From positions 1,814 to 65,813 of the forward strand of contig JACRPH010000003.1 of NCBI GenBank assembly GCA_016214025.1: DNA of 64,000 bases, given 5' to 3'. The notes beneath the pieces are model-generated. The model had not been told where the DNA came from. It saw only the letters and a list, made by a program, of their open reading frames with translations, and ran no database searches. How positions within the stretch are numbered: the stretch's first letter is position 1; each line of letters opens with the position of its first letter. Origin of the DNA: Candidatus Woesearchaeota archaeon. Its GTDB lineage: Archaea > Nanobdellota > Nanobdellia > Woesearchaeales > GW2011-AR9. Below are positions 1-64,000 of this stretch, in pieces. The translations under genes and the position numbers were made by a program.

Positions 1-1
1 G

Positions 2-232
2 GAATTGGGAACTCAAAAAAGAGGGAAAGATGGATTTGTTAGAATGGACAACGACGAAGAGTTACTGAAACATTTAGAAACTCTCTTTAAAGAAGATAGA
101 GAATTCTTTTCTGGCATGAGAACGAAGAAACAATTAGGACGAATTATTGAAATTTCTAATAAAGAAGAAACTTACGAAAAAAAAGCTGAGAAATTCCTAC
201 AATTGATTAGAACGGAGAAAAATGATAGCTAA
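2..232 (+). CDS. C-terminal fragment of an unknown protein (5' end outside the window)
   Basis: Frame is open from the window edge to TAA 230-232. No motif recognised. An 11-nt overlap with ATG 222 of the methyltransferase suggests one operon (possible R-M partner, unproven). Confidence 0.3.
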   Translation, partial: ELGTQKRGKDGFVRMDNDEELLKHLETLFKEDREFFSGMRTKKQLGRIIEISNKEETYEKKAEKFLQLIRTEKNDS

Positions 233-1139
233 AAAAAACGGAACAAAAACCAGTAGCTTTGGAAATAATGGTCGCTATAATCATGATTCTTCTGAGTTTT
301 ATAATAAAAAGATGTACTCTAATGGGAATGGTGAGAAGAGAGTAGAATATGTTGAAAATGAGATAAGCGAAAAATATCTTAATCAAATATTTTGTAAAAC
401 AAGCGAGAATATGAACGAGTTGCCAGATAACAGTGTTCATTTAATGGTAACTTCACCCCCATACAATGTTGGAAAAGAATACGACGAAGATTTATCTCTT
501 AAAGAGTATATCAGATTATTGGAGAACGTCTTTAAAGAGACCCACCGAGTTTTAGTCCCAGGCGGAAGAGTTGCTATAAATATTGCTAATGTCGGACGTA
601 AGCCATATATTCCTCTTCACTCAGAGATTATCAAAGTTATGGATAAATTAGGTTTCCTCATGAGGGGAGAAATTATTTGGGATAAAGGCTCAAGCGCGGG
701 TGGTTCTTGTGCTTGGGGAAGTTGGAAATCAGCAGCAAATCCTACGTTAAGGGATTCTCATGAATATATTTTGATATTCTCTAAAGAATTATATAGTCGA
801 AACAAACTATCCTTTAAGGAAGACACTATTACTCGAGATGATTTTTTAGAATTGACCAAAAGTATCTGGAAATTTAATACCGAATCAGCAAAAAAAGTAA
901 AACACCCAGCACCATTCCCTGTTGAATTGCCGAGAAGAGCTATTGAACTTTATACGTTTAAAGGTGATGTTGTCCTAGACCCATTTGTGGGAAGTGGAAG
1001 CACAGCAATAGCGGCACTTCAAACCGGGCGACATTTTGTAGGGTATGATGTTTCTCAGGAATATGTAGATATTGCTAATAAAAGAATAAGTAAAGAAGCA
1101 GGACAGAAAAAGTTAGCTTATAGTAAATTGCAAAAATAA
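222..1139 (+). CDS. DNA amino-methyltransferase, beta class (N4-cytosine or N6-adenine)
   Basis: Motif IV 'MVTSPPYNVGKEY' precedes motif I 'LDPFVGSGSTAIAA', which is the beta-class order. 'KHPAPFPVELP' is also present. SPPY is typical of the PF01555-like N4/N6 MTases. Confidence 0.85.
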   Translation: MIAKKNGTKTSSFGNNGRYNHDSSEFYNKKMYSNGNGEKRVEYVENEISEKYLNQIFCKTSENMNELPDNSVHLMVTSPPYNVGKEYDEDLSLKEYIRLLENVFKETHRVLVPGGRVAINIANVGRKPYIPLHSEIIKVMDKLGFLMRGEIIWDKGSSAGGSCAWGSWKSAANPTLRDSHEYILIFSKELYSRNKLSFKEDTITRDDFLELTKSIWKFNTESAKKVKHPAPFPVELPRRAIELYTFKGDVVLDPFVGSGSTAIAALQTGRHFVGYDVSQEYVDIANKRISKEAGQKKLAYSKLQK

Positions 1140-1169
1140 TGGAACATTATGCCATGCAATTTACTATAC

Positions 1170-1210
1170 TAGCAAATCTCGACAAGTTCCATAATTAACG
1201 AGATTTGCTA
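1170..1210. terminator. 12-bp perfect inverted repeat between convergent genes (hairpin, possible bidirectional terminator)
   Basis: 'tagcaaatctcg' (1170-1181) and 'cgagatttgcta' (1199-1210) with a 17-nt loop, lying between the MTase stop and the M24 peptidase stop. Confidence 0.4.
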
Positions 1211-1215
1211 TTAGT

Positions 1216-2298
1216 TTATAATGTAATCAATTCTTTAGGGCTTTTCGTCAGCACCTTAACCTTCCCATCAAACCAAACCGTATCTTCAATCCGCAAGCCG
1301 CATTTCTTAGGAAAATAAATCCCCGGCTCTATGGTAAACACCTGCCCGTTTTTTATTTTCTCCTTTGCTTCCAGAGAAAAAGACGGCGTTTCATGTACAT
1401 CTATTCCTACTCCGTGACCTAGAAGATGAATAAAATGTGAAGAATATTTTCCCAATCCCCGCTTTACTGATTGCTGCAGTTCCCAGAATGTTTTTCCAGC
1501 ATTAATTTGAGCAATAGCACTCTGCTGGGCTTTCAGCAATAATTCGTACAGTTCCCGTTCAGCTTTACTTGGTGTTCCTAGAAATAAAGTGCGTGAGCAG
1601 TCCGCGTTATAATTTTGATAACTGGCGCCGAAATCCAATAATAAAAATCCGCGTTTTAATTTCCCTTTAGATGTATGGTAATGAGGGATAGCCGCGTTTT
1701 TTCCCATAGCTGCTATAGTGGGAAAAGCAGTAGTGCACTTATGCTTTCGGAAATATTCTTCCAGAAAATGAGCTACATCTTGCTCGGTTTTGAATTTCTG
1801 TTTCTTCCAGCAATTAACTAATTCATTAAATGCATCATCAGTTACTTTACAGGCATACCCAACCTTCTTAACTTCTTCTTCCGTCTTCTGCGCTCTCAAC
1901 TGTTTTAATTCACCCGAAACATCCACTAGTTTTGCTTTAGGAAAGAGCTTATGCAGCTTCTCCCAGAAGCCCACTGAAACCACATCTTTATTGATTCCCA
2001 CTTTTTTTACTTTGGGGTTAGCCAGCTTCTTTTCCCAGCCTTTCTTAAGCACTTTAACTGAGATGCCTTTAAGCTTTGGAACATCATCCAACCCCGAAAG
2101 ATAAAAAGAAGCTGTAGTAGGAGTTATCGCCAGCAGTGCAAACGACGGCTTTAATTGAGTGAAATAAGTGATATTAATATCGGGATGGATAAATACGGTT
2201 AAGTCAATCTTCTCTTGTTTCAGATATTGCTGGAATTCTTTCAGTCGCATTAGTTTAAGGTAGTTTTTATTAATTATATAAGGTTTTGGATGATTCAT
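1216..2298 (-). CDS. M24 family Xaa-Pro peptidase (prolidase / aminopeptidase P-like)
   Basis: Metal-ligand motifs 'HLLGHGVGIDVHETP', 'FTIEPGIYF' and 'GLRIEDTV' in the C-terminal pita-bread domain. Confidence 0.85.
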   Translation of the reverse strand: MNHPKPYIINKNYLKLMRLKEFQQYLKQEKIDLTVFIHPDINITYFTQLKPSFALLAITPTTASFYLSGLDDVPKLKGISVKVLKKGWEKKLANPKVKKVGINKDVVSVGFWEKLHKLFPKAKLVDVSGELKQLRAQKTEEEVKKVGYACKVTDDAFNELVNCWKKQKFKTEQDVAHFLEEYFRKHKCTTAFPTIAAMGKNAAIPHYHTSKGKLKRGFLLLDFGASYQNYNADCSRTLFLGTPSKAERELYELLLKAQQSAIAQINAGKTFWELQQSVKRGLGKYSSHFIHLLGHGVGIDVHETPSFSLEAKEKIKNGQVFTIEPGIYFPKKCGLRIEDTVWFDGKVKVLTKSPKELITL

Positions 2299-3460
2299 GG
2301 AAGTTTACGAGCCTCAGGAAGATTCTTTTCTGCTGGAGAAGCAGGTAAAAAAGTACGCTTTAGGCAGAGTTCTAGATTTAGGCACTGGCTTAGGAATACA
2401 AGCTTTAGCTGCAGCCGGGAACAAATCAGTTCGGGAAGTAATTGCAGTTGATATAAATTCAGATGCCGTAAATCGCTTTCAAGAAGAGATTGGTCAAAAA
2501 AAGTTAAAGAAGATTAAGGTAATAGTAAGTGATTTATTTTCTAACGTCAAAGGAAAGTTTGATATAATTATCTTTAATCCTCCCTACCTCCCTCAAGATA
2601 AAGGAATTGAAGATGCTGCATTGTATGGCGGAAAGAAAGGCTGGGAAATCTCTGCACGTTTTTTTCGCCAAACGGCTAATTTTCTTGCACTGAAAGGTAA
2701 AATATTGTTTTTGTTCTCTTCGTTAACCTTTAAAACTAAAATCGATGAGATGATACATCAGCATCTTCTAGAAGCGCAGGAATTAGTCAAAGAACGATTG
2801 CCTTTCTTCGAAGAATTGTATGTTTACTTAATTCAGAAAAGCGAGTTATTGTTGGAACTGGAAAGGAAAGGAGTTAGTGACGTACATTTTTTAGCCGCAG
2901 GGCATCGAGGGGCAGTGTATTCCGGAATTTTCACTTCTCCACTACCAGTGAAAGTAGCTATTAAAGTAGAACACAGCAATAGTAAAGCACCCAACCGTAT
3001 TGAAAATGAAGCCAAGTGGCTGAAGATTCTGAATAAAAAAGGCATTGGGCCACAGTTATATTTCTTCCGGAAAAATTATGCAGTAATGGAACTCATTTCA
3101 GGAAAAAGAATCATGGATTGGATAAAAAAACATTCCAAAGAAGAAATAATCCCCGTTCTTGAAAAAATATTGACCCAAGGATTAACAATGGATCAACTAC
3201 GCGTAAGCAAGCAGGAGATGCATCATCCGCATAAGCATATTATAGTAAATAGTAAGAATGAACCAATCATGATAGATTTTGAGCGCTGCAAAGAAACCTT
3301 AGCTCCGACTAACGTAACTCAATTAGTGGAATGGCTGTGCCGAAGCAAAGAAGAATTGGAGCAGAAAGGGATTAAAGTGGAGGTTGAGCGGCTTAGAACG
3401 GCGGCGGCGGATTATAAGAAAACGAAGAACCTCAATCCTATCTTAGCATTGCTCCATTAG
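2297..3460 (+). CDS. Fusion of a HemK/PrmC/Mtq2-type methyltransferase with a Bud32/RIO-like protein-kinase-fold domain
   Basis: N-terminal half has 'VLDLGTGLGIQALAAA' (SAM motif I) and 'IIIFNPPYLP' (NPPY). C-terminal half has 'GHRGAVYSG', 'VAIKVE', 'AVMELISG' and 'IMIDFERC', with an atypical catalytic loop 'HHPHKH'. Confidence 0.6.
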   Translation: MEVYEPQEDSFLLEKQVKKYALGRVLDLGTGLGIQALAAAGNKSVREVIAVDINSDAVNRFQEEIGQKKLKKIKVIVSDLFSNVKGKFDIIIFNPPYLPQDKGIEDAALYGGKKGWEISARFFRQTANFLALKGKILFLFSSLTFKTKIDEMIHQHLLEAQELVKERLPFFEELYVYLIQKSELLLELERKGVSDVHFLAAGHRGAVYSGIFTSPLPVKVAIKVEHSNSKAPNRIENEAKWLKILNKKGIGPQLYFFRKNYAVMELISGKRIMDWIKKHSKEEIIPVLEKILTQGLTMDQLRVSKQEMHHPHKHIIVNSKNEPIMIDFERCKETLAPTNVTQLVEWLCRSKEELEQKGIKVEVERLRTAAADYKKTKNLNPILALLH

Positions 3461-4107
3461 TAAAACTCTGTTTCTCCTTTAAGATATATCCCCTGTTTCA
3501 ATTCTACCGGTCTCCACGTATCCTGAACCAGCTCTGCTCCTAACCAGGCAGCCAGCTCTTCGGGGTTGCCAATAGTAGCGCTTAAGCCAATTAGTTGGGG
3601 CTGAAGCAGGGATTTCAGTAAAGTTAAGATTATTTCTAAAGTAGGGCCCCGGTTGGGATCGTTCAATAGGTGTATTTCATCTATTATGACTAGTTTTACT
3701 TCAGAAAGCCAGCCTACCCTATGGCGTAGCAAAGAATCCAACTTTTCATAGGTTAAGATTAAAAGGTTGTATTTGGCCAGATAATTAGATTCAGAATCCA
3801 AATCGCCGGTGGAAAGGACGGCTTTGTAATTGGTAGGCTCTAGCAGTTTTTGGTATTCTTTGAACTTTTCGTTAGCCAACGCTTTAAGCGGAGAAAGATA
3901 AAGTGCTTTATGGCCTTGCTGGAGGTGGTTGACTATAGCCATAGTAGCTACTAACGTCTTACCTGAAGCGGTGGGGGCGCACACTAGCAGCGAGGTGTCT
4001 GTTAACAATCCTGCTTCAACTGACTTCTTTTGTACGGGGGTTAGGGAAGTGTATTGGGAATAGAATTGATGGAAGAAAGCAGGTAAAGGGAGAGGGGGAA
4101 GGGGCAT
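3457..4107 (-). CDS. Truncated Hel308/Ski2-like helicase (RecA1 domain only; possible pseudogene or split gene)
   Basis: Walker A 'CAPTASGKT', 'DEIH' box and 'GLSAT' motif III are present, then a stop after 216 aa. RecA2, WH and ratchet domains are absent. The end overlaps the convergent gene by 4 nt. Confidence 0.6.
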   Translation of the reverse strand: MPLPPLPLPAFFHQFYSQYTSLTPVQKKSVEAGLLTDTSLLVCAPTASGKTLVATMAIVNHLQQGHKALYLSPLKALANEKFKEYQKLLEPTNYKAVLSTGDLDSESNYLAKYNLLILTYEKLDSLLRHRVGWLSEVKLVIIDEIHLLNDPNRGPTLEIILTLLKSLLQPQLIGLSATIGNPEELAAWLGAELVQDTWRPVELKQGIYLKGETEFY

Positions 4108-4289
4108 GAAAAGGTTGAGTAGGACACTCTTTAATAAAAGTTTGGTTTTGTTTTTAGTTAATCAAATAAACTATTTTGGTAAAGCCCGTTAATTAAAAAC
4201 AAGAGTGTGTTTTATATTAACATCTCGGTAATTTTTTGGGTCTAATGTTAAATAAAAACATTTATATAGTGGTGCCATTTTGTTAAAGT

Positions 4290-4646
4290 ATGGAAGAATT
4301 AATCAATACTTTTGTAGAAGAATACGAAGGGGCCCGGGAACAGTTTGAAAAAGGCAAGTACAAGAATACACTTATTTTGCTTTCTAAAGCTTTATTTGCT
4401 TGGTGTGACGTGCTGTTGTATACCCGATTAAGTAAGCTGCCTGCAAACCATTCTGAACGCTTTAGGATGCTTGAATCTTACTTCCCCGAGGTTTATGTGA
4501 TAGTAGACGAGTTGTTTTCCAGCTACACTGATGCTTATTCTAAGCCGGTGGTGAGTGAAAGTTGTGAGGCATTACAAGATGGAATTCGAAAAATTACCCG
4601 AGTTGCTGAAGTGCCAAAGCGCATTAAAGAACTTGTTGAAAGATAA
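4290..4646 (+). CDS. Small helical protein, HEPN-like partner of the downstream nucleotidyltransferase (tentative)
   Basis: 118 aa, predicted helical, overlapping a minimal nucleotidyltransferase gene. The arrangement resembles HEPN-MNT pairs. No clean Rx4-6H motif was found. Confidence 0.35.
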   Translation: MEELINTFVEEYEGAREQFEKGKYKNTLILLSKALFAWCDVLLYTRLSKLPANHSERFRMLESYFPEVYVIVDELFSSYTDAYSKPVVSESCEALQDGIRKITRVAEVPKRIKELVER

Positions 4647-5130
4647 TATTGTTGACTTTATCCTATTTGGCTCTGTAGTTAAGAGCGGAAGGCCTAGAGA
4701 TATAGATATAGCAATGATAGTGAATGGAGATGCTGGCGCGGGGATTAAAAAAGAAATCCAGGAAGTATTGAATAAACCGGTTGATGTGCAGTTTTTAGAT
4801 GTGAAATCGATTTATTCTTCATTGTGGCTTACTTTAATTAAAGAGGGCTATAGCGTGGCTAAAGAAAAATATTTGTTTGAATTGTATCATATTGCTCCCC
4901 ACGTATTATATAAGTATTCGTTGGCTGAACTAAGTGCGGTGCAGAAGGTGCAATTTGAACGGGGGATTAAGAAAGTGTTAAATAGAGAAGGCAAGGTTAT
5001 TGCCCGGTCAGTTGTTCTAGTGCCCATTCCACTTAAGAATCGTATGCGCGAGTTTCTTAAACAGTGGAAAGTTTATTACGAATGCCAAGAGTACGAGTTG
5101 TTGCCAACCTTGAGGAAAGAAGAGGTGTAG
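4555..5130 (+). CDS. Minimal nucleotidyltransferase (MNT) domain protein
   Basis: 'ILFGSVVKSGRPRDIDIAMIV' is the GS...DxD NTase motif. ATG at 4579 is an alternative start. Confidence 0.6.
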   Translation: MKVVRHYKMEFEKLPELLKCQSALKNLLKDNIVDFILFGSVVKSGRPRDIDIAMIVNGDAGAGIKKEIQEVLNKPVDVQFLDVKSIYSSLWLTLIKEGYSVAKEKYLFELYHIAPHVLYKYSLAELSAVQKVQFERGIKKVLNREGKVIARSVVLVPIPLKNRMREFLKQWKVYYECQEYELLPTLRKEEV

Positions 5131-5278
5131 TGACTATAAAGCTAATGTCCTAAGGGGCGGCGGGGCAGTCACAGAGAGGATGAACGGGCCATGCACATAC
5201 TTTCGAACGGAAGTTTTATAAAGTTGTACTTAATATAGCTAATATATTAGGAAAAACATAATGTTACCGAGGAATTAG

Positions 5279-5845
5279 ATGGTCCATAAAGAAATAGCCA
5301 AATATGAGCCCGAGTTTGGAGATTTGGAAGTTGAAGTCGTGGCAAATAAGTGGTACTTCAAGAAAGAGATAAAACAAGATAAATGGTCGGTAAAAATACT
5401 ATTTTCAAAAAAAGAAGACAAAGCTTCCCTCTTTATCTCAGATGTTGAAGAATGCATAAGATCACTTAACCAACAGTTTGATTTAATTTGTGTTATTCCC
5501 GCGTCAGAGGTGGGAAGTTATTCTCCAACACTCATACCATTAGGAAATATGTGGAGTGAGAAATTTGGAATTCCTTTTGAAAATGTAATCTTAAGAATAG
5601 CCAGACCTATCAAGAAAATGACTGAATGCAAAACTGCAAAAGAAAGATGCCAAGTTCACCGAGGAACATTTGCGTTGAGTAGAAAGTTAAAGCCAAATGA
5701 AAAGATAATACTTTTATTGGATGATATCAAGGCAGAAGGAGACACCAAGCTTATTTGTGCAGAGCTTTTGATCAAAGACGGGGCAAAAATCATAAAAGTA
5801 ATTTGCCTAGGAATTAATACTATGGATGCTTTAAAAACTAATTGA
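5279..5845 (+). CDS. ComF-like phosphoribosyltransferase-fold protein
   Basis: PRPP-binding signature 'IILLLDDIKAEGDT'. Size and adjacency to dprA resemble ComF/ComFC. No N-terminal zinc finger. Confidence 0.55.
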   Translation: MVHKEIAKYEPEFGDLEVEVVANKWYFKKEIKQDKWSVKILFSKKEDKASLFISDVEECIRSLNQQFDLICVIPASEVGSYSPTLIPLGNMWSEKFGIPFENVILRIARPIKKMTECKTAKERCQVHRGTFALSRKLKPNEKIILLLDDIKAEGDTKLICAELLIKDGAKIIKVICLGINTMDALKTN

Positions 5846-5858
5846 TGGGGGGATAAAT

Positions 5859-6776
5859 ATGCTTCAAAAAAAAGAACTGGTAAAATGGATGAAACTAACT
5901 CAGGTTCCAAAACTGGGGCCCAGCAAAATAATGAAGCTATTCCGCCTAATTTCAGACCTAGATAAAATTTTTACCATGGCTGATAATGAGCTGCTCAGGA
6001 CCAGAGTATTTAATGAACCCATGCTTATTGATTTTCATAAATTAAAAGAGGCTTTAGAAGAAAATTTTATTAAAGCTATTTCCGAATGCGAAGAAAATAA
6101 TATTAAAATAATCCCCCTAATTGATAAACGATATCCGGATTTCTTAAAAAATATCCCCTATCCGCCGCTTACTCTTTTCCTAAAAGGAGATTTAAATTTA
6201 TTATATGTTAAAAAAGTTGCTATTGTGGGCAGTAGAAAAGCCGATGAACCCTCCCAAAAGTGGGCTTATAATATTGCCCAAGATTTTGTAAAAAAAGGCT
6301 ATGCCGTAGTGAGCGGCGGAGCAATAGGGATAGATTATTCGGCCCATAAGGGTGCATTAGATGCGAACGGCAAAACCATTTGTGTGTTGGGCTCCGGGTT
6401 CTTCAAGATGTTTCCTGAATGCCACTTAGCTCTATTTCAAGCTATAGCAGAGAAAGGTCTTCTAATCTCGGAACATCTCCCTAATTTTCCCGGTTCAGCT
6501 ATAGCTTTAGTTCAAAGAAATAGAATTACCTCAGGGATATCTGATGCTTTGATTATGGTTGCAAGCGGGGAGAAAGGCGGGGCGATGATTCAAACTAAAA
6601 TTGCGTTCGAGCAAAGGGTTCCTATTTTTTGCCCTGATCGTTCGTTAAATTTACGGCCTAATGTGGGGATACCTCAAGTTATTAATGAGTGGAAAGGCAT
6701 AGAAATAAAATCTTGTGAAGAGGTATTGAAAGTGATAACTTCTCCGGAATCGCAGATAAATTTGAGCCAATTTTAG
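5859..6776 (+). CDS. dprA: DNA processing protein DprA/Smf
   Basis: 'VAIVGSRKADEPSQKWAYNIAQDFVKKGYAVVSGGAIGIDYSAHKGAL' and 'ICVLGSGF' form the DprA Rossmann-like core. Confidence 0.85.
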   Translation: MLQKKELVKWMKLTQVPKLGPSKIMKLFRLISDLDKIFTMADNELLRTRVFNEPMLIDFHKLKEALEENFIKAISECEENNIKIIPLIDKRYPDFLKNIPYPPLTLFLKGDLNLLYVKKVAIVGSRKADEPSQKWAYNIAQDFVKKGYAVVSGGAIGIDYSAHKGALDANGKTICVLGSGFFKMFPECHLALFQAIAEKGLLISEHLPNFPGSAIALVQRNRITSGISDALIMVASGEKGGAMIQTKIAFEQRVPIFCPDRSLNLRPNVGIPQVINEWKGIEIKSCEEVLKVITSPESQINLSQF

Positions 6777-6797
6777 GGAACTATTAATGATACCGGA

Positions 6798-7448
6798 TTG
6801 TGCCGATTAATAGTCCCCAAAAATTGGAAGATGTTAACTCAAGAAAATGTTATAATTGAACCATTTATTCGAAAGCCATGGAAAGCGTTGACCTTCGGAG
6901 AAGTGAAAACGCGGTCTAACAATAAGTCGGATAATTATGTACACACTACTCTAAAAAAGTTGGTTAAAGAAGAAATACTTAAAGAACAAAAAATAGGGAA
7001 TAATATTGTTTACTCCATCAACCAAGCTATTTTCGCTTTAAATACAATCGGTTTTATTGCCGAATTCAAAGCACACCAAGCCAAACACCTGCCGCACAAA
7101 AACATTCAACAGATTATTGGCAAGATAAATAGACCATACTATACTTTTATTATTACGGGAAGCTATGCTAAAAATAAACAAAAAGAAACCTCTGGCGTGG
7201 ATATTGTGGTTATTTGCGATGATCAACAGTCGCCAAATGCTGTATTGTCGCAAATAAAGCTAGAATCAGAGTTAATGGTTCCTGAATTTCATCCCTACGT
7301 ATTTACTCAAGTACAATTTTACGAAATGCTCATCAATAAAGAAGAAAATTATGGCAAAGAGATTGCTAGAAATAATCTTATTATTGCTGGGGGCAGGGAA
7401 TATTATGCCATTTTGCTGGAGGCGGTAAAACATGGATTCAATGGTTAA
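6798..7448 (+). CDS. wHTH plus nucleotidyltransferase domain protein
   Basis: 'IITGSYAKNKQKETSGVDIVVICDD' NTase motif, preceded by a wHTH-like N-terminal region. ATG at 6831 is an alternative start. Confidence 0.55.
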   Translation: MCRLIVPKNWKMLTQENVIIEPFIRKPWKALTFGEVKTRSNNKSDNYVHTTLKKLVKEEILKEQKIGNNIVYSINQAIFALNTIGFIAEFKAHQAKHLPHKNIQQIIGKINRPYYTFIITGSYAKNKQKETSGVDIVVICDDQQSPNAVLSQIKLESELMVPEFHPYVFTQVQFYEMLINKEENYGKEIARNNLIIAGGREYYAILLEAVKHGFNG

Positions 7449-7580
7449 TATCTATTTACCAGATAATTCCTCAAGCGAATAAAGCTCCCGCAGAACTGTC
7501 AGTACAAAACGCATCATTTTTTCTGAAGAATATTAAACTGATTTTAGATAAGCCGAACTGAGCTTAAGTACTGTTGTGGG

Positions 7581-7632
7581 GGTCAAGAATACGAGTTGCT
7601 GCCGGTAATGAAAAGGAAGAGGTGTAAGAACC
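7581..7632 (+). repeat. Degenerate copy of the 3' end of the 4555..5130 nucleotidyltransferase gene
   Basis: 'caagaatacgagttgctgccggtaatgaaaaggaagaggtgta' versus 5086-5129 'caagagtacgagttgttgccaaccttgaggaaagaagaggtgta'. About 70 percent identity by hand alignment; both encode QEYELLP.... Confidence 0.4.
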
Positions 7633-7690
7633 CTACTTTTTTGTTGGAAAAACTCAAAATGGTCGTGCCAAAACTCGAAAAGCTTATATA

Positions 7691-7726
7691 TTACTTAAGG
7701 TTTACTTAAACTTACTTAAAGTTACT
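7691..7726 (+). repeat. 3.5 tandem copies of 'ttacttaa(r)' with 10-11 bp period, between a TATA-like box and the AlbA_2 gene start
   Basis: 'ttacttaagg t ttacttaaa c ttacttaaa g ttact', directly after 'agcttatata' (7681-7690). Confidence 0.6.
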
Positions 7727-7744
7727 ATCAAAGGTTAAAGTAAA

Positions 7745-9127
7745 ATGAAACAAGAAGAACTGTTAGCTCTTATCAAAAACGGAGAAACGCAGGAAGTTGA
7801 GTTGAAAGAAGGTTGTCCCAATGGGCATAAACTGACTGAAATAATCTGCGGTTTAGCTAACACTGACGGCGGATTTCTTATCCTTGGCGTATCAGAAAAA
7901 GGAGAGATAAAAGGATTACAGTGTAATCTTGACAAACTTCAGCAGGATATTGCTAATGCGCGTCAAAGCATTCATTCTTCCCCCCCTGTTTCTACCACAA
8001 TTCATATCATTGAGGATAAGAAAATTGCTCTAGTTGAAATCAATAAAGCCAATGACAAAAATGCTCACACCTATAATGGTGCTGTTTATGTGAGAATTGG
8101 AAGTACTACCCATAAGCTTGAAGGTCAGGAGCTTTTTGATTTTCTTAAAAATAAACAAATCTTATGCTTTGATGAGCAGGATTCAGAAGCAAAAATCGAA
8201 AATCTTGATGAGAATCGAATTAAACTTTATCTCATAAAAAGAGGTCAACCAGATTATTTAAAAGCAAACAATGTCCAAGAGTTCATCATTAGCAACATGT
8301 TTGGCAAGTTAAATGGGAAATTAAAGCTTAAAAACATTGCAGCTTTGTTTTTTGCTAAGGAACCTCATCGCTGGCATCCTCAAAGCGAAGTACGAATAGT
8401 TCGTTTCTCAGGAACAGAACCCATAAACATAGTTGTACAAAGAGATTTTCGTTCTGATCCCATGGAGAATATTGAGCAAACTATCGCGTTTATTAGAGAG
8501 AATATCTCTAAACGGTTTATAATTCCAGAGAATTCTCCAAGACGTATTGAAATTGAAGAATATCCTACATCTGTAATAAGAGAAGCAATTGTAAATGCCG
8601 TAGCCCATAGAGATTATTATAGTTATGATTCTATTCAGATAAATCTCTTTGAAGACAGAATAGAAATTTCTAATCCCGGGGGCTTGCCGCAAGGACTAAC
8701 TAAAGAGTTTTTTGGAAAGCGATCGGTAAGACGCAATCCATTAACATATCGTATCTTAAGAGAAGGTCATTATGTAGAGGGATTGGGTTTAGGTATTCCT
8801 CAAATGAGAAATGAAATGAGGAAAGCCGGACTTAGAGACCCAGAGTTTAATTTTGAAGGGGGATTTTTTGTCGTAACTCTTAGAAATGCCAAAGGCAGCA
8901 TCAAACCAGTGGAAGGGTTAAAAGATTTAAATTCTCGACAGCTTAACGCTTTAGATTATTTAAGACAAAATAAGACTATTAAGTCAAAAACGTATGCGAA
9001 TATCAATGAGGTTTCTTTGCCTATAGCACTTAAAGATATTAATGAACTCATCAAATTCAAATATATTCAGAAAGTTGGTTCGTATAGGGGGGCTTATTAT
9101 GTGTTGAGTGGGGGCGTTTTTAGATGA
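7745..9127 (+). CDS. AlbA_2 (Schlafen-like) plus HATPase_c_4 plus C-terminal wHTH protein
   Basis: N-terminus 'ELLALIKNGETQEVELKEG' is the AlbA_2 motif. The mid region 'IREAIVNAVAHRDY' and 'ISNPGGLP' is HATPase_c_4-like. The C-terminal wHTH is 'LNSRQLNALDYLRQNKTIKSKTYANI'. Confidence 0.8.
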   Translation: MKQEELLALIKNGETQEVELKEGCPNGHKLTEIICGLANTDGGFLILGVSEKGEIKGLQCNLDKLQQDIANARQSIHSSPPVSTTIHIIEDKKIALVEINKANDKNAHTYNGAVYVRIGSTTHKLEGQELFDFLKNKQILCFDEQDSEAKIENLDENRIKLYLIKRGQPDYLKANNVQEFIISNMFGKLNGKLKLKNIAALFFAKEPHRWHPQSEVRIVRFSGTEPINIVVQRDFRSDPMENIEQTIAFIRENISKRFIIPENSPRRIEIEEYPTSVIREAIVNAVAHRDYYSYDSIQINLFEDRIEISNPGGLPQGLTKEFFGKRSVRRNPLTYRILREGHYVEGLGLGIPQMRNEMRKAGLRDPEFNFEGGFFVVTLRNAKGSIKPVEGLKDLNSRQLNALDYLRQNKTIKSKTYANINEVSLPIALKDINELIKFKYIQKVGSYRGAYYVLSGGVFR

Positions 9128-9370
9128 GAATAATGCCCCACTTTCCAGTACTCTTCCGTTAAATGCAATCTATTTTGAAACTATTTTGGAGTGGTTAAGT
9201 GATGTGGGTTGACGTCTGCAGGTAGATTGCAGTTAACGTTACGGCGAACTAAGTTCTAGTTTTAGGTTTTGTTATTTAGGTATAGTGAACGGCTGAATGC
9301 CGCAAATTTTGGGGTTACAGCCGTTCTAGGGGAAAATGAACGCTGCATTTAGCAGGGGTTTGCGAAAGGC

Positions 9371-9377
9371 TTATAAA
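9371..9377 (+). promoter_or_regulatory. TATA-like box upstream of the S-layer gene, implying a ~130-nt leader
   Basis: 'ggcttataaacgg'. Strong SD-like 'aaggaggg' at 9514-9521, about 11 nt before ATG 9533. Confidence 0.4.
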
Positions 9378-9532
9378 CGGTGTGTGGGTTAGGGGTGGTA
9401 ATACTGATTAATTCGGCTTACGCCGCCGTCTCTAAAATCGAAAAGTGGCACCGGCAAGGTGTTTCTTTCGGAACTTTTGGGATGGTGGAAACGGCTGGAG
9501 AACGGTATAATTAAAAGGAGGGTTGAGAAAAA

Positions 9533-11932
9533 ATGGAAATAAAAAGATATGCAAAAAGATTGTTTGCTTTAGGCACGGGAGCATTAATGCTGGGTGCCAC
9601 GGCTATGGGTGCTATGGCCGCTGATTTGAAAGATTATCCGGCGTTCTTGGTGAAGGACGGCTCTTTCAATGGCTATATGGTAGTTGGTGAGAATGCTAAG
9701 CCAATTGATAACTTGGCTATGACTGACATTGCGGCAGGGATGAAATATAAGAAGGCAGCAGAGACGGCTACCACGACGGTGAGTGGAGAGGCTAAGAAAA
9801 TTGAGACTAGCACTGACAACTTTAATATAGGTGATGCTTTTAGTGATATACAGGCAGTTGACTTAGATTTTGAGGATTTGCCCACTACTTTAGCTAAAGG
9901 AACTTACATTAATGATGAAGGCTTAGAATATGACTTTGAACAGGAATTGGCATTTGAGTCTGGAGTGGGAGAATTTGCGTTGTTCTCAGACACAGATTAC
10001 AACGATAAAGAGCCAACTTTAGGAATGAAATTAACTAAAGGAACTGATTTTATAACTTACACGGTAGATTTTACCACCCAACCTTTAAGTGATGCGGGTT
10101 CTTCTGGGGCTCTGCCTGATTTTGAAGACACCTCCCTTAGTATTCTAGGAACAACTTATGATGTTATTGATGCCACTAACAGCTCCACGGACATAACCTT
10201 AACTTTGTTAGGCGGAGCTTTGAAAGACACTTTGTTGTTAGGAGAGAGTAAGACTTTTACGATTGGTGGGAAAGAATACAAAGTAGAAGTAACTTTTGTA
10301 GATGCGGATGATGGAGCTAAGTTTATAGTGAATGGAGAAGCTACTCCTACCCTTGCCGAAGGAATTACCCGAAAGCTTAAAGATGGAACTTTGATTGCAG
10401 TGAAAGAAGTTTTGACCTCCAGCAAAGAGTCTGTTGCAGACCGAGCAGAATTCTACTTAGGAGCTAAAAAGTTAGTCTTAGAGAACGGCGACGAGTTGGA
10501 AGTAGATGATGAAGACGTGGATGGAGTAACAGTAGCAGTTACCGCCTCAGCATCGGGATCTGATATAGCCATGAGTGATATCGTCTTAACATGGGCTCCA
10601 GATGATGATATGTTCATAACTGAAACGAGCAGCGCAGTGTTCCCCGTAGCCGATAGATTTTCGTTTGCATACAAAGGCTTTACCACCGCCGCCAAAGAAA
10701 AGATAACCATAGAGAATAATGGTGATGATGAGATGGCGTTGAACATACCCATTAAATCAGGAAATGCCGAGATTAAGTTATTGGCCTCCACAAATGAGGT
10801 GAACTTTACTTTGATTGGTGGAGCAGATTCTGATGAAGGGTTGAAGACGGTGGCTGGTGCTGCTGCAACTACAGTATGGAACGCCACGAGTCATGAGAAT
10901 ATGGTGGTGACATATATTTCGAGTGGGGCTACTGCGGGAGAGTCTTATCTACTAGAAATAACTAAAATAGACACTACTGACGGAGTAACCTTCAAAGATA
11001 GTGTGAGTAGTGCTAAGTGGGAGGATAAAAAGGCTGCAGACACGTTCAGCGTAGGCAGTGCAACTTTAACCATTAACAGCTTTAACGAAACTACTAATGT
11101 GGTTAACCTTACTGGTGGAGCTGCCACTTACTTTGACCGAGTGATAAGTGACGAAGGGATGACTTTTTACCTACCTATTGCAGGAGCTGCTCAATCAGGA
11201 GGGGGATATACAATTAACACTACCGCCGGAGCTGCAACCTGGATTTTGTATGGTAAAGAAGAAAATAACAATGCTGTTCTTGCAAATGGTAACTTGATAA
11301 ACATAACTATGGATGGCACTGGCGATGTAGAAGTTAGTGCTTTAGCTGGAGCAGGTACTGGTTACGAAATTGCCGATACTGAGGAGTACACGTATTACGT
11401 GACTAGCGCACTCGGAACAAAAGTATTGTTCGACCAAGAGCCCGACCAAGACACTATAGAAATGGAGTATCACGGAGAAGAATCCTATGGTAACTTCTAT
11501 GTGATGGGAAGTGGCGCCTCTACTTCAACTGTTGCTGAAGGCACCTGGACACCTGTAGCTATTGTCGATGCTACCAAGCTGGATAGCGAAGTGGCTGACT
11601 ACAAAGCACAGAACTTAATCGTTGTAGGTGGGCCTTGTGTGAACACCATTGCGGCTTCGTTATTGGGCAACCCCGCGGAGTGCACCACTGGATTTACCGC
11701 CGGAGTAGGCTTAGTGAAGCTGTTCGAGAACGGAGATAAAGTAGCGATGTTAGTAGCCGGATATACCGGAGATGACACCCGAGCCGCAGGCAAGTTTGTA
11801 GCTAACAAGTGGAAAGACTTATCGGGCAAAGAAGTTAACATCGAGACTGCCAGTGGAAGCATAACTACCGTAGCTAAAGTAGAAGCACCAGCAGTAGCAG
11901 CAGAAACACCTGCAGCAACGACCACAGGATAA
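9533..11932 (+). CDS. S-layer (surface layer) protein
   Basis: Signal peptide 'LFALGTGALMLGATAMGAMAADL'. The body is acidic and T/S/G/A-rich with no Cys until the C-terminal 'AQNLIVVGGPCVNTIAASLLGNPAEC' block, which is typical of euryarchaeal S-layer proteins. Followed by a T-tract. Confidence 0.65.
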   Translation: MEIKRYAKRLFALGTGALMLGATAMGAMAADLKDYPAFLVKDGSFNGYMVVGENAKPIDNLAMTDIAAGMKYKKAAETATTTVSGEAKKIETSTDNFNIGDAFSDIQAVDLDFEDLPTTLAKGTYINDEGLEYDFEQELAFESGVGEFALFSDTDYNDKEPTLGMKLTKGTDFITYTVDFTTQPLSDAGSSGALPDFEDTSLSILGTTYDVIDATNSSTDITLTLLGGALKDTLLLGESKTFTIGGKEYKVEVTFVDADDGAKFIVNGEATPTLAEGITRKLKDGTLIAVKEVLTSSKESVADRAEFYLGAKKLVLENGDELEVDDEDVDGVTVAVTASASGSDIAMSDIVLTWAPDDDMFITETSSAVFPVADRFSFAYKGFTTAAKEKITIENNGDDEMALNIPIKSGNAEIKLLASTNEVNFTLIGGADSDEGLKTVAGAAATTVWNATSHENMVVTYISSGATAGESYLLEITKIDTTDGVTFKDSVSSAKWEDKKAADTFSVGSATLTINSFNETTNVVNLTGGAATYFDRVISDEGMTFYLPIAGAAQSGGGYTINTTAGAATWILYGKEENNNAVLANGNLINITMDGTGDVEVSALAGAGTGYEIADTEEYTYYVTSALGTKVLFDQEPDQDTIEMEYHGEESYGNFYVMGSGASTSTVAEGTWTPVAIVDATKLDSEVADYKAQNLIVVGGPCVNTIAASLLGNPAECTTGFTAGVGLVKLFENGDKVAMLVAGYTGDDTRAAGKFVANKWKDLSGKEVNIETASGSITTVAKVEAPAVAAETPAATTTG

Positions 11933-11944
11933 GCCAATAAAGGC

Positions 11945-11967
11945 TTTTTTTTCTTTATTTTTTTTAG
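11945..11967 (+). terminator. Oligo-T tract after the S-layer gene
   Basis: 'cttttttttctttattttttttag' immediately after TAA. Archaeal RNAP terminates on oligo-T runs. Confidence 0.45.
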
Positions 11968-12047
11968 TTTTTCTTCTCAAGTGATTTTAGCCAAACTTCC
12001 CGAGTTAGTAAAGTATTTAAAAGAGAGGAATAATATCTAGAAATAAA

Positions 12048-13250
12048 ATGCCACTTCCAATAAACGCAAAACAATTAATTGAAGAGCACTTAATCGAATC
12101 CGAAAGAATTGAATTAAAAGAAGGATTTAACCCCGAAGCGATAATTCATACTATGTGCGCCTTTGCCAATGATTTCAATAATTGGGGTGGAGGCTATATC
12201 ATTATTGGCGTTGATGACAAAAAAAGGATAATTGGGATAATTGAAACCCAAATCGATTCAATTATGAAAAAAATAGTAGAATTGTCCAATAAGATTCAAC
12301 TGCCGTATTATCCTATTGTTGAGCCAACAAAATACAATAAGAAAAATATTTTAATTTTGTACTGCCCTGGCGGACCTGCAAGGCCGTATAAAGCACCCCA
12401 AGAATTAGGAAGCAGATTTGAGTATAAATATTACATCAGGCACTCGGCTTCAACGGTTATTGCAAATAGAGACGAAGAAAAAGAACTTATAAGCATGTCC
12501 AACCAGATCCCTTATGATGATCAAATAAACCAAAAAGCATCGCTCAGTGATTTAAATCTACGACTGATCAAATCATATTTGCATGATATTAATTCGAAAT
12601 TAGATGCCAACTTATTAAGTTTTAATGAGCTTTGCAGAAGCCTTAATATTGTTGAAGGTCCTAATGAAATGATAAAGCCCAAAAACATAGGGCTGTTATT
12701 CTTCTCTAATGAGCCGGAAAGATACATTAGAACGCCGTGGATAGAGATTACAGTATTCCAAGATAAAATAGGAGATAAATTTAGAGAAGAGAAGTTTTTA
12801 GGGCCAATTCAGAATCAAATCATATCTGCTTTGCAGTATATAAAAAATACAGTAATACAAGAACAAGTTATCAAAGTGCCAAATAAAGCCCAAGCCGTAA
12901 GATTCTTTTCATATCCATATACTGCAATTGAAGAAGCATTAGTTAATGCAGTTTATCATAAGAGTTATGAAATAGATGCTCCGATTGAAGTAAGAATTGA
13001 ACTCGACCGAATAGATATCATTAGTTACCCTGGTCCTCTTCCTCCATTGAATAAAGACAATATTAACGATGCTATCGTAATTTCTAAACGATATAGAAAT
13101 AGAAGAATTGGCGATTTTTTAAAGGAATTAAAGCTTACAGAAGGAAAGAATACGGGATTTAGAAAAATAAGAAACGCGATGGAAGTCAATGGCTCACCTG
13201 CGCCAATATTTATTACAGATGACGAAAGAGTCCAGTTTATTACAAGTTAA
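12048..13250 (+). CDS. AlbA_2 plus HATPase_c_4 protein (second paralogue; wHTH tail detached)
   Basis: 'LIEEHLIESERIELKEG', 'IEEALVNAVYHKSY' and 'ISYPGPLP'. It ends 'ERVQFITS*' five nt after the 141-bp repeat. Confidence 0.8.
   Translation: MPLPINAKQLIEEHLIESERIELKEGFNPEAIIHTMCAFANDFNNWGGGYIIIGVDDKKRIIGIIETQIDSIMKKIVELSNKIQLPYYPIVEPTKYNKKNILILYCPGGPARPYKAPQELGSRFEYKYYIRHSASTVIANRDEEKELISMSNQIPYDDQINQKASLSDLNLRLIKSYLHDINSKLDANLLSFNELCRSLNIVEGPNEMIKPKNIGLLFFSNEPERYIRTPWIEITVFQDKIGDKFREEKFLGPIQNQIISALQYIKNTVIQEQVIKVPNKAQAVRFFSYPYTAIEEALVNAVYHKSYEIDAPIEVRIELDRIDIISYPGPLPPLNKDNINDAIVISKRYRNRRIGDFLKELKLTEGKNTGFRKIRNAMEVNGSPAPIFITDDERVQFITS
13105..13245 (+). repeat. Left copy of a perfect 141-bp direct repeat (3' end of the AlbA_2/HATPase_c_4 gene)
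   Basis: Base-for-base identical to 17419-17559 when read out by hand ('gaattggcgatttttt...gtttattacaa'). Confidence 0.95.
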
Positions 13251-13434
13251 ATCAGAGATCATATTTGGCTTTATTAGATTGAATCCAAAATGTAAAAGGG
13301 CAGATATTGAAAAAAGCACGAAAATTCCTCTTGGAACACTAAAACGATATTTGCAGGAATTAATAAACCAAGGCAGGATTAAAAAAGTCGGACCTGATAA
13401 AACCGGAGGCTATATCACGAGTCCCAGAGAGTGA
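13189..13434 (+). CDS. Detached wHTH domain, out of frame with 12048..13250
   Basis: 'IFGFIRLNPKCKRADIEKSTKIPLGTLKRYLQELINQGRIKKV' resembles the C-terminal wHTH of the 7745..9127 paralogue. The informative part starts right after the repeat edge at 13246. Confidence 0.4.
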   Translation: MAHLRQYLLQMTKESSLLQVKSEIIFGFIRLNPKCKRADIEKSTKIPLGTLKRYLQELINQGRIKKVGPDKTGGYITSPRE

Positions 13435-13467
13435 AAATAATGAACAGAATTTCAAAAATAGCAGCAA

Positions 13468-13563
13468 CTATACTCGATGACATAAATTTTTATACAAAAG
13501 AGTATGTCATCTCCTAATAAGTAAGTGACATTTTGTACAAAAACTAATGTCACTTACTATATT
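13468..13563 (+). promoter_or_regulatory. Repeat element R copy 1: 12-bp inverted repeat next to a TATA-like box, upstream of the Bro-N gene
   Basis: 'agtaagtgacat' (13520-13531) and 'atgtcacttact' (13547-13558), followed by 'atatttatgg'. The ~96-bp element recurs at 16142-16237. Confidence 0.6.
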
Positions 13564-13584
13564 TATGGAAAGGTTTGATGAAAA

Positions 13585-14445
13585 ATGAACTCAGAAAACG
13601 CTTTAATTGTCTTTGAAGGCAAGAATATCCGTAGATTATGGCACAAAGATGAATGGTATTTCTCCATTATAGACATTGTAGCCGTTTTAACTGATAGCTC
13701 CATACCAAAAAGGTACTGGTCTGACTTAAAAGCTAAGCTTCTGGAAGAAGGATTTGAATCGTACGATAAAATCGTACAGTTGAAAATGCCCGCAGAAGAT
13801 GGTAAATTTAGGGAAACTGACAGTGCCAATACAGAAACCATGTTTAGAATAGTCCAATCTATCCCCTCTCCCAAAGTCGAACCATTCAAAAGATGGCTGG
13901 CTCAAGTTGGCTATGAGAGAATCCAAGAAATTGAAAATCCAGAATTAGCACAGGATCGGGCTAAAGGATATTATGAGCTTAAAGGCTACCCTAAAAGCTG
14001 GATTGATAAGCGGTTGAGAGGGATTGCCATAAGGCAGGAATTAACTGATGAATGGAAAAAGAGAGGCATTGAAGAACAGAGAGAATACGCCATTTTAACC
14101 AATGAAATTTCTCAGGCTACTTTTGGAGTACCCATAAAGATTCACAAGGAGATAAAAGGGCTTGAACCAAAATTCAAAAATCAAAATCTGAGAGATCACA
14201 TGACGGACTTAGAGCTTATCTTTTCAATGCTTGGTGAAAGGCTTACTACTGAAGCAACTCGTAAAAAAGATGCCGATGGCTTTGCAGAAGGGTTAGAAGC
14301 AGCCAATGAGGGTGGTACCGTTGCTGGAAGAGCTCGCCGGGATGCCGAAAGAACATTCGGAATTAAAGTTGTTTCTCCAGAAAATTACTTGGATTTAACT
14401 AAAAAGAAAAGAATCGGAAAAGAAACAAATAATAAAAATAGCTAA
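13585..14445 (+). CDS. Bro-N domain protein (prophage antirepressor-like)
   Basis: 'LIVFEGKNIRRLWHKDEWYFSIIDIVAVLTDS...YWSDLKAKL' and 'FKRWLAQVGYERIQEIENPE' match the Bro-N family pattern. Confidence 0.7.
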   Translation: MNSENALIVFEGKNIRRLWHKDEWYFSIIDIVAVLTDSSIPKRYWSDLKAKLLEEGFESYDKIVQLKMPAEDGKFRETDSANTETMFRIVQSIPSPKVEPFKRWLAQVGYERIQEIENPELAQDRAKGYYELKGYPKSWIDKRLRGIAIRQELTDEWKKRGIEEQREYAILTNEISQATFGVPIKIHKEIKGLEPKFKNQNLRDHMTDLELIFSMLGERLTTEATRKKDADGFAEGLEAANEGGTVAGRARRDAERTFGIKVVSPENYLDLTKKKRIGKETNNKNS

Positions 14446-14460
14446 ATTCTCTTGCAACCT

Positions 14461-14530
14461 CAGCAGAAACACCAGCTGTAACTGAATAAGCCGTTAAGGC
14501 TTTTTTTCTTTATTTTTTAAGTTTTTTCTA
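14461..14530 (+). repeat. Copy of the extreme 3' end plus T-tract terminator of the S-layer gene
   Basis: 'cagcagaaacaccagctgtaactgaataagccgttaaggctttttttctttatttttt' versus 11898-11975 'cagcagaaacacctgcagcaacgaccacaggataagccaataaaggcttttttttctttatttttttt'. Confidence 0.7.
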
Positions 14531-14562
14531 AAGAAACATTTTTAAAGAAGCCAATCAATTCC

Positions 14563-14916
14563 TTGTTTATGATAAAAGATGCAGAACTCTTCTTCAAGGT
14601 ATATTCTGGTTTGCCTTTAGGAGAGAGAAAAACCACCATTGCGGTAATAAACAATCAGCCCATTAACTGGAATTTAGCTTATGAAGAAATAAGCAATGAA
14701 ACAGTGTTAGGAAAGAGAATATTAAACACCCTAAAGAGGTTATTGAAAGGCAACAGTGCAAAAGAATCGGTAGAAAAAGCAAAGTCGCTTATGAAGCGGA
14801 ACATATCTAAGTTAAGAACTGATACTTCGCCCGATGCCAAAGATTATGTTCTTTTTTTGTTTAACAATTACTTAGCTCTGTCGTTATTCGGGGATGCCCA
14901 GAAGAAAATACAATAG
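14563..14916 (+). CDS. Small hypothetical protein, N-terminal domain paralogous to 16320..16526
   Basis: Shared pattern 'LP...IAVI..(P).W....EI......GK(R/K)IL..LK.L' with the 68-aa protein. ATG at 14569 is an alternative start. Confidence 0.45.
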   Translation: MFMIKDAELFFKVYSGLPLGERKTTIAVINNQPINWNLAYEEISNETVLGKRILNTLKRLLKGNSAKESVEKAKSLMKRNISKLRTDTSPDAKDYVLFLFNNYLALSLFGDAQKKIQ

Positions 14917-15005
14917 TAGTCGGTGTGTTGCATCAGTAACATGAGGAGACCGCGGTCAAATTTAGCACCAGTAGTAGAAGTCTCAGTTGTAGCAGAAGTA
15001 AGCTG
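14895..15005 (+). repeat. Highly degenerate S-layer gene 3' remnant (LIVVGG segment fused to the tail)
   Basis: 'aatagtagtcggtg' resembles 'aatcgtagtcggtg' at 16117-16130. 'gcaccagtagtagaagtctcagttgtagcagaagtaagc' resembles the S-layer tail 'gcaccagcagtagcagcagaaacacctgcagcaacg'. Confidence 0.35.
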
Positions 15006-15053
15006 GGTAAAAAATTTGATTATTATGGAAAAATGTAAAGATGCTCTTGAAAA

Positions 15054-16076
15054 ATGACCAAAGAACTTGCCATAAAAGACGAAACTAGAGAGTTCTTACT
15101 TTACACTACCCCTAACGGAAAAGTAAAAGTGGAAATATTTCTGCACAACGAAAACATCTGGCTCACTCAGGAAAAAATAGCGTTGTTATTTGGTGTACAA
15201 AGGCCTGCAATAACCAAGCACTTAAAAAACATCTTTGAGAGCAAAGAATTGATAGAACAGTCAGTTAGTTCCATTTTGGAACATACTGCCCAAGACGGTA
15301 AGAAATACCTAACCAAATATTACAATCTCGATGCCATCATTTCCGTAGGATACAGAGTCAATTCGACACAAGCAACCCAATTTCGCATCTGGGCGACTGA
15401 AAAGCTCAAAGAGTATATTATCAAAGGGTTTACTATGGATGATGAAAGACTCAAAAATCCGAATAATGTGTTTGGGAAAGATTTCTTTGAAGAACAATTA
15501 GCTCGGATAAGAGATATTCGATCCAGCGAACGCCGTTTTTATCAAAAAATAACTGATATCTATGCCCAATGCAGTGCAGATTATGACCCCAACAGTGAAA
15601 TTACACAACGATTTTTTGCAATTGTACAAAATAAGCTGCATTGGGCAATCAGCCGCCAAACCGCAGCCGAAATTATCTACTCTCGTGCTGATAGTGAAAA
15701 ACAAAACATGGGTTTGACTAACTGGAAAAATGCCCCTAAAGGACAAATACGGAAATTTGATGTAAGCATTGCAAAAAATTATTTAAACGAAGAAGAACTC
15801 AGCCAACTCAATCGCATTGTTTCGATGTACTTGGATTATGCAGAAATGCAGGCAAATAATCGGAAAATAATGACCATGAAAGACTGGGTCATTAAATTAG
15901 ATGCATTTTTACAATTCAATGAGAAAGATATTCTAACTAATACCGTAACAGTAACGGCTGAGATCGCAAAACAATTTGCAGAAACAGAATTTGAAAGATA
16001 TAAAGTAGTGCAAGATAAGTTGTTTGAATCTGATTTTGACCAAGCCGCTAAAAAACTATTAAAACAAGCTGGATAG
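15054..16076 (+). CDS. RhuM family protein
   Basis: 'VKVEIFLHNENIWLTQEKIALLFGVQRPAITKHLKNIFESKEL' and 'YYNLDAIISVGYRVNSTQATQFRIWATEKLKEYIIKGF' are the canonical RhuM pattern. Confidence 0.8.
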   Translation: MTKELAIKDETREFLLYTTPNGKVKVEIFLHNENIWLTQEKIALLFGVQRPAITKHLKNIFESKELIEQSVSSILEHTAQDGKKYLTKYYNLDAIISVGYRVNSTQATQFRIWATEKLKEYIIKGFTMDDERLKNPNNVFGKDFFEEQLARIRDIRSSERRFYQKITDIYAQCSADYDPNSEITQRFFAIVQNKLHWAISRQTAAEIIYSRADSEKQNMGLTNWKNAPKGQIRKFDVSIAKNYLNEEELSQLNRIVSMYLDYAEMQANNRKIMTMKDWVIKLDAFLQFNEKDILTNTVTVTAEIAKQFAETEFERYKVVQDKLFESDFDQAAKKLLKQAG

Positions 16077-16143
16077 CGAAGTGGCTGACTACAAAGCACA
16101 AAACTTAATCGTAGTCGGTGGATCTGGCGTGAGCACCGTAGCT
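16065..16143 (+). repeat. S-layer gene fragment (encodes KLDSEVADYKAQNLIVVGG...)
   Basis: The 35-nt run 'caagctggatagcgaagtggctgactacaaagcaca' is identical to 11575-11609, then diverges. The RhuM stop codon lies inside this fragment. Confidence 0.85.
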
Positions 16144-16237
16144 ATACTCGATGACATAAATAATTATACAAAATAGTATGTCATCTCCTAATAAGTAAGT
16201 GACACGACGTATAAAAATTAATGTCACTTACTATAAA
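16142..16237 (+). promoter_or_regulatory. Repeat element R copy 2, upstream of the three-gene cassette
   Basis: 'ctatactcgatgacataaat...' with the 11-bp inverted repeat 'agtaagtgaca' (16194-16204) and 'tgtcacttact' (16222-16232), followed by 'ataaatacc'. Confidence 0.6.
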
Positions 16238-16319
16238 TACCACACTCCCCTGAAAGGTGTAAATCACAAAGAAGAATTTGTTCAACGAAAGCTTTATTAA
16301 AAACACTTCATTTTAGCTC

Positions 16320-16526
16320 TTGATGACAGGTGACGACTATACCATTCTCCGAACAAAGTTTCTGAAAGCATTTGCTAATCTCCCGGAAAAAGCAAAATCA
16401 GAAGAGGTTATAGCAGTTATAGATGAGAAACCTTACACCTGGATTGCTGCTACTATAGAAATTAAGAGTGAATCAGCGACAGGAAAAAAAATATTACTAA
16501 TCCTTAAAGAATTAGGCGTCCTATGA
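16320..16526 (+). CDS. Small protein (68 aa), first gene of a coupled three-gene cassette
   Basis: ATG at 16323. The stop overlaps the next start as ATGA (16523-16526). Paralogue of the 14563..14916 N-terminal domain. Confidence 0.5.
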   Translation: MMTGDDYTILRTKFLKAFANLPEKAKSEEVIAVIDEKPYTWIAATIEIKSESATGKKILLILKELGVL

Positions 16527-16750
16527 ATGAAAAAATATCCCGTGAATTGAAAAAAATTGTACTTTGGAGATTAGACACAATTCCCCCTAACTTTAAATTA
16601 TCTATCGGTAATGAGGGCACTTTTACCAAAGAAGAATTGAGACAACACGTAGAAAAAGAGGATCAAATTGGGGTGACTTTTGCTAAAATGCAGCTTAATT
16701 TTATGAAAGCATTAGCCAGCGGTGAATTCTCCAAGACATTATCTGAATGA
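16523..16750 (+). CDS. Small protein (75 aa), second gene of the cassette
   Basis: ATGA overlaps at both ends (16523-16526 and 16747-16750). No motif recognised. Confidence 0.5.
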   Translation: MNEKISRELKKIVLWRLDTIPPNFKLSIGNEGTFTKEELRQHVEKEDQIGVTFAKMQLNFMKALASGEFSKTLSE

Positions 16751-17400
16751 AAACAATCATTACCATGCCGAACTATGATGATGCCACTGCTTACCTTTAT
16801 TGCTATGCTGAAGAATTGGTAAAATTTGCAGAAGAGAAAAATATCCTGATGAGTCAGTTAAAACGTCCAAGATTACGGAGAAATATTCTGGAAGAAAGCA
16901 TACAAAAGCAAAACCCCCCGCTGCTTCTCTTTAATGCGCATGGCGATGAAATTACAATTTATGGCGACAAAATTGAGGGGGAAGAAGAGTATCTTATTCA
17001 AGAGGGAGAGAACCACCAACTTCTTACAGGAAAATTAACCTATGCCAGAGCGTGTAGCGCAGCGGCTTCACTTGGAAAAGCATGCACGCAGAAAGATGGC
17101 TGTTTCATCGGCTACAATCAGCCATTTAGTTTCTGGACAGATACAAGTAGAACGACCACGCCATTAAAAGATAAAGTTGCACAGCTCTTTCTCCAACCTT
17201 CCAATGAATTAGCACTTGCTCTCCTTCGTGGTAAGAGTGCACGTGAAGCAGCAGATACTTTTCTCAATATGTCAAAGAAAAATATTCTCCATCTGCTGGC
17301 GAAACAAGATGAACCCGGAGCAATGGCTTCTGCAATGCTTCTTTGGAATAACATGATGGCACAAGAAGTTCTTGGAAACGAAGAAATGAGATGTTCTTAA
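16747..17400 (+). CDS. Caspase/CHAT-like (clan CD fold) protein, tentative
   Basis: A strand-His-Gly element 'PLLLFNAHGDE' is followed about 45 aa later by a strand-Ala-Cys element 'KLTYARACSAAASLG'. This spacing and order match the clan CD His/Cys dyad. Confidence 0.4.
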   Translation: MKTIITMPNYDDATAYLYCYAEELVKFAEEKNILMSQLKRPRLRRNILEESIQKQNPPLLLFNAHGDEITIYGDKIEGEEEYLIQEGENHQLLTGKLTYARACSAAASLGKACTQKDGCFIGYNQPFSFWTDTSRTTTPLKDKVAQLFLQPSNELALALLRGKSAREAADTFLNMSKKNILHLLAKQDEPGAMASAMLLWNNMMAQEVLGNEEMRCS

Positions 17401-17418
17401 CTGTTAAAACGCCTGGGC

Positions 17419-17559
17419 GAATTGGCGATTTTTTAAAGGAATTAAAGCTTACAGAAGGAAAGAATACGGGATTTAGAAAAATAAGAAACGCGATGGAAGT
17501 CAATGGCTCACCTGCGCCAATATTTATTACAGATGACGAAAGAGTCCAGTTTATTACAA
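17419..17559 (+). repeat. Right copy of the perfect 141-bp direct repeat
   Basis: Identical to 13105-13245. Confidence 0.95.
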
Positions 17560-17606
17560 AAACGAGCAGATATTCAAGAAAGTTCGCTTCGCTCACTAAA
17601 AACTAA
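17419..17606 (+). pseudogene. Orphan 3' remnant of an AlbA_2/HATPase_c_4 gene
   Basis: Encodes 'RIGDFLKELKLTEGKNTGFRKIRNAMEVNGSPAPIFITDDERVQFITKTSRYSRKFASLTKN*' with no upstream body. Confidence 0.7.
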
Positions 17607-17608
17607 TT

Positions 17609-17863
17609 TTACATCCTAATTTCTTTCTTTTTTCTTGGTTTATTAGGTAAGAAGATTAGAATTCCTCTTCCTTTGATATTTCCATGCCACTCCTGTAAGC
17701 TTACGTTCCCCATATCATACAGTTCATAGTGCAGACCATTTAATGAAGAATGCAAGTATAACTTTGACTTAGGATATTCTTTACCATTGCATTTCGTAAT
17801 GTGCTTTGATATTTTGCCTACTTTTAGCAGTTTAATTTCGAAAGGCTTATATGAAAAGACCAC
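17609..17863 (-). CDS. Hypothetical protein (84 aa)
   Basis: ORF only; no motif recognised. Confidence 0.3.
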   Translation of the reverse strand: MVFSYKPFEIKLLKVGKISKHITKCNGKEYPKSKLYLHSSLNGLHYELYDMGNVSLQEWHGNIKGRGILIFLPNKPRKKKEIRM

Positions 17864-18340
17864 TTTACTTTAGAAATAAGCGTAATTCTTAAGCTTTGTG
17901 GCTACAATCGAAGTTATACTTCACTGTATTATTAGGCAGTTCCAAGTGCTCCACACGCTCCATCGGAAAGGGTTTTATACTTTATATACAACTAAAATGT
18001 GCAAAGAGTTTATTTATGCCGCCAGAGAGATAATTCATAGTCAATAGCGACAAAAAAAGTAAAGGTGATGCAGGAAATCCAGAATGGGCATATGCAACTG
18101 TACTAATGATGAAAACAAGACCATTATTGCCCAAACACCTGCTCTTTAGATAATAACTTCCCTTCTTTTTCCTCTCGTAGTGCTAATTCTACTGCTTCTT
18201 TATCCTCAGAATAGGTTACAATTAGCGGGATTAGAGTGGTAAAATAAATACCCCAAATAGGGTAAAGTATTTAAAGTAAAACTATTTATTACCACAAAAA
18301 TGGTAAAAAAGGGGTATTTTACTAGGGGCAGGATTACCAC

Positions 18341-18904
18341 ATGATCAGCCAGATTTTCACCCCAGACTGCTTTAAGGTTCTCTCTTTATTCAGCATCTCT
18401 CCCGGTTCTCGATTTAACCGCACTGAAATAAAAAACAGAACCAGACTAAATAATGTGCCTTTGGACAAAGCACTGTTGCTTTTGCTTAGTTCGGGAACAA
18501 TCACCCGTACCAAAAATTATTATGGATTAAACTTTGAGAATGACAATATTAAACCTTTATTGGAGCTATGTTCTAAACAATATAAGCAATTAAGAGAACT
18601 GCCTTTAAACGTTTATTATCTATTATTAGATTTAACCGCAGGCTTATCTTTGGTGAAAAAAGTTGAAGTATTTTTGTTTGGGTCCTATGCCAAATTAGTG
18701 TATAAAGCGAACTCCGATGTGGACATAGCTGTTTTATGCTCAAGTCAGCTTGGTAAAGCAGCCATTAGTAAGTTAACTGCAAAATTGGAACAACAATATC
18801 AACTGAAACTTAAAGTACATTACTTTGAAAAGAAATCATTTTATAAAACCAAGAAAAAACCATTAATAAAAAGCATCTTAAAAGATGGAGTTAAATTAAT
18901 ATAA
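18341..18904 (+). CDS. wHTH plus nucleotidyltransferase domain protein
   Basis: 'VFLFGSYAKLVYKANSDVDIAVLC' NTase motif. Sits immediately upstream (2-nt gap) of the surface locus. Confidence 0.6.
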   Translation: MISQIFTPDCFKVLSLFSISPGSRFNRTEIKNRTRLNNVPLDKALLLLLSSGTITRTKNYYGLNFENDNIKPLLELCSKQYKQLRELPLNVYYLLLDLTAGLSLVKKVEVFLFGSYAKLVYKANSDVDIAVLCSSQLGKAAISKLTAKLEQQYQLKLKVHYFEKKSFYKTKKKPLIKSILKDGVKLI

Positions 18905-18905
18905 A

Positions 18906-21350
18906 ATGTCAAAAAAGAGGTCGTTCGGCAGCTCAGGACAGGTAACTATATTCATAATTCTAGGGATATTGCTGCTGTTTGGCTTCCTTTCTATGATGTA
19001 CTTAACCGGCTCCGTTAAACAGGAGCAACTTAAAACTGAACAAACCAAATTTACTTCTAATTTATTTCAGAAAGAAGCCATGCGCCTGTACGTGGAAGAT
19101 TGTTTGGAAGATGAATTAGAAAATGGCTTGATTCTACTGGGAAAACAAGGCCGAATCTGGGAAGATCAGCCGGGCGGAACTAAACCTTATGCAGAAGGAA
19201 AAAACGGAGCCAGTTATGATGGGGAACGGGTATTATTCGGCATCAGTAGAGAAGAATATTCTTCATTTCAGAATGCCTATCCCTGTAACAATGATACTGC
19301 CCCTACTGAATTTTGCCGATATAAGCACCCTGACCTTAAAGTGGGCTTTGGCATTTTAGAACTAAAAGAAAGCACCCTAGAAGAAGACTTACAGCGATAC
19401 TTGATTAACCGCACGTTATGGTGTGTAGAAAACTTTACTAAGAGTAACATCTCTCAAAATGCCGAATTAGTGACTAAAAAGCTAGACTTAACTGTAGATA
19501 TCATCCAAGAAGGAATCAATGTTAAGGTTTACTTTCCGTTAAAGCTTAAAATAGGAAAAGAAGAATTTTCTCAATTAACTCAGTTTGATTTCTTTTATCC
19601 GTCGAGATTTAATGATCTGCTCGACGCTGCCGTAGCTCGCCCCTTGAAAGAGGATTACACTAAAGTAAACTTCAATTATACCCAAAGTTTCTTAGAAAGC
19701 CCCGAATTTGGGTATTATGACACTTATCTTTCATTAGGAGTCCAGATGGAAAAGCAGGAAACATCTAACGGAGATAATTTCTTTAAGTTCACCCCGGTAA
19801 TGTTTAGCGTATTAAATAAGCCGGTGGATTATTCATTCCATATTGCCCGGCAGAATCGGCCTCCAGCGCTGGATTATGTAGAAAGACTCGCCTGTCCTTC
19901 GTTAGGCTATGATTATTTAGTTATCGAAGGAGATAATTCATCATTGGGAGAAATAAACATCACCTTGAATGCTTTGGATCCAGATGAAGACGGTTTTAAT
20001 TATAGCTTCAATGAAGTTCTTGCTTCTTGGATTGGAGCAGCGGGTGGTAAGAAGACGATAAATAACTCTAATTTATATGTATCTAAAGATTTGCTTCAAC
20101 AAAATTGGTACAACTTTACTGCCAACGCCACTGACGAACACAACTTAAGCGACTGGCAGACGGTAAGAGTGCTGGTAGATAGACCACTTACAGTAAATGT
20201 AACTTTCTCCTCACCATATGCCGATATTGAAGGGATGAGCGGCGGCGTGGCAATTGTATCCCCTGAAGACCCTGCTTTCATTAACTTAATTCTTCCAAAT
20301 GATTCATTAGTTCCAAATGCTTCACCGCAGATAACTTTGAATTATTCCAATGACGACGGAATTACTGCCTTTGGATACGAAATTCCTTCAGTAGAGATTC
20401 CCATAAGTCCTGATGGCTGTTACAGTTTCCCGCTCAAAACCGGTAAAAAGTGCAAATTAGCTTCTTATGGTGCACCAACAGAAATAATTGGCTTGTTTCC
20501 TGACAATACTTTTGGCTTAGGGCAAACCAATGGTTTACTTAACTTATCTTATTCCATGGACTATTGCAGCAACCTGAACGCGTCTAAGTCGGTAGAAATT
20601 CCAGTATATGTTGCACCCTGTGTTCCACATAAGAATCCAGAACGGCCGTTTGCGTACCCTTATCACATCTACAAATTCTTGGATTATAACTTTACCTTGG
20701 GAAATGGGACTTTTGACCAAAAAGAAACCGGAACTACCACTGGATTCAATCCTTTGGAAGCTACTCACTCTTGTTGTATTGGTGTTCCTGAAAATCCCGG
20801 CGGCTGGAAGCTGGTCGACGAGAATGATCTTAAGAATCCCTGTTTTGTTAATCCGGCTCCGGGCTGTTATGGTGTAATTGCCGATTACTTAAAATTAGAA
20901 AAGAATTATGGTGGTTATGTTCTGGAAAAAGAAATGCAGCTGTGCGACGGAACCAGAGGAAATGTGTGTGAAGGCGGCCCAGCCGGGGAATTATGGGACG
21001 ATAAGCTTACTTGCGGGGAAAACAATAAGAATAAATGCAATGGTATCTCCTCCAAATGTCAAGGGCTTCCCGCGTTTGGATTAATTCCGGACAAAGGCTG
21101 GTGTTATGGCAAGATGGGATGTGAGAAACTTTGTCCATCATCTCAAAGCGTAGTTAGCCTTGATAAATATAACAATGCGCCAACAGAAATGATAAATGCC
21201 CGAGCAAAAAATAACCAACTCCTGAGCGACGGAAAAGAGCTGGGTTTCGTCTGCGGCTGCTCAGGCCATGATGGAAGTACCTGCGACTCCAACTTTAATG
21301 GTTTTTTCAGTGGGAAATGTGACGGTGGAAAATGCAAAGGAGATAATTAA
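18906..21350 (+). CDS. Large Cys-rich secreted protein with a pilin-like N-terminus (814 aa)
   Basis: N-terminus 'MSKKRSFGSSGQVTIFIILGILLLFGF'. The C-terminal third is Cys-rich ('CCIGVPENPGGWKLV', 'CGCSGHDGSTCDSNFNGFFSGKCDGGKCKG'). Confidence 0.6.
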   Translation: MSKKRSFGSSGQVTIFIILGILLLFGFLSMMYLTGSVKQEQLKTEQTKFTSNLFQKEAMRLYVEDCLEDELENGLILLGKQGRIWEDQPGGTKPYAEGKNGASYDGERVLFGISREEYSSFQNAYPCNNDTAPTEFCRYKHPDLKVGFGILELKESTLEEDLQRYLINRTLWCVENFTKSNISQNAELVTKKLDLTVDIIQEGINVKVYFPLKLKIGKEEFSQLTQFDFFYPSRFNDLLDAAVARPLKEDYTKVNFNYTQSFLESPEFGYYDTYLSLGVQMEKQETSNGDNFFKFTPVMFSVLNKPVDYSFHIARQNRPPALDYVERLACPSLGYDYLVIEGDNSSLGEINITLNALDPDEDGFNYSFNEVLASWIGAAGGKKTINNSNLYVSKDLLQQNWYNFTANATDEHNLSDWQTVRVLVDRPLTVNVTFSSPYADIEGMSGGVAIVSPEDPAFINLILPNDSLVPNASPQITLNYSNDDGITAFGYEIPSVEIPISPDGCYSFPLKTGKKCKLASYGAPTEIIGLFPDNTFGLGQTNGLLNLSYSMDYCSNLNASKSVEIPVYVAPCVPHKNPERPFAYPYHIYKFLDYNFTLGNGTFDQKETGTTTGFNPLEATHSCCIGVPENPGGWKLVDENDLKNPCFVNPAPGCYGVIADYLKLEKNYGGYVLEKEMQLCDGTRGNVCEGGPAGELWDDKLTCGENNKNKCNGISSKCQGLPAFGLIPDKGWCYGKMGCEKLCPSSQSVVSLDKYNNAPTEMINARAKNNQLLSDGKELGFVCGCSGHDGSTCDSNFNGFFSGKCDGGKCKGDN

Positions 21351-22451
21351 ATGAAACACAACATACTCTTTTGGGTTGTACCTTTCGCAGTATTAATCTC
21401 TGCTTCTTTTGCTTTAGCCGAAGATGGCTGCTTCACCTACGCTGATAGCCCATTATATTGTAAAACCATTTCCATTGAAGAAGCGCAGGATGAATGCTCA
21501 TTGTATGAAGATTGTACTCTCGAAGCTGCTTTTTCCTCCGGAACTTGTGATGATACTTCTGCTTTCCCTTCCTGCCAGAAAGTCCTGTGCAAAAGCTCTT
21601 GCAGCGAAACTTTCGTAGAAGAATGTTCTGCCGGAATAATTCCCGAGGAGGAGCAGGCAGAATGGTGCTCTCCCGGCTGCTGCAAGTTTTCTTATTCTGA
21701 AGGCGATTTTTGTGAATACAAACCCTCCAAATGGCTGTGCGAAGTAGAAGCCAAGAATAAAAATATCGTTCAATTTAATTTTGGAATTTCTGATGAGGAA
21801 CAATGTGCTGATTCATGTGCAACTGCAACCTCACCCTTAGAGAAAGAAAATGTTCCCATCAAGCCCAGCACCAAAAATATTTCCCAAACCAATCTTACCG
21901 ATACTAACGAAACTGAAACTAACTCTTCCGGATTAGGCTGGTTTTTAGTATTCCTGTTAGTGGTAATCGTAGGAGGAATAATATTTTATTACCGCAAGCT
22001 CATTTCTTTCAACCTAAGTAAATTATCCCCAGAACCAGAAGAGGAATTAGAAGACGTTACGCGCCCACCGAAACCTGAAGACGATGACAGCTTCTCCAAA
22101 ACGTTGTGGAAATATTTGATAAAAGAAAGGCTGAAGCCGCTTACAGCAAAGTATGGGCGCAAAGTTAAAATAAAGCAACGCGAGGAATTCTTGATGGAAA
22201 CCGGCTTAACCGTGGAAAAGGCTCCGGAAACTATCTTTACTAAGTTGAAGAAATTATCCCGGAAGAATAAGCACGCCGAACCTGCTCCTAAACCCAAGCC
22301 AGAAAAGAAAGCATTAGAGCGCTTAAATGAGCTTACTGCCAAGCCCTCAGCAAAGTCAGGTTCTGCTGAAATTCCATTAACTTCTACTAAGCCTAGTTCT
22401 AAGCGCAACGAAGCTCTGGAAGAGTTAAAAAAAGTGGCCAAAGGAAAATAA
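21351..22451 (+). CDS. Type I membrane protein: signal peptide, Cys-rich head, TM, K/E-rich tail (366 aa)
   Basis: 'FWVVPFAVLISASFALA' signal; head includes 'EWCSPGCCKF'; TM 'GWFLVFLLVVIVGGIIFYY'; tail ends 'LEELKKVAKGK'. The head and tail are paralogous to those of the giant protein. Confidence 0.65.
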   Translation: MKHNILFWVVPFAVLISASFALAEDGCFTYADSPLYCKTISIEEAQDECSLYEDCTLEAAFSSGTCDDTSAFPSCQKVLCKSSCSETFVEECSAGIIPEEEQAEWCSPGCCKFSYSEGDFCEYKPSKWLCEVEAKNKNIVQFNFGISDEEQCADSCATATSPLEKENVPIKPSTKNISQTNLTDTNETETNSSGLGWFLVFLLVVIVGGIIFYYRKLISFNLSKLSPEPEEELEDVTRPPKPEDDDSFSKTLWKYLIKERLKPLTAKYGRKVKIKQREEFLMETGLTVEKAPETIFTKLKKLSRKNKHAEPAPKPKPEKKALERLNELTAKPSAKSGSAEIPLTSTKPSSKRNEALEELKKVAKGK

Positions 22452-22510
22452 CTTCTTGATCCAACATACCTCAAATCCCTTTCTCTTTCTCCTGAAACGG
22501 GCTCGGAACA

Positions 22511-22518
22511 TTTATAAA
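22511..22518 (+). promoter_or_regulatory. TATA-like box 28 nt upstream of the giant-protein start
   Basis: 'catttataaacg'. ATG at 22546. Confidence 0.4.
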
Positions 22519-22545
22519 CGATTAAGGTTTTATTCGGGGTATCAG

Positions 22546-25500
22546 ATGACAAGTAAAAAAAGAGGGATGTTTTACGTAGTTTTAGCTTTATGTTTGATAC
22601 TTTTAGCTCCGTTAGCGTTCAACCCCGTTAATGCTGCCGTAAACGGCTGTTATACTTATTCCAAAGCCAGCGAGGATTTATATTGTGCATCAGGCGGAAT
22701 TTTAGAAGATGAAGCTAAAGCGGATTGTGTAAAATATCCTGATTGTAAAATTGACCAACACTTTATTCCTGGCTCTGACTGCAGCGATATCGATGATTGC
22801 AAAGAAATAACCTGTAAAGTTGACTGCAAAACCCACACTTGGGGCAAATGCCAGCAGTTAGCCGGAGCAGGAGTCTCAGATTTAGAAGTGCCTGCCGAGG
22901 AGTATGAGGCGTGGTGTAATCCGGGCTGCTGCAAATTCACCCCCACTAAAGGAGCTAAAGATTTCTGCCAGTTTAATTTGAACCAATATCAATGCACTAA
23001 GCAGGCAGCGTTAAATGGAGTTACTGATTCACAAAAAATCATTTTTGATAATTCTGCTGGGATGAACTTAAACCTCTGTGCCCAGACCATTTGTAAGCTT
23101 CAAATTACTCCCTCTGACTTAACCATTTTTGTTAAAGATAGCAATGAGAAAGGGATTGAAGGAGTTAAAATAGTACTTCAGGGAGAAGCTCAAGAAAAAA
23201 CCACTGATTCTTCGGGAAAAGTAACTTTTTCTAAACTCACACCCAAAACTTATCTGGTAAAAGCAACTAAAGACGGATTTCTTTCTGCTTCTGCTACCAT
23301 TCCGTTAGCTTCAAACCTTTCTAAAACGTATAATTTTACTTTAGTTACCGCCGAGGGAACGGCTTCAGTTTCCGGAACTATAACTGACACCAATGGAGCA
23401 GCACTAAATGGAGCAACCCTGTCTTGGACGGGCGTAACTGAAGGAAAAACTACTGCTGATGCTTCCGGTAAGTTTTCTGCCAGTACTCTTCCCCCCGGAA
23501 CCTATACTTTCACTGCCAGTATCATCGGCTACAAGCCCAGTATTCAGGCTGCCACTTTGGAAGCAAAAGTCCCTGCCACGTTAGACTTTAAATTAGAAAA
23601 AAGCGCCTTGCAGGGCATAACCGGAACCACTTATTTAGATTCCAATGATAATACTGAGCTTGATGCCGGAGACCAACCTATCGCCGGAGCTAAGATTTAT
23701 GTTGATGGAATATTCAAAGGCCTTTCTATCTATCCCGAAGGCAAATTTGAGATTAGTGTGGAAGTAAAAGCTACTGAAGGTAAAGAAACCCATAAGCTTT
23801 CAGCTGTATATCAGGACTACAACGCTGAAATAGAAGTAGAATTAACTAAAGGAGAAACCCTTTCACAGAATTTGCTATTAGTAAGGTATCTGGGCGAATG
23901 CAGTAAAGGTGGCGTTAATGAGCAGAAAGATGTAGAAGCGTTTTATGCCGTTCCCGTTCCTGGAAAGAAAGAAGTGCAGTTAAACTGGAACAAGCCTTGT
24001 CCGGAAGTGATAGGATATGGAATAGAGAAATGTAAAGCAGAAGAGTGTAGCTCTATTCCTCTTCCCCCCACGGCTAACGCTTATACTGACACTGAAGTAG
24101 AATGGGAAGCGGCGTACAGCTATAAAATTTGGGCCGTCTATGATTATGGCTTGTCCAAAAATATGGTCGAACAAGCTATCACTTTAGGCAGTGAATTATG
24201 TGCTGGGCGTTATCACGAGCTAACTGGATGGGAAACGTTCTGCTTTGGCAAAACTCCGGATGAGCGCAAAAAAGTGTGGACCTGCGACGATGGAAATAAA
24301 TTAATTGGCTCCAAAGACTGCGGCGAGATGGACGGCACCGGAGAAAATTATTATTGCGCTAGAGTAGCTGAAGGCGTAGCTGAATGCAAAAATACGGGCT
24401 CGTGCGGATTGTTTGGAAATCCGTTTGGATTATATTATAATTCAGAAATGTGTTATGGCAGTATGGTCGCTGAAGGAGCAAAGCCCGCTAATTACTGTTA
24501 TTATGAATACACCAATACCGTAGTAGAGCAATGCAAATCCTGCACCCAAGTTAATAGCTGTTTTGATTATCAAAGCCAAGATGCATGCGAAGTAAACAGC
24601 TGCCTCAGTAAAGATTGTACCTGGCTCAATGCTGCCCAAAACGAAGAGCCCATCATAGATTACGGTTTAATTCTTCCCGGATTAGTCACGCCCGAAACCG
24701 GAGCAGGCTATTGTGTGGAGAAAGATTATACTAAAGATGATAAATGCTCGTTATGCAGCCCCTCGGCCAGCTTATTTGACAATTATTTTTGCACGGCTCA
24801 AATATGCACCAATTTAGGGAACTGTTTTGCTTCGGCGGGATTAAAATACTGCCAATCCTGCGGCGAAGCCCCCACTAAAGACACTAATTGTTATAGCTAC
24901 GGAAGCAAATTGGAATGCGTAGGCAGCGATGAAGGTGAAGAAGCCGGAATTTACAAAGATCCGTCAGAGCACATAACTGCTTCTAAAGATAAATGCTCGT
25001 GGAAGAGATGCCGCTGGGAAGGGAACTCGGGAACGGATGGCAAGTGCATCAAAGACGGGAATGTAGATGAAGTGGATGACTGCGAAGCCTTTGCAGATGT
25101 GGGCAGCGCTAATACCTGCCGTATGGACAACTCACCACCTAAAACCGTAGTTGAGCCCGCTGGAGTTAACGTTGTTTCTTTGGCTCATCCCAATATCACT
25201 TTCTTTGGGAATGATAAATATCATAAGTACGCGAATCAGCAGAGCGATATGGGTGCACTGGGATATTGTTTAACTTCAGGAGACCCCACTGCATCAGATA
25301 GTTGTGTAAGAGATAATGAAGGGAATTCTGCGTTCATTGAAGTCCCCTATGCCGGAAAGCTCCCCGAAGAATATCTTACCGTAGATTTAATCAATTCAAA
25401 ATATCTTGCTGGGCAAAGCATTGAAGGAGACACCTATAAATTAAAATTTTATTCTCAGGACAAATATTTCAATCAGGAAGACCTTCAAGAAACGTTTGTG

Positions 25501-28500
25501 TTTGTAGATAATGTAGTTCCCGAATTTGAAATCAAAGATACTCAAGAAACTACTGCCGATATTACTGATTTAACTATAACTTTGGAAGGCATCGACGAGC
25601 CGTTAGAATGTAAATTTGATTTGATTTCAATAGTCCCTCAAGGAAGCGTACAAACTCAAACCGTAGCCCGAGAAACCGAATTAAAAGAAGTTAAGTTTGA
25701 AGGGTTAACTGGAGTAAAATATGATTTAAACGTTACTTGTAAAGACGACCATGATAACACCAACACTAAAAATGCCACTTACGTATTCGACTTAGAGCAA
25801 AACATTGATGTTATCGAGCCGGCGCTTAAAGGAGTAATTGCTGCTACCGATATCGTGTTTAAGATTCATACTGATGTAGGCGCTATCTGTGCGTTATACT
25901 TAGCTGATACTAATGAAAAGATAACTGATTTTATTCCAAATGAAGAAGGCAAAGAGCATTATACCAACACTGTAGTTGGATTTACTGAAGGAAAATATAC
26001 TGGAACCCATAAAATTGTGTGCACAGATCTTCTTAATGGCGAGGTAATGGAAGATTACTTTGACTTTACGGTTGATTTCACTCCGCCTACCACCCAGATA
26101 ACCCTAAAAGAAGGAAAGAGAGAAGTAAAACCGATTGATTACGGCTGGGAGGAATATTTCATCAGCTCCGTAAATATTGACTTTGAATGTACTGCTGACG
26201 GCTTTGGATGCAGTAAGACTTTTTATTGCCTCGGAGTAGGATGCGAATTAATCGGAAGCCCCGAATATAAAGAATACACTGGAACGGTTGCGTTAAACGA
26301 AACCAGCCAGATATGTTATTATTCCACCGATGCGGGAGATAGCATGGTATTCTCTCCGCTGTGTGGAAAAATTGTAGTAGATGGTTATGGAATAACTTTA
26401 GAGCAGCCACCCCCGTATTTTTACCAAGGAGAAGTATGGGGAATCAGCAACTTGCCGGTATTTAACTGGGGATTCTTTACTAAAGTACCCACTAAAGAAT
26501 GCGGGTTTGACTTTACTTCTGGAATTGATTATATGAGCCTGCCTGACCATAAAAAGAAACCGCTCAACAGCGAACAGAAATACTTATTTGAAAATTTCCC
26601 CCAAAGCGTATTAACTTCTTACGCTGAAGATGGCGGCACCAAAGCCGTTTATGTTAAATGCCTGAACCATGAAGATGAAATCGGTCCCGAGAAAAAGATG
26701 AATTTAGAGTATGACCCCACTCCTCCGGAAATTACGGAAGCCTATGCTAAGCCCAATTTAGTACTAGAAGAAATTTTCACCAACCTGTTTACAGTAACTG
26801 ATGATAAGACGTTATGCAAATTCAGCGATAATTCTGAAGGTGCCGGAAGCAATGAATATTATACTATGGAATTCCCTTTCCCCGGCTTAGAAAGTAATAC
26901 TTTAAATATTACTCATCAAGCCGAGTTTGGAATTTCTGACGTGGGCGATGATGGCATGAAAGATTATTCTTTATTTGTGCAGTGCCAGAATGGAGCAGAG
27001 AACTTATCCAATGTCAAAGATATAAATTTCTCAGTCGATTATACTGCGGTCGGCTATATTATTGCTAGCTCACTTGCCCCCGGCGGGTATGTAACTATTC
27101 CTGACGTGACTTTAAAAGCAGAGACCAGCAAAACTGGCTTGTGCGAGTTCAGAGAGAATGTTAATCAATCATACACCCAGATGGACGGTGCCGGAGGAAA
27201 GCTCCACGGTTCTGTGTTAAGTAAACTTCCCGAAGGCGCACATAAATTTTTAGTTCGGTGTGCTATGGGGGATCATGTTGCGGAAGCAGCGATAGATTTC
27301 ATTATAGATTTAACTCCCCCCACCATCAAAGAAATTAATGACGGCAACCGCACCTGCGGCCAGGACAAGCTAAGTGTATCTGTATATACTGATGATGCCA
27401 ATGTAACCGGATATTATTATGAATTGTATGATGCCGGGGAAGATAAAAATTATATCGTGCCTGCTCCAGCGGTTAATACATCTAAATCACTGCTCAATGC
27501 TTCTAAGCTTCCCGTGCCTAAAGCTCCGATTCCTAAAATTAATGCATCTTTATCAGCACCCAAGAGCGGAGCAACTCTAGTTGGGAATGGAACCCTGCCT
27601 TCCAGCTTTCCATTAGAAATACCGGCTCCTGTCGGAATTAATATTTTAGGAGCTAATGCTTCCGGAGGCAATGCTTCGGGGGTTAATGCATCAAGTGTTA
27701 ATGCTTCCGGGTTTATTGTTGGTCACAAGTATGTGGTTAAGGTAAAAGCGCAAGACGCGGCTGGAAATTGGGGCGGGATGAAAGAAAGCGACGGCGTTAC
27801 TGCCACTTACAAAAATTACTCGGCTTGCATTGCGGATATAACTGCACCTAAAGTGACTATGTTATTAAACGATAATTGTACTCTGAACCAGCCAGTGGTA
27901 GAATTACATTGCGAAGATGAAAATGGATGCACTGGATTCAAATATGGGAAGTCTTCCACTTCTGCCTGTAATGCTACGTTAAGCTACACTGGAACTGCTA
28001 TTCCGGTAGACAAGAAAAGCTGGTTATGTTATTATGTAGCTGATACTAAAGGCCAGAATATTTCCGAAACCAAGCCGGTGTTAATCGTTGATGATGACGG
28101 AGATGGAATTGTAAATAAATGCGATCAGTGCCTGCTCACTCCTGCTGGAAAAGTAGCGGATAAAAGCGGCTGCGCCTCCAATGACACTTTCACTGGACAG
28201 AATAAAACTGTTACCGATATAGATAATGACGGCTTGCCTGATGATTGGGAAAAGAAATATGATGCCGAAAACTGCGAATTTGATTACACTAAGAAAGATT
28301 CTGACGGAGACACTATTGCTGATTCAATGGAAGATTATGATGGAGACGGGTTGAGTAATCATAAGGAATATACTTTAGGTACTAACCCCTGCATCAAAGA
28401 GCTGATTGGGCCCAAGATAGAGCCGGGAAAATTGGGCTCAGAACAGAATAAGACTAATGTGACTAAACTTCCTTCTGAAGAGGAAACTTTGCTTCCAGTG

Positions 28501-29037
28501 GAAGAAGGGAATTTGGTGGCATGGATATTGCTAATTATTGGTTTGCTATTAACCTTTGGAGGAAGCGGATATTTAATTTATTATTACAAATACGCTCCTG
28601 CCCCAACTAGGGCGGTTTCTGGACCGGTTACATCTACTTCTAGAATCACACCTAGTGCAGGTGAAGGTGTAGTTAATGCGTTGCGTTCTAAACTAACTTT
28701 GCTCAGGCAAGGTCGGGATGATCGGCTGAAGCAAAGATCACGGGAAGATGTATTTGGCAAGTTTACTTCTAAATCTACTGAAATCCCTCACGTTGGTCCA
28801 GTATTATCCAGCAAAGCTTCTCCCATAGAAAAAGTACAGCAAGCGGCGCAGAAATACGTCGAGCATAAAGAAGAAATAAAATCCGGATTAAAGGCGGGGG
28901 AGAAAGGAATCTTTTCCAAGTTAGAGGGAATTGCTAAGCAGGGCAAAGCTCCAGAGATAACTACTACTGAAGCTAAAGATATTTTCTCCCAATTGAAAGA
29001 ACTGAGCAAGAAAAGGAAAGAGGTGCATGGAAAATGA
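22546..29037 (+). CDS. Giant modular surface protein (2163 aa from ATG 22546), adhesin-like
   Basis: Signal 'MFYVVLALCLILLAPLAFNPVNA' and a Cys-rich head ('AWCNPGCCKF'). Two CarboxypepD_reg-like modules ('GVKIVLQGE...SGKVTFSKLTPKTYLVKATKDGF'). TSP3-like Ca-binding repeats ('DDDGDGIVNKCDQC', 'DIDNDGLPDDWE', 'DYDGDGLSNHKEYTLGTNP'). C-terminal TM 'WILLIIGLLLTFGGSGYLIYYY' plus a basic tail. Confidence 0.75.
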   Translation: MTSKKRGMFYVVLALCLILLAPLAFNPVNAAVNGCYTYSKASEDLYCASGGILEDEAKADCVKYPDCKIDQHFIPGSDCSDIDDCKEITCKVDCKTHTWGKCQQLAGAGVSDLEVPAEEYEAWCNPGCCKFTPTKGAKDFCQFNLNQYQCTKQAALNGVTDSQKIIFDNSAGMNLNLCAQTICKLQITPSDLTIFVKDSNEKGIEGVKIVLQGEAQEKTTDSSGKVTFSKLTPKTYLVKATKDGFLSASATIPLASNLSKTYNFTLVTAEGTASVSGTITDTNGAALNGATLSWTGVTEGKTTADASGKFSASTLPPGTYTFTASIIGYKPSIQAATLEAKVPATLDFKLEKSALQGITGTTYLDSNDNTELDAGDQPIAGAKIYVDGIFKGLSIYPEGKFEISVEVKATEGKETHKLSAVYQDYNAEIEVELTKGETLSQNLLLVRYLGECSKGGVNEQKDVEAFYAVPVPGKKEVQLNWNKPCPEVIGYGIEKCKAEECSSIPLPPTANAYTDTEVEWEAAYSYKIWAVYDYGLSKNMVEQAITLGSELCAGRYHELTGWETFCFGKTPDERKKVWTCDDGNKLIGSKDCGEMDGTGENYYCARVAEGVAECKNTGSCGLFGNPFGLYYNSEMCYGSMVAEGAKPANYCYYEYTNTVVEQCKSCTQVNSCFDYQSQDACEVNSCLSKDCTWLNAAQNEEPIIDYGLILPGLVTPETGAGYCVEKDYTKDDKCSLCSPSASLFDNYFCTAQICTNLGNCFASAGLKYCQSCGEAPTKDTNCYSYGSKLECVGSDEGEEAGIYKDPSEHITASKDKCSWKRCRWEGNSGTDGKCIKDGNVDEVDDCEAFADVGSANTCRMDNSPPKTVVEPAGVNVVSLAHPNITFFGNDKYHKYANQQSDMGALGYCLTSGDPTASDSCVRDNEGNSAFIEVPYAGKLPEEYLTVDLINSKYLAGQSIEGDTYKLKFYSQDKYFNQEDLQETFVFVDNVVPEFEIKDTQETTADITDLTITLEGIDEPLECKFDLISIVPQGSVQTQTVARETELKEVKFEGLTGVKYDLNVTCKDDHDNTNTKNATYVFDLEQNIDVIEPALKGVIAATDIVFKIHTDVGAICALYLADTNEKITDFIPNEEGKEHYTNTVVGFTEGKYTGTHKIVCTDLLNGEVMEDYFDFTVDFTPPTTQITLKEGKREVKPIDYGWEEYFISSVNIDFECTADGFGCSKTFYCLGVGCELIGSPEYKEYTGTVALNETSQICYYSTDAGDSMVFSPLCGKIVVDGYGITLEQPPPYFYQGEVWGISNLPVFNWGFFTKVPTKECGFDFTSGIDYMSLPDHKKKPLNSEQKYLFENFPQSVLTSYAEDGGTKAVYVKCLNHEDEIGPEKKMNLEYDPTPPEITEAYAKPNLVLEEIFTNLFTVTDDKTLCKFSDNSEGAGSNEYYTMEFPFPGLESNTLNITHQAEFGISDVGDDGMKDYSLFVQCQNGAENLSNVKDINFSVDYTAVGYIIASSLAPGGYVTIPDVTLKAETSKTGLCEFRENVNQSYTQMDGAGGKLHGSVLSKLPEGAHKFLVRCAMGDHVAEAAIDFIIDLTPPTIKEINDGNRTCGQDKLSVSVYTDDANVTGYYYELYDAGEDKNYIVPAPAVNTSKSLLNASKLPVPKAPIPKINASLSAPKSGATLVGNGTLPSSFPLEIPAPVGINILGANASGGNASGVNASSVNASGFIVGHKYVVKVKAQDAAGNWGGMKESDGVTATYKNYSACIADITAPKVTMLLNDNCTLNQPVVELHCEDENGCTGFKYGKSSTSACNATLSYTGTAIPVDKKSWLCYYVADTKGQNISETKPVLIVDDDGDGIVNKCDQCLLTPAGKVADKSGCASNDTFTGQNKTVTDIDNDGLPDDWEKKYDAENCEFDYTKKDSDGDTIADSMEDYDGDGLSNHKEYTLGTNPCIKELIGPKIEPGKLGSEQNKTNVTKLPSEEETLLPVEEGNLVAWILLIIGLLLTFGGSGYLIYYYKYAPAPTRAVSGPVTSTSRITPSAGEGVVNALRSKLTLLRQGRDDRLKQRSREDVFGKFTSKSTEIPHVGPVLSSKASPIEKVQQAAQKYVEHKEEIKSGLKAGEKGIFSKLEGIAKQGKAPEITTTEAKDIFSQLKELSKKRKEVHGK

Positions 29038-30827
29038 TATCTAAGTATTTGTTTAGTATTATTTTGGCAGTAATATTATTGTTTTTGTTAACTTCTTGTT
29101 CTAAAGAAATAACTCCCCCCAAACAGGTTCTTTGTGAGGGTTATAAAAATAATCTTATCAGAGAACAGTGTTGGATTAGGTTAAGTATGGTAAAATCAGA
29201 TTTGACTTATTGTGATAAAATCTCCTTTCCAGAATATAAAGAGGGCTGTTATCGAGATTATTTACTGAAATCTCCTGCTGAAAATATTGACCTTTCCTTC
29301 TGTGAAAAGTTCATCCTTTCCGAAAATAAAGATACTTGTTTATTAAATTATGCAGTATATAAAAAGAATCTGGAGAGTTGTAATAAAATTCAAAGCCAGA
29401 GCCTGAAAGATTCTTGTACAATGGCAACAAGCTTCATTAATGGCGGTGTTGCTAATTGTGATGCTTTGGACTTTAAAGACGATTGCTATATGTTTGTTGC
29501 TGCGGGAGAAAAAGATTCTTCTTTATGTGAAAAAATTAAAGATGAAAGTGGAAAGGATGTCTGTTATTTACGGGTAGCCTATGTTACTCACGATGATTCT
29601 CTTTGCGACAAAATTCAAGATAAAGATGCCGACTATATCCACTCCGACCAATGTTATAATTCTGTTGCTCTGGCTAAAAAAGACGTTAAAGTGTGTGATA
29701 AGATTAAAGGCTTTAATATGTCATGCTATCAGAATATTGCTATAGCTACAGAAGATCCTCTCATTTGTGAGTTAATCGGTGTTTCAATAGTTTCTATGGA
29801 TGATACTGGTATGGAAATAGATATTAGTAAAGATGAATGTTTTAATTCTCTTGCACTTTTAATTCCCGATGCTTCTCTTTGCGGGAAGGTTAAAGAGAGT
29901 TATACTCGATCTCGTTGTTATTACGATATTGCTATCTCTACTGATGATGCGGGCCTCTGTGATTTGATTTTAAATGATTTGAAAAGTAGTTGCCATACGA
30001 CTCTAGCTGCGTATAAAGAATCCTGTGAATCTCTAACCTCGCCGGAGGATAAAGACGGATGTTATTACCAAATTGCTGAATATAGTGTCAATGCTAATTT
30101 TTGTGGGAATATTCAAAATGAAATTACCCAAAGTAGTTGTTACTCGGCTATTGCTCATACTTTAAATGATTCTTCTCTTTGTGAAAGTATTCCTAATCAA
30201 GAACAAAAGGGAGAATGTTATGCTTCATTTGGTGCAATTACTGGTACTCTGGAAATTTGTGAAAAAATAAAAAGTCAAAATGAAAAAGATAGGTGTTATA
30301 GAAACGTAGGGGTAACCATCGGAAATCTTTCTTTATGTGACTTTGGAGGGGATTCTTATGATAAACAGATGTGTTACGAATCTTTAGCCAAGAAGAATAA
30401 CAATCCTGCTGGCTGTGCTAAAATTGAAGATAATATAGGTGCTAAAGACCTCTGTTTTAATGATGTAGCAACAGCAACTAACTCTACGATTATTTGTAAT
30501 CAAATTAGTGATTCTGAACTAACCGAGTCTTGTTATTATTATGTGGGCTTGAACACCAAAGATCCTTCAGTATGTGCCAAAATTAAAACACAATGGTACT
30601 ATCGGAATGAGTGTTACCAAAGTGCAGCCATTGCTAAAATAGACGTTTCTTTATGCGAAAAGATACAAGAAACGGAAAATGACCAATATGTAATTACCAC
30701 TAAAGATGCTTGTTATCAAGAGATTGCTGCCAAACTAAAAGATTCAACCCTTTGTGAAAAAGCACATTCTTCAGAAGCAAAAGAAAATTGTCTTAATCTC
30801 GTTAAGCTAAGTTCACCAAACAGTTAA
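29034..30827 (+). CDS. Lipobox-bearing protein built of ~17 Cys-pair repeats (597 aa)
   Basis: 'LLFLLTSCSKE' is lipobox-like. It contains repeated units of the type 'D.CY..(V/I)A......D..LC(E/D)KI'. The start overlaps the upstream stop as ATGA. Confidence 0.6.
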   Translation: MISKYLFSIILAVILLFLLTSCSKEITPPKQVLCEGYKNNLIREQCWIRLSMVKSDLTYCDKISFPEYKEGCYRDYLLKSPAENIDLSFCEKFILSENKDTCLLNYAVYKKNLESCNKIQSQSLKDSCTMATSFINGGVANCDALDFKDDCYMFVAAGEKDSSLCEKIKDESGKDVCYLRVAYVTHDDSLCDKIQDKDADYIHSDQCYNSVALAKKDVKVCDKIKGFNMSCYQNIAIATEDPLICELIGVSIVSMDDTGMEIDISKDECFNSLALLIPDASLCGKVKESYTRSRCYYDIAISTDDAGLCDLILNDLKSSCHTTLAAYKESCESLTSPEDKDGCYYQIAEYSVNANFCGNIQNEITQSSCYSAIAHTLNDSSLCESIPNQEQKGECYASFGAITGTLEICEKIKSQNEKDRCYRNVGVTIGNLSLCDFGGDSYDKQMCYESLAKKNNNPAGCAKIEDNIGAKDLCFNDVATATNSTIICNQISDSELTESCYYYVGLNTKDPSVCAKIKTQWYYRNECYQSAAIAKIDVSLCEKIQETENDQYVITTKDACYQEIAAKLKDSTLCEKAHSSEAKENCLNLVKLSSPNS

Positions 30828-30856
30828 ATCTGTACCACAAAAGAGGAAAAACCATT

Positions 30857-31441
30857 ATGAACAAAAAAGCCATGGGCGTAGGACAAGTGTTCATCTATAT
30901 CGTAGCTGCCATCTCGTTTGCATTGATAATGATTTTCGGATACAAAGCCATTAACAGTTTCTTACAGAGCGGAGAGCAGGTGCAGTTAGTACAGTTTAAA
31001 ACGGATTTGGAAAGCTCCATTAAGAAAGTTTATACTGAATATGGCTCAGTACGGGTGGAAAAGTATCGTATTCCGGGAAACTTTGAACAGATATGTTTGG
31101 TGAATATGGAATATCCAGCGACTCCAGAGGAAATTGATGATCTTTGTAAAGAGAATGTTTACGCTTGCAAAGTGTGGGAAGATGCAGTTGCTGCTCAGAA
31201 ATTATCTGAAGCTGACCCAGCCAACTATCCCAAAGACGGCTACGACAGTGTAGATGAGAATGTATTTCTAACACCAATAACTGAAGGCTTGACTCAACTT
31301 AAAGTGTATCGAATTAGTATCGATCAAGATGCCGATGAAGTAGAAGAGGGTTTCTTGTGCGAACCCATCAAAAAAGGCTCATTCTCATTAGTTCTAGAAG
31401 GGAAAGGCGATCACACACAAATTTATCAAAAAACCAATTGA
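30857..31441 (+). CDS. Class III signal peptide (type IV pilin-like) protein
   Basis: N-terminus 'MNKKAMGVGQVFIYIVAAISFALIMIFGY'. Confidence 0.55.
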   Translation: MNKKAMGVGQVFIYIVAAISFALIMIFGYKAINSFLQSGEQVQLVQFKTDLESSIKKVYTEYGSVRVEKYRIPGNFEQICLVNMEYPATPEEIDDLCKENVYACKVWEDAVAAQKLSEADPANYPKDGYDSVDENVFLTPITEGLTQLKVYRISIDQDADEVEEGFLCEPIKKGSFSLVLEGKGDHTQIYQKTN

Positions 31442-31443
31442 AC

Positions 31444-32595
31444 ATGATTTCATCCAAACGCGCCCAGCTTGAAGTTACATTTAATTGGGTGTATGTGCTG
31501 ATCGCAGGAGCAGTAATCCTGTTATTCTTCGCTGGAATTGTAGTAAAACAAAAAGCTGCTTCCGAAGATAATTTAAGCCGGATGGCAATGAACATCATGG
31601 ATAAGATATTTGCCGGAGCCCGAGCGGCTGAAAAAACTAAAGATTTTGTGGATATAAGCGGATTAGCAGATTATACCTTTTACTTTGACTGTGATAATGA
31701 AGTCAGCACTTACGGGCTGAAAGGCTATGCTAATCCCAAAGAAGACGAAGTGCACGCTATTTTTGCACCATTAGAACTACAAGGGACACGGATGATTCTA
31801 TGGAGTTTACCTTACAAACTTCCTTACAAAACAATGGATTTTTTGTTTATTACTACGGATAAAACCAAGTATTTCTTCGTTGGGCAGGATGAGTTTGTAG
31901 AAGAATTCTTAAACGCTACTCAAGATAATACCGATAAGAGGAAAAGCATCAGCGCCGAAGCGGTTATTGATTTAGAAGATATTACTCCCGGAAAGACGTT
32001 CCAAATAAGAATTGTGGATGTAGAAGGGAAAATTCAACCTAAAGCCCTTTTACCTCCGCCGCTTTTGGATAAATTAAAAGGCTACGGCGACAATAAAGTA
32101 ACTGCAGTTTCTTTTACCGGAACCAATCAGGTTAATTTCTTCCAGAAAGAAGATGATCATTGGAAGCAGCTGAATTCCAATCCGGTTCAAATTGTCTCGC
32201 TGGGAGGAGAGCGTGATGCCGCTAAATATGCAGCTGTTTTTGCGGGAAATGACAAAGTGTACGAATGCAACATGAAGAAAGCATTTAGGCGATTAGAATT
32301 AGTTAATGAAGTTTATGGGGGGGTGGAGATAGTTAGCTTAAAGCCAGGTGGAAAACTAGGCGAAATTGCTGCTTATTACCAAGCTCATCCTGAATTGGGA
32401 TTAACCGGCCAATGCCAGAGTTATTTGAGTGAAGCTGAGGAAAATGTAATGGTAAGTATGCAGATGCATCAGTTAAAGACAAAAATGTGTAAATTAGAAT
32501 ACACCAAATGCGTCGAATTAATTGATTCCGCCGATAAACTAAAAAAAGCTAATACCAACTTGGCTGAAAAAGGAGATTGTATCCCACTATACTAA
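31444..32595 (+). CDS. Class III signal peptide (pilin-like) protein, 383 aa
   Basis: N-terminus from ATG 31444 is 'MISSKRAQLEVTFNWVYVLIAGAVILLFFAGIV'. The ORF-track start at 31357 overlaps the upstream gene and is unlikely. Confidence 0.55.
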   Translation: MISSKRAQLEVTFNWVYVLIAGAVILLFFAGIVVKQKAASEDNLSRMAMNIMDKIFAGARAAEKTKDFVDISGLADYTFYFDCDNEVSTYGLKGYANPKEDEVHAIFAPLELQGTRMILWSLPYKLPYKTMDFLFITTDKTKYFFVGQDEFVEEFLNATQDNTDKRKSISAEAVIDLEDITPGKTFQIRIVDVEGKIQPKALLPPPLLDKLKGYGDNKVTAVSFTGTNQVNFFQKEDDHWKQLNSNPVQIVSLGGERDAAKYAAVFAGNDKVYECNMKKAFRRLELVNEVYGGVEIVSLKPGGKLGEIAAYYQAHPELGLTGQCQSYLSEAEENVMVSMQMHQLKTKMCKLEYTKCVELIDSADKLKKANTNLAEKGDCIPLY

Positions 32596-32596
32596 A

Positions 32597-33124
32597 ATGG
32601 CACTTCGTTCCAAAAAAGCACAAATGCACATCACCGAAACTATTGGAGTGCTATTCATCTTCTTTATCTTGGTAGCATTTGGGTTGATATTTTATTACAA
32701 GTACACTGAGCAGGCGATAGAACAAGAGCACTACCAGCAGATTGACGACAGGGCAGTTAAACTGGCATTAGAGGTATTTACGCTTCCAGAATTAGCCTGT
32801 ACTCGAGGAGACGCAGAGTTAGAAGATTATTGTGTGGATATGGCTAAAGTGCGGCATCTTAATGAGACATTTGATATTCATGTGAAGGATTACTATTTCA
32901 AGCTGTTTGGATATGCGAAGATAAGAGTAGTGCAATTATATCCTCCTGATGGACAAAATTATACTTTGTATGATAAAAAAATGCCACTTAATGAAACTTC
33001 CACACCCGATTTAGGAGTCACTTGGTTTGTGGTAGCATTAAAAGATGAAGTTACTGATATGGAGAAAACTCCGTACAGTTTTGGATATATTGAAGTGGGT
33101 GTATATTCCCTGCCGTGGGAATGA
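32597..33124 (+). CDS. Class III signal peptide (pilin-like) protein
   Basis: N-terminus 'MALRSKKAQMHITETIGVLFIFFILVAFGLIF'. Confidence 0.55.
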   Translation: MALRSKKAQMHITETIGVLFIFFILVAFGLIFYYKYTEQAIEQEHYQQIDDRAVKLALEVFTLPELACTRGDAELEDYCVDMAKVRHLNETFDIHVKDYYFKLFGYAKIRVVQLYPPDGQNYTLYDKKMPLNETSTPDLGVTWFVVALKDEVTDMEKTPYSFGYIEVGVYSLPWE

Positions 33125-33133
33125 AAAAGAGAA

Positions 33134-33688
33134 ATGAACAAAAAAGCACAGATGGAAATGATTGGGATTGTGGTAATTGTAATTCTCGTAACGTTAGGAA
33201 TGCTGTTCATGGCGCAGTTTGCATTTAAAGAAGACAAAACTAAGAAAGTGTTTACGGCGCGAGGATTGGCTGCGAGCACGTTAGGTGCATTGTTTAAGAC
33301 TACGGTAACCGATCCTGGTTGTGTGCAAGAATTTGGCGCAGCGGCTTTGCCACAAATTGGGGAGGAGTTGTTAGAAGATTGCGCCTTGAACTATGAAACT
33401 AAAGACGAGCCAAATGGATATTCTTTGTATACTTGTGGTGGGATGCATACGTGTGAGTTTGTGGAAGGAAGCGCTACTTCTTTATTAGGAGACACTTTAG
33501 GCAAATGGGGCAAGAAGTATCATTTTACAGCTAAATTGCTGGTTCCGGGCGGGAAAACAAATTTTATTAATCTGACTGAAGTTAAGAACAGTGGCTGCCC
33601 CAAAACTCAGGGAGACAGAGACTGCTCCCAGCAGCCTTTATCTACCGAAGCTGGGCAGGTGCTGGCAGAATTGTGCATTTGCGGGTGA
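33134..33688 (+). CDS. Class III signal peptide (pilin-like) protein, Cys-containing
   Basis: N-terminus 'MNKKAQMEMIGIVVIVILVTLGMLF'. Its last 26+ nt are duplicated at 38273-38298. Confidence 0.55.
   Translation: MNKKAQMEMIGIVVIVILVTLGMLFMAQFAFKEDKTKKVFTARGLAASTLGALFKTTVTDPGCVQEFGAAALPQIGEELLEDCALNYETKDEPNGYSLYTCGGMHTCEFVEGSATSLLGDTLGKWGKKYHFTAKLLVPGGKTNFINLTEVKNSGCPKTQGDRDCSQQPLSTEAGQVLAELCICG
33656..33681 (+). repeat. Left copy of the 26-bp direct repeat flanking the radical-SAM island
   Basis: 'caggtgctggcagaattgtgcatttg' is identical to 38273-38298. Weaker similarity extends about 20 nt upstream. Confidence 0.85.
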
Positions 33689-33693
33689 AAGCG

Positions 33694-34311
33694 TTAATTA
33701 AGTGTTGAATTCAATAAATTCAGATGTTCCGTACAATTTATTTTATGAAAAGTCTTTTTATTACCTTCTATCTGCACCATAGAAAGAGCAGTATTCTTTT
33801 TAGGAAGATAATTTTTATAGAACTCAATGGGTTTATCATGTAAATATGTTAATAAGCACGACAAAGGCCCACCATGACCGACTATTAATACACAGGACTC
33901 TTTATACTCTTTCATGACTTTTTCTAAAAAGGGAATTACTCTCTCCCAAACCTCTATTAGGGACTCCCCTTCTTCTGGTTTGAATATATAATAGGGTATG
34001 TTTAGTTTATCTAAGTCTTCATTTCTTTTTAAGTTTGATTTGCCTTCGTAAATCCCTTTAGACTGTTCTCTCAAATCTTTAGTTAAAATTGGACTAATAT
34101 TTTTATGAAAGGTTAAAATTTCCATTAAAGTGTCTTTTGCCCTATCTAGGTCGCTCGAAAAGGCATAATCAATTTTTTTTCCTTTGAGAAATAAAGCTAT
34201 TTCCCGTGCTTGTTGAATCCCCGTGGGAGTTAGTTGAGAATTTAAATGACCCTGACAGATCCCCGTAATATTTTCAAATGTTTCACCATGCCTGACTAAA
34301 ATTAATTCCAT
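33694..34311 (-). CDS. Histidine phosphatase (phosphoglycerate mutase superfamily)
   Basis: 'MELILVRHGETFEN...QG' RHG motif, 'SSDLDRAKDT', and second His in 'LIVGHGGPL'. Confidence 0.75.
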   Translation of the reverse strand: MELILVRHGETFENITGICQGHLNSQLTPTGIQQAREIALFLKGKKIDYAFSSDLDRAKDTLMEILTFHKNISPILTKDLREQSKGIYEGKSNLKRNEDLDKLNIPYYIFKPEEGESLIEVWERVIPFLEKVMKEYKESCVLIVGHGGPLSCLLTYLHDKPIEFYKNYLPKKNTALSMVQIEGNKKTFHKINCTEHLNLLNSTLN

Positions 34312-34377
34312 AACGCTAACTTATTTTGAGAGAGTATAAAAAGTTTTTGATGGGGTTTTTATAATATTCGGCCCTCT

Positions 34378-34995
34378 TTATTTTAAATGGGAGGTATTAT
34401 TCCAATCAAGAATAGTAAATTTTTCATCATTATATTTTATTCTTGTAATCGAACTTTTAGCTGGTTTGAGCAGGTCATAATCCTCAAACGGTTGATTGTT
34501 TAAATATAAACCAAAGGCTGTGATTATACCCCCATGCGTTACAATTAATATTTGTTCCTGGGGTAATGTGGGGATGTAATTAAAAAAAAAATCAACTGCT
34601 CTTTGCTGTAATTCTACTGTCGATTCTCCATTTTCTGGCCGGTATAAGTACAGCGGGAGGGATTGTTGAATTAAAACTTCATGAACTAACTCTCGGGGTT
34701 TTCCACAATAAATCCCACTTCGTTTTGCTCTAAGCCCATTGGTTATAATTAATTCTAGGTTTGGATGATATTTTGCTAGTTCTTTGCAGGTCACAAGGCA
34801 ACGATTTAACGGGCTAGACAAAGCTAGTTCAAATGATTCATCTCTTAGGGCATGTCCTGTTAACTCTATCTCTAATTTTCCTTGCTCAGAGATATCCCCT
34901 TCGATTTCCCACCCTTGATGAATACCGTTAATATTTTCAATAGTTGTCGCATGTACCACAACCACAAGATTCTTGGATTTATGTTTAGGTTTCAC
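34378..34995 (-). CDS. Histidine phosphatase-fold protein with a degenerate RHG motif
   Basis: 'VVVVHATTIEN' replaces RHG (Arg lost, His kept). 'SSPLNRC' and 'IVTHGGII' are retained. Confidence 0.55.
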   Translation of the reverse strand: MKPKHKSKNLVVVVHATTIENINGIHQGWEIEGDISEQGKLEIELTGHALRDESFELALSSPLNRCLVTCKELAKYHPNLELIITNGLRAKRSGIYCGKPRELVHEVLIQQSLPLYLYRPENGESTVELQQRAVDFFFNYIPTLPQEQILIVTHGGIITAFGLYLNNQPFEDYDLLKPAKSSITRIKYNDEKFTILDWNNTSHLK

Positions 34996-36040
34996 TTTCT
35001 TTAATATTTCCTAAAATTGAATACAGTTTTTTCTTATTTATCACGGAAAGATTTCTTATTATCCAATAAGGGTTATTAGTCCTATCAATTGATTTTGAAA
35101 ATTCAACATCCTTTCGAAGTTTACTTAATATCTTTTTGAAGGGTATGAGAACCAAATTTGTGTGGGCCGGACTATTGGTAACAAATTGTGTTATTCTTTC
35201 GTAACTAACTCTCTCGCGGTTTATATTTCCTATAACTTCTGTTTCTATGCCATAAAATAAAACGTCACCATTAGGGTTAATAGTGATGTCTAACCCGGGT
35301 TTTTCCCCGGCACAGATATAACCCAATGTAAAATCTTTCCTATACTTTTTTTCTAAACAATCAACATACGTGCCTATATCATACTTATCTTTTATTCCGT
35401 AGTTTGTGGGGTTTACAATACTTTGATAACAAATAAAAAACGATTTATTGTTAATTATCAGCTTAGTTTTAATAGCATTAAGATTCTCTAGCTTAAAACT
35501 TAAATTAGCTTTTTCTAATTCTTTAGAAACATATTTTTCTACAAAATCTTTATCTGTCGTGATGGAACGAAACATTAATTCTAGATGAGAGGGCTCTTCT
35601 TTTAAAAAATAATTTATTAACCATAAGAAATGGTTATGAGTGATTTTTGAAAGATGGTGTCGGTCTAAACTAAAACGTAATCTCAGAAAAGAACCATTAT
35701 TCTTAACTATTTCTTCCATATTTTTGATAAAAATCATAAACTTTTTCTGCGGGATATTTCCACTAGTAATCAATTCAAATTGTTTATTCCTGCCACAAAT
35801 TTTTAAGATATCAAATACAGCATTTTGATTAAATATTGGGTCGCCTTGACCACTAATGCCGATTAGTTTACATTTTGAAGTCAACTCTTGGAGATTATCT
35901 TTTACAATTCCCCGAACAATTAGATTATCTCTTTTTCTTTTATTGTTACACATGCAAAAATCACAATTAACATTGCAAATATCTGTAACTAGTATGTATA
36001 TCAAATGATTATCCTGTGAAAAAATATTTTTTGATTTCAT
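34985..36040 (-). CDS. Radical SAM protein
   Basis: 'LVTDICNVNCDFCMC' is CxxxCxxC. 'GISGQGDP' is a SAM-binding glycine motif. The C-terminal 'INPNGDVLFYG...IGNI' looks like a Cys-less SPASM/twitch remnant. Confidence 0.7.
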   Translation of the reverse strand: MKSKNIFSQDNHLIYILVTDICNVNCDFCMCNNKRKRDNLIVRGIVKDNLQELTSKCKLIGISGQGDPIFNQNAVFDILKICGRNKQFELITSGNIPQKKFMIFIKNMEEIVKNNGSFLRLRFSLDRHHLSKITHNHFLWLINYFLKEEPSHLELMFRSITTDKDFVEKYVSKELEKANLSFKLENLNAIKTKLIINNKSFFICYQSIVNPTNYGIKDKYDIGTYVDCLEKKYRKDFTLGYICAGEKPGLDITINPNGDVLFYGIETEVIGNINRERVSYERITQFVTNSPAHTNLVLIPFKKILSKLRKDVEFSKSIDRTNNPYWIIRNLSVINKKKLYSILGNIKESET

Positions 36041-36041
36041 T

Positions 36042-37025
36042 TTATTTGAAAACCAAATATGTATGATGAGTCATAGGACAAAGTTTACACCAGCCCGATC
36101 CCCCTTTACGGATTTTTTTCCAATTATCTGAATCCCACAATTCTTTTAGTGATTTTTTGTGTAGATTTCCAACAATTGGCTTATGAAAATACTCAATTGC
36201 ATTACAAGGGTGGATGTCGCCGTTGGCTAATATCAAAGCTAGACTTTTTCTATTTTTACAGTTGATTGAATTTGAACAGTTATAAATCCCTCGTGCTAAA
36301 TCAGAATATGAGACGCCCCATTTAAATAAATGGTTTAGATTCTTCAGGTTTTTTTGGAGTATAGTCCCTTTAAGTTCTTTTTTCAAATAATCTTGGCAAT
36401 TAGGAACGACTGTTTCTTTAAAATGAGTGATATCCTCTTTTGAGGGATGGTTGATATTATTGTAGCCTTCCAAATACGAAATAAACATTTTTTTTGGATT
36501 TTGTTTATGTGCTAATTTAATAAACTCCAAAAAATAAGCCATATTATCAACAGTTAATATCGTTTGTAAGTTTAACTCTATACTTGTTTTATGGATATTG
36601 TTCATCGCCAATAATGCTTTAGCAAAAGCGCCATCGTAAGACCGAATAGAATCATGTTTTGCTGGCGAAGCAGAATATAATGAAATTGTACAGGAATCTA
36701 ATTTTGCACTATTCAGATTTTGGACATATTTTTTATTTGCTAAAAGAATTCCGTTCGTATTTAAGTTTACTTTTAGACCCAAAGATTTAGCGTGTTTAAT
36801 TAAGTCTATAAGTCCACCATATAATGTTGGCTCACCACCACTAATGTGGACACTTTTGAGACCCAACTCCTTTCCCGTTTTTAATATTTTTTTCCAGTCT
36901 TTAAGAGACAATAACTTTTTTCCCTCATTCTTTTCATAAAGCTCCAACCGCGATTCACAAAAGTTACAACTACAATTACATCCTAAATTGGGTTTTATAA
37001 TCAAATATTTTAATTTTTCATTCAT
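36042..37025 (-). CDS. Radical SAM / SPASM-domain protein
   Basis: 'LGCNCSCNFCESR' is CxxxCxxC. 'HISGGEPTL' is also present. The C-terminal 'NGDIHPC...VGNL...SLKELW...WCKLCPM' is SPASM-like. ATG 37025 is preferred over 37064 because it avoids a 47-nt overlap. Confidence 0.75.
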   Translation of the reverse strand: MNEKLKYLIIKPNLGCNCSCNFCESRLELYEKNEGKKLLSLKDWKKILKTGKELGLKSVHISGGEPTLYGGLIDLIKHAKSLGLKVNLNTNGILLANKKYVQNLNSAKLDSCTISLYSASPAKHDSIRSYDGAFAKALLAMNNIHKTSIELNLQTILTVDNMAYFLEFIKLAHKQNPKKMFISYLEGYNNINHPSKEDITHFKETVVPNCQDYLKKELKGTILQKNLKNLNHLFKWGVSYSDLARGIYNCSNSINCKNRKSLALILANGDIHPCNAIEYFHKPIVGNLHKKSLKELWDSDNWKKIRKGGSGWCKLCPMTHHTYLVFK

Positions 37026-38178
37026 TTTCTTTACCAAATAATGTTTCGTAATATTGGGTAGCAATTGTTTCGGGAGACAAATATTTTTTAATACTGCTTA
37101 AAGATGGTTTCTCATTCTTTTTATTGTTTTGCCAGATGAAATATCTTTCTCGTAATTTATTAATAAACTTTTTTTTGTTACCTAACTTTATTAAAGTGAA
37201 ATATTTTGGGTCATAGTATTTTAATACAATTCTGGTTCCGGGGACATCATAGCAAATGATATGCATTCCAGAACAACAAGCTTCAAGTATTGAGTTACAA
37301 AATCCTTCTCGATAGGAGGTAAAAAGAAATATATCTGCTATTTTATATATCATTGGCATGTCTTTTTCGTTAAATGGTCCGATGAATCTAATGTTTTGTA
37401 TGTTCTTATTTTCAACAAGTTTTTTGATTTTTTTTAAATATTTTTTACCCAAATAACAATCGATACCAACAATGAATAAAGTCCCTTTAATTTTTGACCT
37501 GTTCCAAATATCAATTAAATCTTCTAAGTGTTTAATTGGGTCTAATCTTCCCGTCCAGAGTGCAATGAATTCTTTTTCTTTAACACCTAATCTTTTTTGA
37601 AAAACCAATCCCTTTTTCTGCGAATCATTGGCAAATCTCTGGAGGTCTAATAAGTTTGGGATGTAACGGCAAGAAATATTATATTTATTACACCCATTTA
37701 TTTCTTTTTTGATTTCCGGGTTGATGGCAATTATTTTTTTAACATTACTAATCTTCTTTAAGCGAGCCTCCCTGCCATAGATAACATCAAAGAAATCTTT
37801 ACTTGTAGCTATCCTAAGGAAAATTTCTTTTCCAAAATTAGATAACTCTTTGATTAAGTTAAGTTGATCATCAATCAGAGTTTCATATTCTAAACCAATA
37901 ATTAATATTTTTCTGATGTTTAAATTCTTACTTAATTTGGTAGCTTTCTTCCAAAAAGTTTTTCTTTTCCCGCCAATTCTTATTATTTTAATTCCCCCAT
38001 CTAATTTTTGCTTAACTGTTTCCCTTCCTTCCTCTGGTCCAGGTACGATAAAAGTAATATCCCCATTGTAAAATTTTTTAAGAGACCTGTACAATCTATA
38101 AGTAAAATTTTGTAAACCCCCGTATGTGGGAAAGAAATACTGCGGGATTATTATCAACTCATTCTTTTGTTTTATCAT
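37018..38178 (-). CDS. GT4-family (GT-B) glycosyltransferase
   Basis: N-terminus 'IIPQYFFPTYGGLQNF' and C-terminus 'FLFTSYREGFCNSILEACCSGMHIICYDVPG' (EX7E region). Confidence 0.75.
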   Translation of the reverse strand: MIKQKNELIIIPQYFFPTYGGLQNFTYRLYRSLKKFYNGDITFIVPGPEEGRETVKQKLDGGIKIIRIGGKRKTFWKKATKLSKNLNIRKILIIGLEYETLIDDQLNLIKELSNFGKEIFLRIATSKDFFDVIYGREARLKKISNVKKIIAINPEIKKEINGCNKYNISCRYIPNLLDLQRFANDSQKKGLVFQKRLGVKEKEFIALWTGRLDPIKHLEDLIDIWNRSKIKGTLFIVGIDCYLGKKYLKKIKKLVENKNIQNIRFIGPFNEKDMPMIYKIADIFLFTSYREGFCNSILEACCSGMHIICYDVPGTRIVLKYYDPKYFTLIKLGNKKKFINKLRERYFIWQNNKKNEKPSLSSIKKYLSPETIATQYYETLFGKENE

Positions 38179-38272
38179 TTAGTTAGTTGATTTATTCGAC
38201 AATATTTAAGTTTTTCTATCAGAAAGTGGTGATTAACCGGTTTATGGTGGGAACCAGTTTATTCTTTGGGGC

Positions 38273-38298
38273 CAGGTGCTGGCAGAATTGTGCATTTG
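38273..38298 (+). repeat. Right copy of the 26-bp direct repeat
   Basis: Identical to 33656-33681; non-coding here. Confidence 0.85.
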
Positions 38299-38392
38299 TG
38301 GTTAAAAACTATCGTAAGGTTTATATAGAAACTTTCTTTTGTCATTCTTTAAATAATAGTCATAAAGCTAAATCAAAAGAGGTGCATGGAAA

Positions 38393-38734
38393 ATGGGTTC
38401 TAAGAAAGGGATGGAGATGTCCATAAGCGTAATTATCGTAGCCGTACTAGCTTTAGTTATATTAGTAGTGTTGCTGGCTATTTTTATGGGGAAAATAACT
38501 GGGTTTGAGAAAGGAGTAAGCAAAGAGGCCCAGACCGAATTAATTACGATGAAGATAACCTATGGTAATTGCCGTCCTTTGGCTAGTGCAGAAACCGCCT
38601 TTACCACCGATTTAAGCAAAGCGGAAACCGATGATGCCAAAGAATTTATCAAAGCCAATTTTAAAGACGCTATTAGCTCGTGCAAGACCAACACTGAAAA
38701 AGCCAACTGTGCCGGGAATTGCGTGTGGGGTTAA
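38393..38734 (+). CDS. Small pilin-like protein with a Cys-containing C-terminus (113 aa)
   Basis: N-terminus 'MGSKKGMEMSISVIIVAVLALVILVVLLAIF'. C-terminus 'SSCKTNTEKANCAGNCVWG'. TATA-like 'tttatata' at 38320-38327. Confidence 0.55.
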   Translation: MGSKKGMEMSISVIIVAVLALVILVVLLAIFMGKITGFEKGVSKEAQTELITMKITYGNCRPLASAETAFTTDLSKAETDDAKEFIKANFKDAISSCKTNTEKANCAGNCVWG

Positions 38735-38763
38735 GCAGGATAAGCTAAATGAGGCGAATTAAC

Positions 38764-39072
38764 ATGAATAAAAAAGCTGACGCCAATATGTGGTGGATAA
38801 TCATTGGAGCAGTGATAGCTTTAGTGGTGCTGATAATCCTGATGGTGATATTTACCACGAAGACCGGAAAATTGGAAGGGGGGTTGTCTGAATGCGGGGG
38901 TAAGAGTGGTGTGTGTGTGTCCGGGGGCATCTGTCCAAAGTCTACGTTAGAATCATCAGCATTTACTTGTAGCAGTTCTTCTGCTATCTGCTGTATTGGC
39001 TCGCCCAAGAAAAGCCCGTGTAATTCTGTTGATGAATATGAAGGCGAAGGCGGTTATTGCTTTGGAAAGTGA
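38764..39072 (+). CDS. Small pilin-like Cys-rich protein (102 aa; alternative start 38749)
   Basis: N-terminus 'MNKKADANMWWIIIGAVIALVVLIILMVIF'. C-terminus has 9 Cys ('CGGKSGVCVSGGICP...AICCIG'). Confidence 0.55.
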   Translation: MNKKADANMWWIIIGAVIALVVLIILMVIFTTKTGKLEGGLSECGGKSGVCVSGGICPKSTLESSAFTCSSSSAICCIGSPKKSPCNSVDEYEGEGGYCFGK

Positions 39073-39074
39073 GA

Positions 39075-39206
39075 ATGCTTAACAAAAAAGGCGTGGATTG
39101 GAGCAGTCCGGAAACACTGGTGACGATTTTGCTAATCGTTTTATTGGCTTTAATTTTCTTTTTTGTATTCATTCGCGGGAAAATAGGAGGAATACTTAAA
39201 ATATGA
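39075..39206 (+). CDS. Micro-ORF (43 aa) with a pilin-like N-terminus; not in the supplied ORF track
   Basis: Hand translation 'MLNKKGVDWSSPETLVTILLIVLLALIFFFVFIRGKIGGILKI*'. Its TGA overlaps the next ATG as ATGA (39203-39206). Confidence 0.45.
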   Translation: MLNKKGVDWSSPETLVTILLIVLLALIFFFVFIRGKIGGILKI

Positions 39207-39367
39207 ATAAAAAAGCGGGTTTATGGAAAAGCAAAAAAGGGATGGAAATGTGGATGTTGGTGCTGATGATATTAGCAATTATATTATTATTATTTGTATT
39301 AGGATGGTATTATGGATTGAGTAAAAGCGGTGGAAGTCTGCTGGACAAGGTGAGTAATCTGCTATGA
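39203..39367 (+). CDS. Micro-ORF (54 aa) with a pilin-like N-terminus; not in the supplied ORF track
   Basis: Hand translation 'MNKKAGLWKSKKGMEMWMLVLMILAIILLLFVLGWYYGLSKSGGSLLDKVSNLL*'. ATGA overlap with the next gene at 39364-39367. Confidence 0.45.
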   Translation: MNKKAGLWKSKKGMEMWMLVLMILAIILLLFVLGWYYGLSKSGGSLLDKVSNLL

Positions 39368-40137
39368 ATATGGCTTGGAATAAAATTGGTACTATTGTCA
39401 TTGCGGTAGTAGTGATGCTTATATTGTGGGCAATTTATTTTCCAAGTGGAGGAATGTTTGACAATCTAAAAGAACTAGTTAAAGGAGTAGCAGAATATGC
39501 CCCGAACGTTTCTATTGGAATGAACGAGTTGAACGCTTCCGGGGTAGCCCTTCCCGGAGAACAAGGCGCAGAAGTTAGTGCATTAAAATCAGCCATAGAA
39601 GGTATGCTTTCCAGCAACAAAACCAACTGCTTTGGCAGCTTTGGCGGGTTTGAGAGTGAACTTGGAAACAGTGACAAATCAACTAATATTAATATCTATT
39701 ACAACAATGATCCTCAATCTATGAAGATAGTTATATCTAATCAAAATGGGCAGGTATATAAAATATTCAACTTTAATAATACGCACCCGTGTGTGATTGC
39801 CGGGAGAAGTAATGAAGCAAAGAATTTCTATGCTCATTATATTGACGGAGAGCAATTAGTAAGTCCTTATTCTAGCACCGTCCAAGGCTTAACTATTTTT
39901 TATCAGAAAGAATGGACGAGCTATAACGGAAATACGATAAGAGTTATGGGTTGGCCAGAAGATGGCCCAGTTAATGATGAGGGAAATAATTTTGACAATA
40001 GTGGATTACTGTTTAAAGGGGGGGGCAATGAAATTTGTTTCTTTCCAACTAATAAACATATTAATGCTGACGATGATGGAATAGAAGATGATTACGTTAA
40101 ACAGCTAAAAGAGGATGGAGCTAATCTTTGCTCATAA
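39364..40137 (+). CDS. N-terminally anchored secreted protein (257 aa)
   Basis: N-terminus 'MNMAWNKIGTIVIAVVVMLILWAIYF'. Confidence 0.5.
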   Translation: MNMAWNKIGTIVIAVVVMLILWAIYFPSGGMFDNLKELVKGVAEYAPNVSIGMNELNASGVALPGEQGAEVSALKSAIEGMLSSNKTNCFGSFGGFESELGNSDKSTNINIYYNNDPQSMKIVISNQNGQVYKIFNFNNTHPCVIAGRSNEAKNFYAHYIDGEQLVSPYSSTVQGLTIFYQKEWTSYNGNTIRVMGWPEDGPVNDEGNNFDNSGLLFKGGGNEICFFPTNKHINADDDGIEDDYVKQLKEDGANLCS

Positions 40138-40141
40138 TAAC

Positions 40142-41128
40142 ATGTTATTCAAACTCTCCAAAAAAGGCATGGAAGCGGGATTTTTAGTAGTCTTAATCAT
40201 AACTATTGCTTCATTCATACTTATTGCTGGCGTAGTAATGCGGTTTATGTCTTCGGCTGATGATAAGGAAGCAGAAATTTTGTGCCATGATAGTGTTTTA
40301 ATGCGGGCGCAAAGTGTAGTAAATATTGACACTACTTTAGCTGATGCAGAAATTAAAATAGTTCCAACCATGTGTAAAACCATCGACAAAAAGATTAAGG
40401 GCGATAGAGAAGAGCTGAAACGCCAGATAGCAGATAAAATGGCTCGCTGCTGGTGGATGTTTGGTGAAGGAAAGTATGAAGAAATACTGGCTGGCTCTAA
40501 TGTTGATGTGCTTCCTTCGGTGTTTGGGACGGAAAATCAGGAAAATCAGTGTTTTAACTGCTACAATTTAATGATTGATGAAGATAAGATTGAGGGAGGA
40601 TCTATTACTGGAACGGAGATGAACGAGTTTATGTACAACGAAAAATATTCCCGAACTAATGCTACCTACATGGAATACATCCAAAGTTATGGTGGGCCGG
40701 GAAGAGTGGTATTTACTGCAGCCGATATTTCACCCAGAGAAGCGTATGCTCTGTCTTTCCTGCCCAAAAATAAAGAATATGACGAGAAGTCTTTTTGGTC
40801 GGGGGTAGGAAAAGTAGTTATAGGTGGGGCGGTAGTAATTGGGGTCGCTGCCGGAGCGGTTTGTATTGTTAGTACTGCTGGAATATGCACTGCTGTCGTT
40901 GGACCTTTAGCTGCGGTGGCCACGGGAACAACAGGAATCGGGCTGACTATACTGGCCGCCCCCACAACCGTCGCAGTAGGAACTGCCGCCGCTGCAGTAA
41001 TAGCTACTACCGGCTATTGGGATATCATGGATGGAATGTACGCTGAGCGGGAGGTTAGTTCAGTTTATGTGGGATATTTGGCTGTAGGAGAGAAAATGTG
41101 CGGCTCTGGTGACATCGCAGGAGAATAA
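40142..41128 (+). CDS. Pilin-like N-terminus plus a Gly/Ala/Val-rich C-terminal membrane region (328 aa)
   Basis: From ATG 40142: 'MLFKLSKKGMEAGFLVVLIITIASFILIAGVV'. C-terminus 'VVIGGAVVIGVAAGAVCIVSTAGICTAVVGPLAAVATGTTGIGLTILAAP'. Confidence 0.5.
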   Translation: MLFKLSKKGMEAGFLVVLIITIASFILIAGVVMRFMSSADDKEAEILCHDSVLMRAQSVVNIDTTLADAEIKIVPTMCKTIDKKIKGDREELKRQIADKMARCWWMFGEGKYEEILAGSNVDVLPSVFGTENQENQCFNCYNLMIDEDKIEGGSITGTEMNEFMYNEKYSRTNATYMEYIQSYGGPGRVVFTAADISPREAYALSFLPKNKEYDEKSFWSGVGKVVIGGAVVIGVAAGAVCIVSTAGICTAVVGPLAAVATGTTGIGLTILAAPTTVAVGTAAAAVIATTGYWDIMDGMYAEREVSSVYVGYLAVGEKMCGSGDIAGE

Positions 41129-41158
41129 ATAATAAAAAATAAAAAGGTGAAACATAAC

Positions 41159-41467
41159 ATGAAACTTTCAACCAAAGCCGATGCCAACATGTGGTGGATA
41201 ATTGCCATTGCTATTTTAGTTTTACTAGTGGTAATCCTTATACTAATGTGGTTCCGAGGAAGCGGCGATAGGGCTTTTGGAGAGGTCGGTAAGAAGATTG
41301 GCAACTTAGAAGATTGCGATAATGATAACGTCGCTAATATGTGGGATAAATGCCCATGTGCTCCTGCCGGAAACAATCCTGAATTTGAAGGCTGTCCTGA
41401 TTCAATTAAAAAAGATGCCCCTAAAGAGACCCCTGAGTTTACCAATAAAGATTGTTGCAGTAAGTAA
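41159..41467 (+). CDS. Small pilin-like Cys-rich protein (102 aa)
   Basis: From ATG 41159 (SD-like 'aggtga' upstream): 'MKLSTKADANMWWIIAIAILVLLVVILILMWF'. 'DCDNDNVANMWDKCPCAPAG' resembles the TSP3-like repeat in the giant protein. Confidence 0.55.
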   Translation: MKLSTKADANMWWIIAIAILVLLVVILILMWFRGSGDRAFGEVGKKIGNLEDCDNDNVANMWDKCPCAPAGNNPEFEGCPDSIKKDAPKETPEFTNKDCCSK

Positions 41468-41493
41468 AAATAAAATAATTAAAAAGATGCCCC

Positions 41494-42156
41494 ATGAACA
41501 AAAAAGCTATAATGGTTTCGTTTTTAACTACGCTTATTCTAGCTTTAATCATCTTCGTTCCGGCGTGCATGGGGGTGTCCAAGTTTTTCCGCTTGAGCGA
41601 CCAGGCTAAAGATAATTTTAACAATTTTGTAAAAGAGATCCAATCGCTGGCAAAAGATGGAAAAGAAGGCGAGAATCGCAATGATGTATTGATATTAGAC
41701 CAAGCCACCGCCGCAGTTTATTTTGAGCCGAATTCAGAAGAGGTTAAAGTAGAAGTAAATGCAGATTTTTGGTCGTGGAACTTTCCTACCGATTACACCA
41801 TTTATATTAAACCTCCGGGAAAGTGCGAAAAGGGAAAAGGGTGCTTATGTTTAATTCGCAAAGCCAAGTTTGATGCTACGTGGTGGGAACTGGCCCCTAG
41901 TAAAGTAATAATAACCGAGGATACCTCCACCCCTGCTATTTGTAAAACAGTTGACACTAAATTGATATTAAGCAAATGTGGAATTGGTGTTCCTACTAAA
42001 GTTAAGTCTTACACTTGCTCCGGCGGGTTTATGATAGAAAGGCAACTAGCTAAAGATTCCAGTTGGATTACCGTTTCTTACTACGAAGCCAATCGCAGAA
42101 CCTTCTTCGTTCTAACTAAAGCCGGAGATTCCATCAAGCTTACCCCCCAAACATGA
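41494..42156 (+). CDS. Class III signal peptide (pilin-like) protein
   Basis: N-terminus 'MNKKAIMVSFLTTLILALIIFVPAC'. Confidence 0.5.
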   Translation: MNKKAIMVSFLTTLILALIIFVPACMGVSKFFRLSDQAKDNFNNFVKEIQSLAKDGKEGENRNDVLILDQATAAVYFEPNSEEVKVEVNADFWSWNFPTDYTIYIKPPGKCEKGKGCLCLIRKAKFDATWWELAPSKVIITEDTSTPAICKTVDTKLILSKCGIGVPTKVKSYTCSGGFMIERQLAKDSSWITVSYYEANRRTFFVLTKAGDSIKLTPQT

Positions 42157-42557
42157 ACCGCAAAGCTTCTTCAATTCTGGTAATGATTATAGAAATCCTC
42201 GCCGTATTAGTGGTAGGAGTGATGATAACCAAGTATGCAGTTACTATTGCCCATTCCGAGACGGTAACTAAAATTAATTTGGCTAACAATTTACAGATGA
42301 TGATGAATACGTTAGTAGCCACTCCCGGAGATGCAGTAGTGGCATACCCTTACAATGCGTCTAAATTTAATTTGATTTTATCCCAAAGCAGCGTTACGGT
42401 AACTCAGCCTAACGATTTAAATGTAGAAAAGATAATTCGAGGGTTTAATCTTCCTGCGGGTTATGAAGCATTAGGTGTATTAGAACAGAAAGATAAAGCA
42501 TGCTTGGAAAAAAAATCAACTCGGATAATCTTAAGGGAATGCAATACCGGTGAATAA
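42153..42557 (+). CDS. Class III signal peptide (pilin-like) protein
   Basis: N-terminus 'MNRKASSILVMIIEILAVLVVGVMI'. 4-nt overlap with the upstream gene. Confidence 0.5.
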   Translation: MNRKASSILVMIIEILAVLVVGVMITKYAVTIAHSETVTKINLANNLQMMMNTLVATPGDAVVAYPYNASKFNLILSQSSVTVTQPNDLNVEKIIRGFNLPAGYEALGVLEQKDKACLEKKSTRIILRECNTGE

Positions 42558-42562
42558 TAAAA

Positions 42563-43039
42563 ATGTCAGAAGGCATGTTTGATTTTACCCGAAAAACCAT
42601 CTTTTGGACGCTTGCCGGAGTAGTTATTACTATTGTCGTATTTGCATTTGTGTTAGGAATTAGCGGTTATTTGAATAAATTGACTTACGTTCCGGAGAAA
42701 TTGCGGGCAGAGTTTATTTCGTTGCGTTTCGCCAATATTCCCGAGTGTTTTGCATATCAAGACCCAGAAACCGGCAGAGTTTATCCCGGAATTATTGACC
42801 TTTCCAAATTTACCAATGACCAGATGAATTTAAGCTGTTATCACACTGAATCGGAAAAAGGCTATGAAGAGCATAATTTCCGGTTGAAACTAATGAAAAA
42901 CGGAGCAGAAGTGCGTTCCAACAATTACTTCCATAAAGACAGTTTTACTTTATTCAGGAAAGTGTTGGTTAAAATGAATAACACTAATCAGACTCTTACT
43001 GAAGATGAGATGTACATATTCGTACAGGTGAAAATATGA
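42563..43039 (+). CDS. N-terminally anchored protein (158 aa)
   Basis: N-terminus 'MSEGMFDFTRKTIFWTLAGVVITIVVFAFVLG'. Confidence 0.45.
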   Translation: MSEGMFDFTRKTIFWTLAGVVITIVVFAFVLGISGYLNKLTYVPEKLRAEFISLRFANIPECFAYQDPETGRVYPGIIDLSKFTNDQMNLSCYHTESEKGYEEHNFRLKLMKNGAEVRSNNYFHKDSFTLFRKVLVKMNNTNQTLTEDEMYIFVQVKI

Positions 43040-43338
43040 TTCAATCCAAAAAAGCCATGATGGACGACCTGTTTGATTTCCTGTTTTTAGTAATTGTAAT
43101 GATGTTTATCATGTTTTATTTTCAAGTGAGCGTTATTGGGGCCATAGATAAGAAGAACGAGCAAAGCTTGGTGTTAGCAGATAGGAACGGAAAGGTGGAT
43201 GATTATTTAATTCAGAATAGAATTGATTTAGAGCACAATAAAACAATCGAAACCGAAATGCTTAATACCAAAGTTAAGGAAATTTATGCCGGGAAAGATA
43301 ACCTGCCATTGCTGCCGGACAGCGCGTTGAGGTCGTAG
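43036..43338 (+). CDS. Class III signal peptide (pilin-like) protein (100 aa)
   Basis: N-terminus 'MIQSKKAMMDDLFDFLFLVIVMMFIMFYF'. 4-nt overlap upstream. Confidence 0.5.
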   Translation: MIQSKKAMMDDLFDFLFLVIVMMFIMFYFQVSVIGAIDKKNEQSLVLADRNGKVDDYLIQNRIDLEHNKTIETEMLNTKVKEIYAGKDNLPLLPDSALRS

Positions 43339-43339
43339 C

Positions 43340-44497
43340 ATGAACAAAACCGCAGCCGTATTCCATTGGATTGTGTTTATTGTGCTGGCAGCCATGGCTT
43401 TAATCTACATTTTTAGTGCAGATTTAGAAATAGCCGAGTACAAAGGGGCGTGGCAGTTAAGCTATTTGAGGGCATTTCAAGCTTCCGAGAAAAATTTATT
43501 ATTTTTAGACCAAGAAATGACCCAAAACGCGGAGAAAGTAGCTAAAAACTTACCCGCAGCATTATTTTCTTCTGAGCTAGGCTGTGGAATGTATGAAAGC
43601 ATCGCAGTGTGGAATAAAAAGAGTGATTTCTGTCTGATTGAGCCGGAAAAGAAGTTTGTGGAAGCGTTTAAAGCGTTGCTAGGGGAGAAAGAAGCCATGT
43701 ATTCTAATTTTACAGTAGGAGTTAATGAAATTGTGGGAATAAGTCAAAATAAAAGCATCGTTGGCTCTTCGTTAGACTTAATCCCTACCGAAAGAAGGTC
43801 AGCCACTTGGTTTACTTCATATGACGCATTTACCATCAAGCCTTTTTACCTGAAATACGAATATGCTCCTAGTTTTAGAGTCAAAGTTAATTTGAGTTTT
43901 GAAGAGTACAAAGAGTTAGAGGTCCAAGCTAAGAAGTTGGTGGGAAAATGCCAGAATGAGCCGGAATTAAAATCCTGCCTGGAACAGAACAAAAATAAAG
44001 CATGGAAGTTAGGCTCGTGTGGTTCAGAAAGTTATTCTAATGCTGCTCGAAAAGTGTTATTTTGCACTTTAATTAAAGCTCAAGAAACTAAGTTTGCTCT
44101 TGATTTCACTTCAGAGAAAGTTTCGCCCCCTTCAGATGTAGATGCGGAAGCGGTAGCTGACGGCTTTTTAATTACTTTCCCTCAAAATGAGCTGGCAGAT
44201 TCTTATGTAATTCATTATACTGATTGGAGCATTGCACCGCAGAAAGTGCCGAATACTGCTGATAATATCTTTTTTGGAGTTCCTACATTTAATTTGTATC
44301 AACAGGTGGCTTTAATTCCTCCTGCTGATGAAAACTGTCCCGTAGATAAGTTACCCGGAGAGACATATTTGTGTTCGGGGAAGATAAATTACATACTTGA
44401 CGATGCCCAATTAACTTCAGGAATGTATGTGGGGGTAGCTGCAGTTAAAGATGGAGTAGAATCGCAGATAAATGAGTTTGTGGTTATATCTTCTTAA
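43340..44497 (+). CDS. N-terminally anchored secreted protein (385 aa), last gene of the locus
   Basis: N-terminus 'MNKTAAVFHWIVFIVLAAMALIYIF'. Confidence 0.5.
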   Translation: MNKTAAVFHWIVFIVLAAMALIYIFSADLEIAEYKGAWQLSYLRAFQASEKNLLFLDQEMTQNAEKVAKNLPAALFSSELGCGMYESIAVWNKKSDFCLIEPEKKFVEAFKALLGEKEAMYSNFTVGVNEIVGISQNKSIVGSSLDLIPTERRSATWFTSYDAFTIKPFYLKYEYAPSFRVKVNLSFEEYKELEVQAKKLVGKCQNEPELKSCLEQNKNKAWKLGSCGSESYSNAARKVLFCTLIKAQETKFALDFTSEKVSPPSDVDAEAVADGFLITFPQNELADSYVIHYTDWSIAPQKVPNTADNIFFGVPTFNLYQQVALIPPADENCPVDKLPGETYLCSGKINYILDDAQLTSGMYVGVAAVKDGVESQINEFVVISS

Positions 44498-44508
44498 TCA
44501 CACAAAAC

Positions 44509-44518
44509 CTTATAAATA
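44509..44518 (+). promoter_or_regulatory. TATA box upstream of rpa
   Basis: 'aaccttataaatatac', 41 nt before ATG 44559. Confidence 0.45.
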
Positions 44519-44558
44519 TACTTCTAAATTCGAATTTACATTAAAAGGGTGGTTAATT

Positions 44559-45548
44559 ATGTATAAAATTCCTCTTCCTGAAATTAAAGAAAAGCTTATT
44601 GCTAGCGGCAAGATTACCCCTCGCGAGCTAGATGAGCGTATCAAGAAGAAGATAAATGACCTTTCTGGCCTAATCAGCGAAGAAGGAGCAGCACATATTC
44701 TGGCTAATGAGCTGGGAGTGGAGTTATTCACTTCCGGACAAAAACGGCTGAAGATTAAGGAAATATATGCCGGAATGAGAGATGTTTCTACTATCGGCAG
44801 GGTCGTGCGCAAGTTTGAGCCGAGGGAATTTGCCAAAGGCGAAACTACCGGCAAAGTTTGTTCTATCATATTGGGCGATGATTCGGGAACGATTCGGGTA
44901 GTGTTCTGGAACGAACAGGTTGAGCTGTTGAGTAAAGTCAAAGAAGACGACATTCTCTTGATTAAAGAAGCTTATGTGAGAGAAAATAATGGAAATAAAG
45001 AAATTCATCTGGGCAGCCGGGGAGAGATAACCATTAATCCTGCTGGTGAAGTGGTTGCTCCGGTAACCCAGACTCCGGCTTCTTTTGAACGCAAGAAAAT
45101 CGGCGAACTGAAAGATAATGAAGATGGAGTAGAAATTATGGGTACAGTAGTTCAAGTTTTTGATCCTCGTTTCTTTAATATCTGTCCGGAATGCGGCAAG
45201 AAAGCGGTAGAATCAGAAGGCAGTTTTAAGTGCGAACTGCATAATGTAGTGGTTCCAACTCTATCTTATGTGGTTAATGCCATTTTGGATGACGGCACCG
45301 GAACGATTAGGGGGGTATTCTGGAGGCATCAGGCTAATCATCTTACCGGAAAGGAAGATAAAGTTATGGCTGGGTATAAAGAAGACTTATCCCAGTTTGA
45401 GAACGTCAAGAATGACTTGCTGGGAGAGCAGTTCAAGTTGATTGGGCGGGTAAAAAGAAATGATTTGTTTGACCGATTAGAGTTTAATGTCCAGCTGGTA
45501 GAGAAGGCCAACCCAGCCGAAGAGATGGCTAGATTGGAAGGGAAATAG
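44559..45548 (+). CDS. rpa: Replication protein A (archaeal ssDNA-binding protein, OB folds plus zinc ribbon)
   Basis: From ATG 44559: 'LSGLISEEGAAHILANELGVEL' is the typical archaeal RPA N-terminus. OB-fold 'GDDSGTIRVVFWNEQ' and 'DDGTGTIRGVFWRHQ'. Zinc motif 'CPECGKK...CELH'. Confidence 0.75.
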   Translation: MYKIPLPEIKEKLIASGKITPRELDERIKKKINDLSGLISEEGAAHILANELGVELFTSGQKRLKIKEIYAGMRDVSTIGRVVRKFEPREFAKGETTGKVCSIILGDDSGTIRVVFWNEQVELLSKVKEDDILLIKEAYVRENNGNKEIHLGSRGEITINPAGEVVAPVTQTPASFERKKIGELKDNEDGVEIMGTVVQVFDPRFFNICPECGKKAVESEGSFKCELHNVVVPTLSYVVNAILDDGTGTIRGVFWRHQANHLTGKEDKVMAGYKEDLSQFENVKNDLLGEQFKLIGRVKRNDLFDRLEFNVQLVEKANPAEEMARLEGK

Positions 45549-45566
45549 ATAGCCCAAAATGATGAT

Positions 45567-45908
45567 TTAATCTTTCTCGCTTAGAACCTTCTTAATTTGC
45601 TTTTTTAATAGAGGAAGATCTTTTTGTGTAATATCCCAAACGATGTCTAAATCTATACCAAAGTAACCATGAATTACCTTATCTCTTGTTCTAATCATCT
45701 CACTCCAAGGAAGGGAGTTATGTTTATTTTTGAAATCAGAAGTAATATTCTTTGCCGCCTCGCCCATAATCTCTAATCTTCGAATAATAGCATCTTGAAG
45801 TTGAATTTGCTTGGTAAATTTTTCTTTAGAACTGTTTTTGGTATAGCTTTCAATTTTCTCGATACTTTCCAAAATATGCTTAAGAAAAATTAGGTCTTTC
45901 TCATTCAT
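45567..45908 (-). CDS. hepT: HepT (DUF86, HEPN-domain) toxin
   Basis: 'RTRDKVIHGYFGIDLDIVWDITQKDLPLLKKQI' is the DUF86 signature with the Rx4H-type motif. Confidence 0.8.
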   Translation of the reverse strand: MNEKDLIFLKHILESIEKIESYTKNSSKEKFTKQIQLQDAIIRRLEIMGEAAKNITSDFKNKHNSLPWSEMIRTRDKVIHGYFGIDLDIVWDITQKDLPLLKKQIKKVLSEKD

Positions 45909-46207
45909 AAAATTCTCACCTCTTCATTCAAAACTCTTTCTTTAATTAAAGGATGAATAGATTTATAGGTCAAAAGATCAACTTTTTTCTTAAGTTTCTT
46001 TTCCAATTCTGTCTCTAATCGTACTAGGTCAAATAAGCTTTTACTCTTATTGTATTGAATTAAAATATCCACATCGCTTCTCTTTTTCTGTTTCCCGTGA
46101 GCATATGACCCAAAGATTCCCGCTTGGACTACGTCATTCCTTTTTAAGAGGGGTACAATGATTTTCTTTATGCGATTAATTTCATTATTTTTTGCCATAA
46201 CTTTCAT
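45905..46207 (-). CDS. mntA: MntA nucleotidyltransferase antitoxin
   Basis: 'GIFGSYAHGKQKKRSDVDILI'. 4-nt overlap with hepT. Confidence 0.8.
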   Translation of the reverse strand: MKVMAKNNEINRIKKIIVPLLKRNDVVQAGIFGSYAHGKQKKRSDVDILIQYNKSKSLFDLVRLETELEKKLKKKVDLLTYKSIHPLIKERVLNEEVRIL

Positions 46208-46344
46208 CTAATCGTATTCTTTATATAAAATTTCCTAGTTTTTGTACGGGAGGTTCGGTATTTCAGTTTTACTTTGGAGTAACAAAAAGCTTATAAACTA
46301 ACCTGCTTTTACACTACAAAATAACCCTTAGGAGGAACTAAACC

Positions 46345-47289
46345 ATGTCTGAGCCAACCCCGTTAATTGAAATAATCGAAGGAAATTATCTTGATGCATT
46401 CAAGGCATCTGTACCGGAAACATTGCTTACTTCTGCTGAAGTTCAGGCTAAAAGAGTTGAATTTGGAAAGAGAGGAGACACTTCTTTAAATCGCTGGCTT
46501 TATACTGCTAACACTCCTTTGTATGGAATGGCTGGTAAAACTGCAATTCATTTCTTAGGCGGAAGAGAAGCTTTCTTGAAATTATATTCTCCACATATAG
46601 ACGACGTTTATGCTCAGATTGTTAACGGCAGGAATAATGGTTATGCGCTTCCTTCTGAAGATGCTCAATGGGTCAAAGCAGGGATGGATCCAAGAGCATT
46701 ACAGCAGTTTGATTTGAAAAGTCTTATTGAGGAAAAAGATGACAATGAATGGGGTCACTATACTATAAACACTGCTAAGCCAGATAAAATAAAAGGAGAA
46801 AGGCGGGCACATGCGGAATTAGTTTATGGTGAAAGCGATGCTTTTTACGCAGTTATGGAAATGCTTAATCAAAAAGGCATTGCTCAAACTAATGTTTATT
46901 TGTTGCTCCCGAAATTTGTTCAAAAATCATGTGCAGAAAAAGCTCAAATTGTTGGGCGGGGCGCTTGGCTTGACGACGTGAGCAACTACTCCAACTTCGT
47001 CGGTGATGCTCGTGATCTTGGCAGTCACTTCGCTTTCCTCGGGGTACGTCGTAGGGCGAGCGTTAGCGAGCCAGTAGTTGAATGCCCGAAGGGCGTCGCG
47101 CCGGAAAATGCAGTAGTTTCTGAAACTCCACCAATCGGTTCGCCAGTAATTCAGCTGAATCCTGAGATGGTTTTGGACTACATCAGAAATAAAGAGAATA
47201 GGGCGGCGTTTTTATCGAAGATGAATGATGCCGATGCTTTGCTGATGCAATACCTCGCAGGAGAATATACTCAGAAACTTTTTGCGTAA
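46345..47289 (+). CDS. Hypothetical protein (314 aa)
   Basis: SD-like 'taggagg' upstream. Contains 'GRGAWLDDVSNYSNFVGDARDLGSHFAFLGVRR', which is duplicated downstream. No family assigned. Confidence 0.5.
   Translation: MSEPTPLIEIIEGNYLDAFKASVPETLLTSAEVQAKRVEFGKRGDTSLNRWLYTANTPLYGMAGKTAIHFLGGREAFLKLYSPHIDDVYAQIVNGRNNGYALPSEDAQWVKAGMDPRALQQFDLKSLIEEKDDNEWGHYTINTAKPDKIKGERRAHAELVYGESDAFYAVMEMLNQKGIAQTNVYLLLPKFVQKSCAEKAQIVGRGAWLDDVSNYSNFVGDARDLGSHFAFLGVRRRASVSEPVVECPKGVAPENAVVSETPPIGSPVIQLNPEMVLDYIRNKENRAAFLSKMNDADALLMQYLAGEYTQKLFA
46948..47042 (+). repeat. 95-bp segment, copy 1 (inside the 314-aa gene)
   Basis: 'attgttgggcggggcgcttggctt...cgctttcctcgg' recurs at 47500-47594. Confidence 0.85.
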
Positions 47290-47499
47290 AGTATTTAACT
47301 CCATTTATTTTTCTGGTTCTTGTCTCAGCAACAGCTTTACAAAAGCGGTGCTGGACTACACGCCCTGTTGCTACGATCGAGGCGACTCGATTATAAAACC
47401 TTCAGGTTGAACACGTTCCAGCTTGATAAATTACAATGGCGACAGAAATGAAGCCATGGTGCGCTAAGGAAGAGAGCACTTCCACGGCAATGGGGCTAC

Positions 47500-47594
47500 A
47501 TTGTTGGGCGGGGCGCTTGGCTTAACGACATGAGCAACAACTCCAACTTCAACGGAGATGCTCGTAATCTTAACAATCACAACGCTTTCCTCGG
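47500..47594 (+). repeat. 95-bp segment, copy 2 (upstream of the YdjM-like gene)
   Basis: Same length as copy 1, about 13 substitutions. Every difference I could align is a change to A in this copy. Confidence 0.85.
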
Positions 47595-47628
47595 AATAGC
47601 CCGGCAGTTGCTGAGACCATTTATACCT

Positions 47629-48081
47629 ATGCTCTTCCTTACCCACCTCCTGCTTGGACTAATATCGTTTCTCCTGGTTAAAGAGGAGCTCGTTGGAAAT
47701 CAGCTTATTATCCTGCTCTTAATTCTGCTCGGAAGCATCCTTCCCGATATTGATGAAGAGAACAGCCGAATCAATAAATGGGGGCGTATTCTAGGAAAAG
47801 TAATCGCTTTCTTCTCTAAGCATCGGGGAATGTTTCATTCGCTATTGTTTGCAGTATTGTTAAGCGCAATTTTAGGTTATGTGTGGAGTTGGTATTATGG
47901 GATCGCTCTGTTTATTGGTTATCTCTCGCACCTAATTGGCGACGCTTTAACTCCGATGGGCATACAAGTATTCTACCCCTTCTTAAAGTTCAGAATTAAA
48001 GGTCCGATTAAGACGGGTGGTTGGATGGAATGGGTGGTGAGAATTATATTAGTGGTGTTAATTGTAAAAGAAATATTGTAA
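47629..48081 (+). CDS. YdjM/DUF457-like membrane-bound metal-dependent hydrolase
   Basis: From ATG 47629: 'MLFLTHLLLG', 'LPDIDEENSRI', 'HRGMFHSLLF' and 'SHLIGDALTPMGIQVFYPF'. The ORF-track start at 47530 covers the repeat copy and is unlikely. Confidence 0.65.
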   Translation: MLFLTHLLLGLISFLLVKEELVGNQLIILLLILLGSILPDIDEENSRINKWGRILGKVIAFFSKHRGMFHSLLFAVLLSAILGYVWSWYYGIALFIGYLSHLIGDALTPMGIQVFYPFLKFRIKGPIKTGGWMEWVVRIILVVLIVKEIL

Positions 48082-48093
48082 AAATAACAAAAA

Positions 48094-48642
48094 CTATTCT
48101 TCAGTTATCCTCGGAAACACATAACTGGTAAAGCAGATAGCCACTAAAGCCGTCCCGTACTGTTTTTTTGGAGTAAGACTTTCTTTGAGCACTTTAATGT
48201 CTTTCAGCTCATACTGCTCCGTAAATCCGTTTTCATATAACTCCCCGATGCTGGCTCTAAGTTTGCTTTCAATGTCTTCTAGAGAATAATCGCCATTGTG
48301 TTCGCATACTAATCCCCCATATTTTGCACCAGTCTCTTTGTCATATAACTCTCCGTAAATTATTCCTGCAGTAGCTCTCTGTCCTTTTTCAGCGTGGGCT
48401 ACAGCCATGATAGATTCCAACACCGCGCCATGCACTAAAGCTGGCTTCTTCACTTCTTTAGAAATACCGGGCATGATGGACGAATAAGTCATGATGTTGC
48501 ATCGTTCTATCCCTGCTTTTTGAAGTGCCAGATGGTAAGAACCGGCATGAATGGTAATGTCGCTTTCTCCAGTTCCTTGAGTAGTAAAATAATCTTTAGG
48601 TATGCGACAACCCAAAACAATGCCCTCAACGTCTGGTGTCAT
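48094..48642 (-). CDS. pdaD: Pyruvoyl-dependent arginine decarboxylase
   Basis: 'YFTTQGTGESD' and the self-cleavage site context 'NIMTYSSIMPG' (compare ISSIMP in archaeal PdaD). Confidence 0.8.
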   Translation of the reverse strand: MTPDVEGIVLGCRIPKDYFTTQGTGESDITIHAGSYHLALQKAGIERCNIMTYSSIMPGISKEVKKPALVHGAVLESIMAVAHAEKGQRATAGIIYGELYDKETGAKYGGLVCEHNGDYSLEDIESKLRASIGELYENGFTEQYELKDIKVLKESLTPKKQYGTALVAICFTSYVFPRITEE

Positions 48643-48931
48643 TTTAATCTTATTTTTGTTCCCCTTATTTTCGTTTAGAATTTAAATCGATTTTAGCGTT
48701 AATTATTTGAGAAAGAGCTGCTCCATTGCTGCTGGGCGGCTCGAATAGTCCTGATTTATGGTAAGTTAGATTAAGTATCATTCCCCCTTTTTTTGGCGTT
48801 GTCGGCTTCTTTCCTCCTGCACTGATGAAGTTATCCAGTATTTTATTACTGCTTTATAAATATTACTATTTTGACTTATTTGTAGTCTTTAAATCAAAAA
48901 GCACCATTATTTTTGATTTTAGAAAATCCAT

Positions 48932-49273
48932 TTATTTATGATTTGGGATTTTCTTTAATTTTGATTCAGGCGGCAGGTCCTGCTTGCCCGTCAGCGTCAC
49001 AATTCCGTCTTTCACGTCTATATCTAATTCTACCAGGTTATTTATCACAATATCGTTGCCCAATAGATAGTAAGACACGTTCCTGAGTTCTTTGATTCTG
49101 ACTTTCTCAATCTCTTTGAATTCCAGCACGTGCACCGGCTCTTTTCCTTTCAGATGCGGGTTATTTTCGTTGAATAGCCCGATAAAAGCAGTCCATAACA
49201 TATCTTTGTTCTTTCCCGGCTTTCTGCTGATCACCACGCTCTTTATTTTGTAATGGTTTATCATACTTTTCAC
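48932..49273 (-). CDS. Hypothetical protein (113 aa)
   Basis: ORF with a 4-nt overlap to the upstream membrane-protein gene; no motif. Confidence 0.4.
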   Translation of the reverse strand: MKSMINHYKIKSVVISRKPGKNKDMLWTAFIGLFNENNPHLKGKEPVHVLEFKEIEKVRIKELRNVSYYLLGNDIVINNLVELDIDVKDGIVTLTGKQDLPPESKLKKIPNHK

Positions 49274-49623
49274 TTAATGAATTTCTCACTTTTAAATATT
49301 ACTATAATTTTTTTCAAATGGAGGTAATAGGATATTACAAATGATGCTCCGAAGAAAAGCAATATTCCGAAGCGGCTGCCCCAGAAGCCCCCGATTAAGT
49401 AGCCCAGCAGGAAGCCAATGATAATTAAGATAGAAGGAAGAATAGGCTGGGAAAAGCGCTTGATGTAATAAATTCTGCCGGCAATCAAACCGGCTAATAC
49501 GATGGTAATGTAACCAAACAGGACGTTGCGCAGCAGCATAGACACCACTAAAGCCAGCACCATTAACGCTGCCGCTAATACCTCTGCCCAATTTTCCTGC
49601 AACGTTTTCGGTTCAAAATCCAT
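49270..49623 (-). CDS. Small membrane protein (about 3 TM)
   Basis: Hydrophobic segments 'VLAAALMVLALVVSMLL', 'ITIVLAGLIAGRI', 'ILIIIGFLLGYLIGGFW'. Confidence 0.45.
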   Translation of the reverse strand: MDFEPKTLQENWAEVLAAALMVLALVVSMLLRNVLFGYITIVLAGLIAGRIYYIKRFSQPILPSILIIIGFLLGYLIGGFWGSRFGILLFFGASFVISYYLHLKKIIVIFKSEKFIK

Positions 49624-49665
49624 TTCTCATATACTCGACTTGTCTCGTAATAGCAAATGCGTTTG

Positions 49666-50478
49666 CTATACCTCTGACATGACCAACCAGTTTACAATAC
49701 CGGCAATTATGGCCAGTATCCAGGCTACAATCAATCCAATAACGTTTTGGCTGATTAATAATACCGTAAACACCACCACCACTCCGATAGCGATGTAATA
49801 TAACATTCTCCATCCCCAAAAGATGCTTAACCCATCCAACTGTGGAAGAGGCAGCATGGCGCACCACGCCATAATTATATTGAAGAGCAAGCCTTTATGA
49901 AAGAAGTAATTCTCGGGGAAGAGGTATAATCCCAAAGCGAACAGCAAGGCCAGGATTAAATTACCGATAATCCCCCAAAATGCGATTACTCCGTTTATCT
50001 GGTATGAATGCCCGTAACGGAATTCTCCTAATCTAAGCTTGACCATGAATGAAGTTATCATCACTCCGGCGAGGATTATAGGGAATCGACCGTTGGTGAT
50101 GAAAGCCAGCACTAAAGCGATAACAATTCCTACCCAGAACGTCTTGAATTCAGCTTTGAACCCGTCGAATAAGCTGTTGACTTTTTGCAGGGAAAGGCGG
50201 AAGAAGAGGGAGATAAAGATTACAATTAGAGTGAGAATAAGATTTCTCATCCCCAAGGCTAAATCAAACGTTTCTGCCCCCCAGTCGCGGAAAGAAAAGA
50301 TAAATGCCGAGGCAATAGCAATAGCTATTATTCCAACTAATTCCTGCTGGCTGAATCTAAAATTATCTTTACATCTATGCCACAGTTCAGTAAAGGACAC
50401 CATCTTTTTACTGGAAGAATGTGTTTTGGTATATAAAGGATTTGTTTCATTTGAGAAATTCTTTGCTATAAAAATCAA
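49666..50478 (-). CDS. Polytopic membrane protein, M50 (site-2 protease)-like but lacking HExxH
   Basis: 'AMLPLPQLDGLSIFWGW' resembles the M50 'LLPxxPLDGG' motif. No HExxH anywhere in the 270 aa. Confidence 0.35.
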   Translation of the reverse strand: MIFIAKNFSNETNPLYTKTHSSSKKMVSFTELWHRCKDNFRFSQQELVGIIAIAIASAFIFSFRDWGAETFDLALGMRNLILTLIVIFISLFFRLSLQKVNSLFDGFKAEFKTFWVGIVIALVLAFITNGRFPIILAGVMITSFMVKLRLGEFRYGHSYQINGVIAFWGIIGNLILALLFALGLYLFPENYFFHKGLLFNIIMAWCAMLPLPQLDGLSIFWGWRMLYYIAIGVVVVFTVLLISQNVIGLIVAWILAIIAGIVNWLVMSEV

Positions 50479-50575
50479 CTCCCCTTTCTTTTCTAATTTC
50501 TTTAATGATCTTTTTGGTACTTTTAGTAAACTTTAATGCTCCAAACAATTCTTCCAAAACGGTTTTCTGCGCCAT

Positions 50576-50859
50576 TTAATTTTCTTCCAGCCACCTTACT
50601 ATATCCTCAACCGACCATCGTCTAAGGCCAGCTTGGTCAAAGTGCGGATCATTGCTGAATATTCCCCGGTTCGAAACGGAAAGGCTTAACGCCACAAAAG
50701 GCGCATCCTTCGGGTCAATGCTTTTCATTATGCTCTCTGCTTCCGGAAGTTTAGAAACAAATTGGCTTTTTGACACTATTTCAACACGCTGCAAAATATA
50801 GAATTCTTATTAATCAGTGCAGAAATAATCCTGTTGCTGTTAAGAATGAGCGCCAGCAA
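50576..50859 (-). pseudogene. Frameshifted PIN-domain (VapC-like) gene
   Basis: The N-terminal piece (50859-50776, TTG start) reads 'LLALILNSNRIISALINKNSIFCSVLK*', with N where the first catalytic D is expected. The rest is in another frame ('DAPFVALSLSVSNRGIFSNDPHF'). Confidence 0.5.
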
Positions 50860-51073
50860 GGTAATGCTCCCGATAGAGATTTTCTTTTATTTTCTCACCG
50901 ATTTCTTCAGCATTCTCTTCCGTAAGCTTGCTTTTTTTGAGTATTTCCTCCACCAATTGGCGTTCACTCACTTTAAGAAAGAGCTCTCTGACTATGATTT
51001 CATTCCAGTTTGTGAACTGGTCTTTTTTCATTTCTCTTCCAATGGCGTCCGGAATCTGTAGTTTCATTTCCAT
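50840..51073 (-). CDS. Putative antitoxin upstream of the decayed PIN gene
   Basis: 77 aa; 'ILKKSKLTEENAEEIGEKIK' resembles archaeal VapB-like partners. Its end overlaps the PIN fragment. Confidence 0.4.
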   Translation of the reverse strand: MEMKLQIPDAIGREMKKDQFTNWNEIIVRELFLKVSERQLVEEILKKSKLTEENAEEIGEKIKENLYREHYLAGAHS

Positions 51074-51135
51074 AGACTTTGAGAAGGTTGTTTTCTTTAT
51101 AAAAGTTTGTCTCTATTTTTCTACTTTAATTTTCT

Positions 51136-52248
51136 TCACAACTTCTCCATCAGCCACACTTTGTGGAAGCTCTCCCCGCGCTGAATCTCTTCTTCAGAAA
51201 TTAACTTGAATTTTGAAGAAATCGACAGCTCAAACCCTTTTCTTCCGATAATCAGCAGCATCCCGCCGGATTTCAGCAGAAACGATGTCTGGTAATATAT
51301 CTCATTTAGATTAGCTTCGTCTTTAGTAGTTATGTGCATAATTATCCGGTCAAACTCCCCTTCTGAAAATTTCAGTTCTAATTCGTCCAAAGCATACTTA
51401 TGGAATTCCACATAATTTTTAGTCTTGGCCAGGGCTGAATTTTTGTGAGCAGCAATAACGCTCTGCATGCCCAAGTCAAACGCTTCAATCACCGTAGCTG
51501 TTTTGGGCACAGTAAAAGTTTCTTCAGCGAACTTAGCAAAATCGAATTCTTTGAACAAGGGAAACTTATGGAAAGAAAATTCTTTGCTGTCTGCGGTAAC
51601 TCTTAGTTCGTTAGCGTACACTGCTGCTTCAATCGCTACCGTCCCATCTTTGGCGAACCCGGACAATAATTTTTCTCCGGCCCTAAATCCGCTCTTCCGC
51701 ACCAAATAATACCCCAAATCTCCTTTAAATGCAGCGTGATTAACAAATAAGCGATAGGCGCGGGCATTTAACTCTCTTCCGCAAACATCCAATCCCATAA
51801 AATACTCTTCGCCGCTGCGATGGATTAAAACTTCTACCTCGGGGTGCTTCATCTCAATATGAGGAGAAGACTTAAACTCTTTTTCCAGCACCGGAAATAA
51901 TTGAGCAATAACTTTTCTAGAGATTTCCAGGCGATTATCATTACCTTTGACATTTTCCACATTTATTTTAAGCTTAGTATCCGCAGAAAGAAAATCTTTC
52001 CAATTTATTTTTAAGGTGCTAAAATCAATTTTATCAACTGAGGCAAACTTTCCGATGTTGACTGCAATTCTCTTCACCGATTGCAGCCGATGCACTAACA
52101 ATAATAGCTCTTCTTTGGATTTAACTTTGGATTTGACTTTAAATTCAACTAACGCTTCATGTGTCGTAGCCTTGGCTTTAACTAATTCTTTTACTTCTTG
52201 AGCAGCAAGTTGCTCCATTCCAGAATTAACCGTTGCGAATAGTTCCAT
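51136..52248 (-). CDS. THUMP-domain protein with a methyltransferase-like C-terminal domain (catalytic motifs degenerate)
   Basis: THUMP: '[17 protein letters not shown]'. '[19 protein letters not shown]' stands where DPMCGSGT is expected, and '[11 protein letters not shown]' where NPPY is expected. Confidence 0.55.
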
Positions 52249-54730
52249 TATTATTCCCAGTGTTATTTTCGGTTACATTCTCCCCGCCGTTTCCGTTCTC
52301 TTCTCCAATCATCTGTGCTGCCGCTACTAATTGGTCGCTTTCGCTTAGTTTGATAACTCGAACGCCCTGAGTAGCTCTTCCTACTACCGAAATGTCGGTG
52401 CACTTCATCCTGATGGCAATACCATTCTTAGACATCACCATCAAATCCTCGGAGCCGTCTACCAGCATTACTACTTTTACTACCCCGTTCTTATCAGTTA
52501 TTTTGATGTTAGTAACTCCTTTTCCTCCGCGGGCACATAATCTATACTCAGATACGGGGGTTCTTTTACCATAGCCCTTCTCGGTAAGCGTCAAGATTTC
52601 TTTACCTTCATCTGCTGCCAGCATACCGATAACTTCATCTCCTTTTCTTAAACGTATTCCTCTTACCCCACCAGCCGTCCTTCCCATGCTTCTTACATCG
52701 CCTTCATTAAAGCGGTTGGCTAATCCTCTTTTAGTAGCTAGAATTATCTCATTATTCCCAGTAGTGTATTTAACTCCCACTAAAGTATCCGTTTCATCCA
52801 AATTAATCGCTCTGATGCCGCCTTTGCGCGGATTACTGAACTCTTTTAATTCGGTCTTCTTTACCGTGCCTTGTTTAGTGGCCATGAATAAATAACCTTC
52901 TGTAAAGCTTCTTACCGGGACGATAGCGGTTATCTTTTCTCCCTGCTCCATTTCCAACACATTAGCGATGTGCTTGCCTTTGGCCTGCCGGCTTCCTTCC
53001 GGAATGTTATACACTTTCAGCCAATATAATTGGCCTTTATCCGTAAATATCAATAAGTAATCATGGGTGGAAGCTACGTATACTTTTTCTACAAAGTCTT
53101 CTTCTTTCATCTCCGTTGCTTTCATGCCTTTTCCGCCGCGTTTCTGGGTGCGGTAAGTATCCAAAGGCAGGCGTTTGACATAACCTGAATTGGTCATGGT
53201 TACGATAACCCGCTCTTCTTCGATTAACGTTTCCCAATCGATATATTCATCATCATTTCCCGGCACAATTTTAGACCGACGGGCATCACCATAATCAGCT
53301 TTGATTTCATTTAACTCTTCTTTAATTAGTTCAAGAACTTTTTGGGTTGAGGCTAAGATACTTTGGTAATAAGTTATTTTCTCTAATAATGAGCTATGCT
53401 CTTCTTTTATTTTCTCCTGCTCTAATGAAGCTAATTTCTGCAATCGCAGCTCTAATATGGCTTTGGCTTGAATCTCAGTTAAAGATAAAGTGTTTATCAA
53501 GAAGTTCTGGGCATCTTCTACGGTACGGGAATTTCTGATGCCCGGGATTACTTCATCTAAATGTGCCAATGCGATCAACAATCCATCTAAAACATGCACT
53601 TTTTTCTGGGCTTCGTTTAGCTCATATTGGGTTCTGCGGGTAATAACTTCCTGACGATGGGCAATATGATGCTGTATAAATTCTTTCAACCCCATCACTT
53701 TAGGCTCATTATTAACTAATGCCAGCAAAGCAATACTGAATGATACTCTTAGATTGCTGTACTCATACAATTGATTGAGAATGAAATTAGGATCGACATC
53801 TTTCTTAAGGTCAATAACTACCCTTATTCCCTCGCGGTCGGATTCATCATTAATATTACGAATTCCTACCATGCGCTTATCTTTTACTAATTCAGCTATC
53901 TGTTCTATCATCTCTGCTTTGTTGATCATGTATGGAATCTCAGTAATGATTATCTGATCATCTTTAATCTCCGCGATGGCTTTAATAGTAACTTTTCCTT
54001 TGCCTTTAGCATAAGCATAATGCAAAGAAGGCCCGCAGATAACTTCTGCCCCGGTAGGGAAATCCGGCCCGGGAATTATTTGCATCAGTTCTTCTACGTT
54101 GATTTCCGGATTGTCGATAGTGGCGATGGTGGCATTACACACTTCAGTTAGGTTATGAGGAGGAATACTGGTAGCCATCCCTACTGCAATCCCAGTTGAG
54201 CCGTTAATAAGAAGATTAGGCAGTTTACTGGGCAGCACTACTGGCTCTTTCAGGCTGCCGTCAAAGTTGTCTCTAAAGTCTACGGTTTCTTTGTCTAAGT
54301 CTTTGAGGAGTTCTTCGGCTAGTTTGTTTAGTTTGGCTTCTACGTAACGCATCGCCGCCGGGCTGTCCCCGTCAACGCTGCCCACATTGCCTTGACCTTT
54401 GATTAAAGGATATCTAAGCGAAAAGTCTTGCGCCATCCTCACTAAAGCATCATAGACCGCCATATCACCGTGCGGATGATATTTTCCAAGCGTATCTCCC
54501 ACGATTCTGGCGCATTTCTTAAACGGCTTGTTGTGAGTGACTCCCATCTCATGCATCGCATACAAAATTCTTCTATGCACCGGCTTCAACCCGTCCCTGA
54601 CATCGGGAAGGGCTCTCCCTACGATAACTGACATGGCATAATTTACATACGCCGTCTTCATCTCTTCTTCGATAAGACGAGGAAGAATTTTGTCAGATGC
54701 AGCTGGTTTTGGGGTAGTTTCTTCAGGCAT
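52226..54730 (-). CDS. gyrA: DNA gyrase subunit A
   Basis: '[29 protein letters not shown]', active-site context '[10 protein letters not shown]', and C-terminal beta-pinwheel repeats. Confidence 0.95.
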
Positions 54731-55009
54731 TTTTTAGTTAGGAATAATTTGAGTTTATCGTCGTTAATTTGACAAGAATTTGAGACGTTTTAGGTTTATA
54801 AACCTGTCGGTGGGAATTGATAGATTTGAGAGAAAAGAAGCAGAAAACAGATTAGAGCGCCTGAAAGCCAAAGCCGGCTTCTTTTGGAAGAAGAAATAAC
54901 TCACACCAACCCAATCCCGTCATTCTTTATCTCTTCTACCAACATTTCATCCCAAAAATAGTATTTCCCATATTAAATCCTGTACCTTTGTACTGAAAAC
55001 AGTATAAAA

Positions 55010-55645
55010 TTACAACTCTTCCCTTCCTTTCTTCATTTCCTGCATGGCTTTCTGTATCTCGCCTTTGCCTTCTTTCTCCCCTTGGTCTAACTCAATCAGT
55101 CGTTCTACTTCATCCGCTTCTTTGTCCACGGCTTCAGCTTCCTGCAGCACTGCCGGAGGAACTTGTTTGATGAATGCCTGCTTGGCTTCGGCGCTGGGCA
55201 AATCAAAATACTCAAAGAATTTCTTAATCAATTTTAGCTTAAACGTTCGTCCAAACTTCTCTTTTTCAATGAATCCTTGCTCTTCCAAAGCGCGCATATG
55301 CTCATAAGCCCCCGAGCCTCTTAGCTTAATCACTTCTGACTGCACAATAGGATATCTCCATGCAATTACGGCTAAAGTACCCATCATCGCCGTATCCATT
55401 TCAGTGCTGGAAACAATACTGCTTACTAAAGGAACAAACTCATCTTTAACGGTTAATTTCCATCCATTTTCTTTTTTGACAATCTGTAATGAATGTTCCC
55501 TTTGGGCATAATCCTGCTGTAACTGGGTAATAATTCTTTCTACCTCAGATGCTTCTATTGCACATAAGCTGGCGATTCTTTCGGTAGAAATATCTCTGCC
55601 TACGGCAAACAGTACTGCTTCCACCTTCTTTTCATTAATTTCCAT
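55010..55645 (-). CDS. scpB: Segregation and condensation protein B
   Basis: 'VEAVLFAVGRDISTERIASL', 'GWKLTVKDEF' and a second wHTH 'LAVIAWRYPIVQSEVIKLRG'. Confidence 0.75.
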   Translation of the reverse strand: MEINEKKVEAVLFAVGRDISTERIASLCAIEASEVERIITQLQQDYAQREHSLQIVKKENGWKLTVKDEFVPLVSSIVSSTEMDTAMMGTLAVIAWRYPIVQSEVIKLRGSGAYEHMRALEEQGFIEKEKFGRTFKLKLIKKFFEYFDLPSAEAKQAFIKQVPPAVLQEAEAVDKEADEVERLIELDQGEKEGKGEIQKAMQEMKKGREEL

Positions 55646-56228
55646 TCTCTTTTCCGTTTTCTTTGAGTAGGAAATAAACCCCTTCTTTTAAATCTACCTT
55701 CTTCTCATCAATCAGCTTATCCAAAAAATCTTCCACTTTATCTAACGGAACTCCGGTCAGCTTGGCTAATTGTTCTGATGTCATCGCTCCTCTGCTTCCC
55801 AATAATACTTGGATATAATTCCGCAGCAATAAGCTCATATTTTTCAGGATATGCTCATTTTCCAGCTTTAACTGCTTGGCTATCATATCGATATTATGCA
55901 GTTTTCCTTGCATTTCGGTCAGAAAGGTAGATGCTTCCACATCGGTGAAGTTTAATTGCTCCGGTCCGATTATCTCTATAATAGAAGGCATGTACTCAAA
56001 GCAGAACGCCATGATATGGGATAAGCTTTCTGTTTCCAATTCCATTTCTACAAAGGTTGACCATAATTCTACCCCTTCCTGCTGCCTGATTTCAGCATAT
56101 TCCTCGCTCAGCACTTTATACTTAGAATCTTGCTTCAGCTTGGTGATATAATTCTTAAAGGTGCTTTCTACATGCTCTTTAGGTTTTCCCAGCACTTCGA
56201 TGATGCTTCTAAAGGTTATTTTGCTCAT
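55635..56228 (-). CDS. Hypothetical protein with a C-terminal wHTH, co-operonic with scpB
   Basis: 11-nt overlap with scpB. 'MTSEQLAKLTGVPLDKVEDFLDKLIDEKKV' is wHTH-like. It occupies the position where scpA often sits, but no ScpA motifs were recognised. Confidence 0.4.
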   Translation of the reverse strand: MSKITFRSIIEVLGKPKEHVESTFKNYITKLKQDSKYKVLSEEYAEIRQQEGVELWSTFVEMELETESLSHIMAFCFEYMPSIIEIIGPEQLNFTDVEASTFLTEMQGKLHNIDMIAKQLKLENEHILKNMSLLLRNYIQVLLGSRGAMTSEQLAKLTGVPLDKVEDFLDKLIDEKKVDLKEGVYFLLKENGKENGN

Positions 56229-56266
56229 GGAAGCAGTAAATAAGAGGGTATTTTTTAAGCCTTTCT

Positions 56267-56476
56267 CTCAAATGCGAAGTTGTATTTGAGATTGAGAGAC
56301 CATAGGTCGAACTTATCTCAAATGCGAAGTTGTATTTGAGATTGAGAGACCATAGGTCGAACTTATCTCAAATGCGAAGTTGTATTTGAGATTGAGAGAC
56401 CATAGGAGACCATAGGTCGAACTTATCTCAAATGCGAAGTTGTATTTGAGATTGAGAGACCATAGGTCGAGTTTAT
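56267..56476. repeat. Tandem repeat: 4 copies of a 50-bp unit, each with an internal 8-bp hairpin
   Basis: Unit 'ctcaaatgcgaagttgtatttgagattgagagaccataggtcgaacttat'. Copies 1 and 2 are identical. Copy 3 carries a 10-bp internal duplication 'agaccatagg'. Copy 4 ends 'tcgagtttat'. Confidence 0.95.
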
Positions 56477-56502
56477 GGAGTAGAGGAGATAAATGAGGTT
56501 AC

Positions 56503-58710
56503 TCACTTTTTCTTTATCACTAATACTATACATACTAGCCCCAGCACAATCGCCAGAATATATGGAATAAGATTCCTGGCCTTTTCTGTGCTGGATTCAT
56601 ACGCTACAAAACCGGCTCCGATTAAAGTTCTATTGGAAGAAGGCACTTCAAGATTGCTTTTGTTCGTCTTAGCGGTACTTAACGCCGGAAGGTTTGCTTC
56701 CTGTTTCTCGGATTTCTCTTCCGGAACGTTTACATAAACCTCTCCAGTAAGCTCGTGCTCAGTTTTTTGCTCATCTTTAATCCATTTTACTTTAACTTTA
56801 TACTCTCCTTCTTCAATCTTTTCATCCAAATTCAGCCAGAACGACACTTCTTTTTCTTCTTCGGGCTCAAGCTTCACTTCTTTAGCATTATCTTCCCTTT
56901 CTTTTTCGCCGCAGGAATAACACTTACTTCCCCGATAGATGTAACTCCATACTTTAACTTCATGCGGTTTTTCATCCCCAATAAGCTTAACTTTAACCTC
57001 CAGTGGTTCCGAAGGCAGCACCACCGAAGACAAATCTACCAATTCTCCAGAAAGCAGGGCGGAACTTGATTTCTTGGTAGTTTCTTTAGTTGTAAATCCT
57101 TTTTTAGAAGCTGGGTTCTTAGCTTCACTTCCGCATTTTTTTTCATCAATGGAAACGGAAATGGTTTCTTCATCCGTATCTCCCAACCCTTCTACTATCA
57201 CCTTAGCTTTTCCTTCTTTCAGATTGCAATTGTCATCTAGTTTAATTGGCAGTGATAATTTATACTTAGAATATTTGGTGTACAGGTTTACTTTAGTTTT
57301 CTCGCTGATTTCTTTGCCGTCTTTTTCTACCCATGCCGATACCGAATACTTAAGAGTATTTCCTTTGTAAATGTCAACGTCAGCTTTGATTGTATCTCCA
57401 AATTTTGCATCAGTTGGTGTTATTTTAGTAGTAGAAATAGAAGAGTCATTGTTTTTAGTGCCGGAATTACTCTCGCTTTCCACCAGAGCCGCATTAACTA
57501 AATTAGAATTTTCATTGGTAACAATTATCATTCTCTGCGCTAAATTATCTCCTTCATTCTTATCTTTGCACATTGGATAAACTTTGGCTTTAATCCACAA
57601 TACTCTGTCCTGCTCCCCAATATTCGCTTTCCACGATTTTTTATTAGTATTAGTGGTGTTATATTTTGCTTTTACTGTTTGCCCAAATAAATCCTCAATC
57701 CAGTATTCTATAATAAACGGAAACGATTCATTATTCACGGCAGGAGTAAACTGTATTGTCTCTCCTTGAGCAAAGAGCAATTTATCCGACAGTGAGATAC
57801 TAACAGCTATATCACACTCCAAAGTATAAGTATCAATAACTTCGAACTTGGAACATACCGAGCTGGAAGATAAATCGGCCTTAATCAAAGTAGAATTAAT
57901 TACCTTCCCACACAGTTCATACATTCCGGCTTTAATTGGAATAAACTTGCCGGTAGAAGAAGAACCGCTGCAGCCTACTTCTTTGGTAAACGTTCCAGCA
58001 GAGTTAACTTCTCCAGTGACGGTATATTCAACGGTAATATTGTCTTTAACAGAACAATTCCCTTCTTTTCCGCTTAAAGTAATCTTAAACAAATCATCGT
58101 AAAGCGTTCCCGTATAAGTAACATTAGGAATATTACCGGCAAGAATGATTTTGATTCTAGACGAGGTTTCATTTGAAATGGAAGTATTGGTGGTGAAGTT
58201 ACTAAGCGCATTTTCGCTTCCGGGAGTGGGCAGGCACTCTTTCCATAAATCGTCCACTAAACACAAAGTGTATCCTTTTCCTGAAGCTAATGGAAGAGGA
58301 ATGTAAGTTAAAATAAAGGCAACTGTTCCGATTCCATCTACCATCGCCAGTTCTTCTCCACTGTTGCTCAATCCGGAAGTAAAAGTAGAATCAAATAACA
58401 TTGAGTTAAACTGAGGAAAGTCAACTAGAAAAGTAGTGGTATCATCAGCGATTATGACGTAATCCCCAGAATTAAGTATCCAAGTTTCTTTCATTAAAGC
58501 CAAATTATGGTTAGTTCCTCCTTCTTTTAGCTTCCACCCGCTTAAATTAACTGGCTCATTGCCATTATTATATACCTCAATCCATTCATGCTTAGTATCG
58601 GTTCCAGGGGCATCATACATTATTTCATTTATCACCACTTGAGCAAAAACCGCCGTAATTCCTAATATCAACAGCACAAAACATATCCAAACCCCCCTTT
58701 TCCACCCCAT
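56503..58710 (-). CDS. Surface-anchored lamin-tail-domain (LTD) protein
   Basis: Signal 'VWICFVLLILGITAVFA'. LTD 'VVINEIMYDAPGTDTKHEWIEVYNNGNEPVNLSGWKL'. C-terminal TM 'IPYILAIVLGLVCIVLVIKKK'. Confidence 0.75.
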   Translation of the reverse strand: MGWKRGVWICFVLLILGITAVFAQVVINEIMYDAPGTDTKHEWIEVYNNGNEPVNLSGWKLKEGGTNHNLALMKETWILNSGDYVIIADDTTTFLVDFPQFNSMLFDSTFTSGLSNSGEELAMVDGIGTVAFILTYIPLPLASGKGYTLCLVDDLWKECLPTPGSENALSNFTTNTSISNETSSRIKIILAGNIPNVTYTGTLYDDLFKITLSGKEGNCSVKDNITVEYTVTGEVNSAGTFTKEVGCSGSSSTGKFIPIKAGMYELCGKVINSTLIKADLSSSSVCSKFEVIDTYTLECDIAVSISLSDKLLFAQGETIQFTPAVNNESFPFIIEYWIEDLFGQTVKAKYNTTNTNKKSWKANIGEQDRVLWIKAKVYPMCKDKNEGDNLAQRMIIVTNENSNLVNAALVESESNSGTKNNDSSISTTKITPTDAKFGDTIKADVDIYKGNTLKYSVSAWVEKDGKEISEKTKVNLYTKYSKYKLSLPIKLDDNCNLKEGKAKVIVEGLGDTDEETISVSIDEKKCGSEAKNPASKKGFTTKETTKKSSSALLSGELVDLSSVVLPSEPLEVKVKLIGDEKPHEVKVWSYIYRGSKCYSCGEKEREDNAKEVKLEPEEEKEVSFWLNLDEKIEEGEYKVKVKWIKDEQKTEHELTGEVYVNVPEEKSEKQEANLPALSTAKTNKSNLEVPSSNRTLIGAGFVAYESSTEKARNLIPYILAIVLGLVCIVLVIKKK

Positions 58711-58800
58711 TTATGGCTGAAAATCGCTCCAGAATATATAATTTATGTTTTCACTATTTGAGAATACTAAACAAAGTTTTTAAACCCTCTCCGTTTAGTA

Positions 58801-59295
58801 GTGATTACAATGGGACTTGGATGGTTATTTGGAACAAAGAAAGTGCAGCCTAAGATTCCGCTGCCTGGAAGCCGGCCTTTTGATGAAAAGACGTTTCAGT
58901 TCTCTAAAAAATTTGGAAAAGAGACCTTAATTGAGCCGGAACATTTGCAAGCGGCGGCTGGATTTGATAAGTTGTTTAGCTTTCCGGAACCAGCCGGTAG
59001 AGGAGCTCCGCCTGGGCCAATGATGCCTTCGTTTGGCGAACAGGAAGTTGAGCCCACCGCATTACCAGTAGCTAAAAAGCCGATTTATCTGAAAGTTAAC
59101 CTGTATGAGAAAATATTGTGGGAAGTAGACACTTTAAAGTATGACTGCATCAAATTGCAGCAGGTAAATAATCATTTAGAAACTTCGGAGTATAATGAGG
59201 AGCATCATTTGGAGAAGCTTAAGAAAGATCTGAAAGCACTGCATGATAAATTGGGGCGCATAGATAAAGTATTATTCAAATATCCGGGGGAATAA
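58801..59295 (+). CDS. Hypothetical protein with a C-terminal coiled-coil module
   Basis: ATG at 58810 is an alternative start ('MGLGWLFGTKK'). The C-terminal 'PIYLKVNLYEKILWEVDTL...HHLEKLKKDL' is paralogous to the next gene. Confidence 0.45.
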   Translation: MITMGLGWLFGTKKVQPKIPLPGSRPFDEKTFQFSKKFGKETLIEPEHLQAAAGFDKLFSFPEPAGRGAPPGPMMPSFGEQEVEPTALPVAKKPIYLKVNLYEKILWEVDTLKYDCIKLQQVNNHLETSEYNEEHHLEKLKKDLKALHDKLGRIDKVLFKYPGE

Positions 59296-59296
59296 A

Positions 59297-59524
59297 ATGG
59301 AACACATGCCTGTTTTTGTTAAAGTAGAAGATTATCAGGAAGTCCTGAATCTGATTCGTTTGGCCCGAAAGAAGCTGGACGAAGCCAAAGAAACCTTAAA
59401 TAAGGTTAATGAGCTTAAGAACGAAGAAGACCACCAGTTAGAGCAGTGGCATAATAATTTGAACGAAGTGGAAAAGAAGATAGATTTTGTAGAGCATTCA
59501 TTGAACGAGCCCGAGAATTATTAA
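59297..59524 (+). CDS. Small coiled-coil protein (75 aa)
   Basis: 'MPVFVKVEDYQEVLNLIRLARKKLDEAKETL...HQLEQWHNNL'. 1-nt gaps to both neighbours. Confidence 0.45.
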   Translation: MEHMPVFVKVEDYQEVLNLIRLARKKLDEAKETLNKVNELKNEEDHQLEQWHNNLNEVEKKIDFVEHSLNEPENY

Positions 59525-59525
59525 C

Positions 59526-59981
59526 ATGAAACATGCTAAAGCTAAGCCCGTATTGAAAGCCACCAGAACTGTCCCGATGGCGAGAGAGCCGGAGTTTACG
59601 ATACAGATTGGCGATCCGCAGGCGTTGCGCAAAGATTTGCTGGAATCTGTTCGTGAGCTAATTTTATTTATGCAGGGGTTTGATCGATTTAAGAAGTTGC
59701 AGCAGGAAAAACTGGCTGAATTTTCAAGATTGAAAGCAGATGCCAGAGCGTTAACTCTTTTGGTAGACGCTAAAATGAGGCGATGCCTGCCTAAAGGGAC
59801 ATTAAAGAGCAAAGCGGTAAAAGAAGAGAAAGCTAAGCCTGTAAAAGGCCCGGTTGCTTCTCTGCCTGAAAGTGTTGCTCCCAGCCTGCCACCAGAGCCC
59901 GCTCCTAAGTCAGAGCATTCTGAATTGGAAGAATTGGAAGCGCAGCTGCAGGAAATTGAAGCTCAGCTGAAGAAAGTGTAA
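59526..59981 (+). CDS. Coiled-coil protein (151 aa)
   Basis: 'FTIQIGDPQALRKDLLESVRELILFMQGFDRFKKLQQEK' shows the same module pattern. C-terminus 'ELEELEAQLQEIEAQLKKV'. Confidence 0.45.
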   Translation: MKHAKAKPVLKATRTVPMAREPEFTIQIGDPQALRKDLLESVRELILFMQGFDRFKKLQQEKLAEFSRLKADARALTLLVDAKMRRCLPKGTLKSKAVKEEKAKPVKGPVASLPESVAPSLPPEPAPKSEHSELEELEAQLQEIEAQLKKV

Positions 59982-60111
59982 ATTAATATTTTTGTTGGTT
60001 AAATTTTTTTACAAGCCACCTTTTTTTTGGTACATTTTTTTCTCGTCGACAACTTCAAAAAACAAAAACCATTTTATATTACTGCGATTTTCATGTAATT
60101 GGAATTAAATA

Positions 60112-61692
60112 ATGAAACAGTTTACCGACGATAAGAAAGACAGCGCAACCATAGTTACACCTATAGAGTCTATTAAAATCCAGCCAAAAGCCGCTCCAGT
60201 GATTAAACCGGCTCACCCCAAGAAAAAGAAATCTTCTTTTAACTTTATCAGCAGGCTCTTCCAGCCTAAAGTGTTTGAAGTAAATTCCGCCTTGGTTGAA
60301 AAAGGGATTGAAATAACTTTAGCCAAAGGCGCAGACAAACATACGTTCCAGTTAGAATTTCCCGAGGAAGCATGGAAAGCTTTTCCATCAGACTCTAAAA
60401 ATTTTCTTCGTGATAACCTCTCTTTTCTTTCTTCGATTGAGTTGGGGGTAATGTTCAATGCCAAGAAAATAAAGTATAATACCCCCCTGCCGTTGTTCAA
60501 GTCTTTCTTTATGGAATTGCTGCTGCGCTGCCTGTTGTATAGCGGAGATTGCGATTCCAAGCGCGCAGTGGAATATGTTACTAGGTTATGCAACTTGGAG
60601 CTGGTGTTTAAAAGCGAGAAAACCACATCTCATAACTTTACTTTTGCTACTTCAGAAAAAAGCATTAATACGCTAACTTTTGGCAAAGAGAGCTTATTGG
60701 GGTTTGCTTTAGCCCAAGAAATTGGATTAGACCCGGTTCCGGTAATTATAATCGAGCCCGATTCAGATGTGGTGTATAGGAATGTACATCTCCGCACCTT
60801 TGAAGAAGCACACAAAAACAAGTTAATCCCCGAGTTTGAGAAAGAATTTAACCTTAAAGTGCAGCGCATCAGGAATGAATGGTGGTTCTTGCGCGATTAT
60901 ACTTTATGGGACTTAGATAAAACTGATTTGGGGTGGTCCAGCCAGCTGACTCAATATTTATTTTTCCTGCTTCCGTTTAATTATGCCTTTTCTTCCAAAT
61001 ATATGATTTATGGCAACGAATACTCTTGCGATACTTGTTATTACAATGAAGAAGGCTTTAGGTGCCATTTAGTGTATGACCAATCACCGGAATGGATAAG
61101 CCATATGAATACAATATTAAATACGGTTACTAACAGCATGGTTAAGGCTACATCTTTAGTACAGCCGTTGCATGAGATTGCCGTAGCTAAGTTGTTATAT
61201 CAGAGATATCCCCAATATGCTAAATACCAGATGTCTTGCCATGCGGATAATGAGAATGCCCAGAAAAGCCGCTGGTGCTGTTCTTGCGCAAAGTGCGCTA
61301 CCTGTTTTGCTTATATGAAAGCGCTGGGATTCGATCCGCTTTTGGCTGAATTAAAAGAAGATATGTTTACAGCCAAGTTTAAAGATTTATATTGCATCTT
61401 TAATGAAGGGAAAGGCCTTTATTCCAATCCGTTGGGAAAAGAAGAACAGTTGTTTGCATTTCACTTAGCCGCAAAACGCGGGGTGAAAGGAGAGCTGATA
61501 GATTTATTCATAGAAAAGTACGGTATCGATACTGCTTCCCGGGAAGATGAGTTCAGGAATGAGTTTTTTAAGGTCCATCGGCCGCTGAATATCCCTAATC
61601 CTTTGTGGAAAAAGCTTAAGCCAATCTTTGAGGAAGAGCTGAAGAAGCCGGAAGTGCTTAGCGAGGTTAAAGAGGTAAAGAAAGAAGAATGA
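60112..61692 (+). CDS. Hypothetical protein, PP-loop-ATPase-like with a C-terminal Cys cluster (tentative)
   Basis: 'TFGKESLLGFALAQEIG' sits where SGGxDS would be. 'SCHADNENAQKSRWCCSCAKCATCF' resembles the QueC-type zinc cluster. Confidence 0.3.
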   Translation: MKQFTDDKKDSATIVTPIESIKIQPKAAPVIKPAHPKKKKSSFNFISRLFQPKVFEVNSALVEKGIEITLAKGADKHTFQLEFPEEAWKAFPSDSKNFLRDNLSFLSSIELGVMFNAKKIKYNTPLPLFKSFFMELLLRCLLYSGDCDSKRAVEYVTRLCNLELVFKSEKTTSHNFTFATSEKSINTLTFGKESLLGFALAQEIGLDPVPVIIIEPDSDVVYRNVHLRTFEEAHKNKLIPEFEKEFNLKVQRIRNEWWFLRDYTLWDLDKTDLGWSSQLTQYLFFLLPFNYAFSSKYMIYGNEYSCDTCYYNEEGFRCHLVYDQSPEWISHMNTILNTVTNSMVKATSLVQPLHEIAVAKLLYQRYPQYAKYQMSCHADNENAQKSRWCCSCAKCATCFAYMKALGFDPLLAELKEDMFTAKFKDLYCIFNEGKGLYSNPLGKEEQLFAFHLAAKRGVKGELIDLFIEKYGIDTASREDEFRNEFFKVHRPLNIPNPLWKKLKPIFEEELKKPEVLSEVKEVKKEE

Positions 61693-61858
61693 AAAGAAGA
61701 AAAGAAAGAAGAGGAGAAGAAAGAGGGAAGTGTGAAAGCCGAAGAAAAGAAGAGTGATGAAGCTCAGAAAGACGATAAGAAAAGTGATGAGACTAAAAAG
61801 AACAGTTCTACAGAGAAAAAGAAAGCTAAAAGTGAAGAAGCTCCAAAAGAGAAGTAAG

Positions 61859-61868
61859 TTTTATAAAA
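61859..61868 (+). promoter_or_regulatory. TATA box 25 nt upstream of the tRNA 5' end
   Basis: 'gttttataaaatagg'. Confidence 0.5.
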
Positions 61869-61892
61869 TAGGCTCTGAATGTAATTCTTGAT

Positions 61893-62087
61893 GCGGATGT
61901 GCCGGAGTGGTCAAACGTAGTAAGCTTGGCTTATGCGGACTTGACGGGATAGCTCATTTTGGTTCTATCCGAATGAATCCAAACTCAAGGCATGGGAAGA
62001 AAGAGTGCTCATCAGAGTGCTATGAATAATCCCTGTAAGTCATCTATTGGCTTAGTGCCTACCCAGGTTCGATCCCTGGCATCCGCA
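61893..62087 (+). tRNA. tRNA gene (class II-like) interrupted by ~100 nt of intervening sequence; isotype unresolved (Ser-UGA-like 'gcggacttga' is a candidate anticodon arm)
   Basis: Acceptor 'gcggatg' pairs with 'catccgc' plus discriminator a. D-loop 'agtggtcaaa'. T-arm 'ccagg ttcgatc cctgg'. Variable-arm hairpin 'ggc ttagt gcc'. Total 195 nt; followed by a T-tract. Confidence 0.6.
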
Positions 62088-62100
62088 TTTATTTTTTAAC

Positions 62101-62499
62101 ATGGAACGCCCAGAAGAAAATAAAATGACCCCGGCCATTTCCGATTTAAACCAACTCTTGAAATCTATGCAGCCTAAGCTAGTTTCTGGAAAATACGTCT
62201 TCTGCACCGTTCCTAAAGTTAAATTAACTTCCCTAAAAATTACTCCAAAACTGCTATTCCAAGAAGAAGAGGGTGTAACACTAATTCTCGAGAAAGAAGT
62301 TGCAGATGAGAACAAGCTTTCTAAAATTTGCTCCGATAACTACCCCGCCCTCAGCTTCCCGGTCAGCTGCGGCCATAAGAAATCCAGCCCTTCGATGGCT
62401 TCTATGCGCTGGGTGGTTCCGTCACTGGCACGGTTGTATGCCGTTATTCCGGAAGTTTTTGATGTCGGAAACAATAACTTTCGTATTTCGCCCGATTAA
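62101..62499 (+). CDS. ACT_7-like protein; N-terminal half conserved, C-terminal half unrecognisable (possibly disrupted)
   Basis: 'ISDLNQLLKSMQPKLVSGKYVFCTVP' and 'EEEGVTLILEKEVADENKL' match the ACT_7 pattern. The expected 'VHSSLEAVGLTAA...HDHIFV' half is absent. Confidence 0.4.
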   Translation: MERPEENKMTPAISDLNQLLKSMQPKLVSGKYVFCTVPKVKLTSLKITPKLLFQEEEGVTLILEKEVADENKLSKICSDNYPALSFPVSCGHKKSSPSMASMRWVVPSLARLYAVIPEVFDVGNNNFRISPD

Positions 62500-62746
62500 G
62501 GCAGTTAGTTCCATCACGACAGGTTGCTTGGCAAAGTGGGATTTGTTTTAAACTGGTCACATCATACACTTTGTTTATACTATCAACTAAAGTTGAGATT
62601 CCTTCATGGTGGTCGGAGAAAGCTTTGATAAAAAAATGATTGTCCACTTTCTGAAACGAGTAAACTTCTTTACGGAGAGCTAAAAACTTAGAGAAGTCTC
62701 CCCTACAATTATCTGGTACCCCCACCTCTAAAACGCAACTGGGCAT
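62444..62746 (-). CDS. Hypothetical Cys-containing protein (100 aa), possibly frameshifted at its 3' end
   Basis: 'CQATCRDGTNCLNRAKYESYCFRHQK'. A further open frame 'GITAYNRASDGTTQRIEAIEGLDFLWPQLTGKLRAG*' continues downstream in another frame. Confidence 0.35.
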   Translation of the reverse strand: MPSCVLEVGVPDNCRGDFSKFLALRKEVYSFQKVDNHFFIKAFSDHHEGISTLVDSINKVYDVTSLKQIPLCQATCRDGTNCLNRAKYESYCFRHQKLPE

Positions 62747-62847
62747 TTAATCTCTTAACATAAGCTAAAATATATACCTAATCGATATGTTTTTATATAA
62801 GTATGTATCTTATATATCTTAATTAGTGCAATTACTCAACCAAACCC

Positions 62848-63807
62848 ATGGAAGAAAGAAAAATAGTCAAGTCGGGAAATACTAGTTATATCCTAGCTTT
62901 ACCTATAAATTGGATTAGAAAGAACAATTTAAACCGCGGAATGCAGGTGCAGGTTTATGAAAACGAATTGGGAGACTTGGTAATTGCCACCAAGAGAGCG
63001 CTAACTGCGCCCAAAGAAGCAATTGTTACCATAAAAGTTGATGGAAAAGACTTTGATGGCATCTGTTTAGAATTTCTAATAGCATATATTCATGATGCAT
63101 CTTCCATCATCTTTGAAGGAAAAGATATTACTAAAACCAGCGGCAAGCTATTGGATTTTGTAAAATTTTTCATCGGACTTGATGTTATAGAACAAAGCAC
63201 AAAGATAATTGTAGTGAAGAATTTTTTTTCATTGGATAAAGAGACCTCCCCGGGAGTTATTATTAAGAAAATGGATATGATAAATCGAGCAGAATTTGAG
63301 ATGTTGCAGCATTTTTTTCATAAAGGATTTGCAAAAGAGGATTTTTCTGAACTTCAAAGATTAAATGACCAAAATGAACGGTTATTTAACTTGGCAAGAA
63401 AAAGTACATTAAAGCTATTTGAATATCCGCAGTTGATGAAGAATGTGCAAACCGATGCACTTCAACTGGTCAAAGACAAAATGCTGGCACAAGCACTGAG
63501 AACAATATCCGTCGGCTTGCTAAATAGTGGAAATTCATTTCTGTTTTTAGACAATTCCAGAAGTGAGATTAAACCATTAAAAGAATTCTTTGAAAAAGCT
63601 TACTCCGATTATCAAGATTTATTTAATGCTGTATACAACAAATCTGGCGATAGAATAAAAAGTTTTATTAAAAAGCACTTTGGAGATATGGAAGACTTAG
63701 ATAAACTCCTTAAGACTTTAGAGGACCCGCTGATGATTCAAGTTACTAATTCACTCCACATAATTAGATATAATTTAGAGATTATTGCTCAAGAAGCTTT
63801 AATGTGA
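62848..63807 (+). CDS. AbrB/SpoVT-domain plus PhoU-like regulator (archaeal phosphate uptake regulator family)
   Basis: 'RKIVKSGNTSYILALPINWIRKNNLNRGMQVQVYENELGDLVI' is the AbrB-like N-terminus. The helical PhoU-like repeats follow. Confidence 0.65.
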   Translation: MEERKIVKSGNTSYILALPINWIRKNNLNRGMQVQVYENELGDLVIATKRALTAPKEAIVTIKVDGKDFDGICLEFLIAYIHDASSIIFEGKDITKTSGKLLDFVKFFIGLDVIEQSTKIIVVKNFFSLDKETSPGVIIKKMDMINRAEFEMLQHFFHKGFAKEDFSELQRLNDQNERLFNLARKSTLKLFEYPQLMKNVQTDALQLVKDKMLAQALRTISVGLLNSGNSFLFLDNSRSEIKPLKEFFEKAYSDYQDLFNAVYNKSGDRIKSFIKKHFGDMEDLDKLLKTLEDPLMIQVTNSLHIIRYNLEIIAQEALM

Positions 63808-63999
63808 GTTCATCTTTGCTTTTCCCGTATTTACTATAAGTATTTTTTTATGGTTTGGAATCTTGTCTCTCATCTGCAGAAGCATTCCCAGCCCGGCAAT
63901 ACCAGACGGCTCACATACAATGTTTAACTCGTTTGCTAAGTCAACGGCTTCATCTAGGAATTTCTCGCGAAGCAAATATACATTTGAATCCGGTCCGCA
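63799..63999 (-). CDS. C-terminal part of a fold-type II PLP-dependent enzyme (threonine synthase / dehydratase-like); 5' end outside the window
   Basis: Hand translation '...VCEPSGIAGLGMLLQMRDKIPNHKKILIVNTGKAKMNSH*'. Not in the ORF track because there is no start in the window. Confidence 0.45.
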   Translation of the reverse strand, partial: CGPDSNVYLLREKFLDEAVDLANELNIVCEPSGIAGLGMLLQMRDKIPNHKKILIVNTGKAKMNSH

Positions 64000-64000
64000 G

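Follow-up and report, generated by a model that had tools for sequence, protein, structure and literature searches.

A perfect 141-bp direct repeat brackets a set of accessory genes downstream of an S-layer gene in a Candidatus Woesearchaeota genome, and we tentatively interpret its right copy, at a probability somewhat short of even, as a recent scar of host homologous recombination at a conserved gene end within an S-layer-adjacent defence/accessory island. The window (i.e., the whole 64-kb stretch of DNA analyzed in this work) is part of a contig of a groundwater MAG and is clearly chromosomal (GyrA, ScpB, and RPA are encoded within it). The contigs used for comparisons, several of them from other Woesearchaeota, are designated with L-numbers (L088 comes from genome JACPTB). 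The features of the region are summarized in Table 1.

Table 1. Features of the S-layer-adjacent accessory region (positions in the 64-kb window).
Feature	Position	Strand	Basis or remarks
S-layer protein gene, 799 aa	9533..11932	+	Pfam S_layer_C, E 5e-16
AlbA_2/HATPase_c_4 gene, truncated, 400 aa	12048..13250	+	Pfam; homologues of 479-496 aa; linker missing in alignments
Repeat, left copy	13105..13245	+	Codons 353-399 (RIGDFL...VQFIT), end of HATPase_c_4 domain
Winged-helix C-terminal domain of the AlbA_2 gene	13246..13434	+	Intact 62-codon ORF, +1 frame; Pfam HTH_24
IG1, 94-bp intergenic module	13468..13561		Two TGACAT-N-ATGTCA palindromes around a TATA-like sequence; upstream of Bro-N
Bro-N/DinD-like cassette (gene 13585-14445)	13579..14436	+	Pfam Bro-N; PADLOC PDC-S13, E 1.8e-116
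Orphan S-layer last codons and T-rich terminator	14461..14527	+	77% to 11898-11972; 88.6% to the L003 S-layer tail
Decayed three-gene cassette	14502..14966	+	Matches L087 cassette genes
DUF1016/YhcG-type gene fragment, 17 codons	15004..15054	+	Directly upstream of RhuM
RhuM-family gene	15054..16076	+	Pfam Virulence_RhuM, E 1.6e-109; PADLOC PDC-S05, E 7.7e-148
Orphan internal S-layer fragment, codons 682-707	16065..16142	+	87-89% to 11575-11652, including 36 nt exact
IG1', second palindromic intergenic module	16142..16235		Repeat match to IG1
Intact three-gene cassette o68-o75-o217	16319..17413	+	90.4% nt to L088; covered by Logan contig L004; candidate accessory genes
Repeat, right copy	17419..17559	+	Orphan stub without the 5' part of the gene
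19-nt flank (AAACGAGCAGATATTCAAG)	17560..17578	+	19/23 match to 13294-13316
417-bp non-autonomous IS91-family element	17575..17991	-	Conserved 84-aa ORF 17609-17863; nine contigs with the same unit

The 141-bp repeat and its host gene

Recomputation upheld the perfect repeat reported in the preliminary description: the two copies are identical at 141 of 141 positions, with sharp borders on the left (13104 A vs. 17418 C) and on the right (13246 G vs. 17560 A). They are separated by 4.3 kb (start to start), with about 4.2 kb between them. Such a repeat is far beyond chance, the other exact repeats of at least 25 nt within the 64 kb being of 36, 30, and 26 nt, plus a tandem array at 56.27-56.47 kb. 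It is likewise upheld that the accessory genes are enclosed by direct copies of a segment from the 3' region of a gene.

The left copy had been taken for the end of its gene, but the natural end lies beyond it: the repeat starts mid-domain and ends at an internal linker, and the gene is frameshifted here. The close homologues continue with an 'RLKIHP..EP..EP' linker, followed by a winged-helix (wHTH) domain, and in alignments to them approximately 65 nt of the linker are absent from the left gene exactly at the right end of the repeat. Because of this loss, a stop codon appears 5 nt past the repeat and the intact wHTH ORF is shifted into the +1 frame. The truncated protein is 91% identical to P0121 (intact, 482 aa), and the wHTH ORF shares 68-76% aa identity with the C-termini of P0121, P0002, and P0003.

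The repeat is the best-conserved stretch of the AlbA_2 gene (86% nt identity to L002 and 85.5% to L087, compared with 82% and 80%, respectively, for the whole gene), which makes this block a natural homology anchor. A second near-identical 3' end was found in none of 80 loci encoding AlbA_2 relatives, and neither an empty site nor a circular junction nor a variant from the same species turned up for the repeat locus, which weighs against the recombination reading insofar as the event itself was not seen. In the relatives, AlbA_2, Bro-N, and RhuM repeatedly occur next to one another, e.g., within the type I restriction-modification (R-M) operon of L002, and the order RhuM-then-AlbA_2 occurs in L016 and L007.

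Mosaic structure of the accessory region

On its upstream side, the variable region is anchored by the S-layer gene, from whose 3' end the fragments found at several downstream sites derive. This locus is syntenic with L003, in both of which a DEAD helicase gene precedes the S-layer gene. In L003, Bro-N directly follows the S-layer gene and is 96.4% identical at the nucleotide level to the cassette found here, compared with about 82% for the neighbouring genes (82-83% for the helicase and the S-layer 3' end), and the borders of this similarity lie within a few nt of the ORF. The o68-o75-o217 cassette is present with sharp borders at 9573-10667 of L088, where it is located between core genes, i.e., TruD and an acetyltransferase gene. 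In L087, the order is S-layer 3' fragments, a paralogous cassette, an S-layer tail, and an intact AlbA_2 gene; hence, the cassette-then-AlbA_2 adjacency recurs, and a piece of the S-layer gene end accompanies the modules even in the absence of an S-layer gene.

Several of the parts are fragments. In the decayed cassette, a deletion has fused the N-terminus of the first gene to the C-terminus of the third one, giving o117 at 14563-14916 (79% aa identity to o61 of L087 over residues 1-58, and 93% to residues 155-211 of o211), and the o117 and o68 proteins are 40% identical. The DUF1016 fragment shows 82% aa identity to residues 105-121 of a YhcG homologue encoded in the type I R-M operon of L002. 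The RhuM stop codon falls within the following S-layer fragment, which is joined directly to IG1', and Logan contig L001 is 100% identical to 14092-16094. IG1 and IG1' are 90% identical; their palindrome motif (3 matches vs. 0.05 expected) is confined to these modules in the window, and IG1, which folds into two hairpins (z = -6.6), looks like a promoter/operator.

The interior content listed earlier (Bro-N, RhuM, two related small ORFs, and S-layer debris) agrees with Pfam and the alignments. Judged by these comparisons, the copies do not enclose one element but 4.2 kb of self-contained cassettes arranged as a mosaic. At least three older direct-repeat pairs (77-90% identity) interleave with the 141-bp pair instead of being nested inside it, and together with the gene fragments they show repeated events at one place. 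By PADLOC, Bro-N (PDC-S13) and RhuM (PDC-S05) are candidate defence genes, and the swapped accessory genes are probably anti-virus.

These observations bear on the classical explanation, in which a non-autonomous element would have targeted the 3' part of the AlbA_2 gene with the aid of an integrase acting in trans, leaving the 141 bp as attL/attR. The form of the locus matches, as 3'-region direct repeats bracket foreign genes, and a window comprising 64 kb of the genome leaves room for such an integrase elsewhere. However, no integrase, transposase, or replication gene was found anywhere in the window, in agreement with the preliminary description, and no tRNA gene either; the 'element-borne' end fails to restore the target gene, with a frameshift at the junction; the interior is incoherent, its parts being dispersed among relatives; the duplicated 3' end is absent from all 80 AlbA_2-relative loci; and viral, phage, and plasmid collections gave no match except for RhuM at 64-67%. 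With the repeats also interleaved, the single decayed integrative element suggested previously is not supported, and site-specific integration is left with a very slim chance. An island built by homologous recombination, the other option considered at that time, fits the evidence best.

The right copy, its junction, and the IS91-family element

The right copy is indeed an orphan, and ORF 17391-17606, which contains it and ends in VQFITKTSRYSRKFASLTKN followed by the stop, was confirmed; the tail of this ORF, previously described as a continuation of the remnant, enters the terminus of the IS91-family element. Logan contig L004 (run SRR12113395), corresponding to 16206-17448, independently shows the junction 17418/17419; after exactly 30 nt of the repeat it breaks off, as expected for a branch in a k=31 graph. 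The start of the repeat is thus a two-context branch in the independent k=31 assembly of SRR12113395; this confirmation covers the one junction and not the linkage through the repeat.

The mosaic region ends distally at the 417-bp element, which lies 15 nt beyond the right copy. This element occurs once in the window; the same unit (83.5% nt identity) is present in nine contigs with unrelated flanks, and an IS of L093/L094 that encodes a transposase with Zn_Tnp_IS91 and Y2_Tnp domains has the same termini. The last 4 nt of the 19-nt flank are CTTG (minus strand), abutting the IS-like element. Decay of the wHTH region ('KRADI') may have left this flank as a remnant; among shuffles only 0.15%, and among genomic control windows 0.6%, scored as high as its 19/23 match, and this reading is suggestive only, since from 17575 onward the flank overlaps the mobile unit common to L093-L101.

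The flank is relevant for a further explanation, i.e., that an old stub was refreshed by gene conversion, which we consider unlikely. A second AlbA_2 gene would once have stood after the three-gene cassette, as in L087, and the stub would have lost 1.06 kb at its 5' side and most of its tail, the survivor being overwritten from the resident paralogue, hence the identity. The cassette-then-AlbA_2 adjacency in L087 and the RhuM-then-AlbA_2 adjacency in L016 and L007 speak for such a course, the weakly wHTH-like flank is compatible with an old remnant, and structural breakpoints lie on both sides of the repeat, which would make the repeat the whole collinear block. Nevertheless, conversion tracts normally spare the outermost homology, and with a lineage divergence of about 15% an edge-to-edge identity of 141 nt would be unusual; moreover, the putative remnant measures merely 15-19 nt and overlaps the IS target site.

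The proximity of the mobile unit raises yet another possibility, to which we give a slim chance: a Y2 (IS91-family) transposase acting in trans would have cut a cryptic end inside the AlbA_2 gene and copied the 141-nt fragment beside the resident non-autonomous element, leaving the donor with the linker deletion. Elements of the IS91 family mobilise neighbouring DNA without target duplications (PMC13181058). The reverse complement of the right end of the repeat (TTGTAATAAAC) is two edits from the family end motif TTGTATATAAAG; this end-like motif lies exactly at the breakpoint in both copies (only 19 such sites in 128 kb, both strands counted), and one event would explain the identical breakpoint nucleotide. 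On the other hand, the motif is AT-rich, TATA-like, and was spotted post hoc, and a terminus hairpin is unsupported by folding. The geometry also disagrees with the IS91 model, as one-ended transposition takes along DNA past terIS and the repeat is situated at the oriIS/CTTG end; the other border (13105/17419) carries no CTTG/GTTC or end-like sequence, and no transposase was found in the window. A transposase-linked origin keeps its place among the candidates because of the small IS91-family element 15 nt away.

Dependence on the assembly

The length of the repeat equals the largest k of the 21-141 list, the MEGAHIT default, used with MEGAHIT 1.2.9, the likely assembler, a coincidence that makes mis-threading in the assembly a serious caveat. 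The likely source study, a provenance that we infer from the listing of JACPTB (the genome of L088) in its tables and from the Logan runs falling into one accession block, applied MEGAHIT 1.2.9 with default settings and then IDBA-UD scaffolding. It is conceivable, if somewhat unlikely, that the four junctions are real in the reads and the scaffold path through the 141-mer node is wrong or incomplete. In one variant, the chromosome would run from the 13104 side through the repeat to the 17560 side, and the 4.3-kb loop would exist as a free circle, a tandem array, or a strain variant. In another, the true repeat would be longer (with the linker after TTTATTACA) and the same approximately 65 nt would have been lost at both contig joins, which would mean that the AlbA_2 gene is really intact.

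Such an artefact would account for the coincidence with k, as repeat-broken contigs share end sequences of maximum k and real repeat lengths need not equal k. By de Bruijn graph logic, one unitig cannot hold the same 141-mer twice at k=141, and therefore no fewer than three contigs have to be joined in the scaffold at the repeat node. Furthermore, the break falls on the identical nucleotide in both copies, and their downstream flanks share the +1 frame; the wHTH ORF shows no damage, and every close homologue is intact. Against this, the independent k=31 assembly bears out both the branch and the junction at the left border of the right copy, so the orphan copy truly exists, and each 142-mer within a MEGAHIT contig must exist in the input, so the junctions of the repeat with the 13246 side and with the 17560 side should be real. 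At two joins, the scaffolder would have had to leave out precisely the inside of a short repeat contig, a behaviour of which we know no documented case, and a free-circle topology is normally rejected by paired-end scaffolding. Fragments of this strain that contain the linker were searched for and none turned up, which argues neither for nor against an artefact. For the recombination scar, this means that both the precise limits of the repeat and the path of the 4.3-kb loop depend on the scaffolder, which counts against it.

Comparison with known systems

As in islands and integrative elements inserting at the 3' end of a gene or tRNA, direct repeats of a gene's 3' part bracket acquired genes here, and recombination between the copies would excise a circle. 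In contrast to them, no integrase was found in the window, the target gene is not reconstituted, the interior parts are mobile separately, the repeat runs from mid-domain to an internal linker, and older repeats of other genes are interleaved.

In complex class 1 integrons, ISCR1 (IS91-like) and captured genes lie between partial duplicates of the 3'-conserved segment, and the accepted model involves circular intermediates rescued by homologous recombination in the duplicated segment. The region described here similarly has a partial gene-end duplication bracketing captured genes and an IS91-family element, but the latter is non-autonomous and stands outside the repeat pair, which faces its oriIS side; an integron integrase and attC sites are both lacking, and the host is a DPANN archaeon.

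The gene content is that of defence islands and the 'hitch-hiker' sets of type I R-M loci (AlbA_2/Schlafen-like, RhuM, Bro-N/DinD-like, DUF1016, and nucleotidyltransferases): AlbA_2 occurs in the L002 R-M operon, Bro-N and RhuM match PDC-S13 and PDC-S05, and the same trio is found next to AlbA_2 in several relatives. The differences are that this locus has no R-M subunits (the 17-codon DUF1016 fragment alone is present), that its anchor is an S-layer gene, and that the defence role is putative. Hypervariable 'metagenomic islands' adjoin cell-surface genes in archaeal and bacterial populations, and here, too, the accessory region adjoins an S-layer gene, with remnants of other S-layer alleles and a cassette turnover exceeding core divergence, although population variability is hinted at by Logan-assembly contig breaks alone.

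Proposed origin of the repeat

According to the recombination reading preferred by us, the orphan right copy would have arisen when 47 codons of the resident AlbA_2/HATPase_c_4 gene were newly duplicated. It lies at the outer end of a patchwork of approximately 6 kb (about 11.97-18.0 kb) of accessory genes, most of them defence-associated, downstream of the S-layer gene. This patchwork would have been assembled stepwise by host recombination moving compact cassettes (Bro-N, RhuM, the three-gene cassette, and the AlbA_2 gene itself) between related genomes, with short pieces of conserved neighbour genes serving as homology anchors and illegitimate joins closing the other side. Each step would leave a duplicated gene end or gene fragment as its scar, the 141-bp pair being the youngest; its recency is suggested by 100% identity, compared with 77-90% for the other repeats.

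The simplest route would be a circularised DNA fragment from a close relative, carrying the AlbA_2 3' region and cassettes, which recombined with the resident gene in a single Campbell-type crossover, duplicating exactly the collinear block. The left limit of this block would be the end of the fragment and the right limit the indel-prone repetitive linker, and no dedicated recombinase would be required. The circular intermediate, as well as the direction and order of events, are our reconstruction.

Consistent with a recombination scar are the perfect identity, the sharp borders, the independently assembled junction 17418/17419 with its branch, the lack of any recombinase found in the 64 kb of chromosomal sequence, and the cassette borders within a few nt of ORFs. 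Two observations fit it less well. The linker deletion on the left starts at most 1 nt from the end of homology in the right copy, a coincidence that a Campbell insertion does not predict, and the flank after the right copy, if homologous, is far more diverged than the repeat, so a recombination breakpoint would be needed exactly there. If the recombination reading is true, the two copies would constitute a substrate for RadA-mediated loss or re-formation of the 4.3-kb circle.

The 141-bp repeat and the interrupted AlbA_2 gene

The perfect direct repeat claimed in the preliminary description was recovered, with its two copies identical at 141 of 141 positions and with the identity stopping sharply at either border. 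As the other exact repeats of at least 25 nt in the 64-kb window are so few and so short (only 36, 30, and 26 nt, plus one tandem array), the 141-bp repeat is not a product of chance. The tandem array (56266-56470), composed of near-exact repeats with a period of ~50 nt and exact stretches of at most 91 nt, has as its neighbours a 197-aa gene (55635-56228) with a weak, sub-threshold TrmB match and the gene of a lamin-tail-domain protein (56503-58710). The earlier gene calls within the island, i.e., AlbA_2 + HATPase_c_4, Bro-N, RhuM, two related small ORFs, and fragments of the S-layer gene, were also right (see the table). The 400-aa AlbA_2 product is identical to NCBI MBI4979993.1, and GyrA, ScpB, RPA, and S-layer genes are present on this chromosomal contig.

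The left copy had been taken for the end of its gene, which proved incorrect. Close AlbA_2 homologues (75-91% aa identity) are 479-496 aa long and run on, after '...VQFIT', with a repetitive linker (RLKIHP..EPLNEPLNEP) followed by a winged-helix (wHTH) domain. In an uninterrupted gene, TTTATTACAAGA would be followed by a linker of the form AGAYTRAAGATTCATCC...GAGCC.... In the window, the gene (at 13236-13260) is without ~65 nt of this linker, the deletion starting at most 1 nt from the right end of the repeat, and it therefore ends after 400 aa, with a stop codon 5 nt past the repeat. The wHTH ORF lies undamaged in the +1 frame. The truncated gene may be a pseudogene of very recent origin, a gene split in two, or the result of a loss during assembly.

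Upstream of the right copy there is no AlbA_2 sequence, and the copy begins 5 nt past the end of the three-gene cassette o68-o75-o217. The 15-19 nt that follow it weakly resemble a wHTH segment located 48 nt further into the left copy (19 of 23 positions match, a score equalled by 0.15% of shuffles). A decayed wHTH tail of ~50 nt, considered for this place, was cut to these 15-19 nt, and position 17575 onward belongs to a mobile unit.

Features of the island and its right edge (window coordinates; L002 is a relative's locus)
Feature	Coordinates	Strand	Remarks
AlbA_2 + HATPase_c_4 gene	12048-13250		truncated
Left copy of the repeat	13105-13245		within the AlbA_2 gene
wHTH ORF	13246-13434		62 codons
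IG1	13468-13561		palindromic intergenic module
Bro-N gene	13585-14445
S-layer tail + terminator	14461-14527		orphan
o117	14563-14916		small ORF
DUF1016/YhcG fragment	15004-15054		17 codons; 82% aa to the type I R-M operon copy in L002
RhuM gene	15054-16076
S-layer codons 682-707	16065-16235		orphan, fused to IG1'; coordinates span both
IG1'	16142-16235		second copy of IG1
Three-gene cassette (o68-o75-o217)	16319-17413
Right copy of the repeat	17419-17559		orphan stub
Non-autonomous IS91-family element	17575-17991	minus	417 bp; termini common with an IS encoding a Y2 HUH transposase; unrelated flanks
84-aa ORF of the IS91-family element	17609-17863

Assembly support for the repeat

Where a perfect repeat is as long as the k of an assembler, it needs verification with reads before any att-site or recent-event claim is made. 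The length of 141 nt is the largest k of the 21-141 k-list used with MEGAHIT 1.2.9, whose contigs break at repeats and share ends of maxK; we take this k-list to be the default of that version. A real repeat would not be expected to match k exactly in length, and the scaffold must join three contigs at the repeat node, because a 141-mer cannot recur within one unitig. This coincidence weakens the claim of a perfect att-like repeat.

The likely source study of the assembly, by inferred provenance, is that of He et al. 2021, in which MEGAHIT v1.2.9 was run with defaults and followed by IDBA-UD scaffolding. The accession table of He et al. 2021 (PRJNA640378) includes the genome JACPTB, from which the locus L088 comes. 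Runs SRR12113395 and SRR12113407 yielded Logan contigs identical to the window, and SRR12113418, SRR12113428, and SRR12113384 those with the L088-type cassette.

A structure dependent on assembly, for which the equality of repeat length and k speaks, is rather unlikely, although it carries some weight; against it, the junction 17418|17419 is present in an independent k=31 Logan assembly. Moreover, a Logan contig breaks off exactly 30 nt inside the repeat, the mark of a sequence into which two contexts lead, and with this junction and this break the orphan copy is to be regarded as real. Across the repeat, the true phase may be the integrated one of the scaffold, or else an empty site together with a circle or a tandem array. 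If the true repeat was longer and the same ~65 nt had been lost at both joins, this would explain the common breakpoint, the +1 frame that the two flanks share, and the intact state of the wHTH ORF; to our knowledge, no scaffolder behaviour drops ~65 nt at both joins. When wHTH fragments of 100% identity with the linker were sought, only relatives of at most 77% identity came up, and exact-protein look-ups returned no record of the 400-aa product, of the 71-aa junction ORF, or of the 84-aa ORF.

The Logan contigs L005 and L006, which come from different runs, share the start position 18080, and other Logan contigs start at 14092 and 16206. No exact repeat in the window accounts for these breaks, which may be population-level breakpoints or reflect repeats elsewhere in the genome.

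Mosaic structure of the island

From the S-layer stop codon up to ~18.0 kb, the sequence is a mosaic of sharply bordered modules. The Bro-N module (13579-14436) is 96.4% identical to positions 4333-5190 of L003, a relative's locus whose helicase gene and S-layer 3' end reach only ~82-83%. The homology ends within a few nt of the ORF, and in L003 the Bro-N gene stands directly after the S-layer gene, without an intervening AlbA_2 gene or IG1. The comparison of these sequences suggests a recent single-gene transfer of Bro-N. Likewise, the three-gene cassette is 90.4% identical to positions 9573-10667 of L088, from another Woesearchaeota MAG, where it is placed between TruD and an acetyltransferase gene; the homology begins 1 nt ahead of the first ORF (16320) and extends 13 nt past the last stop codon. 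The cassette proteins (about 68, 75, and 217 aa) had no match in Pfam, NCBIfam, or PHROG.

The related contig L087 encodes an intact 482-aa AlbA_2 orthologue (91% aa identity), in the order S-layer 3' fragments, a paralogous three-gene cassette (1424-2454), an S-layer tail, and AlbA_2. The small ORF o117 of the window is a deletion fusion of the first and third genes of this paralogous cassette (79% and 93% aa identity, respectively). In L087, fragments of the S-layer 3' end (1120-1320, 2522-2610, and 4648-4676) flank the cassette and AlbA_2 on a contig without an S-layer gene, and thus the modules appear to carry pieces of the S-layer gene end along. The DUF1016/YhcG fragment hints that a part of the island may derive from an R-M-associated gene set. 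A type I R-M locus within the window was also considered and rejected, since only this fragment was found.

The four direct-repeat pairs of the region are interleaved and none is nested. As the remaining three pairs are only 77-90% identical, the 141-bp pair would be the youngest one. That its right copy is an old stub homogenised by gene conversion seems improbable to us.

The 94-bp modules IG1 and IG1' precede Bro-N and the three-gene cassette, respectively. They contain two strong palindromes (TGACAT-N15-20-ATGTCA) around a TATA-like sequence (DNA fold z = -6.6), and the palindrome motif is absent from the rest of the window. The module is predicted to be, probably, a shared operator/promoter. 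An integron-like attC array (CALIN) was rejected: there is no IntI, IG1 occurs in two copies only, upstream of genes and without RYYYAAC...GTTRRRY ends, and the Rfam search was empty.

Tests of an integrated element

The preliminary description offered a decayed or non-autonomous integrated element with attL/attR-like repeats as one of two readings of the island, the other being homologous recombination between paralogues. Of the five features that define the classical attL/attR reading, the repeat alone was seen, while an integrase, a restored target, and a coherent unit were looked for and not found, so that this reading is poorly supported. Pfam scans of the submitted ORFs of at least 100 aa across the 64-kb window returned no integrase, transposase, or replication gene. 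The target gene is not restored, as the left gene runs into a stop codon 5 nt beyond the repeat, with its linker missing and wHTH out of frame, and the parts of the supposed element occur separately in L003, L087, and L088. Site-specific integration by an integrase acting in trans, to which a 141/141 direct repeat of a part of the target gene would correspond, is therefore the least probable of the explanations weighed here, given the window without an integrase, the unrestored gene, and the interior parts scattered in relatives.

The comparison with related genomes proposed earlier disclosed no empty site. The AlbA_2 query retrieved 80 loci encoding AlbA_2 relatives from JGI metagenomes, none of the same species and none (0/80) with a second, near-identical AlbA_2 3' end. 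The S-layer query against GTDB genomes gave one relative, L003, syntenic upstream and rearranged downstream. A degenerate 64-nt repeat pattern had no match in viral_contigs or metagenome_contigs. Other candidates were dismissed as well: no tRNA or tmRNA target is present in the window, and blastn of 13105-17991 against phage and plasmid collections, performed with a known virus or plasmid in mind, matched only RhuM (64-67%).

An IS91-family element at the right edge

The unit next to the right copy recurs at 83.5% identity in nine other contigs (L093-L101) with unrelated flanks, and its bounds are TTGTATATAAAGTAT to ...GAGCGAAGCGAACTTTCTTG. Its 84-aa ORF is conserved, and homologues are annotated in Woesearchaeota and Nanoarchaeia MAGs. 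An autonomous partner IS (3-1251 in L093/L094), encoding a transposase with Zn_Tnp_IS91 and Y2_Tnp domains, shares both termini (TTGTATATAAAGTAT ... CTTTCTTG), and in both contigs the small unit (1252-1669 in L093) lies immediately past the terminal CTTG of the IS. All copies of the unit end with ...CTTTCTTG, with CTTG/GTTC at the oriIS end, and no flanking duplications were seen. In IS91 elements, oriIS adjoins a CTTG target, terIS lies opposite, the target is not duplicated, and one-ended transposition proceeds beyond terIS (PMC13181058); by these rules, the 417-bp unit is a non-autonomous IS91-family element. A conserved hairpin in the IS terminus was rejected, as folding gave no support.

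The oriIS/CTTG end of this unit is only 15 nt from the right copy. Furthermore, the right end of the repeat in reverse complement (TTGTAATAAAC) resembles the terIS-end motif of the family and falls exactly at the breakpoint of both copies; 19 sites comparable to the end motif were counted in 128 kb (both strands). This likeness is suggestive only. That the repeat is a by-product of the rolling-circle transposase is nevertheless very unlikely, and we keep it as a minor rival, for the arrangement is not that expected of one-ended transposition, the opposite border is without an end-like sequence, and the window encodes no transposase. One-ended transposition of the IS91/ISCR type as the origin of the copy was rejected, as the copy adjoins the oriIS end and no CTTG/GTTC-type site is present at its 17419 border.

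Gene content and neighbourhood

Both Bro-N and RhuM gave full-length matches to PADLOC models (PDC-S13, E 1.8e-116, and PDC-S05, E 7.7e-148, respectively). The region thus qualifies as a PADLOC candidate defence island, with a putative anti-virus role. The accessory set is the same as that around AlbA_2 genes elsewhere: in one relative (L002) AlbA_2 lies within a type I R-M operon, in L020-L024 it is flanked by Bro-N, and in L016 and L007 it is preceded by RhuM.

The gap between the helicase and S-layer genes is ~5.4 kb in the window and ~1 kb in L003. Upstream of the S-layer gene, positions 4290-9127 carry two nucleotidyltransferase (MNT-like) genes, DprA, and a second AlbA_2/HATPase_c_4 paralogue with 28% aa identity to the first. 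This ~5 kb block is missing from the syntenic interval of L003, and the sequence is therefore variable on both sides of the S-layer gene.

Origin and significance of the island

Our tentative preference, held with less than even confidence, is for a scar of recent recombination within an accessory/defence island next to the S-layer gene, an island assembled piece by piece through recombination by the host. The repeat would most likely have arisen when a circularised fragment from a close relative recombined with the resident AlbA_2 gene in a single crossover of the Campbell type, duplicating the sole block collinear between the two. More speculatively, and improbably as matters stand, gene-end copies could be portable homology anchors of a recombinase-free DPANN mobility, in which cassettes carry an S-layer tail or the AlbA_2 HATPase_c_4 end, small circles move in and out by host RadA, and modules accumulate in tandem behind the S-layer gene and pass between Woesearchaeota species; the 141-bp pair would then mark the site at which a 4.3-kb module is active at present.

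Genomic or defence islands that bear the scars of recombination are of a known kind. New are the cassettes common to DPANN species at 90-96% nucleotide identity, the S-layer-tail fragments travelling with modules, and the IS91-family pair, in which an autonomous IS and its non-autonomous companion are documented from groundwater metagenome contigs and the companion also occurs in this archaeal MAG. Provided that the structure is real, it would be a worked example of the turnover of accessory and probable anti-virus genes beside an S-layer gene in a genome-reduced, host-dependent DPANN archaeon, proceeding without integrases, through such compact cassettes, and with gene-end scars as the record of successive recombination.

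Follow-up and report, generated by a model that had tools for sequence, protein, structure and literature searches.

A coupled three-gene cassette in a woesearchaeal genome

The window, that is, the whole 64,000-nucleotide stretch of DNA analyzed here, derives from a Candidatus Woesearchaeota MAG and carries three chained genes on its forward strand, designated A, B and C. Gene A (16323..16526, +) is the first of the three and encodes a 67-aa product (NCBI MBI4979997.1); the length of 68 aa given in the initial annotation for this open reading frame corresponds to an alternative TTG start at 16320 in place of the ATG at 16323. Gene B (16523..16750, +; 75 aa) overlaps the stop codon of A, and gene C (16747..17400, +; 217 aa), which is predicted to encode a single-domain caspase/CHAT-like cysteine peptidase, overlaps the stop codon of B. 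Both overlaps are ATGA tetranucleotides (16523-16526 and 16747-16750), and base-by-base reading found them where they had originally been reported. A putative archaeal TATA-like box, TTTATTAAAAA, was identified by sequence reading at 16293..16303 (+), with its centre ~25 nt 5' of the ATG of A. With this spacing, the operon transcript is expected to be leaderless or nearly so, and we infer that the box acts as the promoter of A-B-C. A-T-rich TATA-like boxes are found at the same distance 5' of A in nearly all of 62 cassettes, and no conserved operator upstream of A was seen among the cassettes compared. When the surrounding region (11000-19000 of the window) was searched with blastn against all loci, the only part that aligned to the closest relatives elsewhere, at 84-88% DNA identity, was a segment of ~1.1 kb (16307..17413, +), which delimits the mobile cassette.

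In the window, the cassette is part of a 4.3-kb island (13105..17559) bounded by a 141-nt direct repeat (13105-13245 and 17419-17559, 100% identity) that constitutes the 3' end of an AlbA_2/HATPase_c_4 gene. Genes of this type are located at 12048..13250 and 7745..9127, and the Pfam HATPase_c_4 domain is detected both on 12048..13250 and on a fragment at 17391..17606. The island contains, in order, a wHTH ORF, a palindromic element, a Bro-N gene (13585..14445; Pfam E 2.7e-9; PADLOC PDC-S13), an A'::C' remnant, a RhuM-family gene (15054..16076, +; Pfam E 1.6e-109; PADLOC PDC-S05), a fragment of an S-layer gene, a second copy of the palindromic element and A-B-C. The RhuM, Bro-N and Schlafen-like AlbA_2 neighbours first noticed by inspection are all confirmed by Pfam. 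The palindromic element is 94 nt long and comprises two palindromes, GATGACATA-N18-TATGTCATC and AAGTAAGTGACA-N16-TGTCACTTACT; its two copies, at 13468-13561 (24 nt upstream of the Bro-N gene) and at 16142..16235, compare with zero expected by chance in the window. The initial annotation placed the cassette and the Bro-N gene under the control of this same element. The repeat is indeed present at both places, but its control of the cassette was overstated: the second copy sits 5' of the conserved cassette, whose boundary is at 16307, and is not part of it, the element is absent from all 76 other loci compared, and nearly every cassette comes with a TATA-like box of its own ~25 nt before A. The element was therefore rejected as a cassette operator.

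The island cargo between 14569 and 16076 (+) consists of the A'::C' fusion ORF followed by the RhuM gene. The fusion ORF (14563/14569..14916, +) matches both the A and the C HMMs; its N-terminus is similar to A (BLASTP E 3e-10) and its C-terminal half to residues 159-216, the C-terminal tail, of C (BLASTP E 3e-6). It had been described as a paralogue of A, and the N-terminal similarity is genuine, but the C-like tail identifies it as an A'::C' fusion and not as a simple paralogue. Since an A-like head and a C-like tail are joined in frame, the ORF is what a deletion has left of a second A-B-C cassette, a divergent one, which lost B together with the catalytic part of C. The cluster of the fusion ORF has only two members, and an intact A' homologue (P0478) ends '...LKRLEII'.

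Protein C has a predicted caspase/CHAT-like fold

The AlphaFold2 model of C (pLDDT 95.7, pTM 0.92) shows the strand order beta1-alpha-beta2-alpha-beta3-[NAHG]...beta4-[RAC]-alpha-beta5. The segment 'PLLLFNAHGDE' spans residues 57-67, with His65 encoded at 16939-16941, and KLTYARACSAAASLG spans residues 96-110, with Cys103 encoded at 17053-17055. In the model, the strand formed by residues 59-62 leads into N-A-H65-G66 and that formed by residues 97-100 into R-A-C103. The proposed His-Gly and Cys motifs are hence present at the ends of consecutive strands and essentially invariant (H65 in 285/286 relatives, G66 and C103 in 286/286), with the correction that His and Cys are separated by 38 residues and not by about 45. 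Arg101, two residues before Cys103, is found in 217 of the 286 relatives. In Foldseek searches, the best PDB match of C was the CHAT domain of SAVED-CHAT (8tl0; E 5e-6, TM 0.57-0.60), and other matches included caspase-11, caspase-4 and legumain, the whole set having probability 1.00 and E 5e-6 to 1e-3; in the viral structure library the top match was a giant-virus caspase domain protein (E 6e-4). The model and these matches agree with the clan-CD assignment made originally and show a caspase/CHAT/legumain-like alpha/beta/alpha sandwich whose strands follow the caspase-type order. As judged from the model, C is a protein of caspase/CHAT-like clan-CD fold with an invariant His-Gly...Cys pair, and His65 and Cys103 are predicted to form its catalytic dyad.

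No family in Pfam, NCBIfam, PHROG or PADLOC recognises C by sequence. The Pfam search of C yielded no match at E<=1, with CHAT (PF12770), Peptidase_C14 (PF00656) and Peptidase_C13 all absent, and the HMMs of these three families matched none of 46 C family members even at E<=10. A PDB sequence-profile search with C likewise returned nothing relevant. Homologues of C are nonetheless numerous, amounting to 1449 cluster representatives at E <= 0.001 in a library with one representative per 50%-identity cluster, and all family members among the matches listed are single-domain proteins of ~215 aa. No signal peptide or membrane anchor is visible in the sequence of C.

Proteins A and B belong to families outside the libraries searched

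Members of the A family are ~61-68 aa long, carry an invariant Phe and an invariant Trp, and were found in 785 clusters. The AlphaFold2 model of A (pLDDT 95.2, ~95 throughout) has the topology alpha-alpha-beta-beta-alpha-alpha. Foldseek detected no significant match to this model in the PDB (best E 0.71), and none to ribbon-helix-helix, helix-turn-helix or AbrB folds; with no DNA-binding or inhibitor-like match, the fold search lends no support to a regulator role for A. Sequence searches with A gave no match in Pfam, NCBIfam or PADLOC, and the PDB sequence-profile search found nothing. DUF7713 was considered as the family of A and rejected, the match being weak, limited to 11 of 42 members and spanning just ~15 residues of the hairpin.

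In the B family (~72-86 aa), two Gly and one Phe are invariant, and Asp47, within a 'K-(E/G)-D-x-I-G' stretch, is nearly so. B has no significant match in the family libraries or among PDB sequences. Its profile gives weak matches to S100 EF-hand proteins (E ~0.7) and, from two sub-threshold repeats, a match to a designed double-psi-barrel protein (E 0.005). The latter is a lead that may point towards a cradle-loop or AbrB-like half-barrel, and B has no match to Pfam MazE/AbrB that would back it. The apparent common pattern of helix, hairpin and helix-Gly-helix in A and B was not borne out as paralogy (hhalign probability 1.8%). Domain searches of both proteins, and the fold search for A, detected no effector domain, membrane segment or DNA-binding fold.

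The trio is conserved as one unit

Co-conservation of the three genes, the absence of which would have spoken against a functional cassette, was observed in all 62 distinct complete copies from other genomes, which without exception keep the order A-B-C. Nearly all of the 62 trios show the 4-nt overlap of A with B, and dN/dS values of 0.05-0.15 for each of A, B and C denote strong purifying selection; the constant order, the overlap and the low dN/dS together indicate that the arrangement is not due to chance. Pairwise identities are correlated between B and C (r = 0.81) and between A and C (0.68), such that the divergence of B tracks that of C most closely. A, B and C evolve as one unit under purifying selection. 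Copies of the trio occur in DPANN-type archaeal genomes, in 67 species representatives among those scanned, and the flanks of the cassette differ in every locus, with a sharp boundary. No homologue was found in the IMG/VR, phage and plasmid collections, which thus provide no direct link to mobile replicons.

One locus (L034) contains a tandem copy, and several contain decayed copies, including the window remnant and frameshifted C genes. In three loci (L018, L028 and L075) C is disrupted and A and B are intact; in a further locus (L037), where the contig end cuts A off, C is frameshifted and B is partly visible. Among the loci, intact C never occurs without intact A or B. We evaluated this pseudogene asymmetry as a toxin-antitoxin signature and discarded it: its direction is right, but it is not significant, comprising 4-5 events with C making up 60% of the coding length.

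Genomic neighbourhoods and closest known systems

Across loci, the cassette keeps company with accessory genes belonging to toxin-antitoxin, restriction-modification and mobile-element classes, in line with the island setting initially noted in the window. Neighbours of the trio include type I restriction-modification, RadC, PIN/MazE, integrase and Bro-N genes, together with wHTH-MNT (16 loci), HEPN (9), Fic (5), PD-(D/E)XK, ORF6N and AAA_14/DUF4143 genes. At least one such family is present in 26 of the 48 loci of at least 6 kb, a raw count to be read against the general abundance of MNT and HEPN in DPANN genomes. Genes for giant secreted proteins and type IV pilus/secretion ATPases lie near the trio in L008 and in the window (18906-29037). 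The neighbourhoods examined contain no CRISPR, cyclase or TIR genes, no sensor domain fused to C, and no signal-generating partner (cyclase, Cas10, TIR, gRAMP), which sets the trio apart from signal-activated caspase-like immune effectors such as SAVED-CHAT, TPR-CHAT/Craspase and type IV Thoeris.

The PADLOC search agrees with the original statement that the trio matches no named defence system. In PADLOC-DB v2.0.0, A and B have no match, and the one match of C, to the SAVED-PDDEXK effector model, is attributed to chance (E ~1e-3, in 3 of 46 members only). A literature search found no paper on the A-B-C trio or on DUF7713. The best structural match to C, SAVED-CHAT from the type III-B CRISPR/CBASS hybrid of Haliangium ochraceum (8tl0), has a dyad (H375/C422) in the same His...Cys order as H65/C103 of C; however, it is ~478 aa long and includes a SAVED sensor, whereas C has 217 aa and neither SAVED nor any other sensor, and the aligned identity is 12-14%. 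Tripartite toxin-antitoxin operons such as omega-epsilon-zeta and PaaR-PaaA-ParE encode, co-directionally, two small proteins and a larger toxin, are tightly coupled, and show a patchy, island-associated distribution. A-B-C resembles them in gene order and coupling, being a compact, co-directional, coupled operon of patchy and mobile distribution, but has no sequence or fold relation to them, and Foldseek detected no DNA-binding fold in its first gene product, A. Clan-CD proteases have, to our knowledge, not been described as toxins of such operons. Large toxins of the MARTX and clostridial kinds contain the C80 cysteine protease domain, a caspase-like core of ~200-220 aa without accessory domains that is activated by inositol hexakisphosphate; this domain is similar to C in its minimal size, but absent among the Foldseek matches of C listed.

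For A and B with C, the nearest functional parallel is PCaspase, a caspase-like protease that likewise has small proteins encoded next to it. PCaspase is co-encoded with a small inhibitor, PCi, and a sigma factor, PCc-sigma, cleaves both of these neighbours, is inhibited by PCi (predicted to be CI-2-like) and requires SAVED-CHAT for its activation (bioRxiv 10.1101/2023.06.23.546230). In contrast to that system, A has a different fold without a match, B shows no sigma or CI-2 signal, and the trio encodes no activating protease. Type IV Thoeris employs a caspase-like, promiscuous executioner protease in abortive infection, which is Arg-specific and activated by a TIR-made nucleotide (bioRxiv 10.1101/2024.10.24.620036). 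Its effector is caspase-like, as is C, but the TIR partner is absent at the trio, and the Arg two residues before the Cys of C would be ill suited to an Arg in P1.

Discussion

Genomic context and architecture suggest an abortive-infection or toxin-like nature for A-B-C. We propose, with confidence evenly poised, that DPANN archaea carry in the trio a conflict module that is self-contained, moves horizontally, relies on a protease and works as a toxin-antitoxin or abortive-infection system. In this proposal, C is predicted to be an active cytoplasmic cysteine endopeptidase that would damage the cell if unrestrained. Translational coupling would supply A and B in fixed proportion to C, and the two small proteins would bind C and hold it inactive. 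B would be the likeliest direct inhibitor or pseudo-substrate of C, given that its divergence tracks C most closely, and A may act as a second subunit, adaptor or regulator. Loss of A and B, be it through loss of the cassette, a viral block of host gene expression or a trigger-induced release, would then release C, which would cut proteins of the cell or of a virus and so arrest growth. As to specificity, Arg101 of C lies at what we take to be the position of the S1-pocket residue, Gln283 in caspases and Asp in metacaspases, which could, speculatively, hint at an acidic P1 preference. A tentative idea, which we regard as possible but doubtful, is that the trio represents a new archaeal immune or addiction class: two small proteins of unseen fold would gate a minimal caspase directly, neither a nucleotide signal nor a sensor domain would be involved, and the class would occur in DPANN archaea alone and pass between them.

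The same observations can be read in other ways. C could be a processing enzyme that targets A and/or B, for instance at Asp47 of B, with cleavage releasing or activating an effector or regulator, on the model of TPR-CHAT cleaving Csx30 or of bacterial caspase-like proteases cleaving gasdermins. That A and B always accompany C and diverge along with it, that B has a conserved acidic residue and Gly, that an Arg stands two residues before the Cys and that PCaspase cleaves its neighbours are all in keeping with this. Against it, A and B are small, fully folded proteins conserved over their whole length, they lack any detected effector domain, membrane segment or DNA-binding fold, and no upstream activator of C is encoded; moreover, position 101 of C is Arg in 61 of 62 trios, too uniform for co-variation with A or B. 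We consider this reading unlikely. A physiological role outside conflict, with the trio forming a DPANN-specific regulatory or maturation protease complex that acts, for example, on cell-surface or host-interaction proteins and lies in variable regions incidentally, would account for strong purifying selection in reduced genomes, for the very large size of the C family and for the secreted-protein and pilus/secretion genes adjoining some loci. Such a role is less easily reconciled with neighbourhoods that vary from locus to locus around a sharp cassette boundary, with the detection of the trio in no more than 67 species representatives among those scanned, with tandem and decayed copies, or with the lack of a visible signal peptide or membrane anchor in C, and we judge it improbable.

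It is also conceivable that C does not hydrolyse peptide bonds, acting instead on or with A and B in transpeptidation or ligation, as do legumain-type ligases and GPI8, or as a ligand-binding pseudo-enzyme. Legumain is among its structural matches, and no peptidase family claims C at the sequence level; yet the best matches are the hydrolytic CHAT and caspases, the invariant dyad speaks against a pseudo-enzyme, and A and B lack the variable 'core peptide' typical of modified peptides, which leaves this reading very improbable.

A 2026 survey (PMC12988326) describes DPANN archaea as having few CRISPR-Cas and restriction-modification systems and an enrichment of unvalidated candidate systems. 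As a protease-based conflict module, A-B-C would be a widespread, compact and tractable three-gene cassette that helps to fill this gap in DPANN immunity. Caspase-like proteolysis in prokaryotic conflict has so far been associated with CRISPR type III, CBASS-like, gasdermin and Thoeris systems in bacteria, and A-B-C would extend it to archaea and to a sensor-free format. The three protein families fall outside every curated library searched; at 217 aa, C would rank among the smallest caspase-fold enzymes, and A combines a confidently predicted fold with the lack of a solved relative. If released C is an executioner, the trio would embody a compact, caspase-type programmed cell death and a rare case of a defence or addiction mechanism originating in archaea, which might be put to use by these archaea in symbiont-host or symbiont-virus conflict.

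Organisation and conservation of the cassette

The cassette, carried by a metagenome-assembled genome of Candidatus Woesearchaeota (DPANN), consists of three co-directional genes, A (16320/16323..16526), B (16523..16750, 75 aa) and C (16747..17400). Base-by-base reading bore out the initial annotation in that ATGA overlaps (16523-16526 and 16747-16750) chain the three genes; the 68 aa given there for A hold for the ORF called from 16320, while the NCBI annotation starts at the ATG at 16323 and yields 67 aa. The 217-aa protein C is 100% identical to NCBI HZC30_00410, whose contig measures 73,963 nt. A putative TATA-like box, TTTATTAAAAA (16293-16303), has its centre about 25 nt 5' of A's ATG (16323), and nearly every related cassette has a comparable box at the same spacing from A. 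The operon thus probably has a promoter of its own and yields a leaderless or near-leaderless mRNA.

In every contig examined, two small genes, of 61-68 aa and 76-85 aa, stand ahead of the C homologue, which shares 42-56% identity with C. With one genome taken for each GTDB species, a scan returned 67 loci, all archaeal and mostly labelled Woese-, Pace-, Nano-, Aenigm-, Nanohal- or Altiarchaeota or Parvarchaeum, with 7 of the 67 bearing the database label "uncultured Methanosarcinales" (as given). HMMs for A and B, applied to all six-frame ORFs of the loci, placed both genes directly 5' of C, on the same strand and in the same order, wherever there was sufficient upstream sequence. The trio proposed from this single stretch thus recurs elsewhere, in 62 distinct complete copies. 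In nearly all of them A and B overlap by 4 nt, and in most B and C either overlap by 4 nt or lie a few bases apart. The correlation of pairwise identities is r = 0.81 between B and C and 0.68 between A and C, and comparison with six or seven relatives gives a dN/dS of 0.05-0.15 for every gene. The C family comprises 1449 cluster representatives at E-values up to 0.001 (library with one representative per 50%-identity cluster), the A family 785 clusters at 90% identity, and the B family 80, found with a single-sequence query. Members of all three families are of nearly constant length, with no fusion to another domain observed.

Structure prediction for C and A

Protein C matched no Pfam, NCBIfam or PHROG model, 46 diverse relatives matched no peptidase family even at E<=10, and a search of its profile against PDB sequences returned nothing relevant. 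The AlphaFold2 model, built with a 46-sequence alignment (pLDDT 95.7, pTM 0.92), is an alternating beta/alpha core in which strand 59-62 leads into N-A-H65-G66 and strand 97-100 into R-A-C103. The two motifs quoted in the initial annotation are present (residues 57-67 and 96-110), His65 and Cys103 being 38 residues apart rather than the approximately 45 stated. The top Foldseek match in the PDB was the SAVED-CHAT filament 8tl0 (E 5e-6, TM 0.57-0.60), followed by caspase-11, caspase-4 and legumain, all at probability 1.00; the top match in a viral structure library was a giant-virus "caspase domain protein". Among 286 distinct family members, Gly66 and Cys103 are invariant and His65 is present in 285; Asn63, Gly73, Gly110, Gly122, Pro139 and Asp142 are nearly invariant, and Arg101 is found in 217. 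The caspase/CHAT-like character first proposed for C is thus upheld by the predicted fold and the conserved His-Gly and Cys. The lack of any sequence-family match, the decisive structure prediction and the His/Cys conservation together make C a new sequence-orphan family with a predicted clan-CD fold and intact dyad residues.

Neither A nor B matched the family libraries. The model of A, built with 60 sequences (pLDDT 95.2), has helices at 3-18 and 22-27, a hairpin at 29-39 and helices at 40-48 and 52-63. Its best Foldseek match was not significant (E 0.71), so A can be assigned neither to DNA-binding proteins nor to known inhibitors. A and B show no detectable homology (hhalign probability 1.8%).

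Mobility and genomic context

Only 16307-17413, from near the TATA-like box to 13 nt beyond the C stop, resembles the closest relatives at the DNA level (84-88% identity), and the flanks differ in every locus. Flanking genes include type I restriction-modification, RadC, PIN/MazE, tyrosine integrase and radical-SAM genes. When neighbours were clustered across loci and confirmed with Pfam, recurrent families were wHTH-nucleotidyltransferases (16 loci) with HEPN (9), Bro-N (8), RadC (5), Fic (5), PD-(D/E)XK nucleases, ORF6N and AAA_14/DUF4143 ATPases; by raw count, 26 of the 48 loci that span 6 kb or more have at least one of them. Homologues of the Bro-N gene (13585-14445, PADLOC PDC-S13) lie within 5 kb of the trio in eight loci (the window, L001, L021, L024, L026, L027, L033 and L034) at varying position and orientation, which suggests a common island gene pool and not an operon link. 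Searches of IMG/VR, GenBank phages and PLSDB plasmids returned no cassette homologue. Divergent cassettes have been duplicated in tandem, or inserted twice, in locus L034 (137-2520), which carries two successive C genes, the first cut by the contig end and the second with its own A and B. At another locus, L008, the trio adjoins a giant ORF and T2SSE/T2SSF genes. In the window, 18906-29037 encodes three very large Cys-rich proteins in a row (814, 366 and 2193 aa), probably secreted and nearly devoid of family matches, with CarboxypepD_reg and Ig-like repeats only in the largest.

The 4.3-kb island that carries the cassette lies between two identical, directly repeated copies of a 141-nt sequence (13105-13245 and 17419-17559). 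This repeat corresponds to the 3' end of the AlbA_2/HATPase_c_4 gene 12048..13250, its right copy belonging to a decayed gene fragment (17391..17606), and looks as if an integrating element had left an att-type duplication or gene copies had recombined; no integrase genes lie inside the island. The stop of the AlbA_2 gene (VQFITS*) coincides with the repeat end, and the wHTH usual at the end of such proteins is a separate 81-aa ORF in another frame (13189-13434). Since this wHTH runs on out of frame, the gene seems to have been split or frameshifted where the repeat ends. Its paralogue at 7745..9127 (460 aa) is intact, and a DprA/DNA_processg_A gene with a SLOG-like region (5859-6776) lies upstream of the first AlbA_2 gene.

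The island comprises, in order, the wHTH ORF, a 94-nt element (13468-13561), the Bro-N gene, ORF 14563..14916, a RhuM gene (PADLOC PDC-S05), a fragment of the upstream S-layer gene, a second 94-nt element (16142-16235) and A-B-C, in agreement with the RhuM and Bro-N island described beside an AlbA_2 gene. The two 94-nt copies are 90% identical, and each contains two palindromes with a common TGACA/TGTCA core, giving four half-sites. The first ends 24 nt 5' of the Bro-N start, after the wHTH ORF, whose product is a candidate binding protein for the element. The palindromes are a local feature and do not stand as a control element of the cassette: they lie outside it, occur only as these two copies in the window and are absent from all 76 other loci compared. 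Two 3'-end pieces of the S-layer-like gene 9533..11932 recur in the island in scrambled order (11575-11647 at 16065-16137, 89%; 11898-11972 at 14461-14526, 77% identity), which suggests that recombination or insertion has occurred here more than once.

ORF 14563..14916, initially described as a paralogue of A, matches the HMMs of both A (E 5e-27) and C (E 4e-9). Residues 10-60 align with A (E 3e-10) and residues 60-116 with C residues 159-216 (E 3e-6), so the A-like part of that description stands and the C-derived tail rules out a simple paralogue. The junction reads "...LKRL|LKGNSA...", and an intact relative of the A-like part from elsewhere ends "...LKRLEII". Because A- and C-like parts are joined, this near-singleton fusion is what is left of a second, divergent cassette from which one in-frame deletion removed B together with the catalytic two-thirds of C. 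Decay is also seen in L018, L028 and L075, where A and B are kept and C is truncated or frameshifted, and in L037, where C is frameshifted and B is partly visible before the contig end; no locus has an intact C without intact A or B. This direction fits a toxin-antitoxin expectation, although it lacks significance, given that there are 4-5 events and that 60% of the coding length belongs to C.

A putative protease-based conflict module

The best-supported reading, held with middling confidence, is that A-B-C may be a self-contained protease-based conflict module. Its grounded steps are the fold, dyad conservation, co-conservation, mobility and context. C would act as a caspase-like endopeptidase whose catalysis could be toxic, and A and B, co-translated with it, would restrain it, B being the likelier direct inhibitor or pseudo-substrate; a trigger would be a further, presumed step. 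The architecture parallels that of tripartite toxin-antitoxin operons. It also parallels PCaspase/PCi, in which a small co-encoded protein was shown experimentally to inhibit a promiscuous caspase-like protease and to be cleaved by it (bioRxiv 10.1101/2023.06.23.546230). Processing of A or B by C might conversely serve to activate them, which we consider unlikely; that the trio is a physiological DPANN-specific protease complex is somewhat more doubtful, and non-hydrolytic use of the conserved dyad is highly improbable.

Caspase-like executioners are established in bacterial abortive infection (bioRxiv 10.1101/2024.10.24.620036). Known caspase-like immune systems are defined by sensor domains or signal-generating partners, whereas C has neither; it resembles CHAT/caspase domains in modelled fold and predicted action but belongs by sequence to no curated family. 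As initially noted, the trio corresponds to no named defence system (zero PADLOC systems matched), and no paper on it was found in the literature. The trio would be a new member of the protease-based conflict systems.

What the first reader, a model, noticed from the sequence alone, without database searches (positions are those of the whole stretch)
18906..44497. 25-kb locus of ~17 pilin-like genes plus giant Cys-rich surface proteins, with no assembly machinery in view
Seen in sequence:
- About 20 same-strand ORFs are packed with 0-30 nt gaps or ATGA/4-nt overlaps.
- At least 14 start with M-x(1-6)-[KR][KRT][AG] followed by about 20 hydrophobic residues. Examples: KKAQMEMIGIVVIV, KRAQLEVTFNWV, KKAQMHITETIG, KKGMEMSISVIIV, KKADANMWWIII, TKADANMWWIIA, KKGMEAGFLVV, KKAIMVSFL, RKASSILVMII, KKAMMDDLFDF.
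- Five of them place Q directly after the A/G.
- Even the DNA start context 'atgaa(c/t)aaaaaagc' recurs.

Established knowledge: this is the architecture of archaeal class III (type IV pilin-like) signal peptides, which are cut by PibD/FlaK/EppA-type peptidases. Q at +1 is characteristic of EppA-type pilins.

The small proteins are interleaved with an 814-aa, a 366-aa, a 2163-aa and a 597-aa Cys-rich exported protein. No FlaI/PilB-type ATPase, FlaJ/PilC-type platform or prepilin peptidase is in the window.

Inference: this is a dedicated multi-subunit surface structure, either a filament decorated with adhesins or a host-attachment apparatus of an episymbiotic archaeon. I cannot match its composition to the archaellum, Aap/Ups/Epd pili or bindosome operons.
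Basis: partly seen in the sequence, partly recalled or inferred. Interest (0 to 1): 0.85.

Follow-up and report, generated by a model that had tools for sequence, protein, structure and literature searches.

The report
Conserved pilin-like surface-structure operon in Woesearchaeota
This is a roughly 20-gene cluster, kept in the same order in about 80 species of the uncultured DPANN group Woesearchaeota, that encodes some 15 pilin-like membrane proteins and several giant adhesins; it is probably the structural kit of a previously undescribed pilus-type attachment apparatus.

Summary
The window comes from a Candidatus Woesearchaeota MAG. Between 18906 and 44497 it carries 21 tightly packed + strand genes, and 15 of them start with a short Lys-rich leader ending in G/A, followed by a hydrophobic helix. 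The same rule finds only one such N-terminus elsewhere in the window, and that one is Sec-like.

New findings:
- The gene order 814-366-2163-194-383-175-184-113-102-(43-54)-257-328-102-220-134-158-100-385-RPA is conserved in about 80 species-level genomes.
- The 597-aa Cys-repeat protein and a five-gene minus-strand island (33694-38178) are insertions private to this genome.
- The leader motif is conserved across orthologues.
- Six families have a conserved Gln at +1 and N-terminal helices far more conserved than their globular parts.
- Two 40-50 aa peptides resemble Flp/EpdE pilins, which lack a globular domain.
- The 814-aa protein is a long helix followed by cadherin/BIg-like adhesin domains.
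- The 383-aa protein is a long helix followed by a fold with no PDB match.

No family matches a curated pilin model, and a FlaFind-style motif fails for 19 of 20 proteins. No ATPase, platform or peptidase lies in the window or within 10 kb of the marker gene in 80 genomes, although the literature reports flaI/J/K in Woesearchaeota.

Best reading: a new variant of a type IV filament system. Cleavage and assembly are untested.

The parts
18906..21350 (+). g814: leader KKR...SSG|QVTIF, a long N-terminal helix, tandem Ig/cadherin-like domains and a Cys-rich C-terminal domain. Putative pilin-anchored adhesin.
   Evidence: 161 homologues, all unnamed. In alignment A2, Q12 is at least 90% conserved and many Cys and a DPDED-type motif are invariant. 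AF2 model: pLDDT 82, helix 12-81. Foldseek hits SiiE BIg, protocadherin EC1-4 and an RTX adhesin at E 1e-7 to 1e-5.
21351..22451 (+). g366: type I membrane protein with a Sec signal, a roughly 130-aa Cys-rich ectodomain, a TM segment at 194-212 and a K/E/P-rich cytoplasmic tail.
   Evidence: TM scan, and BLASTP against g2163 giving E = 3e-19 over the N-terminal domain. Found at the same position in at least 30 loci.
22546..29037 (+). g2163: giant type I membrane adhesin. It has a Sec signal (VNA|A), the same Cys-rich tip domain as g366, CarboxypepD_reg/Ig-like repeats, a TM segment at 1990-2008 and a cytoplasmic tail that shares an IF(T/S)xLKxLSxK motif with g366.
   Evidence: Pfam CarboxypepD_reg E = 9.5e-32. 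TM segments and paralogy. Present in 78 loci.
29034..30827 (+). g597: lipobox-like signal (LLTSC) and about 20 repeats with Cys spacing alternating 12/14. A lineage-specific insertion, not a conserved member of the system.
   Evidence: No homologue in 80 related loci. Cys spacing. No Pfam hit.
30857..31441 (+). g194: pilin-like, MNKKA|MGVG|QVF..., with a strongly conserved helix.
   Evidence: Present in 82 loci. Helix identity 0.69 against 0.47 for the rest of the protein.
31444..32595 (+). g383: the largest pilin-like subunit, KRA|QLEVTFNW..., with a 47-residue N-terminal helix and a globular domain of novel fold.
   Evidence: A1: Q8, W15 and Y17 are invariant. AF2 model: pLDDT 87.6, pTM 0.82. 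No PDB or BFVD match below E = 0.04. The family has 1631 clusters at 50% identity.
32597..33124 (+). g175: pilin-like, KKA|QMHITET...
   Evidence: Gln at +1 in 67 of 68 orthologues and Glu at +6 in 66 of 68. Helix identity 0.71 against 0.46.
33134..33688 (+). g184: pilin-like, KKA|QMEMIG..., with 8 Cys.
   Evidence: Gln at +1 in 58 of 68 orthologues and Glu at +3 in 57 of 68. Helix identity 0.75 against 0.43.
33694..38178 (-). Not part of the system. A low-GC insertion of five genes: two histidine phosphatases, a radical SAM, a radical SAM with SPASM domain, and a GT1 glycosyltransferase.
   Evidence: Pfam. GC 0.30-0.32. Absent from the related loci; this junction carries other, unrelated cargo in 12 of 59 genomes.
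38319..38326 (+). TTTATATA, an archaeal TATA-box-like element about 67 nt upstream of the g113 start codon. Putative promoter of block B.
   Evidence: Read directly from the sequence. Function is inferred.
38393..38734 (+). g113: small pilin-like protein (orthologue consensus KKG|QGLSLNVIIVAALALIVLVVL) with a 4-Cys C-terminal domain. Candidate abundant subunit.
   Evidence: A3. Gln at +1 in 51 of 58 orthologues. Helix identity 0.77 against 0.39. Pilin_N only at E = 0.018.
38764..39072 (+). g102a: small pilin-like protein, KKA|DANMWWIIIGAV..., with an 8-Cys C-terminal domain.
   Evidence: Present in 57 loci. Helix identity 0.71 against 0.40.
39075..39206 (+). g43: 43-aa peptide, KKG|VDWSSPETLV..., with no globular domain (Flp/EpdE-like).
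   Evidence: A peptide of this type lies between g102a and g257 in most loci.
39203..39367 (+). g54: 54-aa peptide, KKG|MEMWMLVLMIL..., with no globular domain (Flp/EpdE-like).
   Evidence: The KKG|MEMWQLV... type is conserved in most loci.
39364..40137 (+). g257: N-terminally anchored protein without the KK[GA] motif.
   Evidence: Present in 51 loci. Helix identity 0.25, similar to the rest of the protein at 0.33.
40142..41128 (+). g328: KKG|MEAGF... anchor plus two Gly/Ala-rich hydrophobic segments near the C-terminus (225-243 and 270-288).
41159..41467 (+). g102b: TKA|DANMWWIIA..., a small Cys-rich protein. Orthologues in some genomes reach about 500 aa.
41494..42156 (+). g220: KKA|IMVSFL... 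The only protein that passes the strict FlaFind-style regex.
42153..42557 (+). g134: RKA|SSILVMII...
42563..43039 (+). g158: N-terminal anchor (TRKTIFWTLAGVV) without the motif.
43036..43338 (+). g100: KKA|MMDDLFDF..., with Asp at +3 conserved.
43340..44497 (+). g385: KTA|AVFHWIVF... (orthologue consensus KKG|A...). Last gene of the conserved array.
   Evidence: Present in 41 loci. Followed by an RPA gene in 22 loci, median gap 85 nt.

Best explanation
The locus is the structural-gene supercluster of a type IV filament (pilus-like) surface apparatus specific to Woesearchaeota. The proposed steps are all inferred.
1. Most products insert into the membrane through a class-III-type signal, and an A24-family prepilin peptidase encoded elsewhere removes the short Lys-rich leader after the G/A.
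2. Six subunits with Gln at +1 and strongly conserved N-terminal helices (g814, g194, g383, g175, g184, g113), together with g102a, pack helix to helix into a filament core or tip complex. The four consecutive genes g194-g383-g175-g184 would act like a minor-pilin priming complex. g814 would be a modular pilin that displays cadherin/BIg-like adhesin domains.
3. Small subunits build the shaft: g113, g102a, or the 40-50 aa peptides g43 and g54, which resemble Flp/EpdE pilins.
4. The block B proteins, whose anchors are less conserved, serve as membrane-anchored accessory or stator-type parts.
5. Two type I giants (g2163 and g366) share a Cys-rich tip domain and cytoplasmic tails and act as co-adhesins.
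6. Extrusion is driven by a FlaI/PilB-type ATPase and a FlaJ/PilC platform encoded at another locus.

The likely use is attachment to a host cell or a surface.
For: Shown:
- 15 N-termini fit the motif, against one Sec-like hit in the rest of the window.
- K-K-[GA] is conserved across orthologues in 14 of 17 families.
- Gln at +1 is invariant in g383, nearly invariant in g814, and present in 85-99% of g113, g184 and g175 orthologues. Gln at +1 is reported to be essential for EppA processing (PMC4390842).
- N-terminal helices are 0.69-0.77 identical while the rest of the same proteins is 0.39-0.47 identical, in g194, g383, g175, g184, g113 and g102a. That is the opposite of what plain anchors show.
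- Acidic residues at +2, +3 or +6 are conserved in g184, g175, g100, g54 and g43.
- AF2 models show helices of 47 and 70 residues projecting from globular parts.
- g814 has adhesin-like folds.
- Two peptides without a globular domain are conserved in nearly all loci.
- Gene order is strict in about 80 species-level genomes, and 122 genomes encode the marker g383.
- The gene array sits between housekeeping genes, with TBP, ThiI and RNase P p30 upstream and RPA and YdjM downstream.

From the literature:
- flaI, flaJ and flaK homologues are reported in Woesearchaeota genomes, and an A24 prepilin peptidase is listed for AR15 (PMC5994134).
- TFF 'System 1' is reported in DPANN, with many pilins and a major pilin that lacks a globular domain (bioRxiv 10.64898/2026.04.22.720090).
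Against: - No protein matches a curated pilin or class III model; the best is Pilin_N at E = 0.018 in one of 19 g113 members.
- Profile searches of PDB sequences find nothing.
- The FlaFind-style regex passes 1 of 20 proteins. A polar or acidic spacer of 2-8 residues usually separates the G/A from the hydrophobic core.
- The confident g383 model has no pilin-like structural neighbour.
- No T2SSE-type ATPase lies in the window or within 10 kb of g383 in any of 80 genomes.
- Block B helices are no more conserved than the rest of those proteins.
- One preprint states that type IV pilus components are missing from DPANN genomes (10.1101/2020.05.14.094862).
- Whether this MAG has the ATPase, platform and peptidase could not be checked.
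Confidence: 0.55

Rival explanations
1. The proteins are uncleaved, N-terminally anchored (signal-anchor) membrane proteins. Together with the type I giants they form a non-filamentous envelope complex, for example a scaffold for the space beneath the S-layer or a cell-cell junction. The Lys-rich leader would then reflect only the positive-inside rule and AT-rich start codon usage.
For: - No pilin family match.
- The FlaFind-style motif fails for 19 of 20 proteins.
- No assembly ATPase lies nearby in 80 genomes.
- Block B anchors are conserved no better than the ectodomains.
- Sixteen families have unrelated globular parts, which suggests a heteromeric complex rather than a homopolymer.
- g2163 and g366 have cytoplasmic tails.
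Against: - The positive-inside rule does not explain a G/A conserved exactly after the Lys pair in 14 families.
- It does not explain a near-invariant Gln at the next position in six families.
- It does not explain helices conserved much better than the ectodomains in seven proteins.
- It does not explain the conserved 40-50 aa peptides that consist of the helix alone.
Confidence: 0.22
2. The locus encodes a short pseudopilus-type machine that moves things across the envelope, analogous to the T2SS or the Com pilus, rather than an adhesive filament. A Woesearchaeote that cannot make nucleotides might use it to take up DNA or to deliver proteins to a host.
For: - There are many distinct 'minor pilin'-like subunits and no obvious single major pilin.
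- An RPA/SSB gene follows the array in 22 loci, with a median gap of 85 nt.
- DprA is present in the window at 5859-6776.
Against: - RPA is an essential replication protein, and the whole neighbourhood is syntenic, so the adjacency may carry no functional meaning.
- DprA lies in a variable region that other loci do not share.
- No ComEC-like channel or secretin-like part is present in the locus.
- Large adhesin-fold proteins fit adhesion better.
Confidence: 0.12
3. The locus is an integrated virus or other mobile element that encodes envelope or attachment proteins.
For: - Variable, defence- or mobile-type genes lie directly upstream in this window: nucleotidyltransferases, RhuM, Bro-N and AlbA_2.
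- Insertions occur inside the locus.
Against: - The gene order and the housekeeping flanks are the same in about 80 species-level genomes.
- No capsid, integrase or replication gene is present.
- The g383 model has no match in BFVD.
- The GC content of the + strand genes equals that of the flanks.
Confidence: 0.02

Closest known systems
Epd pilus of Methanococcus maripaludis (archaeal TFF 'System 1', EppA-processed pilins)
   Same: - Several distinct pilin-like proteins sit in one operon.
- The cleavage motif is K-G/A followed by Gln at +1.
- The candidate major pilin lacks a globular domain.
- Adhesin-domain proteins are present in the cluster.
- System 1 is reported in DPANN.
   Different: - The Epd cluster has 11 genes and includes the ATPase and two platform genes. 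This locus has about 19 conserved structural genes and none of those.
- No protein matches Class_IIIsignal/DUF361 or Pilin_N.
- A polar or acidic spacer follows the cleavage site.
Bacterial Tad/Flp pili
   Same: - The candidate subunits are very short (40-50 aa) and consist of little more than the helix.
- An acidic residue lies near the mature N-terminus.
   Different: - There is no G/XXXXEY motif.
- There are no TadA/B/C, CpaC or TadV genes in the locus.
- The host is an archaeon.
- There are far more accessory pilin-like proteins.
Minor-pilin tip complexes of bacterial T4P/T2SS (PilVWX-FimU, GspH-K) and modular pilins such as Streptococcus sanguinis PilB
   Same: - Four adjacent genes encode distinct pilin-like proteins, and one of them is much larger (g383).
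- A pilin-type helix is fused to adhesin domains in g814. The modular-pilin concept comes from PMC8179133, seen only as a title and abstract.
   Different: - No sequence or structural similarity was detected.
- The analogy is architectural only.
- No complex was modelled.
Giant Ig/cadherin-repeat adhesins (SiiE, RTX adhesins)
   Same: - The middle of g814 matches SiiE BIg and cadherin EC repeats by Foldseek at E = 1e-7.
- g2163 has CarboxypepD_reg/Ig-like repeats.
   Different: - g814 is anchored by a pilin-like N-terminal helix and g2163 by a C-terminal TM segment with a cytoplasmic tail, not by T1SS secretion.
- The Cys-rich terminal domains have no known family.

Membership tests
Type IV filament (TFF) pilins / class III signal peptide proteins | A short, positively charged leader ending in G/A, directly before a hydrophobic helix of about 20 residues. 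| tested here: met
   15 window proteins fit. The motif is conserved across orthologues in 14 of 17 families.
Type IV filament (TFF) pilins / class III signal peptide proteins | A match to curated N-terminal pilin models (Pfam Pilin_N PF07790, Class_IIIsignal PF04021, Flp; NCBIfam archaeal pilin models). | tested here: not met
   The best hit is Pilin_N at E = 0.018, 16 bits against a cut-off of 25.2, for g113 only. One of 19 g113 orthologues hits it. NCBIfam finds nothing.
Type IV filament (TFF) pilins / class III signal peptide proteins | The FlaFind-type cleavage pattern [KRDE][GA][ALIFQMVED][ILMVTAS]x3. The regex was recalled from memory, not taken from the program. | tested here: not met
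   Only g220 passes. Among orthologues, 0-47% pass depending on the family.
Type IV filament (TFF) pilins / class III signal peptide proteins | A long N-terminal alpha-1 helix that projects from a globular domain. | tested here: met
   AF2 models show helix 15-61 in g383 and helix 12-81 in g814. The small proteins were not modelled.
Type IV filament (TFF) pilins / class III signal peptide proteins | A globular domain with a known pilin fold (bacterial alpha-beta roll or archaeal Ig-like sandwich). | tested here: inconclusive
   g383 has no PDB neighbour below E = 0.04 and no pilin among the top 50 hits. g814 has Ig-like domains, but of adhesin type. The other proteins were not modelled.
Type IV filament (TFF) pilins / class III signal peptide proteins | The leader is removed by an A24 prepilin peptidase. 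| not testable with these tools
   This needs proteomics or a cleavage assay.
Type IV filament (TFF) pilins / class III signal peptide proteins | A cognate ATPase, platform protein and prepilin peptidase in the same genome. | not testable with these tools
   All three are absent from the window and from within 10 kb of g383 in 80 genomes. The rest of the genomes could not be read. The literature reports flaI/J/K and an A24 peptidase in other Woesearchaeota.
Epd pilus / TFF System 1 | Gln at +1, the EppA substrate signature. | tested here: met
   g383 invariant; g175 99%; g113 88%; g184 85%; g814 at least 90%; g194 has Gln at its second possible site.
Epd pilus / TFF System 1 | The ATPase and two platform genes lie inside the pilin cluster. 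| tested here: not met
   None is present in the window or in 80 related loci.
Epd pilus / TFF System 1 | A major pilin without a globular domain. | tested here: inconclusive
   Two conserved 40-50 aa peptides have the right architecture. Homology to EpdE could not be tested.
Archaellum | Archaellin (FlaB), FlaF/G, FlaH, FlaI and FlaJ genes. | tested here: not met
   No archaellin or Fla family hit in Pfam or NCBIfam.
Cadherin/BIg-repeat adhesins (for g814) | Tandem beta-sandwich repeats of the cadherin/BIg type. | tested here: met
   Foldseek hits 2yn5_B at E = 1e-7 and protocadherins at about E = 1e-6, with probability 1.0. An invariant Asp-rich motif is present in A2. This shows fold-level similarity only; no Pfam hit was found.

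The most novel reading that the evidence does not exclude
The array encodes a previously unseen archaeal surface organelle. In this reading it is a heteromeric structure built from more than 15 different single-copy pilin-like subunits with novel globular folds. It is coupled to two type I giants whose cytoplasmic tails link it to the cell interior. It serves as the host-contact or feeding apparatus of Woesearchaeota. It may also be assembled in a way that departs from the canonical ATPase, platform and single major pilin scheme.
Probability: 0.2. Interest if true: 0.9.

Novelty: new variant of a known kind. Interest (0 to 1): 0.7.

Why it matters
Woesearchaeota are among the most widespread DPANN archaea. 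None has been described in pure culture, and how they contact partners is unknown. One groundwater study even used the supposed absence of type IV pilus genes from DPANN genomes to assign piliated ultra-small cells to CPR bacteria.

A gene array of about 19 genes, in strictly conserved order and vertically inherited, encoding pilin-like proteins and adhesins, gives concrete candidates for the attachment apparatus. It also provides:
- a marker family (g383, more than 1,600 clusters at 50% identity) for tracing the apparatus;
- at least one confident new fold;
- a set of proteins for antibodies, metaproteomic N-terminal mapping and cryo-ET interpretation.

It would also extend the known range of type IV filament systems. 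This one has an unusually large number of distinct subunits, and its structural genes are fully separated from the motor genes.

Tried and rejected
- Pfam and NCBIfam scans of all locus proteins and of 19 g113 orthologues found no pilin, Flp, class III or archaellin family.
- Profile searches of PDB sequences with the g383 and g113 alignments found nothing.
- Foldseek of the g383 model against PDB and BFVD found nothing below E = 0.04.
- An all-against-all hhalign of the globular parts of 16 families gave no paralogy; the best probability was 6.5%. The idea of one pilin family expanded by duplication is therefore rejected.
- A Walker-A regex search for T2SSE ATPases in 80 loci gave one hit, which is ABC-like.
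- I tried to reach the remainder of the source contig through an end gene and retrieved only a 2.5-kb Logan contig.
- A background test for G/A after the last Lys in other anchored proteins was uninformative. The 'other' set turned out to be divergent locus members.
- The word-indexed homologue search with g113 found only 8 close relatives, none of them named.
- Literature searches found no description of this gene array in the library searched.
- The viral or mobile-element reading is rejected on synteny.
- I could not obtain a Woesearchaeota ATPase or peptidase sequence to test co-occurrence with the locus on the same contigs.

Full report
**Source and layout**

The 383-aa product of 31444-32595 is identical to HZC30_00455 of a Candidatus Woesearchaeota MAG. 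The 814-aa product of 18906-21350 is identical to HZC30_00430.

The flagged interval holds two runs of + strand genes: block A (18906-33688) and block B (38393-44497). Intergenic gaps run from -4 to about 30 nt. Between the two blocks lie five minus-strand genes (33694-38178) with GC of 0.30-0.32, against 0.38-0.42 around them. These encode two histidine phosphatases, two radical SAM proteins (one with a SPASM domain) and a GT1 glycosyltransferase.

**Check of the observation**

A mechanical rule looked for [KR][GA] within the first 18 residues, then an uncharged 18-mer with mean Kyte-Doolittle hydropathy of at least 2.0 starting within 10 residues. It finds 13 locus genes. It finds one protein in the remaining roughly 40 kb, on either strand, and that one has a Sec-type VFA|Q site. 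Reading the sequences adds g43, g134 and g814. g257 and g158 are N-terminally anchored but lack the motif.

The start context ATGAAYAAAAAAGC occurs five times, against 0.24 expected, and always at a locus start codon. The large proteins are Cys-rich, with 26, 16, 81 and 43 Cys.

No ATPase, platform or peptidase family appears in Pfam scans of the rest of the window. Those scans found DNA methylases, DprA, nucleotidyltransferases, AlbA_2 proteins, an S-layer protein, Bro-N, RhuM, RPA, YdjM, ScpB, a lamin-tail-domain protein and others. GyrA was recognised from its sequence only and was not scanned.

**Conservation**

A scan of one genome per GTDB species with an alignment of g383 relatives found 122 genomes encoding a relative, and 80 loci were retrieved with 10-kb flanks. 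BLASTP of the window proteins against all ORFs of these loci gives a single gene order wherever the contig reaches far enough: 814-366-2163-194-383-175-184-113-102a-(43-54)-257-328-102b-220-134-158-100-385-RPA. The same order, with Pfam annotation, appears on a 1.56-Mb scaffold.

Three window features have no counterpart in the other loci:
- the 597-aa Cys-repeat protein;
- the nucleotidyltransferase at 18341-18904;
- the minus-strand island.

The g184|g113 junction has a median gap of 140 nt. In 12 of 59 genomes it carries 1-5 kb of unrelated cargo, mostly on the opposite strand. Blocks A and B are therefore probably separate transcription units. In the window, a TTTATATA element lies about 67 nt before the g113 start codon.

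Upstream of g814, three other genomes carry a further Sec-signal giant of 1590-1774 aa, followed by RNase P p30, ThiI and TBP. The window lacks that giant, but it keeps a 32-aa fragment resembling its C-terminus at 62343-62438 on the minus strand. The array is chromosomal and vertically inherited, not mobile.

The g383 family has 1631 clusters at 50% identity with E at most 1e-3 among 1.84 billion representatives. The distant members that carry a name are still labelled Woesearchaeota or Nanoarchaeota.

**Evidence on the nature of the proteins**

*For a pilin-type nature*

- Orthologue alignments keep K-K-[GA] at the same place in 14 of 17 families.
- Gln follows the G/A in six families:
  - g383: invariant in 18 diverse sequences;
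  - g814: at least 90%;
  - g175: 67 of 68;
  - g184: 58 of 68;
  - g113: 51 of 58;
  - g194: Gln at a second G|Q site.
- In Methanococcus maripaludis, Gln at +1 is reported to be essential for processing by the pilin-specific peptidase EppA (PMC4390842).
- In g194, g383, g175, g184, g113 and g102a, the 24-residue N-terminal helix is 0.69-0.77 identical between orthologues, while the rest of each protein is 0.39-0.47 identical. This pattern is expected for helices that pack specifically, as in filament cores. It is not expected for plain anchors.
- Acidic residues at fixed positions near the predicted mature N-terminus are conserved in g184 (E+3), g175 (E+6), g100 (D+3), g54 (E+2) and g43 (D+2).
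- AlphaFold2 with orthologue alignments gives confident models. In g383 (pLDDT 87.6, pTM 0.82), a 47-residue helix is followed by beta strands and a helical domain. In g814 (pLDDT 82), a 70-residue helix is followed by beta-rich domains.
- Nearly every locus has two ORFs of 40-50 aa between g102a and g257: KKG|VDWSSPETLV... and KKG|MEMWQLV.... They consist of leader, helix and a short tail. The bacterial Flp pilin and the Epd major pilin have the same build. The latter is described as lacking a globular domain in a 2026 preprint on archaeal TFF systems.

*Against membership of known pilin families*

- No curated model is matched.
- PDB sequence profiles give nothing.
- The FlaFind-type regex, as I recall it, passes only g220, because 2-8 polar or acidic residues usually separate the G/A from the hydrophobic core.
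- The g383 globular part has no structural neighbour in PDB or BFVD.
- The globular parts of the 16 families are unrelated to each other by profile-profile comparison. This is not one pilin family amplified by duplication.
- Block B proteins from g257 to g385 have helices no better conserved than their ectodomains. They may be accessory anchored proteins rather than filament subunits.

**The large proteins**

The middle of g814 matches tandem BIg and cadherin repeats: SiiE at E = 1e-7, and protocadherin EC1-4 and an RTX adhesin at E 1e-6 to 1e-5. It also has an invariant Asp-rich motif and many invariant Cys.

g2163 and g366 are type I membrane proteins. Each has a Sec signal, a shared N-terminal Cys-rich domain of about 130 aa (E = 3e-19), one TM segment near the C-terminus, and K/E/P-rich cytoplasmic tails of about 150 aa with a shared terminal motif. 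g2163 also has CarboxypepD_reg repeats.

**The missing motor**

No T2SSE-type Walker A protein occurs in any of the 80 loci. Upstream flanks in three further genomes hold only housekeeping genes. I could not read the rest of any genome.

The literature is divided:
- One groundwater preprint says type IV pilus components are missing in DPANN genomes.
- A comparative study of 19 Woesearchaeota genomes reports flaI, flaJ and flaK.
- The supplementary BLAST table of that study lists 'Peptidase A24A prepilin type IV' in the complete AR15 genome, beside the A-type ATPase operon, and a FlaJ hit.
- The TFF preprint places System 1 in methanogens and DPANN.

So a motor encoded elsewhere is plausible, but it has not been shown for the genomes that carry this array.

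**Most likely mechanism (inferred)**

1. A prepilin peptidase removes the leaders.
2. The subunits with Gln at +1 and conserved helices form a filament core or tip. The four-gene set g194-g383-g175-g184 acts as a priming complex and g814 as a pilin-anchored adhesin.
3. Small subunits (g113, g102a, or the tiny g43 and g54 peptides) form the shaft.
4. Block B proteins act as membrane-anchored accessory parts.
5. g2163 and g366 act as co-adhesins.
6. A FlaI/FlaJ-type motor encoded elsewhere extrudes the structure.

I give this reading a confidence of 0.55. The main rival is an uncleaved, anchored envelope complex (0.22). A pseudopilus for uptake or secretion is a variant (0.12), hinted at only by the conserved RPA neighbour and a non-conserved DprA. 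A mobile element is essentially excluded (0.02).

**Comparison and novelty**

The closest known system is the Epd pilus (TFF System 1). Shared features are the Gln at +1, many pilin-like genes, a candidate pilin without a globular domain, and adhesin-domain proteins. The differences are:
- about 19 conserved structural genes rather than 11;
- no motor genes in the cluster;
- no match to the DUF361/Class_IIIsignal model;
- a polar spacer after the cleavage site;
- novel globular folds.

I found no description of this array in the paper library. I rate it a new variant of a known kind. There is a 0.2 chance that it is a distinct heteromeric organelle.

Noticed in passing
window 33694-38178 (-): A low-GC (0.30-0.32) island of five genes sits inside the operon: two histidine phosphatases, a radical SAM, a radical SAM with SPASM domain, and a GT1 glycosyltransferase. 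The same g184|g113 junction holds unrelated 1-5 kb cargo in 12 of 59 other genomes, so it is a recurrent insertion hot spot.
   Followed up: partly
window 29034-30827 (+): A 597-aa protein with a lipobox-like N-terminus (LLTSC) and 43 Cys at alternating 12/14-residue spacing, giving about twenty 26-aa repeats. It has no Pfam hit and no homologue in 80 related loci. Its function is unknown.
   Followed up: partly
window 62343-62438 (-): A 32-aa fragment (...EGLDFLWPQLTGKLRAG*) matches the conserved C-terminus of the 1590-1774 aa Sec-signal giant that lies directly upstream of the g814 orthologue in L002, L084 and L085. It is probably a remnant left by a rearrangement that removed that gene from this genome's locus.
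   Followed up: partly
window 4555-18904: The region upstream of the locus is a variable patch of defence- or mobile-type genes: three MNT-like nucleotidyltransferases (4555-5130, 6798-7448, 18341-18904), two AlbA_2/Schlafen plus HATPase_c_4 proteins (7745-9127, 12048-13250), Bro-N (13585-14445), RhuM (15054-16076) and DprA (5859-6776). It replaces the housekeeping genes (TBP, ThiI, RNase P p30) found upstream in other genomes.
   Followed up: partly
window 44472-45548 (+), and the gene after g385 in 22 related loci: An RPA-type single-stranded-DNA-binding protein follows the last gene of the array at a median gap of 85 nt in 22 genomes. YdjM lies further downstream both in the window (47530-48081) and in L001. 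It is unclear whether RPA is co-transcribed with the array or is merely syntenic.
   Followed up: no
window 21351-22451 and 22546-29037, C-terminal tails: The two type I membrane proteins share a cytoplasmic terminal motif, IF(T/S)(K/Q)LK(K/E)LS(R/K)K, at the end of K/E/P-rich tails of about 150 aa. This could be a docking site for a cytoplasmic partner. Its conservation across orthologues was not examined.
   Followed up: no
L060, L052 and others; the g102b position in related loci: In several genomes the orthologue of the 102-aa g102b is a protein of about 480-505 aa, with the same N-terminus and a large added Cys-rich C-terminal region. The family therefore gains and loses an ectodomain.
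   Followed up: no
window 9533-11932 (+) and 56503-58710 (-): Two further exported proteins lie outside the locus: a 799-aa S-layer-family protein (S_layer_C, E = 5e-16) and a 735-aa protein with a Sec signal and a lamin tail domain.
   Followed up: no
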